Shown: positions 1 to 64,000 of the stretch, in pieces
How positions within the stretch are numbered: position 1 is the first letter of the stretch
How the letters are laid out: each line of letters begins with the position of its first letter
Virus record (IMG/VR): IMGVR_UViG_3300005663_000032
Direction: 5' to 3' (one strand)
From: an uncultured virus (IMG/VR IMGVR_UViG_3300005663_000032)
Lineage: Duplodnaviria; Heunggongvirae; Uroviricota; Caudoviricetes
Length of the DNA: 64,000 bases
The notes under the pieces: model-generated
What the model saw: the letters and a program-made list of their open reading frames with translations, nothing else
What the model was told of the DNA's origin: nothing
Database searches by the model: none
Translations under genes and position numbers: made by a program

Positions 1-270
1 ATGTGGTTCAGAAAAAGAAAAATCCAAAACAATACATATGTAGATTTAACTGATCCTGCATATCCTGTAATTCGAGTAAAAATTCCCGCAAAACAAATCG
101 AATGGAAGTGGAAAAAGAATCGGCTTACTATTATAATCGATGGAGTTGATTATACTCCAAGTACAATAAAAAATATTCCTAATCTAAAAACACGAAATTT
201 TATCAGAAACAAATTGCCAACTGTTATCGAATTAAACGCGATCGTTGACAGACTTTTAGCAACCCAATAA
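1..270 (+). CDS. hypothetical protein
   Basis: 89-aa ORF; no recognised motif. Confidence 0.6.
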   Translation: MWFRKRKIQNNTYVDLTDPAYPVIRVKIPAKQIEWKWKKNRLTIIIDGVDYTPSTIKNIPNLKTRNFIRNKLPTVIELNAIVDRLLATQ

Positions 271-334
271 CAAATACACTCGAAAGAGCCTAATTAGCTT
301 ATTAACAATAAGACCATTTGCAGGAGAAACAAAC
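271..334 (+). repeat. conserved intergenic leader, copy 1
   Basis: ctc-gaaa-gag hairpin, then CCTAATTAGCTTATTAACAATAAGAC...TTGCAGGAGAAACAAA and ATG; near-identical to 554-627; contains AGGAG SD. Confidence 0.85.
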
Positions 335-553
335 ATGCCAATTGTAGACATAAATGATATTATCGGTGATGATGGCGAAGACACAATATCAATAGTGTTA
401 GTCAGAACATTTGAATATGAAGGGCTTTCAAGAGTTCCATCAAAAATAAATTATTTTATTAATAATAAACCCGTGACTAAGAAAGAATTCAACGAGATGA
501 ATGACGATATGAATGATCTTGCCGGAGTTCCTTCAAATGATAGCTACAAATAA
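335..553 (+). CDS. hypothetical protein
   Basis: 72-aa ORF with AGGAG SD. Confidence 0.7.
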   Translation: MPIVDINDIIGDDGEDTISIVLVRTFEYEGLSRVPSKINYFINNKPVTKKEFNEMNDDMNDLAGVPSNDSYK

Positions 554-627
554 CAACACATGCCCGAAAAGGGCCTAATTAGCTTACTAACAATAAGACG
601 CGCATACGCACTTGCAGGAGAAACAAA
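554..627 (+). repeat. conserved intergenic leader, copy 2
   Basis: gccc-gaaaa-gggc hairpin, then CTAATTAGCTTACTAACAATAAGAC...TTGCAGGAGAAACAAA and TTG. Confidence 0.85.
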
Positions 628-1449
628 TTGACCGTTGAAGCAATCTCAGAACCTCTTTATAAGATCGTTCTGAAGAAATCACAAATCGAAGCAAATGGCA
701 TCAGCCCGTTATTCAAAGGGCTTGCACTTGATAACCTTGAAATTGTTGAAGGTTATTCATATATGGATAAAGAAGAGTTTGTTCACAAATTCAGAAGATC
801 CATTGTACACAATACAAAAACAGACGCTATTGATCCAAAAACAGGAAAAAAACCATATAAAAATCATATGTATTTTAATCCATGTCCTGACTCCGTTGGC
901 AGATTCCAACGAAGAGATGGCAAATGGATTTATCCAAATGGACACAGAAATTGTATTGTACCACGCAGAATGTATCGAGCAGTTATTGTCACCCGTTTGG
1001 CTCCTCAGTTTCGTGAGATGCTAAACAAAGGTGAATTCAAAGGCTTGAGAGAGGCATATATTAATCCTCTTGTAAAAGTCGCAAGAATACTCCCCATGTT
1101 GATCAGACATGCAGACCCAGTTATTTATCGAAGACCAAACGACTTCACATTTATACCTGGATTTGAGGCAATTGAATGCAAGAAACATTATGGATTTAAG
1201 AAAAAAATAAATCTTACACATATGTTGAAATATGACCAAAATCTTGGAGAGGAAGAAAGAACATTCATCGATGATGAACTCAAGAAACTCCCTAAAATTT
1301 TGAAATGTGATGCAAAATGTACAAGTTTTAAAAACGTAAAATCCAGCGAGAGAAATTTTCTTAATAAATTGGCTCAGAGTCCAAACACACCAGATGCTTG
1401 GGTAGATCCAGAGATAAAAGATATTTTCTCAATCTCAATTTATTACTGA
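628..1449 (+). CDS. hypothetical protein (273 aa)
   Basis: long ORF, TTG start after AGGAG SD. Confidence 0.8.
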   Translation: MTVEAISEPLYKIVLKKSQIEANGISPLFKGLALDNLEIVEGYSYMDKEEFVHKFRRSIVHNTKTDAIDPKTGKKPYKNHMYFNPCPDSVGRFQRRDGKWIYPNGHRNCIVPRRMYRAVIVTRLAPQFREMLNKGEFKGLREAYINPLVKVARILPMLIRHADPVIYRRPNDFTFIPGFEAIECKKHYGFKKKINLTHMLKYDQNLGEEERTFIDDELKKLPKILKCDAKCTSFKNVKSSERNFLNKLAQSPNTPDAWVDPEIKDIFSISIYY

Positions 1450-1520
1450 AAAATTAGTGGATAGTCTTCTGCCACATTCAAGAGAGACATTACCTCACTT
1501 CTTACAAGAAGATTAATAAC

Positions 1521-1555
1521 TTTTTTATATAATATAGAAATATAGAAATATAGAA
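1521..1555 (+). promoter_or_regulatory. archaeal-type TATA box (TTTATATA) followed by 3x AATATAGA tandem repeat
   Basis: about 30 nt upstream of the first tRNA-like RNA. Confidence 0.5.
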
Positions 1556-1559
1556 TTAT

Positions 1560-1682
1560 CGGGAGCTAGCTCAGTCAGGTAGAGCGCTTATAGTTCTTTT
1601 GAAATTTGATCCCTTACGGGCACACATCAGAATTTGGACATTGAGGATGTAGAGGTCATGGGTTCAAATCCCATTCTCCCGA
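1560..1682 (+). ncRNA. tRNA-mimic RNA 1 (Y-RNA-like; anticodon arm replaced by ~65-nt structured insert)
   Basis: acceptor CGGGAG/CTCCCG, canonical D arm TAGCTCAGTCAGGTAGAGC, T arm ATGGG-TTCAAAT-CCCAT; no canonical anticodon loop; insert carries TTGAT-CCC-TTAC-GGG-CACAC-ATCAG-AATTTGG. Confidence 0.75.
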
Positions 1683-1694
1683 ATATTTCACAAT

Positions 1695-1786
1695 GCTGGA
1701 GAATAATCATTCCTTCTCATTTAGATCCCGCAGGGGCACGATTTGGAATTTGGTACACTTGAAAGGTTCAATCCCTTTCTCCAGCG
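1695..1786 (+). ncRNA. tRNA-mimic RNA 2 (acceptor + T arm, no D arm)
   Basis: GCTGGAG/CTCCAGC 7-bp acceptor, AAAGG-TTCAATC-CCTTT T arm, core TAGAT-CCC-GCAG-GGG-CACG-ATTTG-GAATTTGG. Confidence 0.7.
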
Positions 1787-1798
1787 CTTTTTCACAAT

Positions 1799-1835
1799 GC
1801 TGTAGGATTCAAGACTTCGAACTCTTCCTATGGCA
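1799..1835 (+). ncRNA. minihelix-like RNA 3 (acceptor-like stem + T-loop hairpin)
   Basis: GCTGTAGG/CCTATGGC stem, AAGA-CTTCGAAC-TCTT; preceded by the same TTCACAATGCTG as RNA 2. Confidence 0.5.
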
Positions 1836-1848
1836 CTTTTTTATTTCA

Positions 1849-1934
1849 GCGAAGATGCATTTCATTCCTTTTCATTTAGATCCCGCAAGGGCACGATTTG
1901 GAATTTGGTTACAAAACTATCCCCGCATCTTCGC
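1849..1934 (+). ncRNA. structured RNA 4 (Y-RNA-like)
   Basis: perfect 10-bp terminal stem GCGAAGATGC/GCATCTTCGC enclosing the same core as RNA 2 with a GCAA tetraloop. Confidence 0.7.
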
Positions 1935-1978
1935 ATTATTTCGATCTAATTGATCCCCCTAACAGGTGGCATTAAACT

Positions 1979-3616
1979 ATGGAAGAATTTTTAACACAAA
2001 ATCTTAACCAACACTATGATCAACTGAGAGAAAATAAAAGGAGATATACAGCACATCTCATTTATATTTTCTCAGAGAATTTGTTCCTACCAAGAGAATT
2101 CAAGAGCAAAGTAATTGCAGCAGTAATTTCTGCAAACGATCCAGAACTACTTGAATTGATGGCGTTCAGATCAACAATCGTTGATCTCAGAGATGCACTG
2201 CGTATCTTAAAGACTCAGAAGAATATTCCAAAACTAACTTCCAAAAGGAAAGTGGTGATTAACAAATTCTATCTGGGCAGATTAAGTCAAAGCAAACTTC
2301 ATTATCACATATTAAAATATAGTGGAGAGGCATTCCGCGAGGTAATAGATCTTACCCATCCCCACCCCACAATTTTCCAAGATTCAGATTTTCAATCTGT
2401 TGTTTTTGGAGAAAATAAAGGTGTAATAGGCGAGATTAGAAAAATCCTCAACGCTGAACCTTCTGAAGAAGATGTCATTAAACTGATGGAAACATATAGT
2501 ATTCCATGGCATTATCTCAAACAGAGAGTTCAATTTGGAGAGAAAGTATACAAGAAACTGATTGAAACAGAATCATTGCCGGTCTTACTGAGACAGATAA
2601 ACCGATTGGATTATCACGACCTTATTGAGAAGAAACTACTCGAAACCGACAAGGTAAGAATGAATTTCTTTGAAATATACAGCACTTGGAAGCAGCAATT
2701 ATTCAGCAACAAAGGACAGGATAAACTTGTCAATCTATGTGAAATCGCACTAAAAGATTCGGTAAGAAACTTTCCCAATATGGGTAAAGTGGCAATTGTC
2801 GGAGATATTAGTCCAAGCATGGAATTCGCTGCTGAATTTAGCATTATGCTTTCATTGGTACTGGGTATGGCATATGAGGATTCATCTCTATTCTTTTTCC
2901 ATCGAGATTGTATAGAGGCAGATATTCCTACTGATTTTTATTCAGCAACCCAATTGGTTGCACGAACTAGAACAGCAAGTTATACTGCACCTGCAACAGT
3001 TATCGATAAATGGATTAGAGAATACTATTCATTCGATACAGTAATTGTAATCACAGATGAGGAGGAAAATCGACCAAGCCAAAACGGAAGAGGTTTTGCG
3101 CAGGAATGGAAGCTTTACAACCTATATAACCCACTGACTAAACTATTGTTTTTGACAGTTGGAGATAGTCGTTATATGACGGACGATTTGACTCATTTCG
3201 AACTGGAGGCAACACGTATTCAGATTCCTGATAACGTGGCAACTGGATTCAAAATGCTTCAGGCAATTCTTGTCAGTCTGGCACATCCGGGTCTATTCGA
3301 GATTCAGTTATCTGTAATCGAAAAAGCACTGGATTCAAACCCAGTCAAGGAGGTACAGATGACAGTAAACAGAGAACGATCATACTTCGTTCTTTCAGAA
3401 TTAATCGTAACTATCAAAGATCTCTGTGTTCTATCTGATTCAGGAACAAGAACTTTCGAAAAAGAGATCAGAACAGAGGCAACTAAACTTGCAATTGTTC
3501 TAAGAAGTTTAGGCTTTGTTTCAGATGAACAAACGCTTAGAAATCTTGATTACAGTGCATTTGACACCGTGGAGCTCTTTTTAGAGGAATTATCTACCAA
3601 AATCAAATTGATGTAG
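1979..3616 (+). CDS. Ro60/TROVE-like RNA-binding protein with C-terminal vWA domain
   Basis: FREVIDLTHPHP and LPVLLRQINRL resemble TROVE motifs; vWA MIDAS GDISPSM and VIVITDEEEN. Confidence 0.7.
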   Translation: MEEFLTQNLNQHYDQLRENKRRYTAHLIYIFSENLFLPREFKSKVIAAVISANDPELLELMAFRSTIVDLRDALRILKTQKNIPKLTSKRKVVINKFYLGRLSQSKLHYHILKYSGEAFREVIDLTHPHPTIFQDSDFQSVVFGENKGVIGEIRKILNAEPSEEDVIKLMETYSIPWHYLKQRVQFGEKVYKKLIETESLPVLLRQINRLDYHDLIEKKLLETDKVRMNFFEIYSTWKQQLFSNKGQDKLVNLCEIALKDSVRNFPNMGKVAIVGDISPSMEFAAEFSIMLSLVLGMAYEDSSLFFFHRDCIEADIPTDFYSATQLVARTRTASYTAPATVIDKWIREYYSFDTVIVITDEEENRPSQNGRGFAQEWKLYNLYNPLTKLLFLTVGDSRYMTDDLTHFELEATRIQIPDNVATGFKMLQAILVSLAHPGLFEIQLSVIEKALDSNPVKEVQMTVNRERSYFVLSELIVTIKDLCVLSDSGTRTFEKEIRTEATKLAIVLRSLGFVSDEQTLRNLDYSAFDTVELFLEELSTKIKLM

Positions 3617-3698
3617 AATATTTCATAGAACTATTAAAGACTAAAATCTTAAATAATTAATAATATTTCAAACCTGTTAATAATAACAGAAAAACACT

Positions 3699-3736
3699 AG
3701 CTCATCTTCCCCAAATAGGGGAGGGTGGGCTTTTTT
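3699..3736 (+). terminator. GC hairpin + T-tract
   Basis: GCTCATCTTCCCC-AAATA-GGGGAGGGTGGGC-TTTTTT. Confidence 0.65.
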
Positions 3737-3740
3737 CATT

Positions 3741-4085
3741 TTGGTATATTACGAGAACATGCGTTCAGTAAAAAAACTATCCGAACAGATAAATGTTGAT
3801 TACGGTATCAAAACTCAGAAGATTCACGTTTCTGAGGGTGGTGTTGTAACGATTCAGGCTCTCGGCACAACTGTCGATGATATAGAAGTCTGTATGCAGG
3901 TGGATTCCACGACCAAAGGCCTGGATTATTCCATGGTCTTCCGAAAGGATAATCTAAGTCGATTGGAATATCTTGAATTTGATGATATCAACGCAAAGAT
4001 AGTCAGGCGATTTCTAGAAGGAAGTGATGTTGATTTTATGCATTCAATTAATGCACAACAGAATCATACATTTATTCCCGCATAG
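3741..4085 (+). CDS. hypothetical protein
   Basis: 114-aa ORF; start uncertain. Confidence 0.7.
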   Translation: MVYYENMRSVKKLSEQINVDYGIKTQKIHVSEGGVVTIQALGTTVDDIEVCMQVDSTTKGLDYSMVFRKDNLSRLEYLEFDDINAKIVRRFLEGSDVDFMHSINAQQNHTFIPA

Positions 4086-4166
4086 GGGGGATGAATGCTA
4101 TTTCTAATATTTCAAACAAATATCACAACATGCTTTCACTTATAATGCACCGTGTCATAAGCAATT

Positions 4167-4174
4167 TTTTAAAA
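4167..4174 (+). promoter_or_regulatory. archaeal-type TATA box for tnpB
   Basis: TTTTAAAA about 25 nt before the GTG start at 4197 (leaderless geometry). Confidence 0.5.
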
Positions 4175-4196
4175 GATGAATGAATAATTACTCATA

Positions 4197-5564
4197 GTGC
4201 TAATTACACAAAAGGATCATCTACGATTATCCAAAAAAGAATTTGAGATAATTGATCGTTTGTGTGGATATAGTAAGAATCTGTTCAATGTCACTCTTTA
4301 TGAGGTTCGGAAACATTATAAAAATACTGAAAAACATCTTAAATATAAAGATGCATATCATATAGTCAAATCCAATGAAAATTACAAATTACTACTTTCA
4401 TCATGTGCGCAGCAGACGATGAAGATAGTGGATCGTAGCTATAATGGATTTTTTGGATTATTAAAAATAGATCAAAATATTACTGTGAATCCACCTAAAT
4501 TTTTACCCAAGAATGGTAAATTTGCTTGTGTATTTCCACAGACTGGATTTAGGATCAAGGGTAAAAAATTATTGATTGGATTATCTAAAACTTTCAGAAA
4601 AGTACATCAGATATTAGCCAAGGATTTGGAATTCATAATTCCTAGAAATTTGAGATCTGTAGATTCCAGACAGATAAAAGAGATTAGAATAATTCCTCGA
4701 TTATCGGGTAAATATTATGATATTGAATATATTTACAAGATTAAGAAAAAATCAATGGAGCTAGAATTAGATTCCTATCAATACTTAGCGATTGATCTAG
4801 GATTGAATAATTTTGCGACTACAATTGATACTACCAATGGGACTTCTGAGATTATAGATGGAAGGTATATTAAATCAATTAACCAGTGGTATAACAAGGA
4901 AAAAGCAAGATTACAATCAATCAAGGATAAACAAAAGATCAAATTTCTAACTAATCGAGAAGCATTGATGCTTCAGAATCGAGATAATAAGATCAATGAA
5001 TTTCTTAATCTCTCAGTCAATCATATTATTAAACACTGTTTGAATAATAAGATTGGTAATTTAGTTCTAGGTGATTTTCATGGTATTAAACAAAAAATTA
5101 GGCTGGGTAAAAAGACAAATCAGAATTTTGTTCAGATACCATTTTTCAAATTCAAACAAAAATTAAAATCTAAATGTGAACTTCATGGGATTAAATATTA
5201 TATTCAGGAAGAATCTTATACCTCCAAATGTGATGCACTTGCATTGGAGCCTATAGAGAAACAAGTTTCATATCTTGGTAAAAGAATAAAAAGAGGCTTA
5301 TTTAAGAGTTCTACTGGTGTGTTGCTGAATGCAGATACTAATGGGGTCTTGAATATATTAAGAAAAGTAGCTGGTGATTCCTCAATTCAGGGGATAATCA
5401 GTAGAGGTCTTGTCAACAGACCTAGAAGAATAAGGCTAGCATTTCATACTAATATTGAAAATGACTTACAAACTTCTTCTGTATTAAATTGTAGTGTTGT
5501 GGCCAAAGTGAGTAATCCTTTGAAAACTATCTACAAGCCCCGTCCTTCAGGGCGGGGAAGTTGA
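4197..5564 (+). CDS. tnpB: RNA-guided endonuclease TnpB
   Basis: RuvC motifs LAIDLGLNN, LVLGDF and NADTNGVLNI; EESYTSKC...GKRIKRGLF signature. Confidence 0.93.
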   Translation: MLITQKDHLRLSKKEFEIIDRLCGYSKNLFNVTLYEVRKHYKNTEKHLKYKDAYHIVKSNENYKLLLSSCAQQTMKIVDRSYNGFFGLLKIDQNITVNPPKFLPKNGKFACVFPQTGFRIKGKKLLIGLSKTFRKVHQILAKDLEFIIPRNLRSVDSRQIKEIRIIPRLSGKYYDIEYIYKIKKKSMELELDSYQYLAIDLGLNNFATTIDTTNGTSEIIDGRYIKSINQWYNKEKARLQSIKDKQKIKFLTNREALMLQNRDNKINEFLNLSVNHIIKHCLNNKIGNLVLGDFHGIKQKIRLGKKTNQNFVQIPFFKFKQKLKSKCELHGIKYYIQEESYTSKCDALALEPIEKQVSYLGKRIKRGLFKSSTGVLLNADTNGVLNILRKVAGDSSIQGIISRGLVNRPRRIRLAFHTNIENDLQTSSVLNCSVVAKVSNPLKTIYKPRPSGRGS

Positions 5565-5602
5565 CTCCCGCATAACTCAAAAACTAGGAGAATATTTCTC
5601 GT

Positions 5603-6148
5603 ATGTTTGTAAACGATTACGGAGATACAATAAGTAACCAAGAATTGCTAGAACATGTTTGTGAAAACGCAGTTAATTATGATATTATACAACAACAAGG
5701 ACTAGAATTATTATCACACTATGTTCCACATATAAGTGAACAAAACGATACAAATTCGCATTTAGTTGTATTATATACAGCATTAACAAATAGCAGTTAC
5801 TGGACACACGTGTATATTGCCAATGGTCAATTGTTCCTCACAATTGCTGAGGAATTTAAAGAAGAACTAGACATTGACATAATACTGAACTTAATTCAAG
5901 ATCCATCTTCAATAACTGTGCCTGATGAGTACAACGAAATGGTGAATCCTGTGAGTCCAAACGATTTTATAGCTGCGATTTTATTCACTTGTACTAGTTT
6001 GCTATACATTGCCGGAGTGGCAGAGCAAGATGTAAAATTTGAATGGATCACATCAGAATATTGGATGGAACTACTTACCGGGAATCTTGAATTATATCAC
6101 CCAACACCCAGTCGGGTGTTTTCAATATCGATATCGAGGAAAACATAA
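5603..6148 (+). CDS. hypothetical protein
   Basis: 181-aa ORF after AATATTTC; TAATG-coupled to the vWA gene. Confidence 0.8.
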   Translation: MFVNDYGDTISNQELLEHVCENAVNYDIIQQQGLELLSHYVPHISEQNDTNSHLVVLYTALTNSSYWTHVYIANGQLFLTIAEEFKEELDIDIILNLIQDPSSITVPDEYNEMVNPVSPNDFIAAILFTCTSLLYIAGVAEQDVKFEWITSEYWMELLTGNLELYHPTPSRVFSISISRKT

Positions 6149-7437
6149 TGTACACTGATAAAGTAACCCTTGATGAGTTCTATAACCAACCAGAATTATT
6201 CGAAAGAGATGAATCTGAAAATGGAGCTCTAGCGACCAAAACAATCAATGAAGCAAAGACAAGTTTATTCTTGGACAATCCCTTCTTTGGTTTTATTCTT
6301 GGTCAATACAAGGTAACCCCAACTACAAACTCTCGTATCAGACAATTTGGCGCTGATTACAAGAGATTGTATGTAAATACTGATTATATACTAAACCTGC
6401 TCAAGGAGAAAAACACCTATGGAAAAATAAAGGGTGCCCTTCTTCACATGTTAATGCATATAATCCACCGGCATAACGAAAGACAAGCCGACAGGGAAAA
6501 AACAACATGGAAAGAAGCATGTGATATAAGTGCATTTCTGGTAATGGATCATTCAAAAACCCTTCAATCCAGATATGACGAGAATATTAACTGGGAAGTT
6601 CCAGATGTCTCAAACATTCCTGATGACTATAGAAATATACCTGCGGGTGAGATCTATAATAAATTAATAAAAGATCGACCTCCAAACCAACCTCCGGGTG
6701 GTGGTGGTCAATTACCCATGGGTATACAGAGCTTAGTCTGCGATCTTGATGCGATCCAAGACGAAATGGAAATACAAGGTATCTCCGCAGAGTCACGCGC
6801 ATTAGAAGATCAAAGGCAGGAAGGTATTCTCAGAAATGCATACAATTCGTACAAAGATAGAGGTGATATTCCGCAGGGAATACTATCCGAAATTAATGAA
6901 ATGTTGGAACCAAAGGTTAGTTGGAAACTAATCCTTCAGCAATTTGTACAGAGTCAGATGCCTAATGATTATACATGGAGTCGCCCAAATAGGCGAATGT
7001 ACGCTCACGGTGTATATATGCCCGCGATGAAAAAGGAAAATCTTAACGCAATGATCGCAGTTGACACAAGTGGGTCAATCGGTCAAAAAGAACTGATGGC
7101 ATTTTTAACAGAAATTAACTCAATACTACAGAGTATAACAAACACACGGATTATACTTGTAGATATAGATGCAAGAATCAACGAGGTTCGCATTATAGAG
7201 CCAGGAGAAGACTTCCGCAATCACAAATTCAAAGGCGGTGGCGGAACCAACTTCATTCCACTTTTCGAAGAGGAATTTCTACACGAACACTCACCAGATG
7301 TCATATTATATTTTACAGATGGATACGGGAGATTTCCCGATAATGCACCAAGCATTCCTACTATATGGTTGATGACCACCGATGTGGAGGCACCATTCGG
7401 CACCACTGTAGAGTATGATCTCACAGAAGAAAATTAA
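6148..7437 (+). CDS. DUF2201-type metallopeptidase-like + vWA protein (MoxR partner)
   Basis: HMLMH (HExxH-like with E absent), WSRPNRR, AVDTSGSI, GGGGTNF, YFTDGYG. Confidence 0.85.
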   Translation: MYTDKVTLDEFYNQPELFERDESENGALATKTINEAKTSLFLDNPFFGFILGQYKVTPTTNSRIRQFGADYKRLYVNTDYILNLLKEKNTYGKIKGALLHMLMHIIHRHNERQADREKTTWKEACDISAFLVMDHSKTLQSRYDENINWEVPDVSNIPDDYRNIPAGEIYNKLIKDRPPNQPPGGGGQLPMGIQSLVCDLDAIQDEMEIQGISAESRALEDQRQEGILRNAYNSYKDRGDIPQGILSEINEMLEPKVSWKLILQQFVQSQMPNDYTWSRPNRRMYAHGVYMPAMKKENLNAMIAVDTSGSIGQKELMAFLTEINSILQSITNTRIILVDIDARINEVRIIEPGEDFRNHKFKGGGGTNFIPLFEEEFLHEHSPDVILYFTDGYGRFPDNAPSIPTIWLMTTDVEAPFGTTVEYDLTEEN

Positions 7438-7641
7438 TATTTCAAACCAAATAAATGAAAAACACTTTAGGAGGTAAAAACATGGCAAAAGAAAAATTGA
7501 AAGAAACTCTATCATTCATAATTCAAGAGACAATGAATATATTAGAAAACGATTATGGTATTACAGAATTGAAAAATTTAGGGTTTAAAACAGCAGAAGA
7601 CATAGCAGAAAGAATATATAAGAATTAGCTAATTACAATAT

Positions 7642-7679
7642 TTCACATGACTGTAATCCATTCACATGACTGTAATCCA
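7642..7679 (+). repeat. 19-bp tandem duplication TTCACATGACTGTAATCCA x2
   Basis: seen directly. Confidence 0.9.
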
Positions 7680-7778
7680 TTCCGCGATGATGATTATGAA
7701 CCGTGTAAACAATGCGGCGAAGAATGGGCCCAATTACCTCCAGATGGCATATGCCCTGACTGTAAATCAAAAAAATAA
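7647..7778 (+). CDS. small zinc-ribbon protein (43 aa)
   Basis: motif-ATG to TAA-motif; CKQC...CPDC; not in the ORF track. Confidence 0.65.
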   Translation: MTVIHSHDCNPFRDDDYEPCKQCGEEWAQLPPDGICPDCKSKK

Positions 7779-7785
7779 TATTTCT

Positions 7786-7923
7786 ATGGACAAATACGAT
7801 AAATTAAAACAGGCAGACGACACGATCTGCAGGTTGGGTCACATAGTTCATCGAGTTGAAATTAATAAAAGCATTATTTATCAATGCAAATCATGCTACT
7901 CGGAATTCACTCCAAAAATTTAA
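7786..7923 (+). CDS. small Cys/His protein (start corrected)
   Basis: TAATATTTCT-ATG; CRLGH...CKSC. Confidence 0.65.
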   Translation: MDKYDKLKQADDTICRLGHIVHRVEINKSIIYQCKSCYSEFTPKI

Positions 7924-7929
7924 TATTTC

Positions 7930-8391
7930 ATGAAAGACAAAATCACTCGAGATGATATGGAGAATTTCTATCGAAAGATGTGCAATATCCTCAATAACAT
8001 GGAAGGTGAGGATGCACAAGGGATTCAAAACGTTTTAGACGATTTGATATTCAAACCCGGGGAACGGCTTGCCATCGACAAGACAACTAAAGACCAGAAT
8101 GAGAAGACAATGGCCTTCTATAAACGCCTTACTCAACAGGCACATTATGACAAAGGCACTGATTTAATCGCATTGAATGAAAAACTATCTGGACAGAAAG
8201 AACCTTTTTGTGCTTGGCATGAGACAAAAATGGGGAACCCCTATTGTCCAAATTGCGGGGCGGCTGATGAGGTAGAATACATTAAGACCCGTTCGAATAA
8301 ATTAAAATCATATAGATGTAAAGGATGTGACCTCAAATTTCACATTTTCTGGTTTCTTAACTACACATGTGATGAATGTAAAGAAAAATAA
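7930..8391 (+). CDS. zinc-ribbon hypothetical protein
   Basis: CPNC, CKGC, CDEC; motif-bounded. Confidence 0.75.
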   Translation: MKDKITRDDMENFYRKMCNILNNMEGEDAQGIQNVLDDLIFKPGERLAIDKTTKDQNEKTMAFYKRLTQQAHYDKGTDLIALNEKLSGQKEPFCAWHETKMGNPYCPNCGAADEVEYIKTRSNKLKSYRCKGCDLKFHIFWFLNYTCDECKEK

Positions 8392-8525
8392 TATTTCTAT
8401 GAGTGATTTAGAGAATTGGCTTATCGACCAAAACATATTTGTAATAACAATTATTGTTTTGGGATTTGTATTGGGATTAGTTTCATTTATGGTTTTCCTA
8501 ATAGGATTAATGGGATAATATTTCT

Positions 8526-8951
8526 ATGGTAAAAACCAAAACCAAAGAACAATTAGAACTTGAGATAAAACATTATCGAATAAAAATTAGTGGCCTTCAG
8601 GTAACATTAGACGGAGAAAGAAGAAAGGAGAATAAAGTGACAGCTGTTAATTATATTGGAAAACATTTTAAATACACGGATAGATATTCAAATGATTCAT
8701 TATGGACTGTTTATAACAAAATTATATCTTATCACCAGAATGAAAACAACGGCTTTTTTAAAATATTAGTGGTTGAGAAAAGAGGTTCAAACTATTATGA
8801 CAGCCAATTACTATTAAGTTTAAAATATCTGGATTTCAGTGATTTCATAAGTCGGCTAAAAGCTCCATTTGAACCATATGTTCTCATACAAGAAAAGGAA
8901 TTTAAAGAAAAATACGATGCGGCACTTCTCAAAATGAACGCAGTTGTATAA
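8526..8951 (+). CDS. hypothetical protein
   Basis: motif-bounded ORF. Confidence 0.75.
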   Translation: MVKTKTKEQLELEIKHYRIKISGLQVTLDGERRKENKVTAVNYIGKHFKYTDRYSNDSLWTVYNKIISYHQNENNGFFKILVVEKRGSNYYDSQLLLSLKYLDFSDFISRLKAPFEPYVLIQEKEFKEKYDAALLKMNAVV

Positions 8952-9325
8952 TATTTCTATGAGTGATAAATTACTTATTGCATTACTCGAACAGTTTTCT
9001 ATTCAAAAACTAAGACTCTTGATAGAAGTGCTGTTACACGAGGGAGATGACGCAATATATTTGCAGAAGGATTTTGATATTCAAAATTTAGGAGGTAAGA
9101 AAGATGAAGAAAATCCCTCAATTTGGAAATTTGCAACTATTGTTAAAAAATTCTTGTATTGATTTGATTATTAATATTTCTATGAGTAAAACAAATTGTA
9201 TGTAGCAACTATCATACGAGCGAAGCTCATTAAATTTAATTGCAGAAATAATATTTGTCTGCATAGTTGCATTTCTTTCATTCATTGTATTTATAGAGAC
9301 ACTAACAAGAATGATTTAATATTTC

Positions 9326-9745
9326 ATGGCCTACAAACGTTACAAGAAACAGAGACACAAAGGGGATAAATTTCTTAGAACAAAAGAAATAGAAAATCCA
9401 GTGCGATGTTCTGAATGCCATCTGGTAATTCTCACCGAAGAAAATGTTAATTGGTTATTGGTGGAATATCTTAATCAGAGCAAACGTCAGAAAGAGGCGA
9501 ACATGTATGTAATAGATGGAAACTACGATCCATATATAGTGATGCGTCCTGGACTCAAAGACGTTCTAAAACATACCACACAAATACTGCTTTGGAGAAA
9601 AAATATCTGCACAGATAAACGTGACGGAAAAAGATTTGAAGAATCACTTCAAAGACTAATCGGCGTAATGGATGACACACTTGCATTACACCCAAATGAC
9701 GAATTACTAGAACAATATCTTCAATTTCTAGCAGAAATAGAATAA
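9326..9745 (+). CDS. hypothetical protein
   Basis: motif-bounded ORF. Confidence 0.75.
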   Translation: MAYKRYKKQRHKGDKFLRTKEIENPVRCSECHLVILTEENVNWLLVEYLNQSKRQKEANMYVIDGNYDPYIVMRPGLKDVLKHTTQILLWRKNICTDKRDGKRFEESLQRLIGVMDDTLALHPNDELLEQYLQFLAEIE

Positions 9746-10382
9746 TATTTCAATGCCTAAAACCAAATTCACAAAAAAAAAGAATTAGGATTTCTTAGGA
9801 GTTTAAAAATGACAGAGAAAAAAGCCAAGGGCACAATAGTTATAGATTATGATTCTAACATGCTTAATATAAATGCAGTTGAAAGCTGGATTGAAGATCA
9901 GTTACAAAAAATACAAGATACTGGTGGGGGGATTACGGGCTTCAGTATTGAATTAGAGGACTAAAACATGATTGATGTATTGAACACAATCAAACAAAAC
10001 CATGAAAAAACTCATGGTTGTACAGTAATGAAAATTACTTCGAAAAAGGGCATAATCACTAAGATTGTTTGCCTGCGATTTTAAATAAATTAATATTTCA
10101 TGGTTTCTAATATTGAGGAAATAAATCTAAAAAACACTATAACTGCGGCAGTTATTAAATATCTAGAAAATAAGGTGTCAAAAGAACATCAGAACTTCGA
10201 TCACATCGATGATATGGTTGACGATTTATTTGATGAATATTTTACCATGTTTCTAGATGAATTCAATAGTGAAATGAAAACAAGACACTATTAATATTTC
10301 TAACCTATATTCAGGTTATAATGATTTCACCCATAAGTGGGTGGGTCTATCGACTTAAATAAAAATCCAAGGGATTTAAATT

Positions 10383-11534
10383 ATGAGTGATGAACTAAAC
10401 ATACCAATATTAACCGTATTGCGGACAAAAACTGCACTTAAGGTTATTATTAATGACATAGGAAAGGAAGGAACACAAGGTGTCTTCCTATGGGGTCCAC
10501 CTGGGATCGGAAAGAGTGATTTGGTAAAACAAATCGCAGACGAAACAGGGAGCGACTTCAGAGATGTCCGTCTTGGACAATTAGATCCAGTCGATCTGCG
10601 AGGGTTGCCTGTATTTGATCACGAGAACAAAAGATCTGAATGGTATCCTCCATCATTTCTACCGGATACAAATACTAAAGAAAAAGGAATTCTATTCCTT
10701 GACGAAATCAACACAGCTGCCCCTGCAGTACAGGCCGCAGCATATCAACTGATTTTAGATCGAAAAGTTGGTGATTATACCATGCCAGAAAACTGGATAA
10801 TAATTGCAGCTGGAAATAGAAGATCCGATCAGGCAATAGCCTACAAATTACCAAGCCCATTGGCAAACCGATTTACCCATATTGAGGTTACACATAACCC
10901 TGATGAGTGGCGATCATGGGCCTACGCACACAATGTAGATCCATTTATTATTGGTTTTATTCAATTTCAGCCAGATGCATTATTTCGCTTCAGTGGAGCG
11001 ACATCTGAAACCGCATTCCCAACACCAAGATCATGGGCCTTTTCCTCAAACCTACAAGGGTTAAGAGATGAAGATTTGGAACTATACAATTCTCTCTTGG
11101 GGGGAACAGTTGGAAAGGCCGCTGCACAACAATTTATTGCATATCTGACATACAGAGATACAATTCCTAGCCCGGTAGATATTCTCGAAGGCAAGGAATA
11201 TATTCCACCAGAAACACCAGACGCAATGTATGTTCTGATGGCGGCTCTGATGGCCGAGTTAATGCGCTCAACAAAAGCAAAATTTAACGATGCCACAACA
11301 AATTTCATGAAATATGTATCTTCATATGAAAATACACCAAATGCGGACCATGGAATTGTTTTGATCAAAGAATTGATCAGAGCGTCTGGTGCTAAGAAAC
11401 TTCCTGCTAAATCATCAACAAGTCCTACCAAAGGGCGATTGAAAGCAAAAACGGCAGGAAATTATATTAGTCTTGTTGTCCAGAACGATGAATACAGAAA
11501 ATGGCAAAAAAGAAACGGCAAATCTATGAAATGA
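10383..11534 (+). CDS. MoxR-like AAA+ ATPase (dynein-related AAA_5 type)
   Basis: Walker A GPPGIGKS, Walker B LFLDE, AAGNR, PLANRF, PTPRSW. Confidence 0.9.
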   Translation: MSDELNIPILTVLRTKTALKVIINDIGKEGTQGVFLWGPPGIGKSDLVKQIADETGSDFRDVRLGQLDPVDLRGLPVFDHENKRSEWYPPSFLPDTNTKEKGILFLDEINTAAPAVQAAAYQLILDRKVGDYTMPENWIIIAAGNRRSDQAIAYKLPSPLANRFTHIEVTHNPDEWRSWAYAHNVDPFIIGFIQFQPDALFRFSGATSETAFPTPRSWAFSSNLQGLRDEDLELYNSLLGGTVGKAAAQQFIAYLTYRDTIPSPVDILEGKEYIPPETPDAMYVLMAALMAELMRSTKAKFNDATTNFMKYVSSYENTPNADHGIVLIKELIRASGAKKLPAKSSTSPTKGRLKAKTAGNYISLVVQNDEYRKWQKRNGKSMK

Positions 11535-11553
11535 TTTGTTAGGTAATATTTCC

Positions 11554-12009
11554 ATGAAACAGAAAATGATCATGATGGTGGGATACCCGGGATCGGGTAA
11601 ATCAACATATGCTAGGACATTAGTCCGACACGGTTATAGAATAATAAATCAAGATGCAGAAGGCGGAGCCGGCTCTCTGAACAGAGAAAAATGTGAAGCC
11701 CTCATGGAGCACTATTTAATGTCTGGACAGAATGTTGTGATTGATCGATGCAATATAAACAAGAAACAACGTTCCACTTTTATAATCCTTGCTCGAAACA
11801 TTAATCCGGAACTAATCATTGAATGTATTGTGATGATTACTGATCCTAAAAAATGTGCAAGTCGTATACACACGAGAGCAAATCATAAAACGCTCACAAA
11901 CAAGAACCCAACCAAAATCATAAAGGCAATCGGTCTCTTCCACAAGACACGCCAATTCCCACATGAGAGAGAAGGGGTCGACAAAATCACTCGCATATAT
12001 GCAAAATAA
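11554..12009 (+). CDS. polynucleotide-kinase-like P-loop kinase (AAA_33 type; start corrected)
   Basis: VGYPGSGKST, INQD, VVIDRCN...QR. Confidence 0.8.
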   Translation: MKQKMIMMVGYPGSGKSTYARTLVRHGYRIINQDAEGGAGSLNREKCEALMEHYLMSGQNVVIDRCNINKKQRSTFIILARNINPELIIECIVMITDPKKCASRIHTRANHKTLTNKNPTKIIKAIGLFHKTRQFPHEREGVDKITRIYAK

Positions 12010-12023
12010 TTCGAGGCAAAACA

Positions 12024-12737
12024 ATGAACTGCCCACACTGTAAAGGAGACAATCCAAAAAAAATTAAAACAAAAAGCTACGGGAAATCCCTGTGGTGTAA
12101 AGAAGGCTGTGGAATTGTATGGCCTGAAAATGGTGATCTCAAGGTGTCAACAAAATGTCTTGATAAACATAAAACCCCTGAGATGTGTGAAGTCGTCACT
12201 CTTGATGGGATACAAGTCAACCATTGTTGCGTCTGTGGGATTATATTCTCCCCAGATGAAGAATACAACATCTACAAAAAAATTGAAGAGGAAACTGAAG
12301 CCTGCGATCACCTTCACGGGCACTTAGATGGGACTCGAATACAAACGATTACAGAAGGATTAAGAATCGATTCTATGGTAGATGTAGTTACATTGGATGC
12401 GATATTTACACTTGACAAGGTGCGATACCCTGTTAAAATATTGGCAAGACTGAAACAACACGGTGCATTTCCAAAAGACTTGAGAGAGAAAATCGAGGCC
12501 GAAATCAGTGAAAAAATGGGCGCCGAAGGCAAAATCTTTGGCGGAGCATTTGAAATTGATGCACTTGCAATACTCAACAGTACAATTGTTGAAGATGATG
12601 ACGGCAATCCACATCCAATTATGCAGCAGCTGACCGAGATCGTCCGAAGCGACAATAACACAGAGCAACTGAAAAACTATCTCGAAGCAATATTAGATGC
12701 CCAAGAGGGCGTAAGCGATAACTCCGATTTTGTTTAA
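12024..12737 (+). CDS. Cys-rich hypothetical protein
   Basis: CPHC, CKEGC, CCVC at N-terminus. Confidence 0.75.
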   Translation: MNCPHCKGDNPKKIKTKSYGKSLWCKEGCGIVWPENGDLKVSTKCLDKHKTPEMCEVVTLDGIQVNHCCVCGIIFSPDEEYNIYKKIEEETEACDHLHGHLDGTRIQTITEGLRIDSMVDVVTLDAIFTLDKVRYPVKILARLKQHGAFPKDLREKIEAEISEKMGAEGKIFGGAFEIDALAILNSTIVEDDDGNPHPIMQQLTEIVRSDNNTEQLKNYLEAILDAQEGVSDNSDFV

Positions 12738-12753
12738 TATTTCTAGGTGTAAA

Positions 12754-14958
12754 ATGAACGAAAAAGAAATTTACGCACCGGCAAAGGAGAGAAACAATAG
12801 TATTTGGACCTCTACCCAATTGGCTAGAACCGAATACTTTGGACTCGTGGTATGGGGAGCTGACGGCAGCCACTTCAGCGTGGTATACGACAGCCATTTA
12901 AAAAAACAGATTAGAAAGAACATGGTAAATCCACCATATTTGCTCTCTGTTGCATTATCTGCATCAAAGAACAGATCAATGAGGATTTTACAAAAACATA
13001 GTCTCTTCGAACTGAATGACACACAACCAGACGACATTCTCTACAGATTTGCCTTCATATACGACCTTCTTCAACAACGGCTTGAAGATGACGATCGGGA
13101 TGCACAAAACCTGCTGGCTACATTTAGTCCATCATGTTTTGGACTCGAAGCACTTTATGTGCCTGAAATAAATATTCAGGCAGGAAAAGATGCAATTAAC
13201 GCAATGGATTCAATTCCTGATCTATTGAGCTTTCTGTTCTGGATCGGTGAGAGGATTCCTTTACTTGTATTAATAGACGAAATCTCTTCAAAAGAAGTAG
13301 TTCCCCGCGAGGGAGCTGGTTCAATTGTTGACGATCTCCAGAAACAGTCAATCATCATGTTACGTGAAAAATGTAAGGGAGTGGTATATCCAAGATTCTA
13401 TGCAAATACGAATTCTAGGGTAGAAGTTCCAGTACTGATCCAAGAACCAAATAGTAAATCCAAAGACCCTGTAGTAAAATACTATGCCAAGGAAATAAAA
13501 GGAAATCGTTTGGAAATACTCCGATCAAAAGGATTTCAGACACAATTCGACGCTTTGGAAGCCATCGATGACGCTCACAAATACAGTGCCACCTCAAATG
13601 TAATTATATTTGCGGAAGACAAAGAACAGATCGACGCTGACATTATGAAGAACTCATATTCAGTTGAGATCAACCTGCCCAATGCAGACATCAGAAGAGC
13701 ATTGATCACTAAACTATTCAGTGATTTTAATGCAGATCTAAAGAAAGGTAAAGGAGTAGTTACAGTAATAAAAGTTCGCTACGGAAATCGGGAAGTCCCC
13801 GGTAAAGAGGCAGAACTGGAATTTCTTGTTGCACCACTTGCAGGTACCAACTCAAGAGAAATCAATGAGATTCTCGGTTCAAAAATGAATGCAGGGCAGG
13901 CATACGCTATAGTGGACAAATCGCCCACAGGCTATGTATATCTTGATGACGTTTCTGAATTTAGAAAGAAAATAATCAACGCAAGTCCCGCATTGGAATT
14001 AGTTGAACCTGATCATACATTTGATGACATACAGGGATTAACAGAAGCCAAGGAATATCTTAATAAAATAATCACCGTGGTTGAGACCCCTTATCTACAT
14101 CCAACACTTCCAGGTGGATTCCTATTTAGTGGGCCGCCCGGAACTGGTAAAACTTATACTGCAGAGGCACTGATGAAAGAATTATCCAAGAAAGGATTCA
14201 CAGGAGTTTATCTCCATATTGACAAATTATTGGGTAGTTATGTCGGCCAAACAGAGATGCAAACCAGACAGACCATTGATACACTGCGTGCATTATACAA
14301 GGCAGTTGTATGGATTGATGAATTGGACAGAAAATCTATGAGTACCGAAACAAAAGGTCCAAGTGGCGATTCTGGAACAACAAATCGAATGCAAACTCGT
14401 TTGATGGAATTTTTTGGAGATGGGGCAAACAAAGGAAAAATCATTCTTTGTGCAGCAACCAACTTCCCAGCAAACATTGACACTGCATTGTTTGATAGGT
14501 TTCCGGATCGGATACCATTCTTACCTCCTGATGAACAGGGTAGAGCAGATCAATTCAAACTCAAATTACAGAAGATGAATTCTGATATGGGGGATAGAGT
14601 TACCTTTATCCCTGATTTGGATACAATTGCATTATGGGCTGCCAAAAATGCACCTGATGTGGCTGGACGCCCATTAGAAAACATTGCTAGTAGTATTCTT
14701 CGTGAAGCTGCTGTTAAAAGCAAAGATGGTAAAATCAAAGTTGATAAAATGCTAGTATCATCGATTATAAATGATACAAACGTAGTGATGGGTGATAAAG
14801 CAGATGAAATGATTGAACAAGCAATCAAATTTGTAAACCCTAAATCAGCATTGGATAAAACATTTATGAAACGGTGGAAAAAATCAAAAGCGCAGACCAA
14901 GAAACCTGCTAAACCGCCAACGAAAACATCATCTAAACCCGATGATGATATGTTATAA
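12754..14958 (+). CDS. AAA+ ATPase (Ycf46/CDC48-like C-terminal AAA domain; start corrected)
   Basis: GPPGTGKT, YVGQTE, WIDELD, AATN...IDTALFDRF; AGGTG SD after the motif. Confidence 0.88.
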   Translation: MNEKEIYAPAKERNNSIWTSTQLARTEYFGLVVWGADGSHFSVVYDSHLKKQIRKNMVNPPYLLSVALSASKNRSMRILQKHSLFELNDTQPDDILYRFAFIYDLLQQRLEDDDRDAQNLLATFSPSCFGLEALYVPEINIQAGKDAINAMDSIPDLLSFLFWIGERIPLLVLIDEISSKEVVPREGAGSIVDDLQKQSIIMLREKCKGVVYPRFYANTNSRVEVPVLIQEPNSKSKDPVVKYYAKEIKGNRLEILRSKGFQTQFDALEAIDDAHKYSATSNVIIFAEDKEQIDADIMKNSYSVEINLPNADIRRALITKLFSDFNADLKKGKGVVTVIKVRYGNREVPGKEAELEFLVAPLAGTNSREINEILGSKMNAGQAYAIVDKSPTGYVYLDDVSEFRKKIINASPALELVEPDHTFDDIQGLTEAKEYLNKIITVVETPYLHPTLPGGFLFSGPPGTGKTYTAEALMKELSKKGFTGVYLHIDKLLGSYVGQTEMQTRQTIDTLRALYKAVVWIDELDRKSMSTETKGPSGDSGTTNRMQTRLMEFFGDGANKGKIILCAATNFPANIDTALFDRFPDRIPFLPPDEQGRADQFKLKLQKMNSDMGDRVTFIPDLDTIALWAAKNAPDVAGRPLENIASSILREAAVKSKDGKIKVDKMLVSSIINDTNVVMGDKADEMIEQAIKFVNPKSALDKTFMKRWKKSKAQTKKPAKPPTKTSSKPDDDML

Positions 14959-14977
14959 TGTCCAGACATAATATTTC
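14953..14977 (+). promoter_or_regulatory. TATA + TGTCCAGACA palindrome + TAATATTTC promoter unit
   Basis: repeated at 15175; variants at 24180, 29240 and 57300. Confidence 0.6.
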
Positions 14978-15174
14978 ATGAATCTAAATTATTGGTTAGG
15001 AAAAACATATGACAAGACTTGATAAAATAAGAGAAAAACTCAACACAATAGAAAAAATAGAAAAAGAATTGTTACCGATATCAAAAACAGAATTCAAAAA
15101 TAATATGAAAGAAATTAATAATATGATAGATGAATTAGAAAAGATGTATGATATCCATTAAAACTCGGATTACG

Positions 15175-15199
15175 CTATAATGTCCAGACATAATATTTC
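15175..15199 (+). promoter_or_regulatory. TATA + TGTCCAGACA palindrome + TAATATTTC promoter unit
   Basis: TATAATGTCCAGACATAATATTTC identical to the copy at 14954. Confidence 0.6.
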
Positions 15200-15200
15200 T

Positions 15201-15428
15201 ATGACTCACATCATTGACATCGATTTACAGATGCATTGGAAAGAGGAATTGTTTGATAACTACAAACCGAAAACCAAAAGGGAACTAATATTGGTTGTTT
15301 TGCAACTCACTTACCCTCTTAGGTGGTATTCTCACATTGATGATAATTATGTGATAATCTCATTACATTCAGATGGGACTGAAATTGAATTGGGATTGTT
15401 TAATTGGAGCGATTTTATCAATGAATAA
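15201..15428 (+). CDS. hypothetical protein (start corrected)
   Basis: ATG directly after the motif. Confidence 0.65.
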   Translation: MTHIIDIDLQMHWKEELFDNYKPKTKRELILVVLQLTYPLRWYSHIDDNYVIISLHSDGTEIELGLFNWSDFINE

Positions 15429-15459
15429 ATCCCGCGGGCAACCAAACTGTAATATTTCT

Positions 15460-15657
15460 ATGGATAAAGACATACCTATTCCTACAAAATCCGAAGACAT
15501 GTCTATACGGGAAGAAATTGTAATTAGATTACAACTAAAGTATACACAGAGTACGAGTAAGAAAAAAGATCACTTATTGATGCAATTACAATCGGCGATC
15601 AATGGGGTTCTTGTAGAAGACTTGTACAAAATTGTCGAAACTTGGCAAATAGACTAA
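15460..15657 (+). CDS. hypothetical protein, paralog of 17034-17231 (start corrected)
   Basis: 65 aa, MDKDIPIPTK...LYKIVETWQID. Confidence 0.8.
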   Translation: MDKDIPIPTKSEDMSIREEIVIRLQLKYTQSTSKKKDHLLMQLQSAINGVLVEDLYKIVETWQID

Positions 15658-15731
15658 TATTTCATGACTAAAATACAATTTTTAGTAAAGAAAATGATTG
15701 TAGACAAAAATAAAAAGCTTTAATATTTCTA

Positions 15732-16259
15732 ATGCCATTTTACGACATTTTGATGTTCGGATACCAACCTAAAACTGAGGATGGAATTCGTGACGTATAT
15801 AAAAAAATAACAGAATCAGAGTTCCGTCATTTTCCTAAAGAATTTGACGATTTAACTGGACGGGAACTAGAGGATAGATTCTTGCTGAGACTATCAAATA
15901 AATTGAATTTTCGGCTACAAGAAACACAAATTGAGGTGTTGGTTGAAATTTCAGGTATGGACTCTAATACCGTGAGACAACTAATCTATAATGACAAAAC
16001 TAACAAGCCCGGAAGGTGCATTGCGCCATCTGCAATATATTTTGAATGTCATCCTGAAGTGGGATTTGAATACCCCGAAGACTTAATCATCGGAGTACCA
16101 TTCACCTCCAGATATGTTCCTACACTAATAGATTGGCAAGAAGAACATGGTGGCGTTCACCTGTTTGAGATCAACACTGAATGGTTGCAAATTGCTATCG
16201 ATAAATTTGAGAAAAATTTACCTGATGCAAAACTATTCATGGTAACTACTTTTGCATAA
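15732..16259 (+). CDS. hypothetical protein
   Basis: motif-bounded ORF. Confidence 0.75.
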   Translation: MPFYDILMFGYQPKTEDGIRDVYKKITESEFRHFPKEFDDLTGRELEDRFLLRLSNKLNFRLQETQIEVLVEISGMDSNTVRQLIYNDKTNKPGRCIAPSAIYFECHPEVGFEYPEDLIIGVPFTSRYVPTLIDWQEEHGGVHLFEINTEWLQIAIDKFEKNLPDAKLFMVTTFA

Positions 16260-16269
16260 CAATATTTCT

Positions 16270-16761
16270 ATGCCTAAACTCATACAAAATATACAAACTT
16301 ATAAATGTGAAAAATGCAACGAAACAGGCACACATGATGAAATAACTAAACACGAAGAAGATATCTGTTTTTCAGAAATCCTCACATGTGATTATAATCT
16401 CAAATACAATGTTAAAAATTTCATTAATCAATATAAGATGTATGTCCATACTCATGAAGACTTCAGAAAAATCCAAGCATGCAACTCCGCATTTCAGAGA
16501 AAGAAAGACAATTTGAAAGCTTTCGAAGGATTATTAAAATGTGCTAAAGGTCACAAAATCATATTATTCAGTGGAGACACCACAGAATATGATTATTTTT
16601 ATGGGGACATTAAATTTACTTGTAGTGGTGGATGTGAAGATATTCGGATAGACCTGGAAGCCCTCCACATTGAAACTGACTATCACAATGCATTTCATAT
16701 GCTGAGGTATGATCTTACGGGGTCGATCGACGCTCATTTTTATAAAAAAGAAAGAAAATAA
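16270..16761 (+). CDS. hypothetical Cys/His protein (start corrected)
   Basis: CEKC...HEEDIC. Confidence 0.7.
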   Translation: MPKLIQNIQTYKCEKCNETGTHDEITKHEEDICFSEILTCDYNLKYNVKNFINQYKMYVHTHEDFRKIQACNSAFQRKKDNLKAFEGLLKCAKGHKIILFSGDTTEYDYFYGDIKFTCSGGCEDIRIDLEALHIETDYHNAFHMLRYDLTGSIDAHFYKKERK

Positions 16762-17033
16762 TATTTCGATGGATCAATTACATCCTGTAACTGAAATAAA
16801 TCTAATAAATGAAGACATAATTAAACCAAGATATCACATCGGAACAAGTTTAATCTGCCCAGTTGTAAAAAGTATTCATAAAAAAGATCGCAAGTATTCT
16901 CGTGCTGCTACGGTGGGATTGACAAACATCCCTATTAGGGCGTTTTTATTGAATAAAATAAAAGAAGAAAGAATAGGGTCTGAATGTGATTGTCTTGAAT
17001 TGATAAAATCATTTTTATCGACATAATATTTCG

Positions 17034-17231
17034 ATGGATGAAAAAGTTCCTCTTCCTACAAAAGTTGAAGACATGCCTGTAGTGGACAAACTGATAATAT
17101 CTTTGAGTTTAAAATATACACAGGCAACACAGTCTGAAAAAGAGAGGCTTCAGAAAGCACTCACAGTTGCTATCAATAAAGTTCTCGAACAGGATTTGTA
17201 CAAAATTGTCGAAACTTGGCAAATAGACTAA
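17034..17231 (+). CDS. hypothetical protein, paralog of 15460-15657
   Basis: 65 aa; identical 3' end. Confidence 0.8.
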   Translation: MDEKVPLPTKVEDMPVVDKLIISLSLKYTQATQSEKERLQKALTVAINKVLEQDLYKIVETWQID

Positions 17232-17238
17232 TATTTCT

Positions 17239-17460
17239 ATGGATCAAACAGAATTTGAATACTGGACTGATCAAAAAAACCGAACCTCGAATGCTGTGAG
17301 TGATAAGAAAACAAAGAATTTTCACAGACTCAAGGTAGAATACAAAAATAAATCAAACGGCTCTCTATATATTCCCAATGAATTGGCAAACAAACTCAAA
17401 TCAGGGGAAATAGACGAATTGGAATTTATTATAGTGATAAACAAAAAATCATTTGAATGA
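17239..17460 (+). CDS. possible AbrB/SpoVT-like DNA-binding protein
   Basis: GSLYIPNELANKLKSGEIDELEF pattern. Confidence 0.4.
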   Translation: MDQTEFEYWTDQKNRTSNAVSDKKTKNFHRLKVEYKNKSNGSLYIPNELANKLKSGEIDELEFIIVINKKSFE

Positions 17461-17495
17461 ATTCAATAATATTTCATGGATTGTATAAATTGATC

Positions 17496-17780
17496 ATGAG
17501 TATAGAAAGCGTGGTAATTTTTATTGTTGGATTAATTCTTTTAACAATATTAATTATATTTGGTATATTCTCTTTATGGGAACACTATGCTGAAGGATTG
17601 CCCTGGGGATGTGCTTTTAGAGGTCACAGACCAATTGACGAAGAAGGTAATCGTTTAGGAGATCCCAAAGGACTATTAGAAAGTCTTGGCGCAGTATTTT
17701 ATAGCGAGGTTAAATGTAAAAGATGTAAAAATAAACTTTATTGGATAAATAGTTATAAAATATGGACACATAAGATATAG
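17496..17780 (+). CDS. membrane-anchored Cys/His protein (start corrected)
   Basis: N-terminal TM, CAFRGH...CKRC. Confidence 0.65.
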   Translation: MSIESVVIFIVGLILLTILIIFGIFSLWEHYAEGLPWGCAFRGHRPIDEEGNRLGDPKGLLESLGAVFYSEVKCKRCKNKLYWINSYKIWTHKI

Positions 17781-18087
17781 ATGGCCAAAGACTAATATTT
17801 CTATGAATAAAATTAAAATTACAGAAAATCAACGTATCGTAATCTATTTTATAATTGTATTGATACTATGGGCAATACTGTCAAAAATATTAATATTCGG
17901 CATTCTTGATGCACCTACAACAATTGTATTTGGTGAGGGACACGATCTCTTGGCATGGTTGGTGTTTATCAGCATCTCTCTTATGTATGGAGTAACTCTA
18001 ACATTTTCCATTATTATATTCTTCATAAGTAGATTTATATTTATACGAATCAAAAACAAATGGAGCAAAAGGGCTCTATAATATTTC

Positions 18088-18417
18088 ATGGACTGTATAA
18101 ATTGTGAAAAACCACGGTCTGAACATGCAGATAGTGCATATGGACAAAACCATCGATGTAAAATTGAAGGTGCAAAAATCTACTTTAATGATTCACATTG
18201 GAGTGGTAAAACAATGGTTCAAATAGCACTCGAAGCCAATCTAAAACCCTGCAAATGTAGTAAATACGAATGTTGGGATTGTGCACGCGAAAATAGATAC
18301 AAATGCATTGATGAGGCTGGAAATGAATTCAACCAACACGCCTTAACTATTCTACAATTTGATAAATATAAGTGCACTAACTGTAAGAAAGTATTTATGT
18401 TGGCACCAATCAAATAA
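18088..18417 (+). CDS. Cys-rich zinc-binding hypothetical protein
   Basis: multiple CxxC; motif-bounded. Confidence 0.75.
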   Translation: MDCINCEKPRSEHADSAYGQNHRCKIEGAKIYFNDSHWSGKTMVQIALEANLKPCKCSKYECWDCARENRYKCIDEAGNEFNQHALTILQFDKYKCTNCKKVFMLAPIK

Positions 18418-18673
18418 TATTTCATGTCAGAAACTAAGGGCAAAATAATTGCATATCTTGACGTATTGGACAAATTGGGGGCAACTATTGAACTTCCCGA
18501 AAGAGAGGAATTAGAAGAACCATTCGCGGAGTCGTTCGCACAGTTGGAAATATCAACACTGCTGCGAGACAGCATCTATCGCATACTTGACAAACTAGAA
18601 GAAACTCGAAACCTAGTTGCTGGACAAATCTCGGACCTCGCTCAACTCGCTAAAGAAACAAAATAAATATTTC

Positions 18674-19036
18674 ATGTCAAAAACTAAAATATTAATCCTA
18701 GTGAGTTTGATTGTACTAATGTTAATCGGATTAATAATGGCACTATTTTACGATCCACTGTTTGGTCTTGGGTTAATGTTTGTAAGTGCATTATTGATTG
18801 AGCATTTGGAAGAAAAAGATCCAATATTAAAACTCTGGAAAATACCATGTCCAAGATGCACGTTTTATTCATTAGCATTGATTCAACCCGATAAAAAACA
18901 ATCAACTTGTGATTGTGGTTGTTCTGATTTATCAGAATATAACGTTCAATGCCAGGCGTGCCACCATTACCTTTGGGATGATAATACACAAAAAGTAATT
19001 GATTTTACTTTGAAATCTATGATTTTAAAGGGCTGA
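18674..19036 (+). CDS. membrane protein with Cys-rich C-terminus (start corrected)
   Basis: two TM segments; CPRC, CDCGC, CQAC. Confidence 0.7.
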   Translation: MSKTKILILVSLIVLMLIGLIMALFYDPLFGLGLMFVSALLIEHLEEKDPILKLWKIPCPRCTFYSLALIQPDKKQSTCDCGCSDLSEYNVQCQACHHYLWDDNTQKVIDFTLKSMILKG

Positions 19037-19073
19037 ATAATTCGAATTTAAGCCACAACAAAATAAATATTTC

Positions 19074-19181
19074 ATGTTTGAACTAACATTCGAAAACGTA
19101 ATGTATACATTAATTATGGGGTATTTATTTATGGATTCATCAGAATCTATGCATTATTGTTATTCGGCATTGGAGGCATAA
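19074..19181 (+). pseudogene. truncated, frameshifted copy of 21794-22021
   Basis: about 100 nt near-identical to the 5' part of 21794, starting exactly at the motif; 1-nt and 3-nt deletions. Confidence 0.85.
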
Positions 19182-19899
19182 AACCAAACTATGAGTGAAG
19201 ACAGATATGTCCCCGATCCAACCATATGTCAAGAGAATTTAGATGTTTTCTTGAAAGAGTTGGGCGGCGGAACTACTTTTTTGGACTACTATCGGGAGAA
19301 TTGGGATACTTGGCCTGCCGATATAATGGCAATTTTGGCTAGTATCGCATTCGAACGCGAAGAGGAAGGAAGCACACCAAAAAATCTAACATATTTATTA
19401 AATGATGGAATTCCTGCCTTGATAGATTATTGTGGAATAGATTCCCTTGATACACTGAAAAAACACAGTGATATGTATCCGCTTGATACAATAATGTCTG
19501 GATATATTGGGTCTGTATAATATTTCATGGACGATCAGTTTCAGAACCAAATAAAAGAAATGATTAAAAATACTCGTAAAAGAGCAGAAACAAGAGGAAA
19601 GTCAGTTCAAGAATTTGTAAGAAGAGATTAAAAATGATTGAAGAAAACAATCCTAAGCTGAACTATACAAGGTAACGAAAAATGAGTAAAACTAAAAAAG
19701 TCGAATTAACACATAGAGAAATGGAATATCTTGAAGACGCAGTAATCTTCTTTTTGCAATCAAAAGAGAATCATCTATCGATCCATGCAAAAGAAGATTT
19801 TCATGCAATTACTAACAAATTTTATTTAGCTCGTAGAAGGGTAGAATAATACGGATGAATATAATACCTTTATCGAATACTGGCTGAAATAATATTTCA

Positions 19900-20523
19900 A
19901 TGAAACTGGTATTAATAACAGAATCATACGAAGAAAAACAATGGATGATGGGTCGAGTGGGAGAGCTGGTCCCCAACGATGGCGAAGGTCTCATGGGTAT
20001 ATCACCTAAAATCCGAGTCCCTGATGGGGATGGCAAAGATCATTTCATATATGGATACGAAAGCTGGTGGAGTGGCCTACCCGATATCCCTGACATCCCT
20101 GATGATATCCAACCGGGCGACTCAATTCCTGCATACGTATTTAAGGAACTGTATCGATCAACACAGCAAACAAAAGCCCTCATGGATGAAATAGCAATTG
20201 AGGGTGGGCACCTATCTGCAGCCGACGCTCTAAAAGAAATTGGAGAAAGATTGCTGTGGACTGAAAGAATAGCCGACACAGTCCGAATTTTTTTCAGTAA
20301 TATGTTGGACAAAATTACTCCTTCTAAGGAAAAACTCGATAAGCTTTCTCCAGAGGAAAAACAAAAGGAAATGCTTATTGCAGAAAATAAGATGAAAGAA
20401 GCCCTTGAACCTCACAAGGAATACATCAAGGAAGTAATGGCAATCCAAGAACAAGAACAAGTTGCAACAGAAGATGATTATAATCGAGTAAAAGAAATAC
20501 TCGACAATATTGTTTTTGATTAG
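19900..20523 (+). CDS. hypothetical protein
   Basis: 207-aa ORF after the motif. Confidence 0.8.
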   Translation: MKLVLITESYEEKQWMMGRVGELVPNDGEGLMGISPKIRVPDGDGKDHFIYGYESWWSGLPDIPDIPDDIQPGDSIPAYVFKELYRSTQQTKALMDEIAIEGGHLSAADALKEIGERLLWTERIADTVRIFFSNMLDKITPSKEKLDKLSPEEKQKEMLIAENKMKEALEPHKEYIKEVMAIQEQEQVATEDDYNRVKEILDNIVFD

Positions 20524-20845
20524 CCGAAATAATATTTCTATGGAAGATAAGCGCACTTGGGGCGAACTTAAAAAATTCTATGATAAAAATGTTAGATCGA
20601 AACTCATTGGTGTGGAAGACAACCAAATTCGATTTGTTGTAAAATGTCTTGAAAATGATTACGATGTCATCGACGAGAAAACTGAAAGATTTGACACACT
20701 AACTGGGGCATTGTTATTTTCTGATAGAGAACTCAAACGGAAAAAATGGGATTTTTTATCTATAGCTCTAGAGCGAATTATAGATGGTTGGGTGTGCAAA
20801 AAACACATGACAACCGACGTAACAATAATAATCATATAATATTTC

Positions 20846-21787
20846 ATGGGCGAATACTATAAATTTGTCAATCTACAAAAAAGAGAATTCATAGATCCGG
20901 GACAGATTGGGTTCACCGATCCAGTTACTTCCGGTGGTCATAACATAAAAGAATCATCATTTAAATCGAATGTATTAGCTTCTTTTTGTATGTATCTATT
21001 ATTATACGGTGGAAATAATTATGATTGGGTTTACAGAGATAAAGAAGGAAACGATTTAGACAAACCCTATCGTAAGAAAGGCACTAAACCATATAGGGGT
21101 AGATGGGCCGGTGATCCGGTAATGTATCTTGGAGATTCATTAGATGCCAAAGATAGCATTAGATATTTTCAACAATTTAATCTAAAACCCGGCGAATACG
21201 TATATGGGTTGTCAGATCACGTTGGAAAGAATTTTACTGATATAACTCGACTTGCACTCGCTGAATTTCTAGAATATTCTGGAATGGATGAAAAATACTT
21301 TCATCAAAAAGACAATGACGGGTTTACATGGGATGATACCCACGATGTTGTTTATGAGCCACCAAATTTATTTGGTCCTTCAACCATGCACTTCATGGGA
21401 TGTGAAACCTTAACCAATATATTTGGCGAGAAAGATCCACCTGGAACTATTTTCGTTACAGAGGAAATGTTGCTCACTGAGGACATTCCAAAATACTTTG
21501 GTAATGAATCGGGTGAGTTCAATCAATGTGGAGAATGTTTTATCCCCTTCAGAATCAAAATGCTACGCAAAAATGTCGCAGATAGAGGTTCAAAAGTAAA
21601 GGACTTTGTGAACACCCGACTTAACATAATTGAAAGGGGTCTCACAAACAAAAATTATGCGATATTGCTTCGCGATCTGAATGTGCAGGCCGAACTCAGT
21701 GCGCTTGATGTTGGTCTTGATTTTTCAGAAAATATGGAGAATGAAGAAGACGAATACCAAGACTTTCTTAATTACTGGCTAAAATAA
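20846..21787 (+). CDS. conserved phage-type hypothetical protein
   Basis: MGEYYKFVNLQKREF and GRWAGD motifs resemble a widespread phage hypothetical family. Confidence 0.75.
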   Translation: MGEYYKFVNLQKREFIDPGQIGFTDPVTSGGHNIKESSFKSNVLASFCMYLLLYGGNNYDWVYRDKEGNDLDKPYRKKGTKPYRGRWAGDPVMYLGDSLDAKDSIRYFQQFNLKPGEYVYGLSDHVGKNFTDITRLALAEFLEYSGMDEKYFHQKDNDGFTWDDTHDVVYEPPNLFGPSTMHFMGCETLTNIFGEKDPPGTIFVTEEMLLTEDIPKYFGNESGEFNQCGECFIPFRIKMLRKNVADRGSKVKDFVNTRLNIIERGLTNKNYAILLRDLNVQAELSALDVGLDFSENMENEEDEYQDFLNYWLK

Positions 21788-21793
21788 TATTTC

Positions 21794-22021
21794 ATGTTTG
21801 AATTAACATTCGAAAACGTAATGTATACATTAATTATAGGGGTATTTATTTATGGATTCATCAGAATAATCTACGCATTATTATTATTCGGCAATGGAAG
21901 AATAAATAAAGTAGATGGGTTTAGCGAATGGACCGGGTACACTTGTAATTATTGTGGAAGGTTTATTGCAAAACCTTATAGAAAACTTCACAGATACAGT
22001 TGTAAAAGAAAGGAGAATTAA
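21794..22021 (+). CDS. membrane-anchored zinc-finger protein
   Basis: TM + CNYC...H...C. Confidence 0.75.
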   Translation: MFELTFENVMYTLIIGVFIYGFIRIIYALLLFGNGRINKVDGFSEWTGYTCNYCGRFIAKPYRKLHRYSCKRKEN

Positions 22022-22405
22022 AAAAAATGAAAAAAATGAAAATAGAGATTAATATGGATGAAGGAGATCTATCCCTTGCAAAAGAAATGATTGAAACATT
22101 GATGGGTGAAGATCAAGAAGAAGATAGAATATTACAAAATTTATTGGATCAATTAGTTTTTATGAAATGTCCACATTGTAAAATAGAATTAGATGTAAAG
22201 CAGATTAGGGATGACTTGAATGAATTAACATTAGATCAGCTGCCTACTGACTTTACAATAAATTGTCTTAACAATCATTTTCTTACAGCACATGTTCTTG
22301 ATATAAAATTTGTAATATTTAAATATCGGGGAGATGTCCTGGCGATCAAGGAAGACGGGACTTTAGAAGAGGACTGATGTGGGGTTACTATTTCAAGGTT
22401 AATAT

Positions 22406-23038
22406 ATGAATAAACTATTACAAAACATTATTCTGATAATATTGCTCACATATTCTGGCAACGTCTTATTCAACATTTATGAATATGAGCCAGTGATGCG
22501 TGATGAATACATTCACGAGGTGGATGACTCAACAATTGTATTGACTGAATTGACCAATTGTCAGAGATCATTGGGACTAATTCCACATAAAAACTCTTTG
22601 AGTTATAATGATACACATATTGGTCATCTATATACTGTTGATGTAAGTATTGAGTCAGATTGTTGGTATGTATTAACACCTGAAGAGGTAGCTGCAAGAG
22701 GTTATTCTTCTGGAAAATGGTATAATATTAACACAGTTCGATCAATTCCAATCTCTGAAGTATATTCTACAGAGGGGCAGAAAGGAACCGTGACATATGC
22801 TAACTGGGGCTATTTTACAGATATCCCTGAAAATGCATCAGATGAGGAAATAGTTAATATTCTAATTGATTATTCTATTAATATCTGGTTTACTAGCGAG
22901 ACAAAAGAAATTGTTGATGATTATCGGAATGGTCTGCAACGCACAGCATGGTGGGTTAGAATGGTGCTATATAGTATCATTGTTTTGCTAGCAACCCTAC
23001 ACTTGCTTATCAACATTCGTTACAGTACATACGACTAA
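22406..23038 (+). CDS. membrane/secreted protein
   Basis: N- and C-terminal hydrophobic segments. Confidence 0.75.
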   Translation: MNKLLQNIILIILLTYSGNVLFNIYEYEPVMRDEYIHEVDDSTIVLTELTNCQRSLGLIPHKNSLSYNDTHIGHLYTVDVSIESDCWYVLTPEEVAARGYSSGKWYNINTVRSIPISEVYSTEGQKGTVTYANWGYFTDIPENASDEEIVNILIDYSINIWFTSETKEIVDDYRNGLQRTAWWVRMVLYSIIVLLATLHLLINIRYSTYD

Positions 23039-23054
23039 ATATTTCGAGGTTAAT

Positions 23055-23432
23055 ATGGATTTAACAAATATAACTGCATATAAAAAATTAGGAGAATTTG
23101 TGCCGCAGTTTCTACACAAAGATCCGGAATTAGCAGAATATATGCGTCAGCTAAGAAATTCACTTATGAATTATTCAGATGATAAATTGTTTAATAACAT
23201 TCCACTTCCGAGTAAATTCTCAATGAGACAATCATGGGATGCAGCATGGGGTATCTTCTTACTGGTTATGAATGAGGTAATGGAAACAAAAATGAATAAA
23301 GCACACCTCTTATCTGCATTTAAGAAAATGGAACTTCTGACAGATGCATATAACGAGGACACAAAGGATAGTGATGACCCTTCAGATGAAATGGTGAAAA
23401 TCTTGGCATCTCGATACAAAGAACTTTTCTAA
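23055..23432 (+). CDS. hypothetical protein
   Basis: motif + GAGGT SD. Confidence 0.75.
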   Translation: MDLTNITAYKKLGEFVPQFLHKDPELAEYMRQLRNSLMNYSDDKLFNNIPLPSKFSMRQSWDAAWGIFLLVMNEVMETKMNKAHLLSAFKKMELLTDAYNEDTKDSDDPSDEMVKILASRYKELF

Positions 23433-23488
23433 TATTTCTTGTCCATAAGGACAGGTGAATTATTATTCCTTGTGACGGAATCACCACA

Positions 23489-23968
23489 ATGATCACAGAA
23501 GTTGGGATATTGGAATATATTCCTGAATATGTGAATCTGAGTGACAAAGAAAAACAAAAACTGATTGCGAAGATTAATGACATGCTCAAACAGAGAGGAC
23601 TCACTGCTGAAGACATTGATGTGTTATTTAGTGATGAAACTTCATTTGTTTTCAGAGTACGTTATAAAAACGGAGCAATTACAGTGAGAATCTCAAAAGA
23701 TCGAGTTATATTTGATTCATCGGCATTTACGATGAGTCAGACTGAACTTGACAAAGTTAAGGAAGAGATTCAGGAAGCCTTGATTAAAGCAGGCACAGAT
23801 ATTAAATTACCGCAGACAGTTGCAATTGCACGATTGAAACAAGCAGGTTTCAGAACGACAAAAACAAGACGGCATCACGGTAAACAATCTGTACGAATGA
23901 GAGTACCGGACAAATACAAAAAGTTGGTAATGAAGAAAAAGTTGGACCAACAGAGGTTAAAATCATAA
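23489..23968 (+). CDS. DUF1257-like protein (tentative)
   Basis: C-terminal ARLKQAGFR...GKQSVRMRV pattern; coupled to a DUF2997-like gene. Confidence 0.4.
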   Translation: MITEVGILEYIPEYVNLSDKEKQKLIAKINDMLKQRGLTAEDIDVLFSDETSFVFRVRYKNGAITVRISKDRVIFDSSAFTMSQTELDKVKEEIQEALIKAGTDIKLPQTVAIARLKQAGFRTTKTRRHHGKQSVRMRVPDKYKKLVMKKKLDQQRLKS

Positions 23969-24183
23969 TGGATATTGACGTCGAATATAACGACAGAACT
24001 GGAGAGTTAGAATTCAGAGTTGTCGGGGAAGGTACTGAAAAGGAAGCACGTGTGCTTTCAGAAAATCTCAAAGCAATACTTGGGGACATGCTTCCGACAT
24101 CGGTGAAAATCGAGAAGATGGATGAAAAGCATCGTCATGCGAGAACCAAGAAACAAAAACTCACTCGCAAACAGAGACATTAA
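23968..24183 (+). CDS. DUF2997-like small protein (tentative)
   Basis: DIDVEYNDRTGELEFRVVG...LKAILG. Confidence 0.45.
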   Translation: MDIDVEYNDRTGELEFRVVGEGTEKEARVLSENLKAILGDMLPTSVKIEKMDEKHRHARTKKQKLTRKQRH

Positions 24184-24202
24184 ATGTCTGGACAATATTT
24201 CT

Positions 24203-24589
24203 ATGACAACAATACAAGGTAAACAATTACAGATTAAATTGGAAGCAATTGATGGCAAACTCATAGGTGAATTACAAATCAATGAGGGACCAATTCCTGT
24301 AAAAAATGGTCCTATTGCCGACAAAATATTCCTTCGTGAATATAACAACGGGGATAAATACATTCTTTCATTGAAAATAGAATGGAATGATGGCGTTATT
24401 TATGAATCGATATACGATGAAGGAGTAGGTGAAGGAGCTGTAACTCTTGAAGATGTTAGAACAATGATTCTCACGTCATATGGGAGTACAGCAAAACAAA
24501 TCAACAAGAATACAATCCGTCTGGTAACCCCGCCGAGTTTAGAAGAGATAGTAGATGATTGCTATCTGTTCAGAAAAATGGGCTTTTAA
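24203..24589 (+). CDS. hypothetical protein (start corrected)
   Basis: motif-bounded. Confidence 0.7.
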   Translation: MTTIQGKQLQIKLEAIDGKLIGELQINEGPIPVKNGPIADKIFLREYNNGDKYILSLKIEWNDGVIYESIYDEGVGEGAVTLEDVRTMILTSYGSTAKQINKNTIRLVTPPSLEEIVDDCYLFRKMGF

Positions 24590-24912
24590 TATTTCATGTT
24601 AAATAAACGAAGTTTCGAAATTTTTATCAGATCAATTATTCCTGTCTTTGTTGGAATAATTTTGATAATTATATTTGGGATTCTGCTTATACCAAGGGCC
24701 TTGAAGGTCGTATATAGCCTATTATATGAGGATTTTTATGCACCTAATAAGGCAAAAACCTGTAAAAATAACCGATATCCACACGTGTTATCCCCAGATT
24801 TGACCGGCGTGGAGATATGTAAGTATTGCGGGTTAATCGTGCCGCCTCATATGACTAATGAAACACGAAAACAAAAAAACATCCCTCTAAAGGCATGATT
24901 TTTTAATATTTC

Positions 24913-25248
24913 ATGGCAAAACATCATTGTTCAAGTGATTGTGTCAGACATTATCCAGACAACGTCATGGATCGACAAACTATCTATCAATATCTTGTCG
25001 AAAACTTAGATGAGGAAACTATAATGGAAGAAGGAGTGGAACAGCTCACGAATTATTACATGACTCATCCTAGTATATTTGAACAAGACAAAATCTCTTT
25101 TGGAGTAAAGCCCCTTATACCTGATCTTTCAAAAGAGGATATAGAACAATTAGTAAATAAACTAATTGATGAGAAAGTCATGGACGCCAGCCGTTTTGGG
25201 TTGGCAATCGATACTACTACTGATTTTCTAAGAACTAGAATAGAATAA
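24913..25248 (+). CDS. hypothetical protein; core similar to 28463-28642
   Basis: IYQYLVENLD...YY vs IHEYIVENID...YY. Confidence 0.7.
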   Translation: MAKHHCSSDCVRHYPDNVMDRQTIYQYLVENLDEETIMEEGVEQLTNYYMTHPSIFEQDKISFGVKPLIPDLSKEDIEQLVNKLIDEKVMDASRFGLAIDTTTDFLRTRIE

Positions 25249-26134
25249 CTATTTCATATGCCTATACTATTAGGAATTATAGTAATCATGCTGGGGGGCT
25301 ATCTGACTATCAATTCAGTTCCGAAGTTTTTTGGTTCTAATGAATATAAATTTTTGAAGAAAAATAAAAAATATAAATTATATTGGATATTATTACTTTT
25401 CTTCTTAAACTTAATTTCGTATTATTATTATCAGAACGCATCACAAAAACCCTATGTTCTAATTACTATTCTCTCTCTTATCATATCATATTATGCAATA
25501 TGGGCGGTGTTATGGATGACATATCACCAAACCATACAATCAGAATAATTTTAATATTTCATGATTCTTATAAATAAGAGAGGTACAGGAATTTTCATTC
25601 GTTCTTCCAGTTATAATTATCGGATTTATTCTCGTAATTATTTATGGATTCAGTCAGATACCACGTGCTTTGAAAACATCTTATAGAAAATTCTACAAGG
25701 TATTCTATGAACCTCAAAGATGGGACTCTTGTAAGAGATATCCGCATGTTTGGGGAGAATGTCGATCCGAAATCAACCCCGATCATATATGGGGTGCATT
25801 ACAATGCTGTGTATATTGTGGGGCAACGCTCCCCAAAGATGCTGCTAATATGACGGAAAAACAAAAAGAACTTGGTATACAATATTAACTAATATTTCAT
25901 GTCAGAATCAAAACCAAAGCCCCAATATCGCTGTGCAGCTTGCCACACTGTTTGGGAGATGATAGAAGTGACTGATCCAATTCCCGAAATTATATCATGT
26001 CAGAATTTTTGGTGTTATGGGCCAGCTAAACGAACCGATCTTTGGACGCACAGAACGCATAAAAAACAACCAGTCGGCAGATTAATGTGGATACTTATCT
26101 TCTTGACTATTTGTTTTACAATATATAATATTTC

Positions 26135-26866
26135 ATGATTCCTACAATAAACGTAAAAGAAAAACTGGAATTATATAAAAATCACCGAATAAAAAAATTA
26201 GGTGATTCTCATTGGTTTTTTGCCGAACCGGGCACGCTTACTTACTCGACCACTGTATTATTATCTAGGAGTAGAATAATAATTTATGGAGATCTTGGCG
26301 ATCACATACTCGCAGTATGGACCAACAATGGCCCTCAATTATTATCATGGCTTAGAGGTGTGACAAAACGCGATGATGCAACAATATCTGTCCACGACAT
26401 AAATTATTTCTGTGGTAAATACAGAACAATGGAAAAAGAATTCAATGGTGATTTAACCAAGGAAAACATTATGGATCAGGTAAAATTAAAAATATTTGAA
26501 CCAGTGCTAGATCTTGGATATACCGATGAAGACATAAATTTATCTCGAGGGGAGTTCGAAAAACTAAATCCGGATTTAGAGGAATACGAAGAATGCCATG
26601 GCCGATGGACTTCGCTTCTCAATGATGGTTTTTTTGATAAATATGAATACGAATTGGGTAGTTGGCAATACATAGAATTTGCAATACCAAAAGACCTCGA
26701 AGATGAATATGATATCTCAATATCATTAGATTATGAGTCAATCGTATCAATATATCCTTATCAAGCACTACACCATTGGGCGATGCTCAAAAAATTAGTG
26801 GAACAAATCGATAAAGAAGATAATAGATTAGTTAATCGCATAAGGCGAAAATTAAGACTATATTAA
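26135..26866 (+). CDS. hypothetical protein
   Basis: 243 aa, motif-bounded. Confidence 0.8.
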   Translation: MIPTINVKEKLELYKNHRIKKLGDSHWFFAEPGTLTYSTTVLLSRSRIIIYGDLGDHILAVWTNNGPQLLSWLRGVTKRDDATISVHDINYFCGKYRTMEKEFNGDLTKENIMDQVKLKIFEPVLDLGYTDEDINLSRGEFEKLNPDLEEYEECHGRWTSLLNDGFFDKYEYELGSWQYIEFAIPKDLEDEYDISISLDYESIVSIYPYQALHHWAMLKKLVEQIDKEDNRLVNRIRRKLRLY

Positions 26867-26872
26867 TATTTC

Positions 26873-27580
26873 ATGGGTGGCACAGTCGCCGTCACTATCA
26901 TAAAAGATGGTGAATATATACAAATGAGTAGATGGACCAATTCAATGCAATGGTACATCCATCACCCCGAATTTCTAAACGGGGGTAAACAATTTGAAAC
27001 CTACATGAATGACTGGAAAAAATTACAGGACGAAGATCATTATTACGCCGCTTGGAAACTAATGGCTCCTATCGAATATGGGATTACCATAATTGATTTC
27101 GATCGTAAAGAAATTCACTCCAGACAGGATTATGCTCTTATTGGTAAAAAGCTGATAAACATGAATGGATACAAAGCATCATGGGAGAAAGATAGAGTCA
27201 AAGTAGAATATATCCCCAAGAAACCAACTTCGGGATTTTCTATGACATTTATGCCAAGCTCAGATGATGCTGAAATATTCCAAGCTATGTGGGATGCAGA
27301 CGAAGTTCAGGAAGTCCATGAATGGAGAAATGATTGCACAGACATTCTGCATATGGATGATTATGATAATTATCCTGCATTCAAGAAGGATGCGATCTTC
27401 AGATCTATAAATGAATTTGGAGGTTCCTTTATCTTCATTCCAAAAATGCGAGGTTTCAACGTGTTCAATTACGAACACTCAGAACTTCCAGAATTGTTTA
27501 AATTGGTGAAGAAAATATATTTTCTAACACCACAGGAAAAACGAGAATGGAAGGATTATATCAAAAGATATGATTATTAA
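26873..27580 (+). CDS. hypothetical protein
   Basis: 235 aa, motif-bounded. Confidence 0.8.
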   Translation: MGGTVAVTIIKDGEYIQMSRWTNSMQWYIHHPEFLNGGKQFETYMNDWKKLQDEDHYYAAWKLMAPIEYGITIIDFDRKEIHSRQDYALIGKKLINMNGYKASWEKDRVKVEYIPKKPTSGFSMTFMPSSDDAEIFQAMWDADEVQEVHEWRNDCTDILHMDDYDNYPAFKKDAIFRSINEFGGSFIFIPKMRGFNVFNYEHSELPELFKLVKKIYFLTPQEKREWKDYIKRYDY

Positions 27581-28220
27581 TATTTCATGGCCATTGAGTC
27601 TATTTACCGATTAAAATTTGAAATATCGAATGAATATTATTCATCGCGACTAAGAGCAATCAATAGATTGACCAAATTAGGATATATAATGAAAGAACAA
27701 ATTACTGATTTTGTGTCAGACTGGAAACATACCGAAAATAATAGTGAAATCTGCACTCTTTCAAGAGAGGTATTGAATCCTAAATACAAATAATATTTCG
27801 CTATGAAAAAATCATTCAAAGCAACTATTGAAACCGAAGAATTTGGACGAGATTTTGAAGATGATGAACTAGCGGCTTTCATTGTAGATAGATTGAGCTT
27901 TTTTTGGAAAACCCATAAAGTAGAAAAAATAAATCCTTTCATAGATCCTTACATAATAGATCCTGATGATTGGATGACAATCGATACACTACTACACAAA
28001 CAAAATCTAGAGAATCTACAAGAACTTCTCTCAGATGCAGAAATCGAATCTTTGGAGCGCATAAGAACCAACCTAAAAAACCATCTCAAAATTAAAACTG
28101 GCGAGATGATTCAACAAAGCCCAATGACTAATAAAAAATACAAAGTTACTATATGGCAAGATTTGGGCAATGATCTTTTTGTTTCAATAAGGAAACAAGA
28201 AATAAAATAATATTTCATGC

Positions 28221-28520
28221 ATGGCTATTTCAAAAATAGACACGGTATATTTAATTTTAAAAAATAATCCTAATAAGTGTTTCTCAGTTAATTCTTTGGT
28301 TGAGATAACCAATATTAAATATAATACAATAAAACAAGATATAAGAATCCTTTTGAGCGAAGGTATCGTTAAAAGAATAACAAGAAAAATTAAAACTGTA
28401 GGAAAACCACCTTATCTTTATTTTTATAACGATATAAAAAAAACAATAATATTAAATATTTCATGTCTGAAGAAGAAATTCACGAATATATCGTGGAAAA
28501 TATTGACATCGAGGGAATAA
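28221..28520 (+). CDS. winged-HTH DNA-binding protein
   Basis: SVNSLVEITNIKYNTIKQDIRILLSEGIVKR...KPPYLY; 3' end overruns the next motif. Confidence 0.65.
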   Translation: MAISKIDTVYLILKNNPNKCFSVNSLVEITNIKYNTIKQDIRILLSEGIVKRITRKIKTVGKPPYLYFYNDIKKTIILNISCLKKKFTNISWKILTSRE

Positions 28521-28642
28521 ACGAAGATGCAGTTTCTGCATTGAAAGAATATTACCTTAAGAATCTGGGCGCATTCAAGGCAGATAAAGCCCTATATAAC
28601 TTGGCCATCATAGAGGTTGAAGTAAAACCAAGTGTTGGGTAA
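28463..28642 (+). CDS. hypothetical protein (59 aa, absent from the ORF track)
   Basis: motif-bounded; similar to 24913. Confidence 0.65.
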   Translation: MSEEEIHEYIVENIDIEGINEDAVSALKEYYLKNLGAFKADKALYNLAIIEVEVKPSVG

Positions 28643-29284
28643 ATATTTCATGTCCGAAGAAATAGAATATAAGGCAAAAATAACCGAATAGAATTAACGA
28701 CAAAAGGCAGAAGAATAGAATCTGAGTGACATAAATATTTCTATGAAAATAACACTGACCGAAAATGAGATGAAAGATCTCACTACCACCGGGCGCCTCC
28801 TTAAAATGTTACGTCTCAGATTTCCTGATGCGGAATTTAAGATTGAAGGGGAACACATGGATAAATCTACTATTGAATTAATTCAAAAGAAAAGTAGGGT
28901 TCTAACAAAAGCATTGCACTTAGAGGAAACAAACCCTGAAATTGCGGCAATCGAATTTCTTAAATCCGCAACACTGGAATACGAAATCTTTCAAAAGATC
29001 GGAGATTTTACTAATTTAGAAAGTGCATTTTGGAGTATGCTAAAAATAGTCCAGTTGGAAACGAAATTAGATGTATCTGAACTAATGAAAGTTCAATAAA
29101 GCGGACAACTTCAACGGTTTTGGCATTTTTGTTCAATCTTATAAAACGATTAAAACGCGTTTTCAATGTCTTGATGCCATTCAGACCCGTAATTATGTCC
29201 GTCAAATGTTTGGATAAACCGCATAGTTGATACGCAATATTTATATCCGGACAGAAAAAATATTTCTTGCCACAAGGTGACCTT

Positions 29285-30661
29285 ATGTCTAAGAAAAAAA
29301 TAAGTGGTAGTGACTCCCTATTTATTGTAGACGCAATAGCAAGTGGAAATTCACTACTTAGAATTGAGGAACGAACTAAGAAGTTACGCATAAAACTAAA
29401 ATATGGGCGAGAACTTCCATCACTAACTGAGGAAATGGCAGATGATGTTGAATCTGAGGGAATTGTAATTGGCAAACAATTCTATAATAAATTCAGATCC
29501 AAAATCTTCACTATGAGGGATCATCTGGCCAATCATAGCCTTGGTTTTGTTTCCCGCAAGGGAGATGGCGCATGGAAACTATACGCAGACTTAGTTGAAC
29601 TTGAGGGGTATATTCTTACCCCGGCATCATTGGAAATCTTTCTCCAACATTTTAAGGAGAAGAAAGCTGAATATGATGCAGAATTAGAGAAATTCATTGA
29701 TGCATATCCAAATATAGTGGATGAAAAGACCACCGCCATTGCGGATTCATATATGAGGAACGTAATGGAAAATTGGATAAATTCAAAAATTCGTGGTGTA
29801 AAACGCTTTGTCACTGATAATGCGGAGGTCGCTGCGAATAAATCAATGGAATTTATTACAAGTTCTACAGTTGTTTTAACCAAACAATTTGAAATCGCAA
29901 CCTATACCGAAGGGGATAGGACAACTTCTTACGAAATATACACTCTGTCAACAGAGGAATTAAGAGACGCTTTTGATAGGATCTCAGAAACCATAAAAGA
30001 GGATCTGATCGCCACTCTGCCTGATGTAGAAATGCTGAAAGGTGAGTATTCAGTTGAAGTAAAAGTCGGGGTTCTCCCCAACTTCAAACAACTCGGAGCC
30101 GAACTCGAAGCACGAAAAAAGGCAAGACCAACCGATCAAGAAATGAATCCTGCAAGCAAATCTGTACTTGATGCTCTTGGAAAAGATGCCCAACCAATGT
30201 TGGATGCATATTCCATGAAGAAACGAGCAATGGAACAGGTTAATGCAGAATTTACTGCTCTTTTCAAAGCTGAAATTGCTTTGAAGCTCAGTGATCTGGT
30301 CTCAGATCTAGAGAATGAAGATAAAAAGATTACAAAATCTGTCTTCAACGCACTACTGGGTAAGAAAACATCCAAGAAAACTAACAACAAAATTGGTTTA
30401 TTGGATAAAATCGAATCATTGGAAATTCCAGGAGTCAGCAAGTCTATTGCAGGCTTAAAGACAAAATTAATCACAATGGAAAAATCATTTGCCGACAACA
30501 AAGAAGTCGATAAATCAATCCTTGCTGATCTGAAGAAATTAGCCGATGGTGTCGATCTTGTTGCAGAGCCAAACGCATCACCAGATAAAATCGATGATGT
30601 AGATTTGAATTCATTATTGCCACCACCTAAAGCTGATGATGATGATGATGATATGATCTAA
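29285..30661 (+). CDS. DUF3150-like protein (tentative; start corrected to ATG after AGGTGA)
   Basis: GYILTP...KKAEYDAELEKFIDAYPNIV resembles DUF3150-type proteins that accompany MoxR/vWA genes on mobile elements; acidic tail. Confidence 0.5.
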   Translation: MSKKKISGSDSLFIVDAIASGNSLLRIEERTKKLRIKLKYGRELPSLTEEMADDVESEGIVIGKQFYNKFRSKIFTMRDHLANHSLGFVSRKGDGAWKLYADLVELEGYILTPASLEIFLQHFKEKKAEYDAELEKFIDAYPNIVDEKTTAIADSYMRNVMENWINSKIRGVKRFVTDNAEVAANKSMEFITSSTVVLTKQFEIATYTEGDRTTSYEIYTLSTEELRDAFDRISETIKEDLIATLPDVEMLKGEYSVEVKVGVLPNFKQLGAELEARKKARPTDQEMNPASKSVLDALGKDAQPMLDAYSMKKRAMEQVNAEFTALFKAEIALKLSDLVSDLENEDKKITKSVFNALLGKKTSKKTNNKIGLLDKIESLEIPGVSKSIAGLKTKLITMEKSFADNKEVDKSILADLKKLADGVDLVAEPNASPDKIDDVDLNSLLPPPKADDDDDDMI

Positions 30662-30783
30662 ATATTTCATGGGTTGCTACAGAATCAAACAGATTTGTAG
30701 TTATTCAATTGATACGGATGAATATTCACTCGATTATTAAAATCGATTAGAGGTGATAAAAAATACCGCTTGATGAAACAAAA

Positions 30784-31314
30784 ATGAAAAAACTACTCGA
30801 ACAGATTTACATTGAGGAACATGACCAAAAACGCCTCAAACTAGTAAGTGATTATATCAGCAACATATTTGATAACAAATCTACTGCAAAACAACCAGAA
30901 TACATAGATGAGATCAAAACACTGCTGTTATATGACTCATATGCAGAGATCAGAAAATTATGTGTAGTCAGAATGTGTCCACACCCAAAACATGATCATA
31001 ATCATATACGTCTTTTACACATGGCTATTATGGCTGATGCTAATTTTGCAGTAAGAAAATTAGCGATCGATCAGCTGGCCAAGGTGACAGAGATGGAAAA
31101 CATTGCTTTTCTTACTGCACTAGTCGCTTATTCTGACGATGACGCACTGGCAAGATATGCCTTTGATGCATCTAAAGAAGTAGTAGATCCAAAGAATATC
31201 AATGCATTTGTCAATTCGATAATGAGTGAACTCACAGAAGAAAATTCTGAACGCAGACAATGGCTGTGGGATTTCGTAGGTGATAATTATTACAGAAACA
31301 AAAATAGACGTTGA
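30784..31314 (+). CDS. HEAT-like repeat protein
   Basis: DSYAEIRKLCV, DANFAVRKLAI. Confidence 0.7.
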   Translation: MKKLLEQIYIEEHDQKRLKLVSDYISNIFDNKSTAKQPEYIDEIKTLLLYDSYAEIRKLCVVRMCPHPKHDHNHIRLLHMAIMADANFAVRKLAIDQLAKVTEMENIAFLTALVAYSDDDALARYAFDASKEVVDPKNINAFVNSIMSELTEENSERRQWLWDFVGDNYYRNKNRR

Positions 31315-31768
31315 TTATCTAATGAATGAATATCCGAACTTATCACTCGATACAGTTGCAGATTTAATCGCACCAAACCCTCTCCGGAGGAAAGAAGCAG
31401 TTATTGCACTGGTCGAGGATACATTTGAATTATATGAACATATATTTGAGAATGATCCGGATGCAAGTGTTAGAATGGCAATATTGCACAAAATGAGGAA
31501 CAAACACGAACAACAAGAATTTTTAGTGGAGGTAATACTCAGTGGAGTGGAGCATCTGGTAAAGAGGATTGCATGGGGCTGTTTGAATCCACATGGGCTG
31601 ACAGTAATGCTAACTCAGGCACCAACACAAAATATGAAGGAATATGCCGCGGAATTATTAAACAAATTACGTGATAAACAAATAAAGGCAAAAGACCTTG
31701 ATATAGATGAAAAAATACAATATCTTGTCGACGTAGTACAAGATGAAGACGAATCAGAAATGATATAA
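31280..31768 (+). CDS. HEAT-like repeat protein
   Basis: NPLRRKEAV, NDPDASVRMAIL. Confidence 0.7.
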   Translation: MIIITETKIDVDYLMNEYPNLSLDTVADLIAPNPLRRKEAVIALVEDTFELYEHIFENDPDASVRMAILHKMRNKHEQQEFLVEVILSGVEHLVKRIAWGCLNPHGLTVMLTQAPTQNMKEYAAELLNKLRDKQIKAKDLDIDEKIQYLVDVVQDEDESEMI

Positions 31769-31786
31769 TATTTCTAAGGTGACGAT

Positions 31787-33730
31787 GTGACAGAATATCA
31801 AACTAATAACTTAGTTGAAAAATTCAAACTCGAACCTAATCTTACAAAACTATTTGTAGATTCGCACAATAAATTAGTTGAGGGATTCACTGGAATCGAT
31901 ATAGGCAACCAGAAAAAACGCCACACGGCAACGGTATCTCACTCACTAACAGAATTGAAAAATAATGACCTTTACGAACATATTATCCGTTCATGCCCAA
32001 GAAGCATTTCTGCAAGGACTGCCTTAAGATTACTTGATGAAGATCATAATGTTAAGGAGGAACTAAAACAGGAATTGCTACATGGAGATTATCATTATAG
32101 GGACACACTAGTACAACAAATTAACGACGAAACCGTGTTATCAGAATATATGCTAAATTATAATGGGGCAGTCGCTGGACCTGTCGTTGCATTACTAAAA
32201 TTGTATGCGATGTCAAACTATTCAGACACTCCTCTGTTCAAGGCATATCTAATGTCTCCGACTACAGAAGTAAAAAATCTTGCTTTTGATTATATGTCGG
32301 AAGAAACTCGAATGAATTCATGCATGATTGCAATAGGAGAAAAAGCACTTGATGTGAAAACCATCAACGTAAACTTAACTCAGGAGAAAAAGGCATGGGC
32401 CTTCAATTATGTAGTTTCTAAAAAACGATCAACCAAACGAATGGTCAACAACGTTGCAAAACGTGAATGGAACGCATTGAGCTTCGAAGATAAAAGGAAT
32501 TCCGAACTTAGTAGACGCGTTGGAGCCCACTTATTTTTAGAAGCAGTCCAAACCATAACTGATATTCCTCTGATTGAGGAAATATTCAAGATAGTCAGAG
32601 ACAGGACTGTAATGAAACACATTCTTGCCAACGAATTACTTGATAATCAGGATTTGGTATTTGATGTGATGGGTCGCTTGAGTGACGACACACTGGTAAA
32701 AATGGCAACTGCCAAAATATCTGACATTAAAAAACTCAAGAAAGAATTGTTAAGGAGAACACGTAGTGTGGAAATAACAGACGCAATGATCGATCAACTC
32801 GGCCAACTCACAGACAAGGAACTGAAAAGATATGCATTGGCCCCCGCGATTCCTCCAGAATCAAGGGCGCATGTTGTCGGAAAAATCCCTGACACCAATA
32901 TAAATCTACTAGAAGAACTTGCATTAAGAGGTGTTCGAGAAGTTTTTTCTGCTGCGGTAGAAAAAATAAATGACGAAAAAACCATTCTTAAATTAATAGG
33001 AATGAAACCAAAAAGCACAAAGAAATGGATGTCCTATCACATGTATCGTTTCTGTAAACAGATTCCAGATAATGTATTTACACTCGAGGAAATTAAAAAA
33101 GAGACCTGGATAACAGATTGTGATGAGACGGGGAATCGTGATAATTATATTGATCGATTAATTGACGATATGAATGCTCCTCTGAGTCTAGTGCGTATAC
33201 TTGAAACTAATGTTGCAAATTCTTATTATATTCAACAAAGTATTAAAAAAATACTGACAAGACTAACAGAATTTGACACTCAATCAATAATACGTAGAAT
33301 CAGAGATTTTGCCAGAACACAGGCATATAAGATCGATTACATCTGGAATGAACTAGGAAAGTTCTTCGAAGATGATCAGGACTTTATGCTTGAACGATTG
33401 GTGGATGCAACTGGCACTCAGAGTAACACTACTATTGAAGGCATTTCTAGCTGGTTGGATGACGAACATTCAGAAGAAGCAATGGTATTATTATTGGATA
33501 ATAAATTTACTGCACAGAGCTATATCAGACCACTCATGAACAAACTCGACCCTAAAACAAGAGTCGCTTACATTCTTGAATACGAGACACAACTTACATG
33601 GTGGTCTAGTTATGGATTTGATTTAATAACTAAAGGATTTGGGAATGATGAGTACCAAACCCTGACAGTGGGCCTAAAACGTCAAGAAATGGCGAGACGG
33701 GCACGAGAATCAATAACTTTGGAAGGTTAA
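31787..33730 (+). CDS. large alpha-helical (HEAT-like) repeat protein
   Basis: recurring A..KI.D...L pattern; AGGTGA SD. Confidence 0.7.
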   Translation: MTEYQTNNLVEKFKLEPNLTKLFVDSHNKLVEGFTGIDIGNQKKRHTATVSHSLTELKNNDLYEHIIRSCPRSISARTALRLLDEDHNVKEELKQELLHGDYHYRDTLVQQINDETVLSEYMLNYNGAVAGPVVALLKLYAMSNYSDTPLFKAYLMSPTTEVKNLAFDYMSEETRMNSCMIAIGEKALDVKTINVNLTQEKKAWAFNYVVSKKRSTKRMVNNVAKREWNALSFEDKRNSELSRRVGAHLFLEAVQTITDIPLIEEIFKIVRDRTVMKHILANELLDNQDLVFDVMGRLSDDTLVKMATAKISDIKKLKKELLRRTRSVEITDAMIDQLGQLTDKELKRYALAPAIPPESRAHVVGKIPDTNINLLEELALRGVREVFSAAVEKINDEKTILKLIGMKPKSTKKWMSYHMYRFCKQIPDNVFTLEEIKKETWITDCDETGNRDNYIDRLIDDMNAPLSLVRILETNVANSYYIQQSIKKILTRLTEFDTQSIIRRIRDFARTQAYKIDYIWNELGKFFEDDQDFMLERLVDATGTQSNTTIEGISSWLDDEHSEEAMVLLLDNKFTAQSYIRPLMNKLDPKTRVAYILEYETQLTWWSSYGFDLITKGFGNDEYQTLTVGLKRQEMARRARESITLEG

Positions 33731-33737
33731 ATATTTC

Positions 33738-33965
33738 ATGGACAACAAAATCCAAACGGTGATCAAATCTCATTTGAAAGCTGTTAAAGACGAACTAATA
33801 AAAGATTTACTTGAATTGCACAAACAAATAACTGCAAAAAATGCACATTCATCAGCAGCCCAAGAATCTTGGACTTGTGGTTGTTATTACGATCCAGAGG
33901 CAAACGTTGATTGTTTGATGCATTTATTATTAGAGCTCTTTGATATCGAATATGACCTGCCATAA
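33738..33965 (+). CDS. hypothetical protein
   Basis: motif-bounded; sits within the HEAT cluster. Confidence 0.7.
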   Translation: MDNKIQTVIKSHLKAVKDELIKDLLELHKQITAKNAHSSAAQESWTCGCYYDPEANVDCLMHLLLELFDIEYDLP

Positions 33966-33983
33966 ATATTTCTAATATTTCCA

Positions 33984-35306
33984 GTGGAAGACGAAGAAAA
34001 AGAAAACGCAGACTGCGTGTTCGCCGCTAAATCACTAAAAGATCTTTTAGTTTTATTTGATAAGGGAGATCATTATCGCAACCTCTGGGAGCCGGTAATT
34101 ATCCGCTTATTGAAATACAAAGACGAAAAGAAACTGAATGATCGATTGGACGAATATCTTTACGAAGCTAGTCCCGACAGAAAAATCTTGAGATTATTAT
34201 CAACTGAGGATCAACTTGCAAAATTTGTTGAGCTGACTTTCAGAGGAGATAATAAATTGGATTTGCAAACCCTTCTTGATCATGAGAAAATTACTGATGA
34301 AATCAAACAGGAAATGTATAAGAGCATCAGAAATGCTCATCAGCGGTACTATATAATCCGCCACATTACGGGTGATACTGATTTTTGGGCCGCTCTAGCA
34401 AGCAATGAAGACGAGAAACAAATCGTCGCATATGCAACAATGCAATTACAAAAATTTGATCCAAACTTCAACAAGATAGATCTTGTTAAACGAAGAATAC
34501 TTGGTATGATGAAGAACGAAGTTTATGGGTCTAGACGCGACCTATTGGAAGAATTACTCGATCAGTTAAAGCATGATAAGGAGTTTATTCACTCTTTGAT
34601 CGACCCCCATGGTGGTTTTCATCACAGTAATCGATCAGAAGTCTATCCGATGATCTCAGATATTACCTATCTAGATAAGATGCTGAGACGCGAGAAAAGC
34701 TATCGAGTTAGAAAAGTTGGACTTAAAAGACTAAAATCTTTGACGACAGGTTCTCATCTTGATTTGATTATTCACATAATCAAGACAGATAGAACACAAG
34801 ACGGCCTTGATCATTTTATCAAACAGTTAGGCATTCTTACTGAATTCTCACCAATTTTGGTGGATAAATTCCTGAATCCAAACACCCCACCAAACGCAGT
34901 AACAGATTTATTTGAAAAATTTAAATATTGTAAACAAAGCGATCCGAAGGAATACCAGCGAATATTGAAGGGGTTTTGTGAGGTCGGAACAGGTCCTGCC
35001 CACCATTCTGCAGCGGCAGAGCTGGATAAAACACCTGCAAACGCCCAATATCTGCTAGAAATGCTTCAAAACGCAATTGAATCCAACCGAAGTGTTCTCA
35101 AAGAGGAACTATTGGAACTATTGGATGATGCCGGAAGACTCAAGATTTTGGAAGATTACGGGGATAACTTATTCAGATATTATTCCAACGACAAACTGAA
35201 GATTATACTCAGAAGATTTACCGACGAGGATCTAAGCAATCTAACAGTATTGTATACAGACTCATCGTTTGGTAAAATTGCACGAGATGTGCTAAGAGAG
35301 CGTTAA
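33984..35306 (+). CDS. alpha-helical (HEAT-like) repeat protein
   Basis: REKSYRVRKVGLKRL. Confidence 0.65.
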   Translation: MEDEEKENADCVFAAKSLKDLLVLFDKGDHYRNLWEPVIIRLLKYKDEKKLNDRLDEYLYEASPDRKILRLLSTEDQLAKFVELTFRGDNKLDLQTLLDHEKITDEIKQEMYKSIRNAHQRYYIIRHITGDTDFWAALASNEDEKQIVAYATMQLQKFDPNFNKIDLVKRRILGMMKNEVYGSRRDLLEELLDQLKHDKEFIHSLIDPHGGFHHSNRSEVYPMISDITYLDKMLRREKSYRVRKVGLKRLKSLTTGSHLDLIIHIIKTDRTQDGLDHFIKQLGILTEFSPILVDKFLNPNTPPNAVTDLFEKFKYCKQSDPKEYQRILKGFCEVGTGPAHHSAAAELDKTPANAQYLLEMLQNAIESNRSVLKEELLELLDDAGRLKILEDYGDNLFRYYSNDKLKIILRRFTDEDLSNLTVLYTDSSFGKIARDVLRER

Positions 35307-35320
35307 TCTCAAAATATTTC

Positions 35321-36781
35321 ATGTCATGGAGAAATCGCCTTAGCGATAAAATGATATTAAACATCATAACTTATGAAGATGATCGATACATTTTACACGA
35401 CATTATAATGGAACTCTACGTCAATAAATCAAAATTATATCTGGTTTATCACGCGGTAGATGAACTTCAGCGTGGAATTGGTAAATGGCGTCCTGAGGAT
35501 GAAAAAATTCTCATTCCTATTCTCAAAAAACTATTCATAGATTTGAGAGAGGGTGATTATACAGATTCAGACAGATCAATTGCAATATCTTTGATGCGTC
35601 TTATCGTGTCCTTTATGGGTATACACGCAAAGAAAAAACCCATTCAAGACTTATTCGCAGAGATTGCCGGATTCAATCAGGATGAAGTATTTGATTATGG
35701 TCGATATTATCCTGAAAACGATTTAACTCGATTGATGACTACTTGTGCTGAAAAATTGAGGTCAAACTCAAAAATAATGTCTGCATATGAAAATTGCGGA
35801 AAAAGTTCAGAACAACGAATAATCATATTATCACAACTGAAACGAAAAACACCTCAATTCTGGAAACAGTTTGCAAACAAGACATCTGATAAAAATGTTT
35901 GGGGGTTTATGGTCTCTCAAATTAAAGATGAGAAAATGATGCTGGAGGTATTGGAAAAAATACCAAAAAGTGGCTACCGTTGGTCAGTATTCAACGCTAT
36001 CCAAAAGGCAGTAGCTAACTTTTCAGCCGAACAGATAAATTATCTGCTGATGAATGCAAATAATTGGATGATTCAGAAAGCTCTACTTTCTCTGAGTGAT
36101 TCATTTACTCTGACAAAAGGAATTCTGCTGAAAACAAATTCTATTATTGTTAGACAAACAGCATTTGCTAGACTTAGTGATTTTGGAAAAAATACCATTG
36201 ATCATGATTTATTGAGACATTTGGCAAAAACCAAGAAATTCAACAGGCTTTGGGATAAAATAATCCCACGTCTCAGAAAAGACCGTTATGAATTATACAA
36301 ATTCATGCTCGAACATGAAAAATTAGAAGAAAAACGCCCTTGGTATTATAATGATCTTATGAAGAAAATGATCGACAATTTTCCAGATGATCAAGCCGAA
36401 ACCGATGAACTGGCTTTAATAATATATGATCACAGCTATGAATACGGTCATCTTTGGACCTTAGTAAGTGCATTCAGAAAAATGCCAAAAGATGCAGATC
36501 GAATAGTAAAATTCATTGCACAAACTCACTCTAGGTATGCTGGACATATATTACATGATGAAGATTATGAAGTGATGTCTGCGTTTGTTGTCAAACAAGA
36601 TATCGAATATGTTGCATCAGTCATGGAGCTGATCGGTTTGCGCAATCGCGATGCTGAACTGTGGACTAAAGTTACAGCTGAGCTTCCACTAGAGGAATTA
36701 CAAACTCTGATATTAATGTCTGAAAATGTATCAGATACAATTTCCTATCGGAAACAACTAAAAATCCGATTAGAGAACTAA
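35321..36781 (+). CDS. alpha-helical (HEAT-like) repeat protein
   Basis: TNSIIVRQTAFARL. Confidence 0.65.
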   Translation: MSWRNRLSDKMILNIITYEDDRYILHDIIMELYVNKSKLYLVYHAVDELQRGIGKWRPEDEKILIPILKKLFIDLREGDYTDSDRSIAISLMRLIVSFMGIHAKKKPIQDLFAEIAGFNQDEVFDYGRYYPENDLTRLMTTCAEKLRSNSKIMSAYENCGKSSEQRIIILSQLKRKTPQFWKQFANKTSDKNVWGFMVSQIKDEKMMLEVLEKIPKSGYRWSVFNAIQKAVANFSAEQINYLLMNANNWMIQKALLSLSDSFTLTKGILLKTNSIIVRQTAFARLSDFGKNTIDHDLLRHLAKTKKFNRLWDKIIPRLRKDRYELYKFMLEHEKLEEKRPWYYNDLMKKMIDNFPDDQAETDELALIIYDHSYEYGHLWTLVSAFRKMPKDADRIVKFIAQTHSRYAGHILHDEDYEVMSAFVVKQDIEYVASVMELIGLRNRDAELWTKVTAELPLEELQTLILMSENVSDTISYRKQLKIRLEN

Positions 36782-37934
36782 TATTTCATGCCTCTGAGCA
36801 ACAACACCGTAATCGAAAAATTCCTTCAGGGGAAAAAAGGTACAAGTGGGTCATTACGATCTACTGGTGATGAATTATGGTATGGTTGGAGTTATTATGG
36901 AGGTGGCTACCGATGGAAGCGCCTCGAAGGATTTACAGATCAATTGGGTCGAAAAGTAATCTATGTAGACGGATATGCTTGGGATTGGAATAGCTACCGC
37001 ATTACAAATAGTGATGCATTATTATTATTAATGCCCAAAGAGGAGACTTAATGGCATATTCAAAAACATCCATAATAGAAAACCTATCAAAAACGATTAC
37101 CCGTCTAGAAAAAAAGGTTAGTATGGCAGGTGGAAAGAAATTTTCGGAGATCAGTGAGATTGAAACCGAATTAAACCAACTGAAAACATTACAAAAACAG
37201 ATAGGGCGATTTCCAAACGACTTATTTGAAAATCTACCAGAATCTGTGATAGACATTAACGTAATCACCAGAACCGATCTGTTATTCAGTATACCAAACG
37301 GCCTATTGGAATTAGATACAAATCAATACAATTCGTTCATTTCTCTATTGAAAGAACAATTAAAATCCGGCCTTCGAAAAGAATCACTACGATTAATACG
37401 TGATGCTTGGAAGGAATGGAAATAATATTTCATCATGAATTATAATACATATGACCAATATGGTGCAGTTGTTGAACTCATGAAAGCAATGCCGAGCTAT
37501 ATCGGGATTGTGGCAATCTATGAGGTGATAGCAGCAAAAAGACCTCAGAGAAAAAGATACAAACTGAGGCGGTTGAGAAAATCCACAAAAATTGGAAAAA
37601 TATCAGAAACAATCATCTCGCGTAGAGAACTAGAAAATTTTCTGGTCTATTTTGAAGGCACCTGTTTGATACGAACAACCCAACAAAAACCAATAGATAA
37701 TGACCGAAGAGAGACAAGATTCGCAAAATTCGAAATTTCAATAAAATAATATTTCATGTCTGAACAGTTAATTTACAGAAGAAACAAAATAACTGAACTT
37801 GAAGAAACAAAAATCATTCAAGAATTAGAGATTGATACTTACTGTGAAGACCTAATGGTTCTTCGCATACACTCAATCTTTATTAAAGACAACAAGAAAT
37901 TTGTTACAGTAAAAGTGATAACAAGTGATAACTA

Positions 37935-38339
37935 TTGACTGAAACTGAAGAAAAAATTCCGGCAACATTTACCGGAACCCATGTATATTGTAATCATTGC
38001 CTGCAAAAAATGTTAATGATGAATCCCGTAGGGACAAAAATCAAAAAAACAGGTTATTTGCATAGCACTTGTGCGCGATCGATCGTCAGGAAGGCGATAC
38101 GAGAAGTTCCTTTTTTTGGAACGCAGGGCAAAATTGCCCTATTGGAGGCAGTAACGTCTGCTTTCAAGGGCTGGGCAGGTGCCGATTTGGCTGCAAAACC
38201 AATCGTGGAAAAAATACTATCCAGTGAGAAATTTATGAAATGGCTCAAGACCGATGATAAAATCGGTAAGAAGTTTAAAGAAGCTTTTGAAAAAGAAATT
38301 GAAATAGATGAAGACTATTTGGATAATAAAGAGGGCTAA
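37935..38339 (+). CDS. hypothetical Cys/His protein
   Basis: CNHC...HSTC. Confidence 0.7.
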   Translation: MTETEEKIPATFTGTHVYCNHCLQKMLMMNPVGTKIKKTGYLHSTCARSIVRKAIREVPFFGTQGKIALLEAVTSAFKGWAGADLAAKPIVEKILSSEKFMKWLKTDDKIGKKFKEAFEKEIEIDEDYLDNKEG

Positions 38340-38413
38340 TCATGGATGGAGAAAAAACTGAGGGTGCAAAGCCTGAAAGAATCGTGGAAAAAGATGGTAA
38401 AAAATAATATTTC

Positions 38414-38776
38414 ATGCCCGTAAATTTAATTGGTAAAACTTACAACCTTCCTAAAGAACAAAGAATTATGATTATGGATTGGGTCCACTGGCGCCCCATA
38501 TGGGATTTCGTCGGCCACTATCTGATTAATTTATCTGTGGAAGACTTCCACATGTTAGAAGAATTTGGTGGATTAATTCCAAAGGATTTTCGTGACGAGA
38601 TGATTATTGCCATAACGGATGCATTAAATATTCGTGAACAACAAGTAAACATATACCGAAGAGAAGAACGCGAAATCCTCATCAGACACGGGGATGGTCA
38701 TTCTTTGGATTGGGAAAAACTTAAAGAATTTCTTGTGTTTATAGAAAACAATGAGGAATTTGTAATACACGCCTAA
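38414..38776 (+). CDS. hypothetical protein
   Basis: motif-bounded; WRPIWDF motif. Confidence 0.75.
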   Translation: MPVNLIGKTYNLPKEQRIMIMDWVHWRPIWDFVGHYLINLSVEDFHMLEEFGGLIPKDFRDEMIIAITDALNIREQQVNIYRREEREILIRHGDGHSLDWEKLKEFLVFIENNEEFVIHA

Positions 38777-38783
38777 ATATTTC

Positions 38784-39047
38784 GTGCCTACATGGGTATT
38801 AGAGTATTCCATTGATTTCACGGATATACGAGATCGTACAATAAAATGGAATTACCAACGGATAATGCACACTTTTAGTAAGATTTTATATGATTTGGGG
38901 CTCAAAAGAAATCCTGCATCTAATAATTATTTACTTAATGACGAAACTCTGATTGACCAAATCGTGGATGAATTTAAAAAATTAGCAAACGATGACCCCA
39001 GAATTAAAATGAAAATAACCAAGACCGAAACAATTATTGACATTTGA
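38784..39047 (+). CDS. possible Cas2/VapD-like ferredoxin-fold protein
   Basis: WVLEYSI...FSKILYDLGLKR..ASNNY loosely matches the Cas2/VapD pattern. Confidence 0.3.
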   Translation: MPTWVLEYSIDFTDIRDRTIKWNYQRIMHTFSKILYDLGLKRNPASNNYLLNDETLIDQIVDEFKKLANDDPRIKMKITKTETIIDI

Positions 39048-39061
39048 CATTAATATTTCTC

Positions 39062-39487
39062 ATGACAATTGACATATATGAAAACACAGTTAGTTTGAGA
39101 TCAATTACCTTTGGTCAACTACTAGAAACTAATCTTAGTGATATAAAACATCCATTTTATATTAGTCTTCCAATACTCGGTCCGGATAGCAGCCAATGTG
39201 GTGTGTTTATTACAAAAAGAGGCGATAAATGGATGCTAAGTGATCTTGGCAAGGCATTTGGTTACTTATGGGATCACAAGATTGAATCTTCGAACAATGC
39301 GCTTAGGTTTCTTATAAAGCATCTAGATACCCATGGGTATATTATTGAGGGCAACGAATTATTGCTTATGACAGACAAATTAAGTGTTAATGACATACTA
39401 GATATGGCTGCAAAGATCTCAACAATAAAACACGCTTGTACATATTTAGATGAACTAATTGGAGACACCAATCTTCCCTCCGAATAA
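39062..39487 (+). CDS. DUF1828-like protein (start corrected)
   Basis: ISLPILGPDS...VFITKRGDKWMLSDLGKAF. Confidence 0.6.
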   Translation: MTIDIYENTVSLRSITFGQLLETNLSDIKHPFYISLPILGPDSSQCGVFITKRGDKWMLSDLGKAFGYLWDHKIESSNNALRFLIKHLDTHGYIIEGNELLLMTDKLSVNDILDMAAKISTIKHACTYLDELIGDTNLPSE

Positions 39488-40784
39488 TATTTCTATGCAC
39501 GAAGCATTAAAAGAACAAATTAGAGTTCTTCAAAATTACATATGGGACAAAGAACGCAATCTGCGCAATCTTGAGCGCGATCTTCGCCTGCAACTCATTG
39601 ATAAACCAGTTGATTTTTTTCAATTAAATGTGAGAATTACTGTCCCGTTAGAATTAAGTTCTAGAAGATTATCTGATGATGAGGATGACTCTCCTGAATC
39701 TGCTTATGACTCAATTATGAGTCAAGTAATTCGCAATATTGAAGAGGGTTATAATGATCCTGAATGTCCAAGCAATGGACAAATGGCAGTAGAATTACTT
39801 GAACAAAAAATCATAAAACTAACACACGAAACGTTTAATGAGTTATGGGGTAAAAATCACTTCAATACAATTCGTAACAAAAAGAGTGTAAAGGAAATGA
39901 TAGAATAATATTTCGATGATCAAGTCACAAATTGAACTTGTTAAACAACTTTGGAATTTAACAGATGATCTAATCGCACAGGATTTGGATGTAAGTCAAA
40001 TATACATTCACTCTCTTGATCAGAAACTTGCCTTCGCAACACTAGAAAAATTCCATAAAACATTGCCAGAGACACTAAAATGTCCTAACTGTGATGAAAC
40101 AAATCCTGCCTCGGCAGTAGAAATTGTGTATCACATTGAAAAATCATCAAGGGGTACTTACACTCACTTAAGGTGCAAATACGATTTTTGCGGAAAAACA
40201 ACCCCCATGGGGGCTGTATTGAGACACAACCAATAATATTTCTATGGACTATCGCGACGAAGATCTAACAGAAGATGAACGTGCCATAATACTAAAGATT
40301 CAAAAATTATGGACTGAAATGGGGATGATCCCCGTATCTGTAAATAATCTCTATGATTTGTTTATTCAGATCAAATCCGAAAACGATCAATGGTATAAAA
40401 TACAAACCCACGATAAAATTGATAGAGAGTGGGAGAAATTAGTACTCGCTGAGTTATCTACCTATACGATACATCGAGGGATCACATTTGCCTCGGCAAT
40501 GAGGTTGTTAATGGAATACAACTTCTTTGTATCTGTCTCATTTCAAGACATGTACGATATGTATAGTGGCAGTGAGGATGAGGATTAATGGTAGAATTTG
40601 AAATTGATTTTACAAAATTAAAAGAAATGTTCGAACATATGAAGCCTAAAAACTGGACAAATGGGAGTTTAATGATTCATACTGATGGGTCATTGACATT
40701 CACATCAATAGATGGGGAACAAGAAATAGAACTCGTCCCAAAAAAACATTAATATTTCTCTCGTAGCAATACGAGTGGTTAATT

Positions 40785-41582
40785 ATGGCATCAACGAAAT
40801 TAACATTACAAATAGGCTTGCTCCCCCTCGCTATAGGGTTGGCAAAGTCTACCAGTACTAAGATTGGATTCAAACAGGGGTTTGAAGGAGTTCCAGTCAA
40901 AACAGTACGAGTCATCAGCAGGGCCGAAAAGCCAAGAACTGTTGAGGAAATTGATCGCATTGTTCAATTCAATGAATTAACGAAACTGTATGACGCAGGA
41001 GACAAATTCATTCCAATTAGCAAAGAGATACTCAAAAAGGCAACACCTGCCTCATCGGATACAATGTCCATTCTAAGGATAATTCCTAGAAAGAACTTGC
41101 CATTGAATATTATTGATGGATCACATTACTTTTTGGAAATTCAGAAAAATAAACAAAAATTGATTCCTGAAGATTCCAAAATAGTATATACTATGTTGTA
41201 TGAATATTTGAAGTCACGCGATTTGATAATGATCACTAACTATTCCACCAGGGGCAGCACAAAAGCTGCAGTCATTTATCCCGCCCCAAAAGGATTAAGA
41301 TTGGCTAATATCGTTCCTGAAAACCTTCAAAGACATCAAGAACAACAGGTTCTTTATGAGGGCGATATTGGTGAAAAACACATTGGGATGTTTGAAAAGA
41401 TGGTCGGTGACAACAACAAAGACGAAATCGACAAAGAAGAATTAATTGATAACTCTTATGCACAAATCAATGATACAATTGAAAAAATACTAGCGGGAGA
41501 GGAAATTCCAGATATGGAAACTCCTGTGGTTACAAAACCCCAAGGTTCATTATTGGACCTGTTAGCCGCAGCCTCAGAATAA
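40785..41582 (+). CDS. ku: Ku-like DNA end-binding protein
   Basis: LQIGLLPLAIGLAKST N-terminal strands, ELTKLYD...FIPI, SHYFL, YTMLYEYL, DNSYAQINDTIEKILAG, SLLDLL: divergent prokaryotic Ku layout. Confidence 0.7.
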   Translation: MASTKLTLQIGLLPLAIGLAKSTSTKIGFKQGFEGVPVKTVRVISRAEKPRTVEEIDRIVQFNELTKLYDAGDKFIPISKEILKKATPASSDTMSILRIIPRKNLPLNIIDGSHYFLEIQKNKQKLIPEDSKIVYTMLYEYLKSRDLIMITNYSTRGSTKAAVIYPAPKGLRLANIVPENLQRHQEQQVLYEGDIGEKHIGMFEKMVGDNNKDEIDKEELIDNSYAQINDTIEKILAGEEIPDMETPVVTKPQGSLLDLLAAASE

Positions 41583-41601
41583 CTCAACCCAGTAATATTT
41601 C

Positions 41602-41892
41602 ATGAGTGAACCTAAAACTAAAAACGAACTGAACGATCGTGACATACGAATCAATATTACATATATGCTATTTGTATTCACAAAGGGCCTAACTGTAGGT
41701 ATGATGATTGAAAAATTGGATCATTTTTTTGGTATTGTTATTAGTAGGTATTCAGCTAATAAAATACACCAGAAATGTAAATTCATGGTACAGAGCAATA
41801 TTCTTCGTAAAGAAGGTAAATACCTATATTTCCTATCTGAAAGTACCAGAGAGGAAATGGAAAGAGTTGGAGTGCTATTTGTTTCAAAATGA
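41602..41892 (+). CDS. winged-helix-like protein
   Basis: GLTVGMMIEKL...MVQSNILRKEGKYLY. Confidence 0.45.
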   Translation: MSEPKTKNELNDRDIRINITYMLFVFTKGLTVGMMIEKLDHFFGIVISRYSANKIHQKCKFMVQSNILRKEGKYLYFLSESTREEMERVGVLFVSK

Positions 41893-42193
41893 TTCACAAT
41901 TAATATTTCATGGCAAAAATTCGCCAAGACGAAACAGGTCTATACATAATTTCAGGCGGTTATTTAATACGCCCGAAAGGAATAATATGGGTGAAGCAAC
42001 ACCTGAAAATAGAATATCTCGCCGAAAGCCAATACAAAATTGGGGATTATGTGCGTACCAGTGCTCATGCAGGACCGAATGTTTATTTAAGACAAGGTAA
42101 GAAAAATACTAAAGAGTATCATTCTGAGGCATGGACTCGAATTGAACTAAGTCCCGAAATGAAAAAAGCACTTGGTAAATAATAATATTTCAG

Positions 42194-42559
42194 ATGACAC
42201 AAATAGAAATCTATTATACAAAATCAGTATTCTTAACCATTAATAATAAACTGGCTAATTTTGATATCAATGAAGTAATAGAAGATATTATAAAACATCT
42301 GCCTGTTACTCATATAAAGGTGTATGAACAAACACTCAGCAGTTCGACCACACCTTCAACAAAGATGAATTGGAATCAAATCTTAGAGTATTATTTTGAA
42401 TTGTTTAATAATGAAAATAATCCTCTGGCAACTGATGACAAACAGGCATTGCTTATAAAATATAAATCACACACTTCTATGTCTGTTGGGGATATTATCA
42501 AATTTAATGATGAATATCACTATTGCAAGGGCATGGGGTGGAAATTATTGTCACAATAA
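42194..42559 (+). CDS. YodL-like domain protein
   Basis: HTSMSVGDII...YHYCKGMGW. Confidence 0.55.
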   Translation: MTQIEIYYTKSVFLTINNKLANFDINEVIEDIIKHLPVTHIKVYEQTLSSSTTPSTKMNWNQILEYYFELFNNENNPLATDDKQALLIKYKSHTSMSVGDIIKFNDEYHYCKGMGWKLLSQ

Positions 42560-44374
42560 AATATTTCAGATGACACAAATAACAAAAATTAATTATAATA
42601 TATTAGAAGATGAAAATACAAAAATTTCCATTAAAGAAATAATTAAAATGTTAGGCGGACTTTGTAAGGTCTGTGATGGTCTGGTTATAAAATTTGCGAG
42701 GTCAGATCGAGGGCTATCTGCTTATGTGTGTGAAAGATATGACCAAGGGGCTAATAAAAAGGCCGATACTACCCACTATTGGGATTCAATGATGTATCGA
42801 CACACTGATGGCGATCTTATGTTTTTTCTGAGGAAATATAAAATAATAATAGAGGAATAAAATATTTCATGGTAGAACTAAAAGAAGTATACTTTTTTAT
42901 TAAAACTGCCGCCGTATTATCTACAATGCTCGAAGACCCATTAGATATTGATGAAACAAACGAAATTGTAGAATATACTAAATTTGTATTTGATTTACAT
43001 CATGGGAATCTAACCGATGCAGAGGCTAAGGTGCTGCAACAAAGATTCAACAAATATGAAATCAATCCAAAATAATATTTCTATGATCGAACAGAAATGC
43101 GATCTATCCAGTTGTGAAAAACAACTATCAATTGCGGAAAATGAAGAGGAATTTAATAAAGTAAAAGACCTGCCTGAATATCAGGATAAACTGCCACAAG
43201 GTAGTATAGCATTTTCTTACAAAACATTCTTCTTTTGTTCGCCAGAACACTCAGAAGAATATGCTAATTAGGCAATATTCCCCAATATTTCATGGATTTT
43301 TTAATCCTACAATTTATAGTAACTGTATTATGCATCATCGCAGTTTTTGTATTTGAATGGAAGCGAAAGCAATATGATGGAGAAAGTGAAGAAAATCATT
43401 GATCACATGGTTTATATGTACCAGATGGGACAAGTGAACCGAGAAGATTATGAAAACTATGAACACCTTGCACAAGGTTACAAAACTGGCATTGAAGATG
43501 CTGTGCAACAAATGGTGGATGAATACCCCGAATTGAAAGGATTTGGTGAGGAAGCATTGAGAGAATTAGAAGTTCTTGACAACTGTTTATGCCGCCCGCC
43601 TTATCATTACCTGAAGCTAAATAAAAGAGTGATATGTACCACTTGTTTTAGAAAAGACGGAAAATTAAAAACCATTCCAGTAATCGTTCAATCAGTAAAT
43701 TGTTTGTTACCAAACAAAAGATAATATTTCATGTATAAACACGATTTAACTCTGGCGCAACTAGAATTATTCGTCAGCTACATTTATGATGTTCGGGTTC
43801 GAGAAGATGTTAAGAAAAAATGGGTAGACCTTTTAAAATGGAGAAAGTAAAATGAAAATTAAAAATTTCCAACTTGACGGAAAAAATAAATCACGTTATA
43901 CAGGCGTTATCATTAAACATCCAAAAAATTGTTGTTGGGGATTAAGTTTTAAATCTATTGGATTACGGTTTAAAGATAAAACGAAATGGATTGCTTTAGT
44001 TATAAAAAACTGGTTAGATGATAATGCTTTTCGTAAAAATGAAAAATGTTTAAATATATGGCGATCAGAAATAGAAGATTATTATAAAAAATAAATATTT
44101 CATGGAAATACACGCCTGGGAAACGGATTTTGATGAATTATACAAAGAACTAAAAAAGTTTCTCAAGAAAGAAAGATTGTGGGTAATTCAAAAATGTTTA
44201 TGGTTGACAAATTCAACGATAATATCTGCAAAAAGAAAGAAAGACGTGGTTGATCACATCATGGGGCTCAACATCTTACCACCAACATTAAAAAAATGGA
44301 AAGAAATCAGTCTTAAATATAAACGATTAACATACAAGGAATCTATTACATTAGGGACTTCCTAACAATATTTC

Positions 44375-44950
44375 ATGGTAGAAATTACCAGTAAATTCGA
44401 TATAGAGGATTTCGATAATTATGTAAAGAATTTTGAAGCCCAAATTGAATTGATGAAAGAACGTGATACAAAGGCCGAACAATTGAAAAACCTCATCGCC
44501 AACCATATGCCTAAAAAAATAGATCAAGATAAATATGAAAAATTCTTTGAATTACCAGAAATACAAATTCGCATCTCAATGTATAGGGCTCCAGACCCAA
44601 CAGTGGTTGCACATCGCTATCACTACAAAATTAAATTCAAAAAACGATCTACTGCCGGCCAGAAGAAATATGAGGGTATTTATCCCGGGCTTAGAGTAGA
44701 GGCAAACGATGCACTGAGGCTAATTCTCAAAACAGACAAGGAACTGAAAAAGATAATAAATAAAATAGCTGAACAGGGAAAAACAATGAGAAAACTTGCA
44801 AATCAATTTAAAAACGAAACAATGCCAATAAAATATCTATTGGAAAAAGACGGAAAATTGATTTATATTCATGTAATCCCAAAAGTAAATAAATGGGAAT
44901 ATCCCAGAATAGATGCCAAAATCTTTCATCGTAAACTAAAAAACAAATAA
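44375..44950 (+). CDS. hypothetical protein
   Basis: motif-bounded, 191 aa. Confidence 0.75.
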   Translation: MVEITSKFDIEDFDNYVKNFEAQIELMKERDTKAEQLKNLIANHMPKKIDQDKYEKFFELPEIQIRISMYRAPDPTVVAHRYHYKIKFKKRSTAGQKKYEGIYPGLRVEANDALRLILKTDKELKKIINKIAEQGKTMRKLANQFKNETMPIKYLLEKDGKLIYIHVIPKVNKWEYPRIDAKIFHRKLKNK

Positions 44951-44956
44951 TATTTC

Positions 44957-45448
44957 ATGGCACAAGAAATCCCAATTACGGATGTCAAAGGAGTCGGCCC
45001 AAAAACTAGAAAACTTCTCAATGATGCAGGAATTACTACTGCAGGGCGGCTCATGATGCAATCAAAAGCTTCTCTTAAAAAATTAGGTCTTGGAAAAACC
45101 ACTGTGGACAAAATCGTAGAAAATGCGAAGACCATGTTGGTGGAGCGCAGCGGGCAGACGACCATCACTGATCCTGCACCAAACGAAGAAGACTATCGCT
45201 ACATGCTTGGAACAATAAAATCATTAGCAAACCATGTCGCTAAGAATGATTGTAAAGAATTGATTTATTGTCTCGAATGTGATTACTTTCATACTATTCC
45301 ACTCTATTTACAAGGTGTATATGCCAAAGGCAAATTACGGAAAGATATACAAGAAATCATTGAGAAAGAGGTGGCAGATGTCAAAAAGATATTCGAGGAA
45401 AATATTTATTTTATAAATATAACCAAAGAAGATCCGAACTCTAAATAA
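44957..45448 (+). CDS. tandem helix-hairpin-helix (RadA N-terminal-like) protein
   Basis: ITDVKGVGPKTRKLLNDAGI...LGLGKTTVDKI. Confidence 0.8.
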   Translation: MAQEIPITDVKGVGPKTRKLLNDAGITTAGRLMMQSKASLKKLGLGKTTVDKIVENAKTMLVERSGQTTITDPAPNEEDYRYMLGTIKSLANHVAKNDCKELIYCLECDYFHTIPLYLQGVYAKGKLRKDIQEIIEKEVADVKKIFEENIYFINITKEDPNSK

Positions 45449-46164
45449 TATTTCATGGAGGCATAATAAACATGTTTGGACATATAAATTACAAATTAAA
45501 ATATCTATTAAATTTTACAGGTGATACAAAATACACCACGGAATAGTATTTATTTTAACAAATAAACAGTTCAAAGAACTGTTTGAACAAAATCTCTTAG
45601 AAATACAAAATAATAAAGTTTTTGAAAACTTAGTTGAAGAATTAAAACGGATACCTTCAGCATTGGGCCGCCTTCTTGATGGCAAAATACTAGAAAAACG
45701 CTCTACCTTAGAATTTGATGAAGGGAGCGATGCATATATCTATCCGCCGCGATGGTGTCCTTTACTAAACAAAAATATAAATTCTATCAAAAACGCATTG
45801 GCGGATTATGGGTGGTCTGTTTTACAAATGAGAGATATCGATTTCAAAGAGATGTCTACCCAATTTCGATCACAACGGATTGAAGAAAAAACTGTTATTG
45901 GTGAGCGATTTGGGTCTAAGAACTTAGAAAAATACAAAGGCACAACTCGTCTTGAATCTATATTAGATGTCTGGGTACCCGAAGAAAACAAAATATGTTT
46001 TATCAACCCATCATATTTGGTAGGCAGAGATGGTAAATTAGTTAATATTTATAAAAAATACGCAACTGAAAAAGAAAGATATACTAGGTTTTATAATGAT
46101 TATATTAGAGATCTGGCAGAAACTGATTGGATTATAACTGCTGACTACAATGATTAATATTTCT

Positions 46165-46350
46165 ATGGATAAAATACATCGTGGTGACATAATGAATGAT
46201 ATATCAGATTCATTACTGGCCACACTCAATATTCATGAGGAGTCAGTTCATTGTAACGAGCATTGTATTACTGATGAAAAATTTATGAAGATGAAAGATA
46301 GTATATGGAATATTATAAAATCATACTTCAAAGAACAAGTTCATTCATAA
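46165..46350 (+). CDS. hypothetical protein, paralog of 63158-63340 (start corrected)
   Basis: MDKIHRGDIMNDISDSL. Confidence 0.8.
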   Translation: MDKIHRGDIMNDISDSLLATLNIHEESVHCNEHCITDEKFMKMKDSIWNIIKSYFKEQVHS

Positions 46351-46563
46351 TATTTCTATGGTAGATTTCTCGCCAGATCAAATAAAAACAATCTCTCTAA
46401 ACGGAGAAGAACATCAAGCAGAATTAGTTTCAGTAGGGACTTTTTTTTCAGAAAACACGATTAAGAAATGTTTACAAGACGGCCCTGTTTTGATATTAGA
46501 AGATACTATCGCATATTATGTTTATAAAATAAAATTGAAATAAAACAAGAAATAAATATTTCT

Positions 46564-47094
46564 ATGGTAGACTATAAATTACCCAAACTAGAAGATTTGT
46601 CTATTGAAGACATTAAATATGTAGGGACTGTATTGAAAACATTCTCTGCAGACGATCTAAACCATCTGGTGATGCATGGCTGCCCAGAAGAATGTAGGCG
46701 ATGTGAGGTATCGGCAAAACAAATGCCTCGTTTCGAAGGCTTCATGATGGATATGACAAACCCTATCTGGACAGAAGTTTTACAACTTGCCTACGAACTG
46801 GAAACGGAATCTGCATACAGAACAGTTGAAGATCGCAAGGGCCAATGGGAAAAACTTACCAGAAATATAAAGTTTGAAACTGCTGAAATAAAAGAATTTG
46901 ATTGGTTTCTGCATGGTGGAAAGGGATACGAACACCTTGAATCTATTACAAAACAAGGAATACCTGACAAAACTGCCAAAAGATTACTTGATGATCGATT
47001 TGATTATGAAGTAAAACTACGATACAATTCAAATGGTAAATTAGTTGGTGCCGAGGGGTATTATCTCTCTGATAAGTCGTATCAACCAAATTAA
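46564..47094 (+). CDS. hypothetical protein
   Basis: motif-bounded, 176 aa. Confidence 0.75.
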   Translation: MVDYKLPKLEDLSIEDIKYVGTVLKTFSADDLNHLVMHGCPEECRRCEVSAKQMPRFEGFMMDMTNPIWTEVLQLAYELETESAYRTVEDRKGQWEKLTRNIKFETAEIKEFDWFLHGGKGYEHLESITKQGIPDKTAKRLLDDRFDYEVKLRYNSNGKLVGAEGYYLSDKSYQPN

Positions 47095-49712
47095 TATTTC
47101 ATGGCTGAAACAATGCCTCGAAGACGAACTATAACTAAACTATCTATAATGATGTGTTTTGTACTTGGTATCACCATTTATCAAAGCGGCTGGTATTATA
47201 CTTTAAAATTCTTCATTATTGCTTTGTTATTCTCAACAATAATTGTTATATTATTGGATCGATTAGTGAAAAAAATAGCTGAAGACATTTTCAGCCCGAC
47301 AACATTTGATGATTACATGTGGGCAATCCCACAAATTACGGATACGATCACAGAGATAGATAATGATGAGGATTAAAATTTCATGGGATTAATAGAAAAA
47401 ATCTTAGCCGCAACATTCAATTACACTGAAACAATAGACGATGGGGAATTTGAAGGATCGAGAAACGAAAAGGAAGTCATCGACATGCCCTCATTGGAGG
47501 CATTGCTTAAGGCAACAATTCCACTCGAACTTCAATAATATTTCATGGTTATATCAATGTATGAGATTCAAATGACTCTTAACCATAAAGAAACATCAAA
47601 AATAGACTGGGTGAATTTTAAACTACATCCTAAAAAAGGATGTAACACCGATAAACTATTTGAAGATTGTGAGAATTGCAATCCCACAATAATAAAGAAA
47701 AATCTAAAAAAATAATATTTCGTATGGCTGAAAACGTTGCAGTATTCATAAACATGAGTTACAAATTAACAGATGCTGAGTTAGAAAAACTATATCAAGA
47801 AATCAAAACTTATGCAAAAACCCAATCAATTAATGTTAAAATTCGTTTAAAAATTGGTCGGAGACTTGGTTTTGGTGCGCAGGGGACAAAACAAAACATG
47901 AAAATTTTTGTTAGTTCGTTGAACGCCGAACATGGGCAAAAAATTGAATCGATCAGTAATGATCCAAAAGCCTTTCTTATTAATAAATAATAATATTTCG
48001 CATGAACACAGATCCTACTATTTTAGGAACCTCATGGGGTGATGGCCAAGGAAAAGACATTACGCAAATGTTGGATGAAGAGGGTTGGCAAACATTGCTA
48101 ATAGATATGAAAACCCAAATCATTGGTAACGACGATTATTTACTTCAATTAGCGGGGGCAATACTATATGACTCTCATGGTTGGCAATTTTGCGGCCCCA
48201 ACCACGACACGCCGATTTTTGAGGAAATTCCTGCATTAAAACAAATGGTGCTTGCAGCGATAAAACGATCGTTAACTCAACCCGTTTTAGATAAATGGAT
48301 ACGTCCAGATATGAGAATTTTTTTCGTAGAAGATTTACTTGAAAAATGGACGGGATATGATGAGAATAACCCCAAAATGATCTTACTAAAAAAATTAGAA
48401 GATTTTTAATATTTCGCATGGATGCAACAATAATGGATATGCATAATAAATCAAATCTTGAAAGAATTGCTAGCGCAACAGAAAAAATTGCTGAGCTTCT
48501 CGAACCAAAGAAGAGTGAAGAATTAGTCATAATCACGGCTTTACGTCACTACTATTCAAGTTTGATGTTCGAGTTAAAAAAGGCTGACAAGAATGATAAT
48601 AACCAGGCCCAGATAAAATCAATCATCGGTTTTGCAAGAGAGGTTGAGAAAAAATATGGCGAATGTGTTAGTGGCACAGAATATGAAGCGATGCCTATAT
48701 ACCTCAAAATGACTCCAACGATAGAAAAATATCTATCTGGTATATTTGACTGAAATATTTCTTGACAGATAAAAAATACAAAATTACTTTGTCAGAAACA
48801 ACAAATAGAAAATCTCAATTTCTTCAAATTATAGCTGACGATCAATTCAGCGTAAATATAACACTAATTGGTGAATTTGAGATTGAGGATTCAAGGGCCA
48901 AACAAATAGCCGAACCAGAAATTTGCCCATATTGCAATACTCCCTATAGGACTGTTAAAGAATGTTCACAGGCCTGTTCGAGATAATATTTCATGAAAAA
49001 ACTATTCTATGCCCTGTTTATGCATTATAACACAGGAACCGGTCCCGGTGGCAATGGCTTAACTTTTCATTCCGATATGCTCGATGTAAAGAAAGAAATA
49101 CTACACGTAATCGAGATTATTCACGAGCCTTTGATATTCACCGATACACAGCTAATGCGTGACATAAACGCAATACATTTACTGAATGGCGATGATGGTG
49201 AACGTTTCACAATATATGATGGTTCATGGGGTATAATATTCACAAAATCGACTTATGAAGTGCCCGACTAATATTTCATGCTAATAATAAAACCGCTAAC
49301 TCTAATAAAACCCAATAAAAAAAATTGGACGCTATGTTATTATAAATTAAAAAATGGTTATATACGAATGACAAATTCAGATGTTTATTGGAGTGATGGG
49401 ATCGGAATATCTACAAAAGATGATATTTTCACAGAACTACCAGATTTCTCATTCAATGATGATTTAAGACATGGATGTGACAATTTTGTTTTTTTTGCTG
49501 CACTAACAATGGAGACAACATACACATGGATTGACACATACGGGAATAAATTCAGCATCATGCCAAGCGAAACAAAAAACATATTGCGATTTCTCTTAGA
49601 GGGAAAATTAAAATTAACGTTTGTTGGGACTAGAGGATATATCGAAGCTGATTGGACTCTGACCAAGAAAAACAAAGAATTATCGATAAAACCATATTTT
49701 AAATAATATTTC

Positions 49713-49754
49713 CTGAAACAAATGAAACAAAAACTGAAACAAGTGAAACAAAAA
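49713..49754 (+). repeat. 2 x 21-bp repeat containing four TGAAACA boxes
   Basis: CTGAAACAA(A/G)TGAAACAAAAA x2, upstream of a TTTTAAA TATA box and an HTH gene. Confidence 0.8.
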
Positions 49755-49795
49755 TAAAAACATAACATTTTAAACACCGTTACTATATTTAACCT

Positions 49796-50200
49796 ATGAA
49801 TAAAGATGAGATTGATTTTAAACTAATTCATAAACAACGCAAAACTAAAAAAATGAAACAGATATGTGCGGAACAAGGATATCCATATGATAAAACCCGT
49901 TCATGGTATTCAAGGTGGAAAAAAGAAAGGAAACCAACTAAAAAAACCAAGAAAACTGAAACGCATTCAGGTGTTTCAAATAATATTGCGAAACAGAAAA
50001 AAGAACAAAACCCTGACCAGATACCAACATATAATGAACTGTTTCAGTTTTTTCAAAATAGTAAAAATCATGTCGATCGGGAATATTGGCTAAAACCAAT
50101 TAAAAGAGGTAATAAAGAAGTGCCTCAGATATTTGTAAACAAAGAACTAATTAAAAAAGTGCTCGATGCAATAAGAGACATTCAAAGAACCAAAAAATAA
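49796..50200 (+). CDS. HTH-containing basic protein
   Basis: MKQICAEQGYPYDKTRSWYSRWKK HTH-like segment. Confidence 0.55.
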   Translation: MNKDEIDFKLIHKQRKTKKMKQICAEQGYPYDKTRSWYSRWKKERKPTKKTKKTETHSGVSNNIAKQKKEQNPDQIPTYNELFQFFQNSKNHVDREYWLKPIKRGNKEVPQIFVNKELIKKVLDAIRDIQRTKK

Positions 50201-50991
50201 TATTTCATGGCTGAAAAACTTCAGTATCTAGAGTTCTACAAAGAACTTGCTGATTTATTGGATAAATATAGACCAATAAAAGATCAGATTGATTACCGTC
50301 GAGAAGATGAGGATTGGATGCAATTAAGGCTCCCCTATTCATTTATGCTTGGAGATAAAGATTATAGCTATGAGTTATATCTTTACAAATGTTCTAATTC
50401 TGATTGTGGGTCTCAGGACTTTACAAATGAGCCACAAGATAACATCATATGTGAATTCTGCAATAAGGGCACAATGGAAAAAGTGGAACTCACACACCAT
50501 AACGACTGGCTAAAATATTCAAAATAATATTTCATGGGTAAACTAAAAGCGGCAGATATATCGCTTAGTAATACGGCTCAAGACATATTGGAATCATATG
50601 CTCAATTTGAAAAAGAGTTTCCAGAAATGCTTACATTAGAACAATTTCTTGTTAATCTGACTTCAAAAGCATTAAACAAGAGGACTGGATGAAGAAATGA
50701 AATGCGAGAATAGACACGATCAATTAAACAATATTCTCCCTGCTAAATGTCTGGCTGGGGAACAAAAGCGAATTGTAACTGTGGATTATGGTTATGAGAA
50801 AGATGAACTCAAACTATGTGTTAAGTGTGCGGGGGCGGTCAAGAGAGACGCTGAGAAACATGGTTACACTGTGACGGTAGCTGAACTAAAAAAAGAAGCC
50901 AGATATGATGTGACAAACCAAGGCGACTATTATGATCGGATGGATTCTATTCGCCGAGAGGATGCGTTTGATGAATAAAATATAATATTTC

Positions 50992-51585
50992 ATGGAGAAC
51001 ATAACTCTATTAACTCCTGAACCATTGATAGATAATGGTGCAGAAAAGGAATTAAAAAAACGCCAAATAAAAGCAACTATAAACGGTGCAATAATTGGGC
51101 ACTCTTTTTTAATAATTGTGGCTTTGATATCTTATATTAACAATCCCACTGATTATAACTGGGACGGGGTAATTGTATTTTATCTCATGGTTACTATTGC
51201 TTCTATATTTGTTGGTACAGTAATATTTTCTGAAGTAGAAAATAATTGGAAGCGTGAAGGTAATAGGCGATTCAAATATATCAAATATGAACGAAAAAAC
51301 GATGAAAAAACTGCATATCACCTATTCGCTAAGTTTCTAACATATGTCTATAATGGGTTTTCAACTTTCGACATATTGTGTAGTGATGAACAGGATTGGG
51401 AGGATGCATTACTCTTCTCAGATCTGACAATTCCTAAACTGAATCCTTACATAAATAAAAAACATTTGTTTGACATGGCCGGATTGGCTATGAATGACAT
51501 ATCTCAGGGCTTGACTATGATAAAGGAACATGGAAAAATAACTGAAGTAGAAAATTATAAAAAATTATTGAAATTAAGGGTTTAA
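50992..51585 (+). CDS. membrane protein
   Basis: two TM segments. Confidence 0.75.
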   Translation: MENITLLTPEPLIDNGAEKELKKRQIKATINGAIIGHSFLIIVALISYINNPTDYNWDGVIVFYLMVTIASIFVGTVIFSEVENNWKREGNRRFKYIKYERKNDEKTAYHLFAKFLTYVYNGFSTFDILCSDEQDWEDALLFSDLTIPKLNPYINKKHLFDMAGLAMNDISQGLTMIKEHGKITEVENYKKLLKLRV

Positions 51586-52764
51586 TATTTCATGAACGAC
51601 AACGAACTAAGAGTGGGGATAGTGGTGGAAAGAAAGGTTTCGCTCTGGTCCGGCGAAAGTAAAAAAAATTAAAGATACATATCTCACATCTTATACTCCG
51701 GGTATCGTGAAGCTGAAAAAGATGATGAGATGTTAGTAATCGTTTGTCAATATTGGTGTCATCAAACTGAAAAATCTACTCCGACATCTTTTTTAACCGC
51801 AATTATAAAGGCAAAAGTAGATTTAATATAATATTTCTATGGGCTAAAACCTGATAAAATCGAAGACAATAGCTCCAATAATAGAGGAATTATAAAATGA
51901 AATGCAGAAATACGAATAATGAAACCACAATCGAGGCGATGCGAACATATACTAATGTATTTGCGAGTATAGATGATTTGGATATTAATTTTATCAATGA
52001 AAATTTAGATGAAATGAATATTGACAATAGAGCCATAACATACGAATGTTTAGAATGTAATGCACAGTCTACAAGCATTAAATGGGCTAGAGAACACGTA
52101 AAGCCCAAGATTTAATATTTCATGTTTGTTATTAAAATATTGAAAACAATAACAACACGAAACCCGGAACAGGGTGATTGGAGCGGGGCGACACATGATC
52201 AAGGAATTCATACCGTTATTCAACCTACTAGATCCGCGATGATACAATGGTTATCTGCAACCTATCCTCTTCTGGAAAAAATAGAGGGAGAGTCGAATAG
52301 ATGGCATTTTGATCAAGTCGAAGACGAGGATAGTATAAAAACCCCAACAGGAAAATACCTTTGTGACTATGATATTTACCTATACGAAACATCTGAATAT
52401 TCTGGTGATTTGAATGAACCAATTAAAGCTTTATTAAAAAAATATCAAGATAAAGGCAGTAAGTACACAATGGACGCTTCAAGGGGCCTATTAGCCGAAA
52501 TAATAGGCGACCTAAACAAATTATAATATTTCATGGGACATGTAAAAAATGGCCTGTCAACAATGATGCATTCATTGTTTTTTGTATTATATAGTTCCTT
52601 ATGGATATATATTGCAGAGAGATATATTCTTGAATATTATCTGACAACCGAGTCAAAATGGATGGAACTTTTCATTCTTGCAATTGGTTGGATTATTTTT
52701 GCCATAGGGCATTCTGAATTGGCAGACGCCAGTATAGCGGAGGCACTGGCAGACTAATATTTCT

Positions 52765-53109
52765 ATGGGACTAAGACCAAAACCTGTAGCAATGCATAAA
52801 GGCAAACTGCATTGGATTGACCACGATGAAGTGACACTAACCTCATTTTTATGGAACTTTCCAGCTAACGTTGGAAAAGAGACCCCTGCTCTAACCATAG
52901 TGGCAGAAATAGAAACCCTGCATTCATGTGCATTTCCGGGGTTCTTCAAACCATCAATTCAGGAAGTGTGGAATCAGATTCCAGAACTCTTCAAGGATAT
53001 TGATTTACATGCATTTGAAACAAATTTAATTTCAAACGATTTAAATGAATGTTTAACTGAAGATCAATCGAGCCATATTGCAAGAACAAGATTTTACAAG
53101 GTGAAATAA
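52765..53109 (+). CDS. hypothetical protein
   Basis: GFFKPSIQEVWNQIP; follows the motif. Confidence 0.7.
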   Translation: MGLRPKPVAMHKGKLHWIDHDEVTLTSFLWNFPANVGKETPALTIVAEIETLHSCAFPGFFKPSIQEVWNQIPELFKDIDLHAFETNLISNDLNECLTEDQSSHIARTRFYKVK

Positions 53110-53255
53110 TGAAAGCACGTTTTATGATACAAAGCGATGAGGGATTTACACAAATCATCATATATATCACTGACAGACAATATGAGTGGCTGAAGGACAA
53201 ATTGACAAAGAAAAAACCAATTGAAATAACTGAAGTCGAAAAAATATAATATTTC

Positions 53256-53597
53256 ATGGATGAAATAAACACCATTATTAACGCAATTTCTGTCAAATGT
53301 GGATTAACTCCACAGCATAGTGAAACTCTTTCAAAATGGGTTCCTATTGGTCTAGAACTATATGGGCTGAAAACAACTCCAATAAACATTGGTTGTATAT
53401 ATTATATGGTAACACACGATTTGATTGACGATAGACTATATAGTCACAAAGGTAGACAATATAGGACGGTTACACAACAAAAAATTGCGAAAGCAGTAGG
53501 CTGTACTATTCAAACAATAAACACAAACTACAAAAAAATACTACATTCTAAACCCGATTCAGTATGGCTTGAGTATAAAACCCGAATGAATCTATAA
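53256..53597 (+). CDS. TFIIB/TFB C-terminal cyclin-repeat/HTH-like protein (truncated TFB)
   Basis: PINIGCIYY and TQQKIAKAVGCTIQTINTNYKKIL match the TFB second repeat (TQ..IA..AG.T..TI...YK.L). Confidence 0.7.
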   Translation: MDEINTIINAISVKCGLTPQHSETLSKWVPIGLELYGLKTTPINIGCIYYMVTHDLIDDRLYSHKGRQYRTVTQQKIAKAVGCTIQTINTNYKKILHSKPDSVWLEYKTRMNL

Positions 53598-53858
53598 TAT
53601 TTCATGGGTACACCACCTATAGAAGAAATTCAATTAAAAGTTCAACGCGAAGCATGCCAGGCTTGGTTTGAAGATATCGAAGAACTATTGTTTTGCTCAA
53701 ACGGAGCGGAATGTGATGGCAATCACAAAACAACTCATGAAAATATGCGATGGACTTACCCCGGTGCAGCTGAGGGAGAAGAAGAATATGAGCACACCAT
53801 CACAGTGGAATTGAGTTGGAAAATCACAGTCACAAAGAGCGAAAAAATATAATATTTC

Positions 53859-54248
53859 ATGCCTGAACAGAAAAGATTGTGGATTGCAGGATCAAGTAAG
53901 GATTTTAACCTAGATGAAAAAACTATCAAGGCATTGATTTTACATTACATGATAATAAATATGGATTTAAGAGGTAATTCTATTGTTGGTCATGGTGCGG
54001 CAAAAGGTGTTGATACACTGGTAGATGAAGTTGCCACAGAATTGCAAACAGTTCCGATTCATAGACTTCCTGCGGAATGGGTAAAAGATGGAAAATATCG
54101 CAACTATGCCGGAATGTTAAGAAACACAGAAGGTGTGGATTGGTCTACAGGGGTAATAGTATTCTGGAACGGAGTCTCTCCTGGGACTGCAGATGTTATC
54201 AAAAAAGCAAGGAAAGCAGGAAAACTCCTTGAAATCATAAAAATATAA
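53859..54248 (+). CDS. SLOG/YspA-like (DUF2493-type) protein
   Basis: IAGSS, HGAAKGVD, PAEW...AGMLRN, FWNGVSPGT. Confidence 0.8.
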   Translation: MPEQKRLWIAGSSKDFNLDEKTIKALILHYMIINMDLRGNSIVGHGAAKGVDTLVDEVATELQTVPIHRLPAEWVKDGKYRNYAGMLRNTEGVDWSTGVIVFWNGVSPGTADVIKKARKAGKLLEIIKI

Positions 54249-54254
54249 TATTTC

Positions 54255-54827
54255 ATGGTTCAAAAAACCAAACTTGTTTTATTCATAATCTTTTTATTAA
54301 TATTACCTGTTAATGGACAAAACATACCAACAATTCATGAATTTGATTTCAAAGGATTGAATAATAAAGGAAACGAATGGATAAAATACAGATTATGCTT
54401 TGAATATTCTATTTTTGAGAGCACGACAAAAATAAGTGTCAATTTCACGACTGACTATCCACTGGCCTCGATACATGCGGATGTAACGGGTTTTAATGAC
54501 GGTACAACAACAAAGCAAGAAGGCCTGCTATTCAAACAGGACGAATTAAACGTTTGGTTCTTCCCTAGAAACACTACCGCATTTTTCTACGAAATGGATT
54601 TTTTTTATGAACGCCATCCAGGTAGTGCATATGATGGTTATAACAAAGAATATCCAATCGGTGCTCATAAAACTATCACGGAATCAGTGATTCTCAATCG
54701 TACATGTAATTGGTCTGTATTGGATAAAAACAAACTGTTTACTGTGGGGGCTGCGTCATATCCTCTTTCATTTGGATTGCTGGCTATCGGCCTCCTACTT
54801 CTCACTAAAAAATATTTCAATGTGTAG
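54255..54827 (+). CDS. secreted protein with C-terminal membrane anchor
   Basis: signal peptide; C-terminal hydrophobic helix followed by KK. Confidence 0.7.
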   Translation: MVQKTKLVLFIIFLLILPVNGQNIPTIHEFDFKGLNNKGNEWIKYRLCFEYSIFESTTKISVNFTTDYPLASIHADVTGFNDGTTTKQEGLLFKQDELNVWFFPRNTTAFFYEMDFFYERHPGSAYDGYNKEYPIGAHKTITESVILNRTCNWSVLDKNKLFTVGAASYPLSFGLLAIGLLLLTKKYFNV

Positions 54828-54841
54828 AAGAATAATATTTC

Positions 54842-55063
54842 ATGTTTTTCAAAAAAGAAAACATCGATTCTATGTATTCGCTATTAATACTATTTTTGGT
54901 ATTTCTATTAATACTTAGATATTTTGGAATTTTCATGGCTCTCACTACAATTTTAATTTGGGTATGGGTTGGCCTTCTGGTGATTATATTTGCATATGAT
55001 GTCAAAAGCGGACATTTCGCCGAAGAGATTAAGAAGAAAAAAAATAAACAAACACCTCGCTGA
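54842..55063 (+). CDS. membrane protein, paralog of 62534-62782
   Basis: MFFKKENIDS...VKSGHFAE. Confidence 0.8.
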   Translation: MFFKKENIDSMYSLLILFLVFLLILRYFGIFMALTTILIWVWVGLLVIIFAYDVKSGHFAEEIKKKKNKQTPR

Positions 55064-55208
55064 ACGAAGTGTTAATTAATATTTCATGCTCGAAGACGAA
55101 GAAAAAGAAGAAATTCACCCAGTTACAATGGCTGCAATTGTGCTCGGTCTTGCATGGGCGTTGGTGTTTATAGCACTTGGCATTACATATCGGTACGCTT
55201 AATATTTC

Positions 55209-55568
55209 ATGGACAAACCTGTCGCGTTAGGAAACTGTTTTCAAAATGGTTTTAGATACCTATTATCGTCCGAGGGAAATGAAAAAATGTTTCTTGTACA
55301 CGGCATGGTGTCTGGACAGAAAGAACTTACAGAAGTAAGATATCATCATTGCTGGATAGAGTACTGCGAGAAAGTCCAAGGATATAATCTTTGGATGGTA
55401 TTAGATCCGTCTCAGGACATGAAAAATCCCTATATAATTCCTAGAGATTACTATTACAAAGTCGCAGAAGTCATCGAGACTAACTTGAAACGATACGGCC
55501 GAATTGACGCACTCATACTTTCAGTAAAACAGTTGCATTATGGCAACTGGGAAGAACTAGGAGATTAA
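55209..55568 (+). CDS. possible papain/transglutaminase-fold protein
   Basis: GNCF...LVHG...HCWIE...VLD pattern (Cys-His-acid). Confidence 0.5.
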   Translation: MDKPVALGNCFQNGFRYLLSSEGNEKMFLVHGMVSGQKELTEVRYHHCWIEYCEKVQGYNLWMVLDPSQDMKNPYIIPRDYYYKVAEVIETNLKRYGRIDALILSVKQLHYGNWEELGD

Positions 55569-55576
55569 TATTTCAC

Positions 55577-56068
55577 ATGCAAATTGCATTTACAAAATCG
55601 GAAAAAATACAAATACTTTTAACATTTGGTATCTTCCTGACAGTGCTTACGATACTGTTCTGTGCTTTTGAAGCTTGGACCTACCACATTGCTGTCTTTC
55701 ATATACAACCTCTGACTTTTACACTAATCGTCTTATATTTAATATTATGGTGGCTAATAGTGCTGGCCTATATTACTGGTGGTGGTTTATTTTCGTTATC
55801 GCCTAAAAAAAACGATCTTGACACAGATTACCAGATGGAGGCTCTAGGATGGGCATTATTTATTGCTCCTATAATATTGATATTACTGGGATATTATATA
55901 TTCATATTTATTTTTGGACCATGGGTCAAAAGCCCAAATGATAGACTTGAAGAATTGGAAGAATTAGTAAAAAAACAGGTTGAAAAAACTGCTTCGACAG
56001 AAAATCGAATCGACCAACTCTCAGAAAAAATTCTGACACGCCTTGAAGAATTGGAATCAAAGGCTTAA
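55577..56068 (+). CDS. multi-TM membrane protein, paralog of 56078-56599
   Basis: MQIAFTKSEKI...ENRIDQLSEK. Confidence 0.8.
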   Translation: MQIAFTKSEKIQILLTFGIFLTVLTILFCAFEAWTYHIAVFHIQPLTFTLIVLYLILWWLIVLAYITGGGLFSLSPKKNDLDTDYQMEALGWALFIAPIILILLGYYIFIFIFGPWVKSPNDRLEELEELVKKQVEKTASTENRIDQLSEKILTRLEELESKA

Positions 56069-56077
56069 ATATTTCAC

Positions 56078-56599
56078 ATGCAAATCTCATTAAACAAAAC
56101 CGAGAAAATTGTATTACTATATTTGTTAGCTATACCTCTGGCAATCTTAACCATACTATTCTGGACACAGAATTGGAGAGATTATAAATGGGTGGCTATT
56201 GCGGGCAATCCAGATGATCCTATGAATAACGATCTGAATTTACCATATGTGACTATTCTCATATTTGCATATTATATATTGTTGTTCTACAGTGTCGGAT
56301 CTGCACAAATCAACCGTGCGCGAGGGACTCCACTGCACCGCGCTCCATTTGGCACGAAGCCTCCAAAACATAACGAAGATTTTGATGGGATGTGGGATGC
56401 ATTCGCATGGTCATTTTTGGTTGTCATCATGCTGACAATACAGATTATTGCACTTATTATCATAATGCTTACATTTGTAATTTCTCCATGGCGTGCCAAC
56501 AATCAAATGGCGATGGAAAAAACTATCGCATTAGAAAACCGAATGGACGAACTATCTGATAAATTCTTTACCCGTCTTGAAACACTTGAAGAAAATTAA
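56078..56599 (+). CDS. multi-TM membrane protein, paralog of 55577-56068
   Basis: MQISLNKTEKI...ENRMDELSDK. Confidence 0.8.
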   Translation: MQISLNKTEKIVLLYLLAIPLAILTILFWTQNWRDYKWVAIAGNPDDPMNNDLNLPYVTILIFAYYILLFYSVGSAQINRARGTPLHRAPFGTKPPKHNEDFDGMWDAFAWSFLVVIMLTIQIIALIIIMLTFVISPWRANNQMAMEKTIALENRMDELSDKFFTRLETLEEN

Positions 56600-57329
56600 T
56601 ATTTCTATGACAGATATAGAAGTCTCACGTGATACTATCACAATCGGAGACACAAAATTAGTCATCAACGCACACAAGGAGATAGTGATTAAATTCGATG
56701 ATGAATCAAAAGAATTGTTATCTCGTAACGGTGTGGCCTATCTGGCACAAAAACTAGGTGAATTCCTAGAAACAGGTAATTTTCAAAATTAATATTTCAT
56801 GTCAGAAAACGGCATACTTGCAGCAATGTGTGAGAGACATAATTTATTTTACTCTGCTGATAATGAGGAAATTTGTCCAAAATGTGTTGAAGAGGGCGCA
56901 GTATTGGTAAAATGTATTGAATGTCAATCAACCGATGTATTCAAAATAAATAAAGATAAAAAAGATACTAAGCTTGGTTGCACTGATTGTGGTGCAAGAT
57001 TTGAATTCAAATCAGATTAATATTTCATGAAACCATGTGGTGTATGTGGGGAATCAATAATTGATTTCAACATATCATTAAGGTATCAAACCAAGATTTT
57101 GATAACAGTCTGTTCAATCGACTGTTTTACTGGGCTTGTAAAAGCGGCTGACAAACTGCTTGGAATTAATTTCAAAAAACCAGAATTAGAATGGGGCAAA
57201 ATTGCAGAAATGATCGAAAGGTTCAAGGAAAATTTAGTTGACTTATATTGACTTCTAATTGCGCCCCCTCGATACATTTATATTAATATTTCACATCAAT
57301 TTATATATCAGGACATAAAAAGATATTTC

Positions 57330-57668
57330 ATGTCGGAAGAGACATTTGAGAAACAACTCTGCCAGATGTTAAAAAATCTGGAAGCTTATCGTGTTGATAA
57401 TTTCGCTGGAGAAATGGCTTCATTATCTCACAAAAACGGTCTGGAACTCGATAGAATTATATTCGAGGTAAAAATATTTGACAAAGCCCTTTCAAAATTG
57501 GAGGAAAAGGATGTCAAGAACGTGGTCTCCCACTTGACCAACATAATGTGGAATTTCTATCATTTCGAGAGAAAACGAAGAGAGATTGATGATGTTCCTT
57601 CTCTATGGCGTGTTGCAAACGGTGACATGAATCATCTTCGTGTCTTCCTAAACATGGAGCGCATTTAA
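57330..57668 (+). CDS. hypothetical protein
   Basis: behind a TATA-palindrome-motif promoter unit. Confidence 0.75.
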   Translation: MSEETFEKQLCQMLKNLEAYRVDNFAGEMASLSHKNGLELDRIIFEVKIFDKALSKLEEKDVKNVVSHLTNIMWNFYHFERKRREIDDVPSLWRVANGDMNHLRVFLNMERI

Positions 57669-57680
57669 TATTTCTGCCCA

Positions 57681-58175
57681 GTGAGGAAAATTCATATGAA
57701 AACCATACAAAGCACATATCTAAGATATGCATTCGACAATTCCGACAAGGTATATCTCATCATGATGGAAGTAGATGATGATGAATATTATCTTGTGAAA
57801 TATGGATATGGTCGATTTGGGAGTATCCCCAAAGTTTCATACAAGGCCGCACCCGGTAATCAGACCAGAATGGCCCAAGAAACTGCTGAGAAATTATATA
57901 ATAAATTACTCAGAACAAAAACAAATAAGGGATACCAATTACAAAAAGGAACATACAGCGATGCTCTTCAAAAAGAAGGATTCAATCTTGATTATGTTCA
58001 ATTGAATGAGATGCTTGGTGGGAATACCACTACATCTCTGATAAAAGCAGGCCCTGTTCGAAAACCAAAACCTGTTACGAAAAAGAGAAGAGAGTCAAAA
58101 CTGATGCTGATCAATCTTTTATCACAACAATACTTAAGGAAGCAGAAGTGGACATGCTTTAATATTTCATGGTAG
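57681..58175 (+). CDS. WGR-domain protein (C-terminus probably in the -1 frame, ending 58162)
   Basis: NSDKVY...YGYGRFG...AEKLYNKLLRTKTNKGY. Confidence 0.75.
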   Translation: MRKIHMKTIQSTYLRYAFDNSDKVYLIMMEVDDDEYYLVKYGYGRFGSIPKVSYKAAPGNQTRMAQETAEKLYNKLLRTKTNKGYQLQKGTYSDALQKEGFNLDYVQLNEMLGGNTTTSLIKAGPVRKPKPVTKKRRESKLMLINLLSQQYLRKQKWTCFNISW

Positions 58176-58764
58176 TTCTCAGCGTAGAAGAAGAAAAACT
58201 ATGTAATGAAGGAGTTAAATTCCTACTACTCTCAAACGGGTATGAGGTGTCAGATGAACTGATCAACAAAATAGTCAGAATCGTTGAAAGATTGTCGGAG
58301 GATTATGACAATTACGAAAAGAACGAGCGGATTCGAAACGATCCAACCGAACTAGAAAACTATCTTACAATGTACTGGAAAGCATATGGTAGGTGTAGGG
58401 AAAAGAAACAAGCTGCAAGAAGAATTTACAAAGGTTTTATTATCGATTTAACTAGCGAGGCTGAATTCAATACCGAACACCAAAAAAGATATGGAGTACC
58501 ATACAACTAATATTTCATGGTTTGGGAACCAGAAACAAGCGATATTGATTGGACAAAAAACACACTATCTCAACTTAAAATTGGTGGAATTTGGGTATCT
58601 AGTTATTATTCCATTAGAAAATTATCAGAAACCACTTTCGAGTTTGATCATCTAAACAAATCCCATCCAGAATTCGAATTTCATTACGATGCTATAAACA
58701 AAGTAATGATTGAACTCGGGTGGATACTAAACGATCCTATAAAATAAAAGGAGATTGAAAAATA

Positions 58765-58917
58765 ATGGCAACAAAACAAAATTCTATTTGTTTAAATAAG
58801 AAAAATGGTAAAACATGTTTTTATGGATTACATTCGAATAAATCTGATAAGGATATCGAAAATCATTGGAAAAAAGATAATTGTAAATCAGATTTAAAAA
58901 AGGAGATTGAAAAGTAA
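58765..58917 (+). CDS. small hypothetical protein flanked by 16-bp direct repeats
   Basis: AGGAG SD; 50 aa. Confidence 0.55.
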   Translation: MATKQNSICLNKKNGKTCFYGLHSNKSDKDIENHWKKDNCKSDLKKEIEK

Positions 58918-59504
58918 ATATTTCATGTCTACAATAGACGTAGAACGCAGAATCAAATCTCTACAAGAGATCGGAAAAGATTTATCATTAGAACTTATTA
59001 TATTCCTTTTTGGTCTTTGGTGGCTTTATGTGGGGTCTTTAATTGGCTTCATATTCTTATCGTATAGTCTTGCAGCTATCGTTGGATATTTTGTCTTTAA
59101 GAAATATCTGGGGTTATATACGATCAAATACGCCGAATCAGATGAGCCTTGCGAAGATGAAAATTGTGAGGAATACCATTGCACAAAATGCGATCGACAC
59201 TTCACGGGCAGCAACCCGCAGATGAAAGATGATGAGATAGAATGTCTTCACTGTTTTGAACTGGAACAAGATTGCGGTTAATATTTCATGCCTAAATGGA
59301 AAAAAATAGATGAACTCATGTTACAGATAAGTAACCGGGTTAGAACCTATTCAGTTTTCTTTGAACTCGGCTTACTCATCTATGGGGCAATAAACGGATT
59401 CACATTGACAATCATTGCATTTCTAATAATGTTCGCTCATAGCACAACTCATGCAAACACTGAGCGATTGATAAATCAGGCCCTTGGGTCTTAATATTTC
59501 GGCT

Positions 59505-60038
59505 ATGCCAAAATCTCGACAATCATTAATGAAGATAAATATTCGAGAATGGAGAAAGCATAGAATGTTAAAATTAACAATCGAATGTGATGCCTGTAAA
59601 ACTTCCATCGATAAGAAGGGAGAATTCAAGGGCAAAACACTTGAAGAATTGAAACGCGTAATGCAAGATTCAGGATGGACTAGAACAAAAAGCGATAGCT
59701 ACATTGGTCCAAAATGTGACGCACTATACACTCGTATAGATGGAATGAAACTTGGAATGGATACTGGTATCATCTCGCATGATACCAGTGATGAGAATAG
59801 GGATAAAAAACCATCTGTTGAAATCATCGGCGATGATTCTTTTACTTGGGGGTATCAATCTCGTTATTGTATTCTTGGATTTAAATCTGCAAGTGGAAAG
59901 AACTCTCATGAGAAGAAATTCCACAAAGATAAATATGTGGCACCACTACGTGGTGAGGCAAGAAAAACACAGATTAAAAAGGATAATTTTGGCAAAAGAG
60001 GTGGAAAGGGAAGGCCCGATCCAGCCTGTCAAAATTAA
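59505..60038 (+). CDS. hypothetical protein (start corrected)
   Basis: IECDAC; motif-bounded. Confidence 0.65.
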   Translation: MPKSRQSLMKINIREWRKHRMLKLTIECDACKTSIDKKGEFKGKTLEELKRVMQDSGWTRTKSDSYIGPKCDALYTRIDGMKLGMDTGIISHDTSDENRDKKPSVEIIGDDSFTWGYQSRYCILGFKSASGKNSHEKKFHKDKYVAPLRGEARKTQIKKDNFGKRGGKGRPDPACQN

Positions 60039-60309
60039 ATATTTCATGGTAAAGTGTCATATCTGTGGGCGTTTTGTGTCCAAAAATAAACCATGTAATC
60101 GAGTACACAATATGGAAAAGTACTATGAAAGAATGGACGCACAACAACAATATCAAGATGATTTACACCACGAATATTTATTAGAACAAGCTGGCGGATT
60201 AGACGAAGTTCAAAGACAAGAGAGGCTGAGATATTATGGTGAAGAATAACTACCCCTTAGGTTTTCTAGGGTCAAATTTCCAACCAAACCAACACAAATT
60301 AAATATTTC

Positions 60310-60858
60310 ATGGAACGACAAGACGTACCATTAGGAACTCATAAAATTGGGAACTTACTTTTCTCTAAAACCTCTCGAATGGAGCTTGGAGATCCCTGTT
60401 ATGAGGGAGACAAAGTTCAAACAAATTTTGTAAGAGGCAACTACCATTGTTTTATTAATGTAGTTGAAATCGATGATTGGGGCAAAAGAGTCCAACGCAT
60501 GTGGGTTGAACACGAAGACCATATTAATAAGCCGAAAAAATGGCATAGCACCGAGACAATGCTTGGGGTTGATGCGGGATTAATGTCAATCAATACTGAT
60601 GGATATCAGACTTATGATACATTTTTACCTAAACTGGAAAAAGCTGAGAAAGAACAAAATCCTTTTGCACAAATCATTGATAAAAGACATTTTGTTTCTT
60701 CGAGTGGATATGGCGATGGGAACTATCCTGTGGCAGTTTCAAGAGAAAATGGTGACATTGGGCTTATAGCTGCCTTGGGAATTGTATTTATTTACAATGA
60801 AACCCACCCTTATTTAACTGAAGAAAAATTTGTTGCCGAACACGAAATGAATGTTTAA
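60310..60858 (+). CDS. DUF4241-like protein
   Basis: GDPCY, GVDAG, SSGYGDGNYPV. Confidence 0.65.
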   Translation: MERQDVPLGTHKIGNLLFSKTSRMELGDPCYEGDKVQTNFVRGNYHCFINVVEIDDWGKRVQRMWVEHEDHINKPKKWHSTETMLGVDAGLMSINTDGYQTYDTFLPKLEKAEKEQNPFAQIIDKRHFVSSSGYGDGNYPVAVSRENGDIGLIAALGIVFIYNETHPYLTEEKFVAEHEMNV

Positions 60859-61362
60859 TATTTCATGACTAAAAAACACAAATGTCCCAAATGTGGTTCT
60901 GATGACATAGTTGCCGCGGGGGCATTGACTGTGAATTTAAAAACAGGAAAAATCCATTCAATACAGACTTTAACACATTTTGAATGTTTAGATTGTAAAT
61001 TCACAGAAGACTGGATTCCACAAGATGGGTCTCCCATATTTTCTGAATTAGAAAAAGAATGGTTGAAATAATATTTCATGTCCGAAGAGAAAAATCTCAA
61101 AGAATTATTGAAAGAGAAACATAATACAGTAGGTCTTTCAGAAGTAATTTGCAGCGGTTGCAAAAAAGTTCTCTTGGCCGATTATGTCATCCCATCAGAT
61201 GTCAGCAAATTAAGCTACCCAATAAACATCGCCTGTGGTGGGTTTATAGCAGACCATTTTCACACAGAAAAAAGATTGCTTATTACTAACGTGGGTCGTT
61301 TTCTATGGTACAAAGATGGAGAAATTTACAAAAACATATGGGATCAACAATAAATATTTCGC

Positions 61363-62223
61363 ATGGCAGGAGGAACCTCAATGCTATGTCATAAAGGTTC
61401 ACCAGATGAATTAAAACCATTTGGCGACGATACTATGGCAGAACAAAAATTTGATGGTGATCGAGTAATTGCAGTTGTCAAAGCTGGCAAAGTTGCATTA
61501 CTTAGTAGAACCAACAACAACATCACTTATCGTTATCCGGAGATAATTGAACAATTAAGGAAGATAAAAAGTGATGTGATACTCGATGGTGAGATGATTG
61601 TCCTGATCAACGGAAGAGACGAATTCAATGAGGGAATTTCCCACAGACGAAGTTTAAAATCTGAAGAGAAGATCAAGGCACGCGTGATCACTCATCCCGC
61701 AACATATATGGCATTTGACATATTAGTAATGAATGGTAATGAAGTAATAACAAAAACGCTGACTGAGCGAAGAAAATTACTTCAGGGGCTATTCGACAAA
61801 GAAAAATATGATGATGTGATTAGAATATCACAACAGTTCACTGACATCCAGAAAGCATGGGATGATGCAGTTAAGAACGATCAAGAAGGAATCATTATAA
61901 AAAATATGTCTAGCCAGTATTCTTATGGACGATCAAGAAATTGGTTGAAAATAAAATACAATAAAGATGCCGATCTGGTATTCGATTCTTATGAAGAGAA
62001 TCCTGCTGGAGGCAAATTGATCAAGACAGTCGCACATGAAGATGATGAGATAGAAATTAATCTTGAGAAAAAACCATTGCATGTACAATGTGCCGGGTTT
62101 AATTGGGCTCCAGTCAAAGCACGATTGGATTCAAATAAATCTGCAAAAATCAAAGTGCAGTATCTTGGTATTACCAAAGACAAAAGATTACGGATGCCAA
62201 CATTCAAAGAGATGTTGGATTAA
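61363..62223 (+). CDS. ATP-dependent DNA ligase (minimal)
   Basis: motif I EQKFDGDR, ILDGEM, AFDIL, EGIIIK, WLKIK, LRMPTF. Confidence 0.92.
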   Translation: MAGGTSMLCHKGSPDELKPFGDDTMAEQKFDGDRVIAVVKAGKVALLSRTNNNITYRYPEIIEQLRKIKSDVILDGEMIVLINGRDEFNEGISHRRSLKSEEKIKARVITHPATYMAFDILVMNGNEVITKTLTERRKLLQGLFDKEKYDDVIRISQQFTDIQKAWDDAVKNDQEGIIIKNMSSQYSYGRSRNWLKIKYNKDADLVFDSYEENPAGGKLIKTVAHEDDEIEINLEKKPLHVQCAGFNWAPVKARLDSNKSAKIKVQYLGITKDKRLRMPTFKEMLD

Positions 62224-62533
62224 TATTTCATGGACAAAGATTATATTTGGACCCCAAAAAGATTTAGGTTATACTCAGCAGTGAAAACTGAACCTGATAG
62301 GTATAGGCTGGTCTTTGGCACAATAAAACCGAAATCAAAACCGCCTCAAGAAATAACTTCAACATTTATACTTAACGAAAAAGAATTTCAAAATTTAAAG
62401 AAAAAAATATTTTGATGGGGGAGTTATTCTAATCTATCTTATAGCCAACTTAATGGGTTTTATGTGGGCACAATTATATTATCTCCCCATATTCAATACG
62501 GAGAAAAAACACATGAGAACAATTTAATATTTC

Positions 62534-62782
62534 ATGTTTTTCAAAAAAGAAAACATTGATTCTATATATACACTATTGATGCTGTTTTTGATACTTCTAA
62601 TACTACTTAGATATGTTAGAATTTTCATGGCTCTCAATACAATTTTAATTTGGGTATGGCTTGGCCTTCTGATGATTCTATCAGCGTATGGTGTCAAAAG
62701 CGGGCATTTCGCCGAAACATTACAGAAATACGAGCAGAAATACGAGACTAAACATGCAATAAAGGAAAAAGGAGATAAGTAA
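62534..62782 (+). CDS. membrane protein, paralog of 54842-55063
   Basis: high nucleotide similarity starting at the motif. Confidence 0.8.
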   Translation: MFFKKENIDSIYTLLMLFLILLILLRYVRIFMALNTILIWVWLGLLMILSAYGVKSGHFAETLQKYEQKYETKHAIKEKGDK

Positions 62783-63157
62783 TATTTCGGTGGCTGAATG
62801 CGAATAAGTAAAGACCTACCAAATCCAGATCATTTTGAAAAATGCCAAAGTTGTTTGAAATCCTATGATGCAATGACAAAAGTAGACATAGGGAAAACAC
62901 GCCCTTGGAGTTTTTATTTATGTTCTGACTGTAAAGATGAATTAAAAGAAAAATTATAATATTTCATGGCATTTACTAACAGATACCTAAAATCATTTCA
63001 TTGGTTCTCACTAGGCATGGTGGTGGGTTGGGGAGTGAGTCGTCGCGCTGAAATTGAAAACTGGAATCAAGATTACATCTGGCTTATACTAATTCTAATC
63101 CCATTTTTAATGATAGGATTGGATTCTCTGCTTCCAGAGAAAAAAGATTAATATTTC

Positions 63158-63340
63158 ATGGACAAAGTTCATCGAGGCGATATTATGAATGATATATCTG
63201 ATAGCCTCACAGTGGAATTAAAACCTCACGAAAAATCAGTTCATTGCAATGAAAACTGTGTTACGAATGAGAAATTCGCCAATGCAATGGATAACATTTG
63301 GAGTGCAATTAAAGGCTACTTCAAAGAACAAATTGCCTAA
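63158..63340 (+). CDS. hypothetical protein, paralog of 46165-46350
   Basis: MDKVHRGDIMNDISDSL. Confidence 0.8.
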   Translation: MDKVHRGDIMNDISDSLTVELKPHEKSVHCNENCVTNEKFANAMDNIWSAIKGYFKEQIA

Positions 63341-63611
63341 TATTTCATGAGTATTTGTGATACCGAATACGAAACAACAAACGCAAAAGGCGATTATATT
63401 GTGGGTGTCAAATGTCCGAAAGAACACGATGACCACTGTGCGAACCACTGCCCATTGGAGGAAGATTCTAAACAACTCGAGGATACCTATGATGTTGCAG
63501 ACGCAGATGAGAATGAATGCTCACTAGAGGCCACTTTTACTTGTATTTACTGTGGAAAAGTAAATCATACCAAAACAATTTATTATGCTAAAGTGGACGA
63601 ATAATATTTCT

Positions 63612-64000
63612 ATGCCAGATGACATGAACAACTGTGGAAGCTGTCAAAACTTAACTTTTTTTATATCTGCCTGTTTTCATTGTGAGGCTAAAATTTGTAG
63701 AGAATGTTATCGAAATAACCATGGAGATAATTGCTTATATAATCAGTACAAACAAAAAACTATTCAGACAGAAAAAGAAAAAGAAAAATGGCGACCTCTC
63801 ACAGAAGAAGAACTTGTGACATATGAACGGAATAGAAAATCACAGATTAACTATACCGAAAACATGATCGAGAATGATAAACTCGATATTGAGAAATATT
63901 ATCGTTGGATTAAAAAAGATAAGGAATTAATGAAAAAAATTCCAAAGCGAATCAAGGCTCGAAAACGAGCTATTGAGAAAAAAAGAAAAAGACTCGAATA
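63612..64000 (+). CDS. Cys-rich protein, runs off the window
   Basis: motif-ATG; CGSC...CFHC...CREC. Confidence 0.65.
   Translation, partial: MPDDMNNCGSCQNLTFFISACFHCEAKICRECYRNNHGDNCLYNQYKQKTIQTEKEKEKWRPLTEEELVTYERNRKSQINYTENMIENDKLDIEKYYRWIKKDKELMKKIPKRIKARKRAIEKKRKRLE

What the first reader, a model, noticed from the sequence alone, without database searches (positions are those of the whole stretch)
1682..63610. Genome punctuated by ~130 copies of (T)AATATTTC joining stop codon to start codon: a gene-unit delimiting system
Seen: almost every gene junction reads TAA-TATTTC-(0-3 nt)-ATG (e.g. 7921 TAATATTTCATG, 8389 TAATATTTCTATG, 17024 TAATATTTCGATG, 55566 TAATATTTCACATG). My manual count is about 130, where only a handful would be expected by chance at this composition. 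The motif is strand-specific and nearly absent inside long ORFs. It is not an SD: there is no purine core or spacing, and it also precedes non-coding units (1682 before RNA 2, 3661) and genes with their own AGGTG SD (12735, 29259, 23037). Inference, three models: (a) a minimal initiator/promoter read by element-modified transcription machinery, giving one leaderless mRNA per gene (analogous to the poxvirus late TAAATG); (b) an endoribonuclease site that cuts a long polycistron into leaderless monocistronic mRNAs; (c) a crossover site of an integron-like gene-cassette array. I do not recognise a described system with this motif.
Basis: partly seen in the sequence, partly recalled or inferred. 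Interest (0 to 1): 0.95.

Follow-up and report, generated by a model that had tools for sequence, protein, structure and literature searches.

The report
Invariant 9-base gene-start signal
An uncultivated, probably archaeal virus-like element puts the same nine letters, TAATATTTC, directly in front of the start codon of about two thirds of its roughly 150 small genes, most likely so that each message begins at its own start codon, an arrangement I could not find described.

Summary
AATATTTC occurs 135 times on the + strand and 4 times on the - strand. TAATATTTC occurs 104 vs 1, against 2.7 expected. In 105 of 135 copies a start codon follows within 0-2 nt. In 73 copies the TAA is the in-frame stop of the previous gene. 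Nothing else is conserved from -40 to -4, and one-mismatch variants are rare.

The motif and Shine-Dalgarno (SD) sequences exclude each other: SD-like words precede 6 of 107 motif-led genes and 28 of 48 others. Where the motif lies 10-90 nt upstream of a gene, the leader mostly carries an SD and often begins with a hairpin. It also precedes non-coding RNAs.

So it marks RNA 5' ends, giving leaderless mRNAs. I favour a minimal promoter/initiator read by element-specific machinery (0.45). Rivals are an RNA-processing site (0.22) and a translation re-initiation signal (0.13). Gene duplications and strain breakpoints cluster at it, so it probably also acts as a cassette joint.

The window is part of a 131-kb metagenome contig made almost wholly of ORFans. 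Its MoxR and TnpB genes are closest to archaeal (Asgard MAG) proteins. The same system was found on only one other contig. No RNA data exist.

The parts
1682..63610 (+). Array of 135 exact AATATTTC copies (104 as TAATATTTC), about one per gene. It continues for 9 more copies to the contig end beyond the window.
7921..7932 (+). Type junction TAA-TATTTC-ATG. The TAA is the in-frame stop of gene 7786-7923 and the ATG starts gene 7930-8391. Spacing 0 is seen in 66 copies.
8389..8401 (+). Junction with a 1-nt spacer (TAATATTTC-T-ATG). Spacing 1 is seen in 27 copies.
12735..12756 (+). Motif followed by a 10-nt leader carrying GGTG (an SD) and then the ATG of the 734-aa AAA ATPase. This is the leadered class.
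31766..31789 (+). Motif, then taaGGTGAcgat, then the GTG start of a 647-aa ORFan. Leadered class with a GGTGA SD.
40750..40787 (+). Motif, then a 5' hairpin (CUCGUA-GCAA-UACGAG) starting 2 nt after it, then GGT and the ATG of the Ku-like gene.
10292..10385 (+). Motif, then an 82-nt structured leader whose first hairpin starts at its first base, then the MoxR ATPase gene.
3661..3745 (+). Motif followed by a stand-alone small RNA unit: a 5' hairpin, then a 14-bp G+C-rich hairpin, then T6. No ORF.
   Evidence: z = -6.3
1560..1689 (+). tRNA-like RNA with an insert of about 49 nt. Its discriminator A is the first base of the motif copy at 1682, and that copy is followed by a second structured RNA.
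33965..33986 (+). Tandem double motif AATATTTCTAATATTTC, then CA and a GTG start.
15450..15681 (+). Duplicated gene unit (72% identical to 17024-17256). The similarity starts exactly at the T of TAATATTTC in both copies.
54833..55035 (+). Duplicated gene unit (88% identical to 62525-62727). It starts exactly at the T of TAATATTTC in both copies.
57322..57332 (+). One of the few working variants, GATATTTC-ATG. The others are ACTATTTC at 25248 and AAAATTTC at 47375.
335..1449 (+). Contrast module at the window start. Two genes have no motif; each lies behind a repeated stretch of about 60 nt that ends in GCAGGAGAAACAAA plus the start codon (an SD).

Best explanation
(WW)TAATATTTC is the gene-start signal of one large expression class of an uncultivated, probably archaeal, virus-like element.

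It fixes the 5' end of an RNA at its own 3' edge. In about 105 genes the message therefore begins on, or 1-2 nt before, its AUG and is translated as a leaderless mRNA. Where a longer leader follows, that leader usually brings its own Shine-Dalgarno sequence and often a protective 5' hairpin.

The most likely way the end is made is transcription initiation. The 9-11 bp would be a minimal promoter/initiator occupying about -9 to -1, with initiation at the first purine after a pyrimidine (C|A in 85 of 135 copies). The host's standard promoter recognition is unlikely to be involved.

There is no room for terminators at the junctions, so transcripts would run on into downstream genes, and only the 5'-proximal gene (plus SD-led genes) would be translated from each. 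Because the signal contains TAA, upstream genes have come to end in it, which packs the array to 94% coding. Because every gene carries the same 9-mer at its 5' edge, the signal also serves as a seamless joint for duplicating and exchanging gene units.

Shown: the counts, the geometry, the exclusivity with SD, the invariance, and conservation on a diverged relative. Inferred: that RNA ends lie at the motif, that they arise by initiation, and who reads the motif.
For: (1) Strand bias, abundance and position. 135 copies on + against 4 on -; 105 of 135 lie 0-2 nt before a start codon.

(2) It replaces the SD. SD-like 4-mers occur at -18..-4 in 6 of 107 motif-led genes and in 28 of 48 others; random positions give 16%. 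Starts behind the motif are ATG in 103 of 107, as leaderless initiation requires (established knowledge). The number of copies falls steeply with spacer length: 66, 27, 12, 3, 3 for 0-4 nt.

(3) It is not tied to translation. It precedes SD-containing leaders at 12736, 23038, 29259, 31767, 57667 and 62781, structured leaders at 10293, 23431 and 40751, and non-coding RNAs at 1682 and 3662.

(4) 5' hairpins. In 4 of 7 long leaders folded, a hairpin starts 0-4 nt after the motif.

(5) Independent units. A stand-alone unit of motif, small RNA and strong hairpin+T6 lies at 3662-3737. A second hairpin+T site at 4069-4097 is followed directly by a motif copy at 4106. This argues for re-initiation after termination.

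(6) Invariance, as for protein-read viral promoters. 135 exact copies against 49 one-mismatch words on +, of which 5 precede an ATG. In passages of PMC5312081 that I read, the virion RNA polymerase of AR9 fails on a promoter with one change.

(7) No host-type promoter goes with it. No position from -40 to -4 exceeds 0.09 bits. Sigma-70-like sites are at shuffle level: 86 against 82, 83 against 86, 103 against 92.

(8) Class specificity. The first 1.45 kb of the window uses another repeat with an SD and has no motif.

(9) Conservation. On contig L024 a homologue of gene 62966-63151 at 47-57% amino-acid identity keeps the exact motif, and all 6 exact copies there precede an ATG within 0-3 nt.
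Against: No RNA data exist, so no 5' end has been seen.

No RNA polymerase, sigma, TBP/TFB-like factor or other reader was found in the 69 kb I could read. The other 62 kb of the contig could not be fetched.

A promoter wholly inside -11..-1 fits none of the cellular polymerases. A -10 box needs 5-8 nt to the start site and an archaeal TATA box about 26.

Near-motif words are depleted on the sense strand only (39 against 64.8) and not on the antisense strand (97 against 97). That fits an RNA-level signal somewhat better than a DNA-level promoter, although the effect ranks only 6th of 201 controls.

The TAA of the motif is in frame with the upstream gene in 73 of 104 TAATATTTC copies, against about a third by chance. 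This could reflect coupling to termination and not only compaction.

Only 4 of 7 long leaders start with a hairpin.
Confidence: 0.45

Rival explanations
1. RNA-processing site. The array is transcribed as long precursors from a few ordinary promoters. One candidate is the TTTATATA box at 1524-1531, about 32 nt before the tRNA-like gene. A sequence-specific endoribonuclease then cuts between the UAA and the AUG of every junction. Each upstream message keeps its stop codon and each downstream message becomes leaderless.
For: It uses the same geometry as the best explanation.

The motif holds the stop codon on its 5' side in 73 + 11 copies, so a cut inside TATTTC would leave both neighbours intact.

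Avoidance of near-motif words is seen only on the sense strand.

There are no terminators at the junctions.

A canonical TATA-like box heads the array.

MazF-type nucleases that recognise up to 7 nt, and T4 RegB, which cuts at translation starts, are precedents. Both are recalled from memory, not from a call.
Against: A motif copy follows each of the two convincing + strand terminator-like hairpins. A pure processing signal would have little precursor to work on there.

87 runs of T5 or longer lie on the + strand, many inside genes and up to T8. If the host is archaeal, these should stop a host polymerase long before 60 kb; that is my inference from established archaeal termination.

No nuclease gene was recognised.

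I know of no case of activating, gene-by-gene cleavage in a virus of prokaryotes.
Confidence: 0.22
2. Translation signal on polycistronic RNA. The motif is an SD substitute. It would either capture ribosomes that terminate at its UAA and restart them at the AUG 6-8 nt on, or fill the mRNA exit channel of an archaeal ribosome of the eukaryote-like type.
For: It is exclusive with SD.

The in-frame TAA is enriched, 73 of 104.

The distance to the AUG is tight.

In passages of PMC11698992 that I read, ribosomes of TACK and Asgard archaea carry eS26 in the exit channel, where it is incompatible with an SD duplex; in eukaryotes eS26 reads Kozak and TISU contexts.
Against: At least 11 copies stand 10-90 nt before SD-led starts or before non-coding RNAs. 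No ribosome contact with the AUG is possible there.

42 copies lie 4 nt or more past any upstream stop, so no terminating ribosome arrives at them.

Base-pairing or contact signals are normally degenerate, whereas this one is invariant.

The spacer varies by 0-2 nt, which would shift any fixed protein contact.
Confidence: 0.13
3. Binding site of a global regulator (stoperator-like). A DNA-binding protein of the element sits at every junction, in one orientation, to silence or time transcription. In this reading the motif touches stop and start codons only because no other non-coding space exists.
For: It is asymmetric, invariant and co-oriented with transcription, and it lies in the only non-coding letters of a 94%-coding array. 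The stoperators of cluster A mycobacteriophages have this logic (recalled from memory).
Against: It does not explain why motif-led genes lack an SD and start with ATG in 103 of 107. It also does not explain the steep fall of copies with spacer length, the 5' hairpins directly behind the motif, or the stand-alone small-RNA unit.
Confidence: 0.07
4. Recombination site of a gene-cassette array (integron-like or micro-homology joint) as the primary function.
For: In 2 of 4 intra-window gene duplications the similarity starts exactly at the T of the motif, and in 3 of 4 within 6 nt of it.

Of the 12 distinct loose-end places among the 24 rows shown (197 further rows were not shown), 5 lie within 12 nt of a motif copy. 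By my arithmetic such zones cover about 9% of the 20 kb (56 copies x 32 nt).

One X4 contig switches sequence inside the copy at 46156.
Against: Nine base pairs with no flanking structure are unlike any known site-specific recombination site.

No integrase or recombinase was seen; the only transposon gene is one TnpB.

Breakpoints at gene borders are also what selection on intact genes produces.

Recombination does not explain the SD exclusivity or the copies before leaders and RNAs.

Only 6 two-member paralogue families exist among the 156 ORFs.
Confidence: 0.05

Closest known systems
Poxvirus late promoters (TAAATG initiator) and baculovirus late TAAG initiators (recalled from memory, not from a call)
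   Same: A very short, near-invariant initiator stands at each gene. It is read by virus-specific machinery, needs no distal element, and in poxviruses overlaps the ATG. There is no defined terminator, so transcripts run on.
   Different: Those are viruses of eukaryotes with their own known polymerases and capped or poly(A)-headed leaders. Here the sequence is different. The host is prokaryotic, as SD-led genes sit in the same array. No polymerase has been seen, and the previous gene's stop codon is built into the signal.
Promoters of the virus-encoded RNA polymerases of phiKZ-like jumbo phages (AR9 early AAATATATATTAT-N6-G, late AACA-N6-TA/G; phiKZ late TATG); passages read in PMC5312081
   Same: They are short, AT-rich and highly conserved, lie within about 11-20 nt of the start site, tolerate almost no change, and are independent of host sigma factors. 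There are tens to more than 100 copies per genome.
   Different: In AR9, 159 start sites serve 134 of 293 genes and most messages have leaders with an SD. Here there is one copy per gene at 0-2 nt from the ATG. No split beta/beta' genes were found in the 69 kb read.
PeSL cassettes (promoter-early stem-loops) of T4-type phages, Arbiol et al. 2010, PMC2839356 (abstract read)
   Same: A repeated regulatory element lies between small non-essential ORFan genes in a hyperplastic region, and recombination between copies shuffles genes. The duplications and strain breakpoints at the motif here match this.
   Different: PeSLs are sigma-70-like promoters plus terminator stem-loops tens of bases long in real intergenic spacers. 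Here there are 9 bases, no stem-loop and no spacer. Sigma-70-like sites are at chance level.
Promoter boxes fused to start codons in uncultivated phages (earlier notes of this scan) and leaderless middle/late genes of Thermus phages (named in those notes; not checked by me)
   Same: A phage-specific one-piece box placed so that the message starts on the ATG.
   Different: In those notes the box ends 4-16 nt before the ATG, the room a -10-type element needs. Copies number ten to about a hundred and are degenerate. Here the box ends 0-2 nt before the ATG and is invariant.
Intergenic repeats carrying promoters in halovirus HF2, PMC8707807 (search listing and start of abstract only)
   Same: It is an archaeal virus with repeated AT-rich intergenic promoter elements.
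   Different: The HF2 repeats are 29 and 58 bp long and there are only a few of them. They are not fused to stop and start codons.

Membership tests
Shine-Dalgarno ribosome-binding site | Purine-rich complement of the 16S rRNA 3' end, 5-10 nt before the start codon | tested here: not met
   The motif has no G. It ends 0-2 nt before the start in 105 of 135 copies. It is exclusive with SD-like words, 6 of 107 against 28 of 48.
Bacterial sigma-70-type promoter (including -10-only leaderless phage promoters) | A -10 hexamer ending 5-8 nt before the start site, with or without a -35 or extended -10 element | tested here: not met
   TAATAT would end only 3-5 nt before the A of ATG. There is no conservation from -40 to -4. 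Sigma-70-like sites are at shuffle level.
Archaeal BRE/TATA promoter | A TATA box centred about 26 nt, and BRE about 33 nt, before the start site | tested here: not met
   No position from -40 to -4 relative to the motif exceeds 0.09 bits. One such box stands before the tRNA-like gene only.
Virus-specific initiator-type promoter (poxvirus late, baculovirus late, phiKZ/AR9 non-virion polymerase) | A short conserved element directly at the start site of most genes of one class | tested here: met
   135 + 9 copies, at 107 of 156 called genes, and absent from the first module of the window. Whether the RNA starts there was not testable.
Virus-specific initiator-type promoter (poxvirus late, baculovirus late, phiKZ/AR9 non-virion polymerase) | A virus-encoded RNA polymerase or dedicated initiation factor that reads it | tested here: inconclusive
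   None was recognised in 69 kb by Pfam, PHROGs or a DxDGD motif scan.
Virus-specific initiator-type promoter (poxvirus late, baculovirus late, phiKZ/AR9 non-virion polymerase) | Primary (triphosphate) 5' ends at the element | not testable with these tools
   No RNA run holds the DNA.
PeSL regulatory cassettes | A strong sigma-70-like early promoter joined to a terminator stem-loop | tested here: not met
   There is no stem-loop at the junctions, and only 2 convincing + strand terminator-like sites in the 60 kb scanned.
PeSL regulatory cassettes | Recombination between copies shuffles the genes between them | tested here: inconclusive
   2 of 4 duplications start exactly at the motif. 5 of 12 displayed breakpoints lie within 12 nt of a copy (the tool's selection of rows).
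Integron cassette array (attC sites) | Imperfect inverted repeats of 57-141 bp at cassette ends, and a tyrosine integrase with attI and Pc | tested here: not met
   The signal is 9 bp with no flanking conservation. No integrase was found among the ORFs scanned against Pfam and PHROGs.

The most novel reading that the evidence does not exclude
A large virus or virus-like element of Asgard-type archaea expresses its genes one by one from an invariant 9-base initiator that contains the previous gene's stop codon and abuts the next gene's start codon. That is a stop/start 'gene junction' logic otherwise known from viruses of eukaryotes (poxvirus late genes; the gene-end/gene-start signals of negative-strand RNA viruses). 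It would imply an element-encoded RNA polymerase or initiator-binding factor of a kind not known in any archaeal virus. The same 9-mer would double as the joint at which gene cassettes are exchanged.
Probability: 0.3. Interest if true: 0.9.

Novelty: new variant of a known kind. Interest (0 to 1): 0.8.

Why it matters
If the motif is a per-gene initiator, this would be the first prokaryotic, and apparently archaeal, virus-like element known to me that builds a separate leaderless message for almost every gene from a signal of only 9-11 bp. That points to an unknown polymerase or initiation factor.

It would also give a clean natural system, more than 140 identical sites, for asking how leaderless and SD-led translation are divided in archaea close to eukaryotes.

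If it is a cleavage site instead, it would be a new way of making monocistronic messages in prokaryotes, with a very specific RNA nuclease as a by-product.

In practice, the motif marks true start codons of about 105 ORFan genes that gene callers relying on SD would mis-start. It is also a search handle for this otherwise unrecognisable lineage.

Tried and rejected
Search for relatives that use the motif.
- Pattern TAATATTTCATG-N(172-202)-TAATATTTCATG in IMG/VR gave 0 hits.
Only the window's own contig (L016, L071, L072) and L024 show the system. All other loci are chance matches or unrelated tandem repeats.
No locus holds more than 3 motif+ATG copies.

Protein-based search for relatives in IMG/VR.
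- Two large ORFans gave nothing.
- A MoxR alignment gave 80 loci at 35-47% identity, none closer than ordinary phage MoxR. None has an 8-mer abutting ATGs, apart from a 69-bp tandem array in L315 and L318.
- GenBank phages have no DNA match to 20 kb of the window. The best MoxR hit there is 39% identity, in Bacillus phage G.

Whole genome and the rest of the contig. No genome is held for the window and the record is not held for the handle. I found no Asgard genome handle to search around.

RNA evidence. No RNA holder was listed among the 4 runs found. The laid runs are contigs, so no RNA ends could be seen.

Search for a reader. There is no DxDGD-type polymerase motif in any called ORF. The four large ORFans at 29267-36781 look like helical repeat proteins from their sequences and a weak HEAT hit.

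A guide RNA complementary to the motif. GAAATATT occurs 4 times on +, none in an RNA-like region. The 7-mer GAAATAT occurs twice in tandem before the tRNA-like gene. I rate that a curiosity.

Oligo-T avoidance as a test for an archaeal polymerase. There are 87 T5+ runs against about 110 in first-order Markov simulations. The depletion is too weak to use.

Literature. Four searches for the motif or for such an architecture in phages, archaeal or Asgard viruses found no description of it. One further search failed on a term-length error and was reworded. The library lacks most subscription journals, so this is not proof that nothing is in print.

Full report
**Observation**

The window is 35% G+C with a steady positive GC and AT skew. 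My ORF model has 156 + strand ORFs covering 94% of the window. TAATATTTC occurs 104 times on + and once on -. Dinucleotide shuffles give 2.7 on average and at most 9. The core AATATTTC occurs 135 times on + and 4 times on -.

The array begins at 1682. The first 1.45 kb of the window has no copy and uses a different repeated stretch that ends in an SD. The window is positions 62001-126000 of the 130,905-bp metagenome contig LAZR01000084.1. The array runs on to the contig end, with 9 more copies in 4.9 kb.

**Anatomy**

- Downstream side. A start codon of an ORF of 25 aa or more follows at 0 nt in 66 copies, 1 nt in 27, 2 nt in 12, 3-4 nt in 6 and 5-12 nt in 8. Sixteen copies have none.
- Upstream side. 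The TAA of the motif is the in-frame stop of the previous gene in 73 copies. A TAA ending on the motif's first A is the stop in 11 more.
- The T at -1. It is not just a stop-codon by-product: it is T in 20 of 27 copies lying 4-40 nt past the previous stop. Positions -2 and -3 are A or T in 116 and 113 of 135 copies.
- Further upstream. No position from -40 to -4 carries more than 0.09 bits, so no -35/-10 pair and no archaeal BRE/TATA goes with the motif.
- Invariance. Only 49 one-mismatch words lie on the + strand (141 on -), and 5 of them precede an ATG.

**What the motif does not do**

It is not a Shine-Dalgarno sequence; it is used instead of one. SD-like 4-mers lie at -18..-4 in 6 of 107 motif-led genes and in 28 of 48 other genes, against 16% at random positions. 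Motif-led starts are ATG in 103 of 107.

It is also not bound to translation.
- In several copies the motif is followed by a leader of 10-20 nt that carries GGTG, GGTGA or AGGT before the start: 12736, 23038, 29259, 31767, 57667 and 62781.
- In three copies it is followed by longer structured leaders (10293, 23431, 40751).
- In two copies it is followed by non-coding RNA. One is the copy at 1682, between a tRNA-like RNA and a second structured RNA. The other is the copy at 3662, before a small RNA that ends in a 14-bp hairpin plus T6 (z = -6.3).
- In 4 of the 7 long leaders I folded, a hairpin begins 0-4 nt after the motif. This is what one expects at a protected RNA 5' end.

**Reading**

The complementary use of motif and SD, the near-exclusive ATG, the steep fall of copies with spacer length, and the leaders that bring their own SD all say the same thing. 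The motif marks the 5' end of an RNA, and the roughly 105 genes that abut it are translated as leaderless messages. This step is inferred; no RNA run holds the DNA.

**How the end is made**

I favour initiation (0.45).
- The signal is invariant in the way protein-read viral promoters are. Passages of PMC5312081 report that one change abolishes an AR9 virion-polymerase promoter.
- It is class-specific, being absent from the neighbouring module.
- It forms a stand-alone motif / small RNA / terminator unit.
- It follows directly on both convincing + strand terminator-like hairpins (3699-3731 and 4069-4097).
- The base after the motif gives a pyrimidine-purine step, C|A, in 85 of 135 copies.

Its geometry, wholly within about -11..-1, fits no cellular promoter type. 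Sigma-70-like sites are at chance level. None was seen in the 69 kb available, and the other 62 kb could not be fetched.

**Rivals**

- RNA processing (0.22) explains the same geometry. It is favoured by the stop codon on the 5' side of the motif and by sense-only avoidance of near-motif words: 39 against 64.8 +/- 7.0 on the sense strand and 97 against 97 on the antisense strand. That effect ranks 6th lowest of 201 composition-matched words. Against it stand the motif copies behind terminators and the 87 T5+ runs on the + strand. These runs should stop an archaeal polymerase well before 60 kb.
- A translation or re-initiation signal (0.13) fits the enriched in-frame TAA (73 of 104) and the tight spacing. 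It does not fit the copies before leaders and RNAs, nor the 42 copies with no stop within 3 nt.
- A regulator-binding, stoperator-like site (0.07) does not explain the SD exclusivity.
- A recombination site as the primary function (0.05) does not explain it either.

**Cassette behaviour**

Of 4 duplicated gene units inside the window, 2 start exactly at the T of TAATATTTC in both copies and a third starts within 6 nt.

Contigs of four DNA runs from two studies were laid on 44001-64000. Among the runs that hold most of the stretch, 62-66% of the laid contigs run on into unlike sequence (99% in X4). Of the 12 distinct loose-end places shown, 5 lie within 12 nt of a motif copy, while such zones cover about 9% of the stretch by my arithmetic. 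The tool chose the rows and 197 more were not shown. So the motif probably also acts as a micro-homology joint, as PeSL elements do in T4-type phages (PMC2839356, abstract).

**What the element is**

Nearly all ORFs have no Pfam or PHROG family. Of the 131 further ORFs sent to Pfam, 122 matched nothing at E <= 0.001. Of the 84 further ORFs sent to PHROGs, 81 matched nothing at E <= 0.0001.

The recognisable genes are:
- a TnpB (4197-5564);
- a DUF2201 metallopeptidase/vWA protein and a MoxR ATPase (6148-7437 and 10383-11534);
- an AAA ATPase (12754-14958);
- a kinase-like P-loop protein (11554-12009);
- a Ku-like protein (40785-41582);
- a WGR protein (57696-58175);
- an ATP-dependent ligase (61363-62223).

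The closest named MoxR relatives, at 48-56% identity, come from Heimdall-, Kari-, Prometh-, Hod- and Lokiarchaeota MAGs. The closest named TnpB relatives, at 50-57% identity, are almost all archaeal. The tRNA-like gene has an insert of about 49 nt. Several SDs read GGTGA, which I recall as the usual archaeal form.

An archaeal, possibly Asgard-associated, virus or virus-like element is therefore my best guess. No capsid or packaging gene was seen, and MAG labels can be binning errors.

**Distribution**

The same system appears on one other contig of the same assembly, L024. It has 6 exact copies, all before an ATG within 0-3 nt, and a homologue of gene 62966-63151 at 47-57% identity. Four literature searches found no description.

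Earlier notes of this scan describe phage promoter boxes fused to start codons on other DNA. Those boxes end 4-16 nt before the ATG. They are not this arrangement.

**Verdict**

It is a new variant of the virus-specific per-gene promoter/initiator kind, with the mechanism unproven. It is a strong candidate for 5'-end mapping.

Noticed in passing
window 1560-1950 and 1979-3616: A Ro60/TROVE-like protein lies next to three structured RNAs. The 545-aa protein has no Pfam hit, but its Atlas feature score is 0.96 to TROVE clusters and its structure TM-score is 0.52-0.63 to TROVE / Ro60 vWA models. It carries a DxSxS motif.

The RNAs are a tRNA-like RNA with an insert of about 49 nt (Rfam tRNA, 39.5 bits) and two more RNAs closed by 9-10-bp terminal stems. 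All three share the element TTWGATCCC-N4-GGGCAC...GAATTTGG. This looks like a Ro60 / Y-RNA-like module in an archaeal-type element.
   Followed up: partly
window 3670-3737: A small RNA unit with no ORF: a 5' hairpin, then a 14-bp G+C-rich hairpin followed by T6. Folding z-score is -6.3.
   Followed up: partly
window 4069-5598: The TnpB gene (IS605 OrfB family, closest to archaeal TnpBs) is flanked by motif copies at 4106 and 5591. Both ends share the word TCCCGCATA. A hairpin at 4069-4097 precedes the left copy.

The element may use the motif's 3' part as its insertion target. If its right end is at 5590, the guide of its RNA would begin with the motif. This was not tested.
   Followed up: no
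window 1537-1551: Two tandem copies of GAAATAT, the complement of the motif core, lie in the ATAGAAAT x3 repeat between a TTTATATA box and the tRNA-like gene. They are the only tandem pair among the 18 + strand copies of that 7-mer, and 2 of only 3 that lie outside called ORFs.
   Followed up: no
window 44144-44178 and 62834-62870: Two islands of about 35 nt, each 36-76 nt inside a small gene, are shared with many other contigs in all four DNA runs. Depth in the bin holding the second island (62677-63343) is 288 in X1 and 88 in X4, several-fold above its neighbours. They may be a short conserved N-terminal module or a small repeat spread through the community.
   Followed up: no
window 283-333 and 568-627: A second kind of repeated stretch (80% identical over 60 nt), ending in GCAGGAGAAACAAA plus the start codon. 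It is used by the two genes before the motif array starts.
   Followed up: no
window 40785-41582, 57696-58175, 61363-62223: Ku-like, WGR-domain and ATP-dependent DNA ligase genes, which together look like an end-joining set. One distant ligase relative (P0243) is fused to a WGR domain.
   Followed up: no
window 49713-49790: A leader rich in repeated GAAACAA words (CTGAAACAAATGAAACAAAAACTGAAACAAGTGAAACAAAAA) lies between the motif copy at 49705 and gene 49796-50200. That gene has neither an SD nor an adjacent motif.
   Followed up: no
window 14970-15008, 15656-15680, 45447-45460, 51830-51840: Motif+ATG followed by mini-ORFs of 2-7 codons. At 14970 the mini-ORF is followed by an SD-led gene (15009). 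These could be decayed genes or leader peptides.
   Followed up: no
L315 1-1500 and L318 100-900 (IMG/VR contigs): Arrays of a 69-bp repeat, each unit ending in TGGTATTTAA plus ATG or ATA, lie near a MoxR gene. They are unrelated to the finding and look like an iteron- or CRISPR-like array.
   Followed up: no
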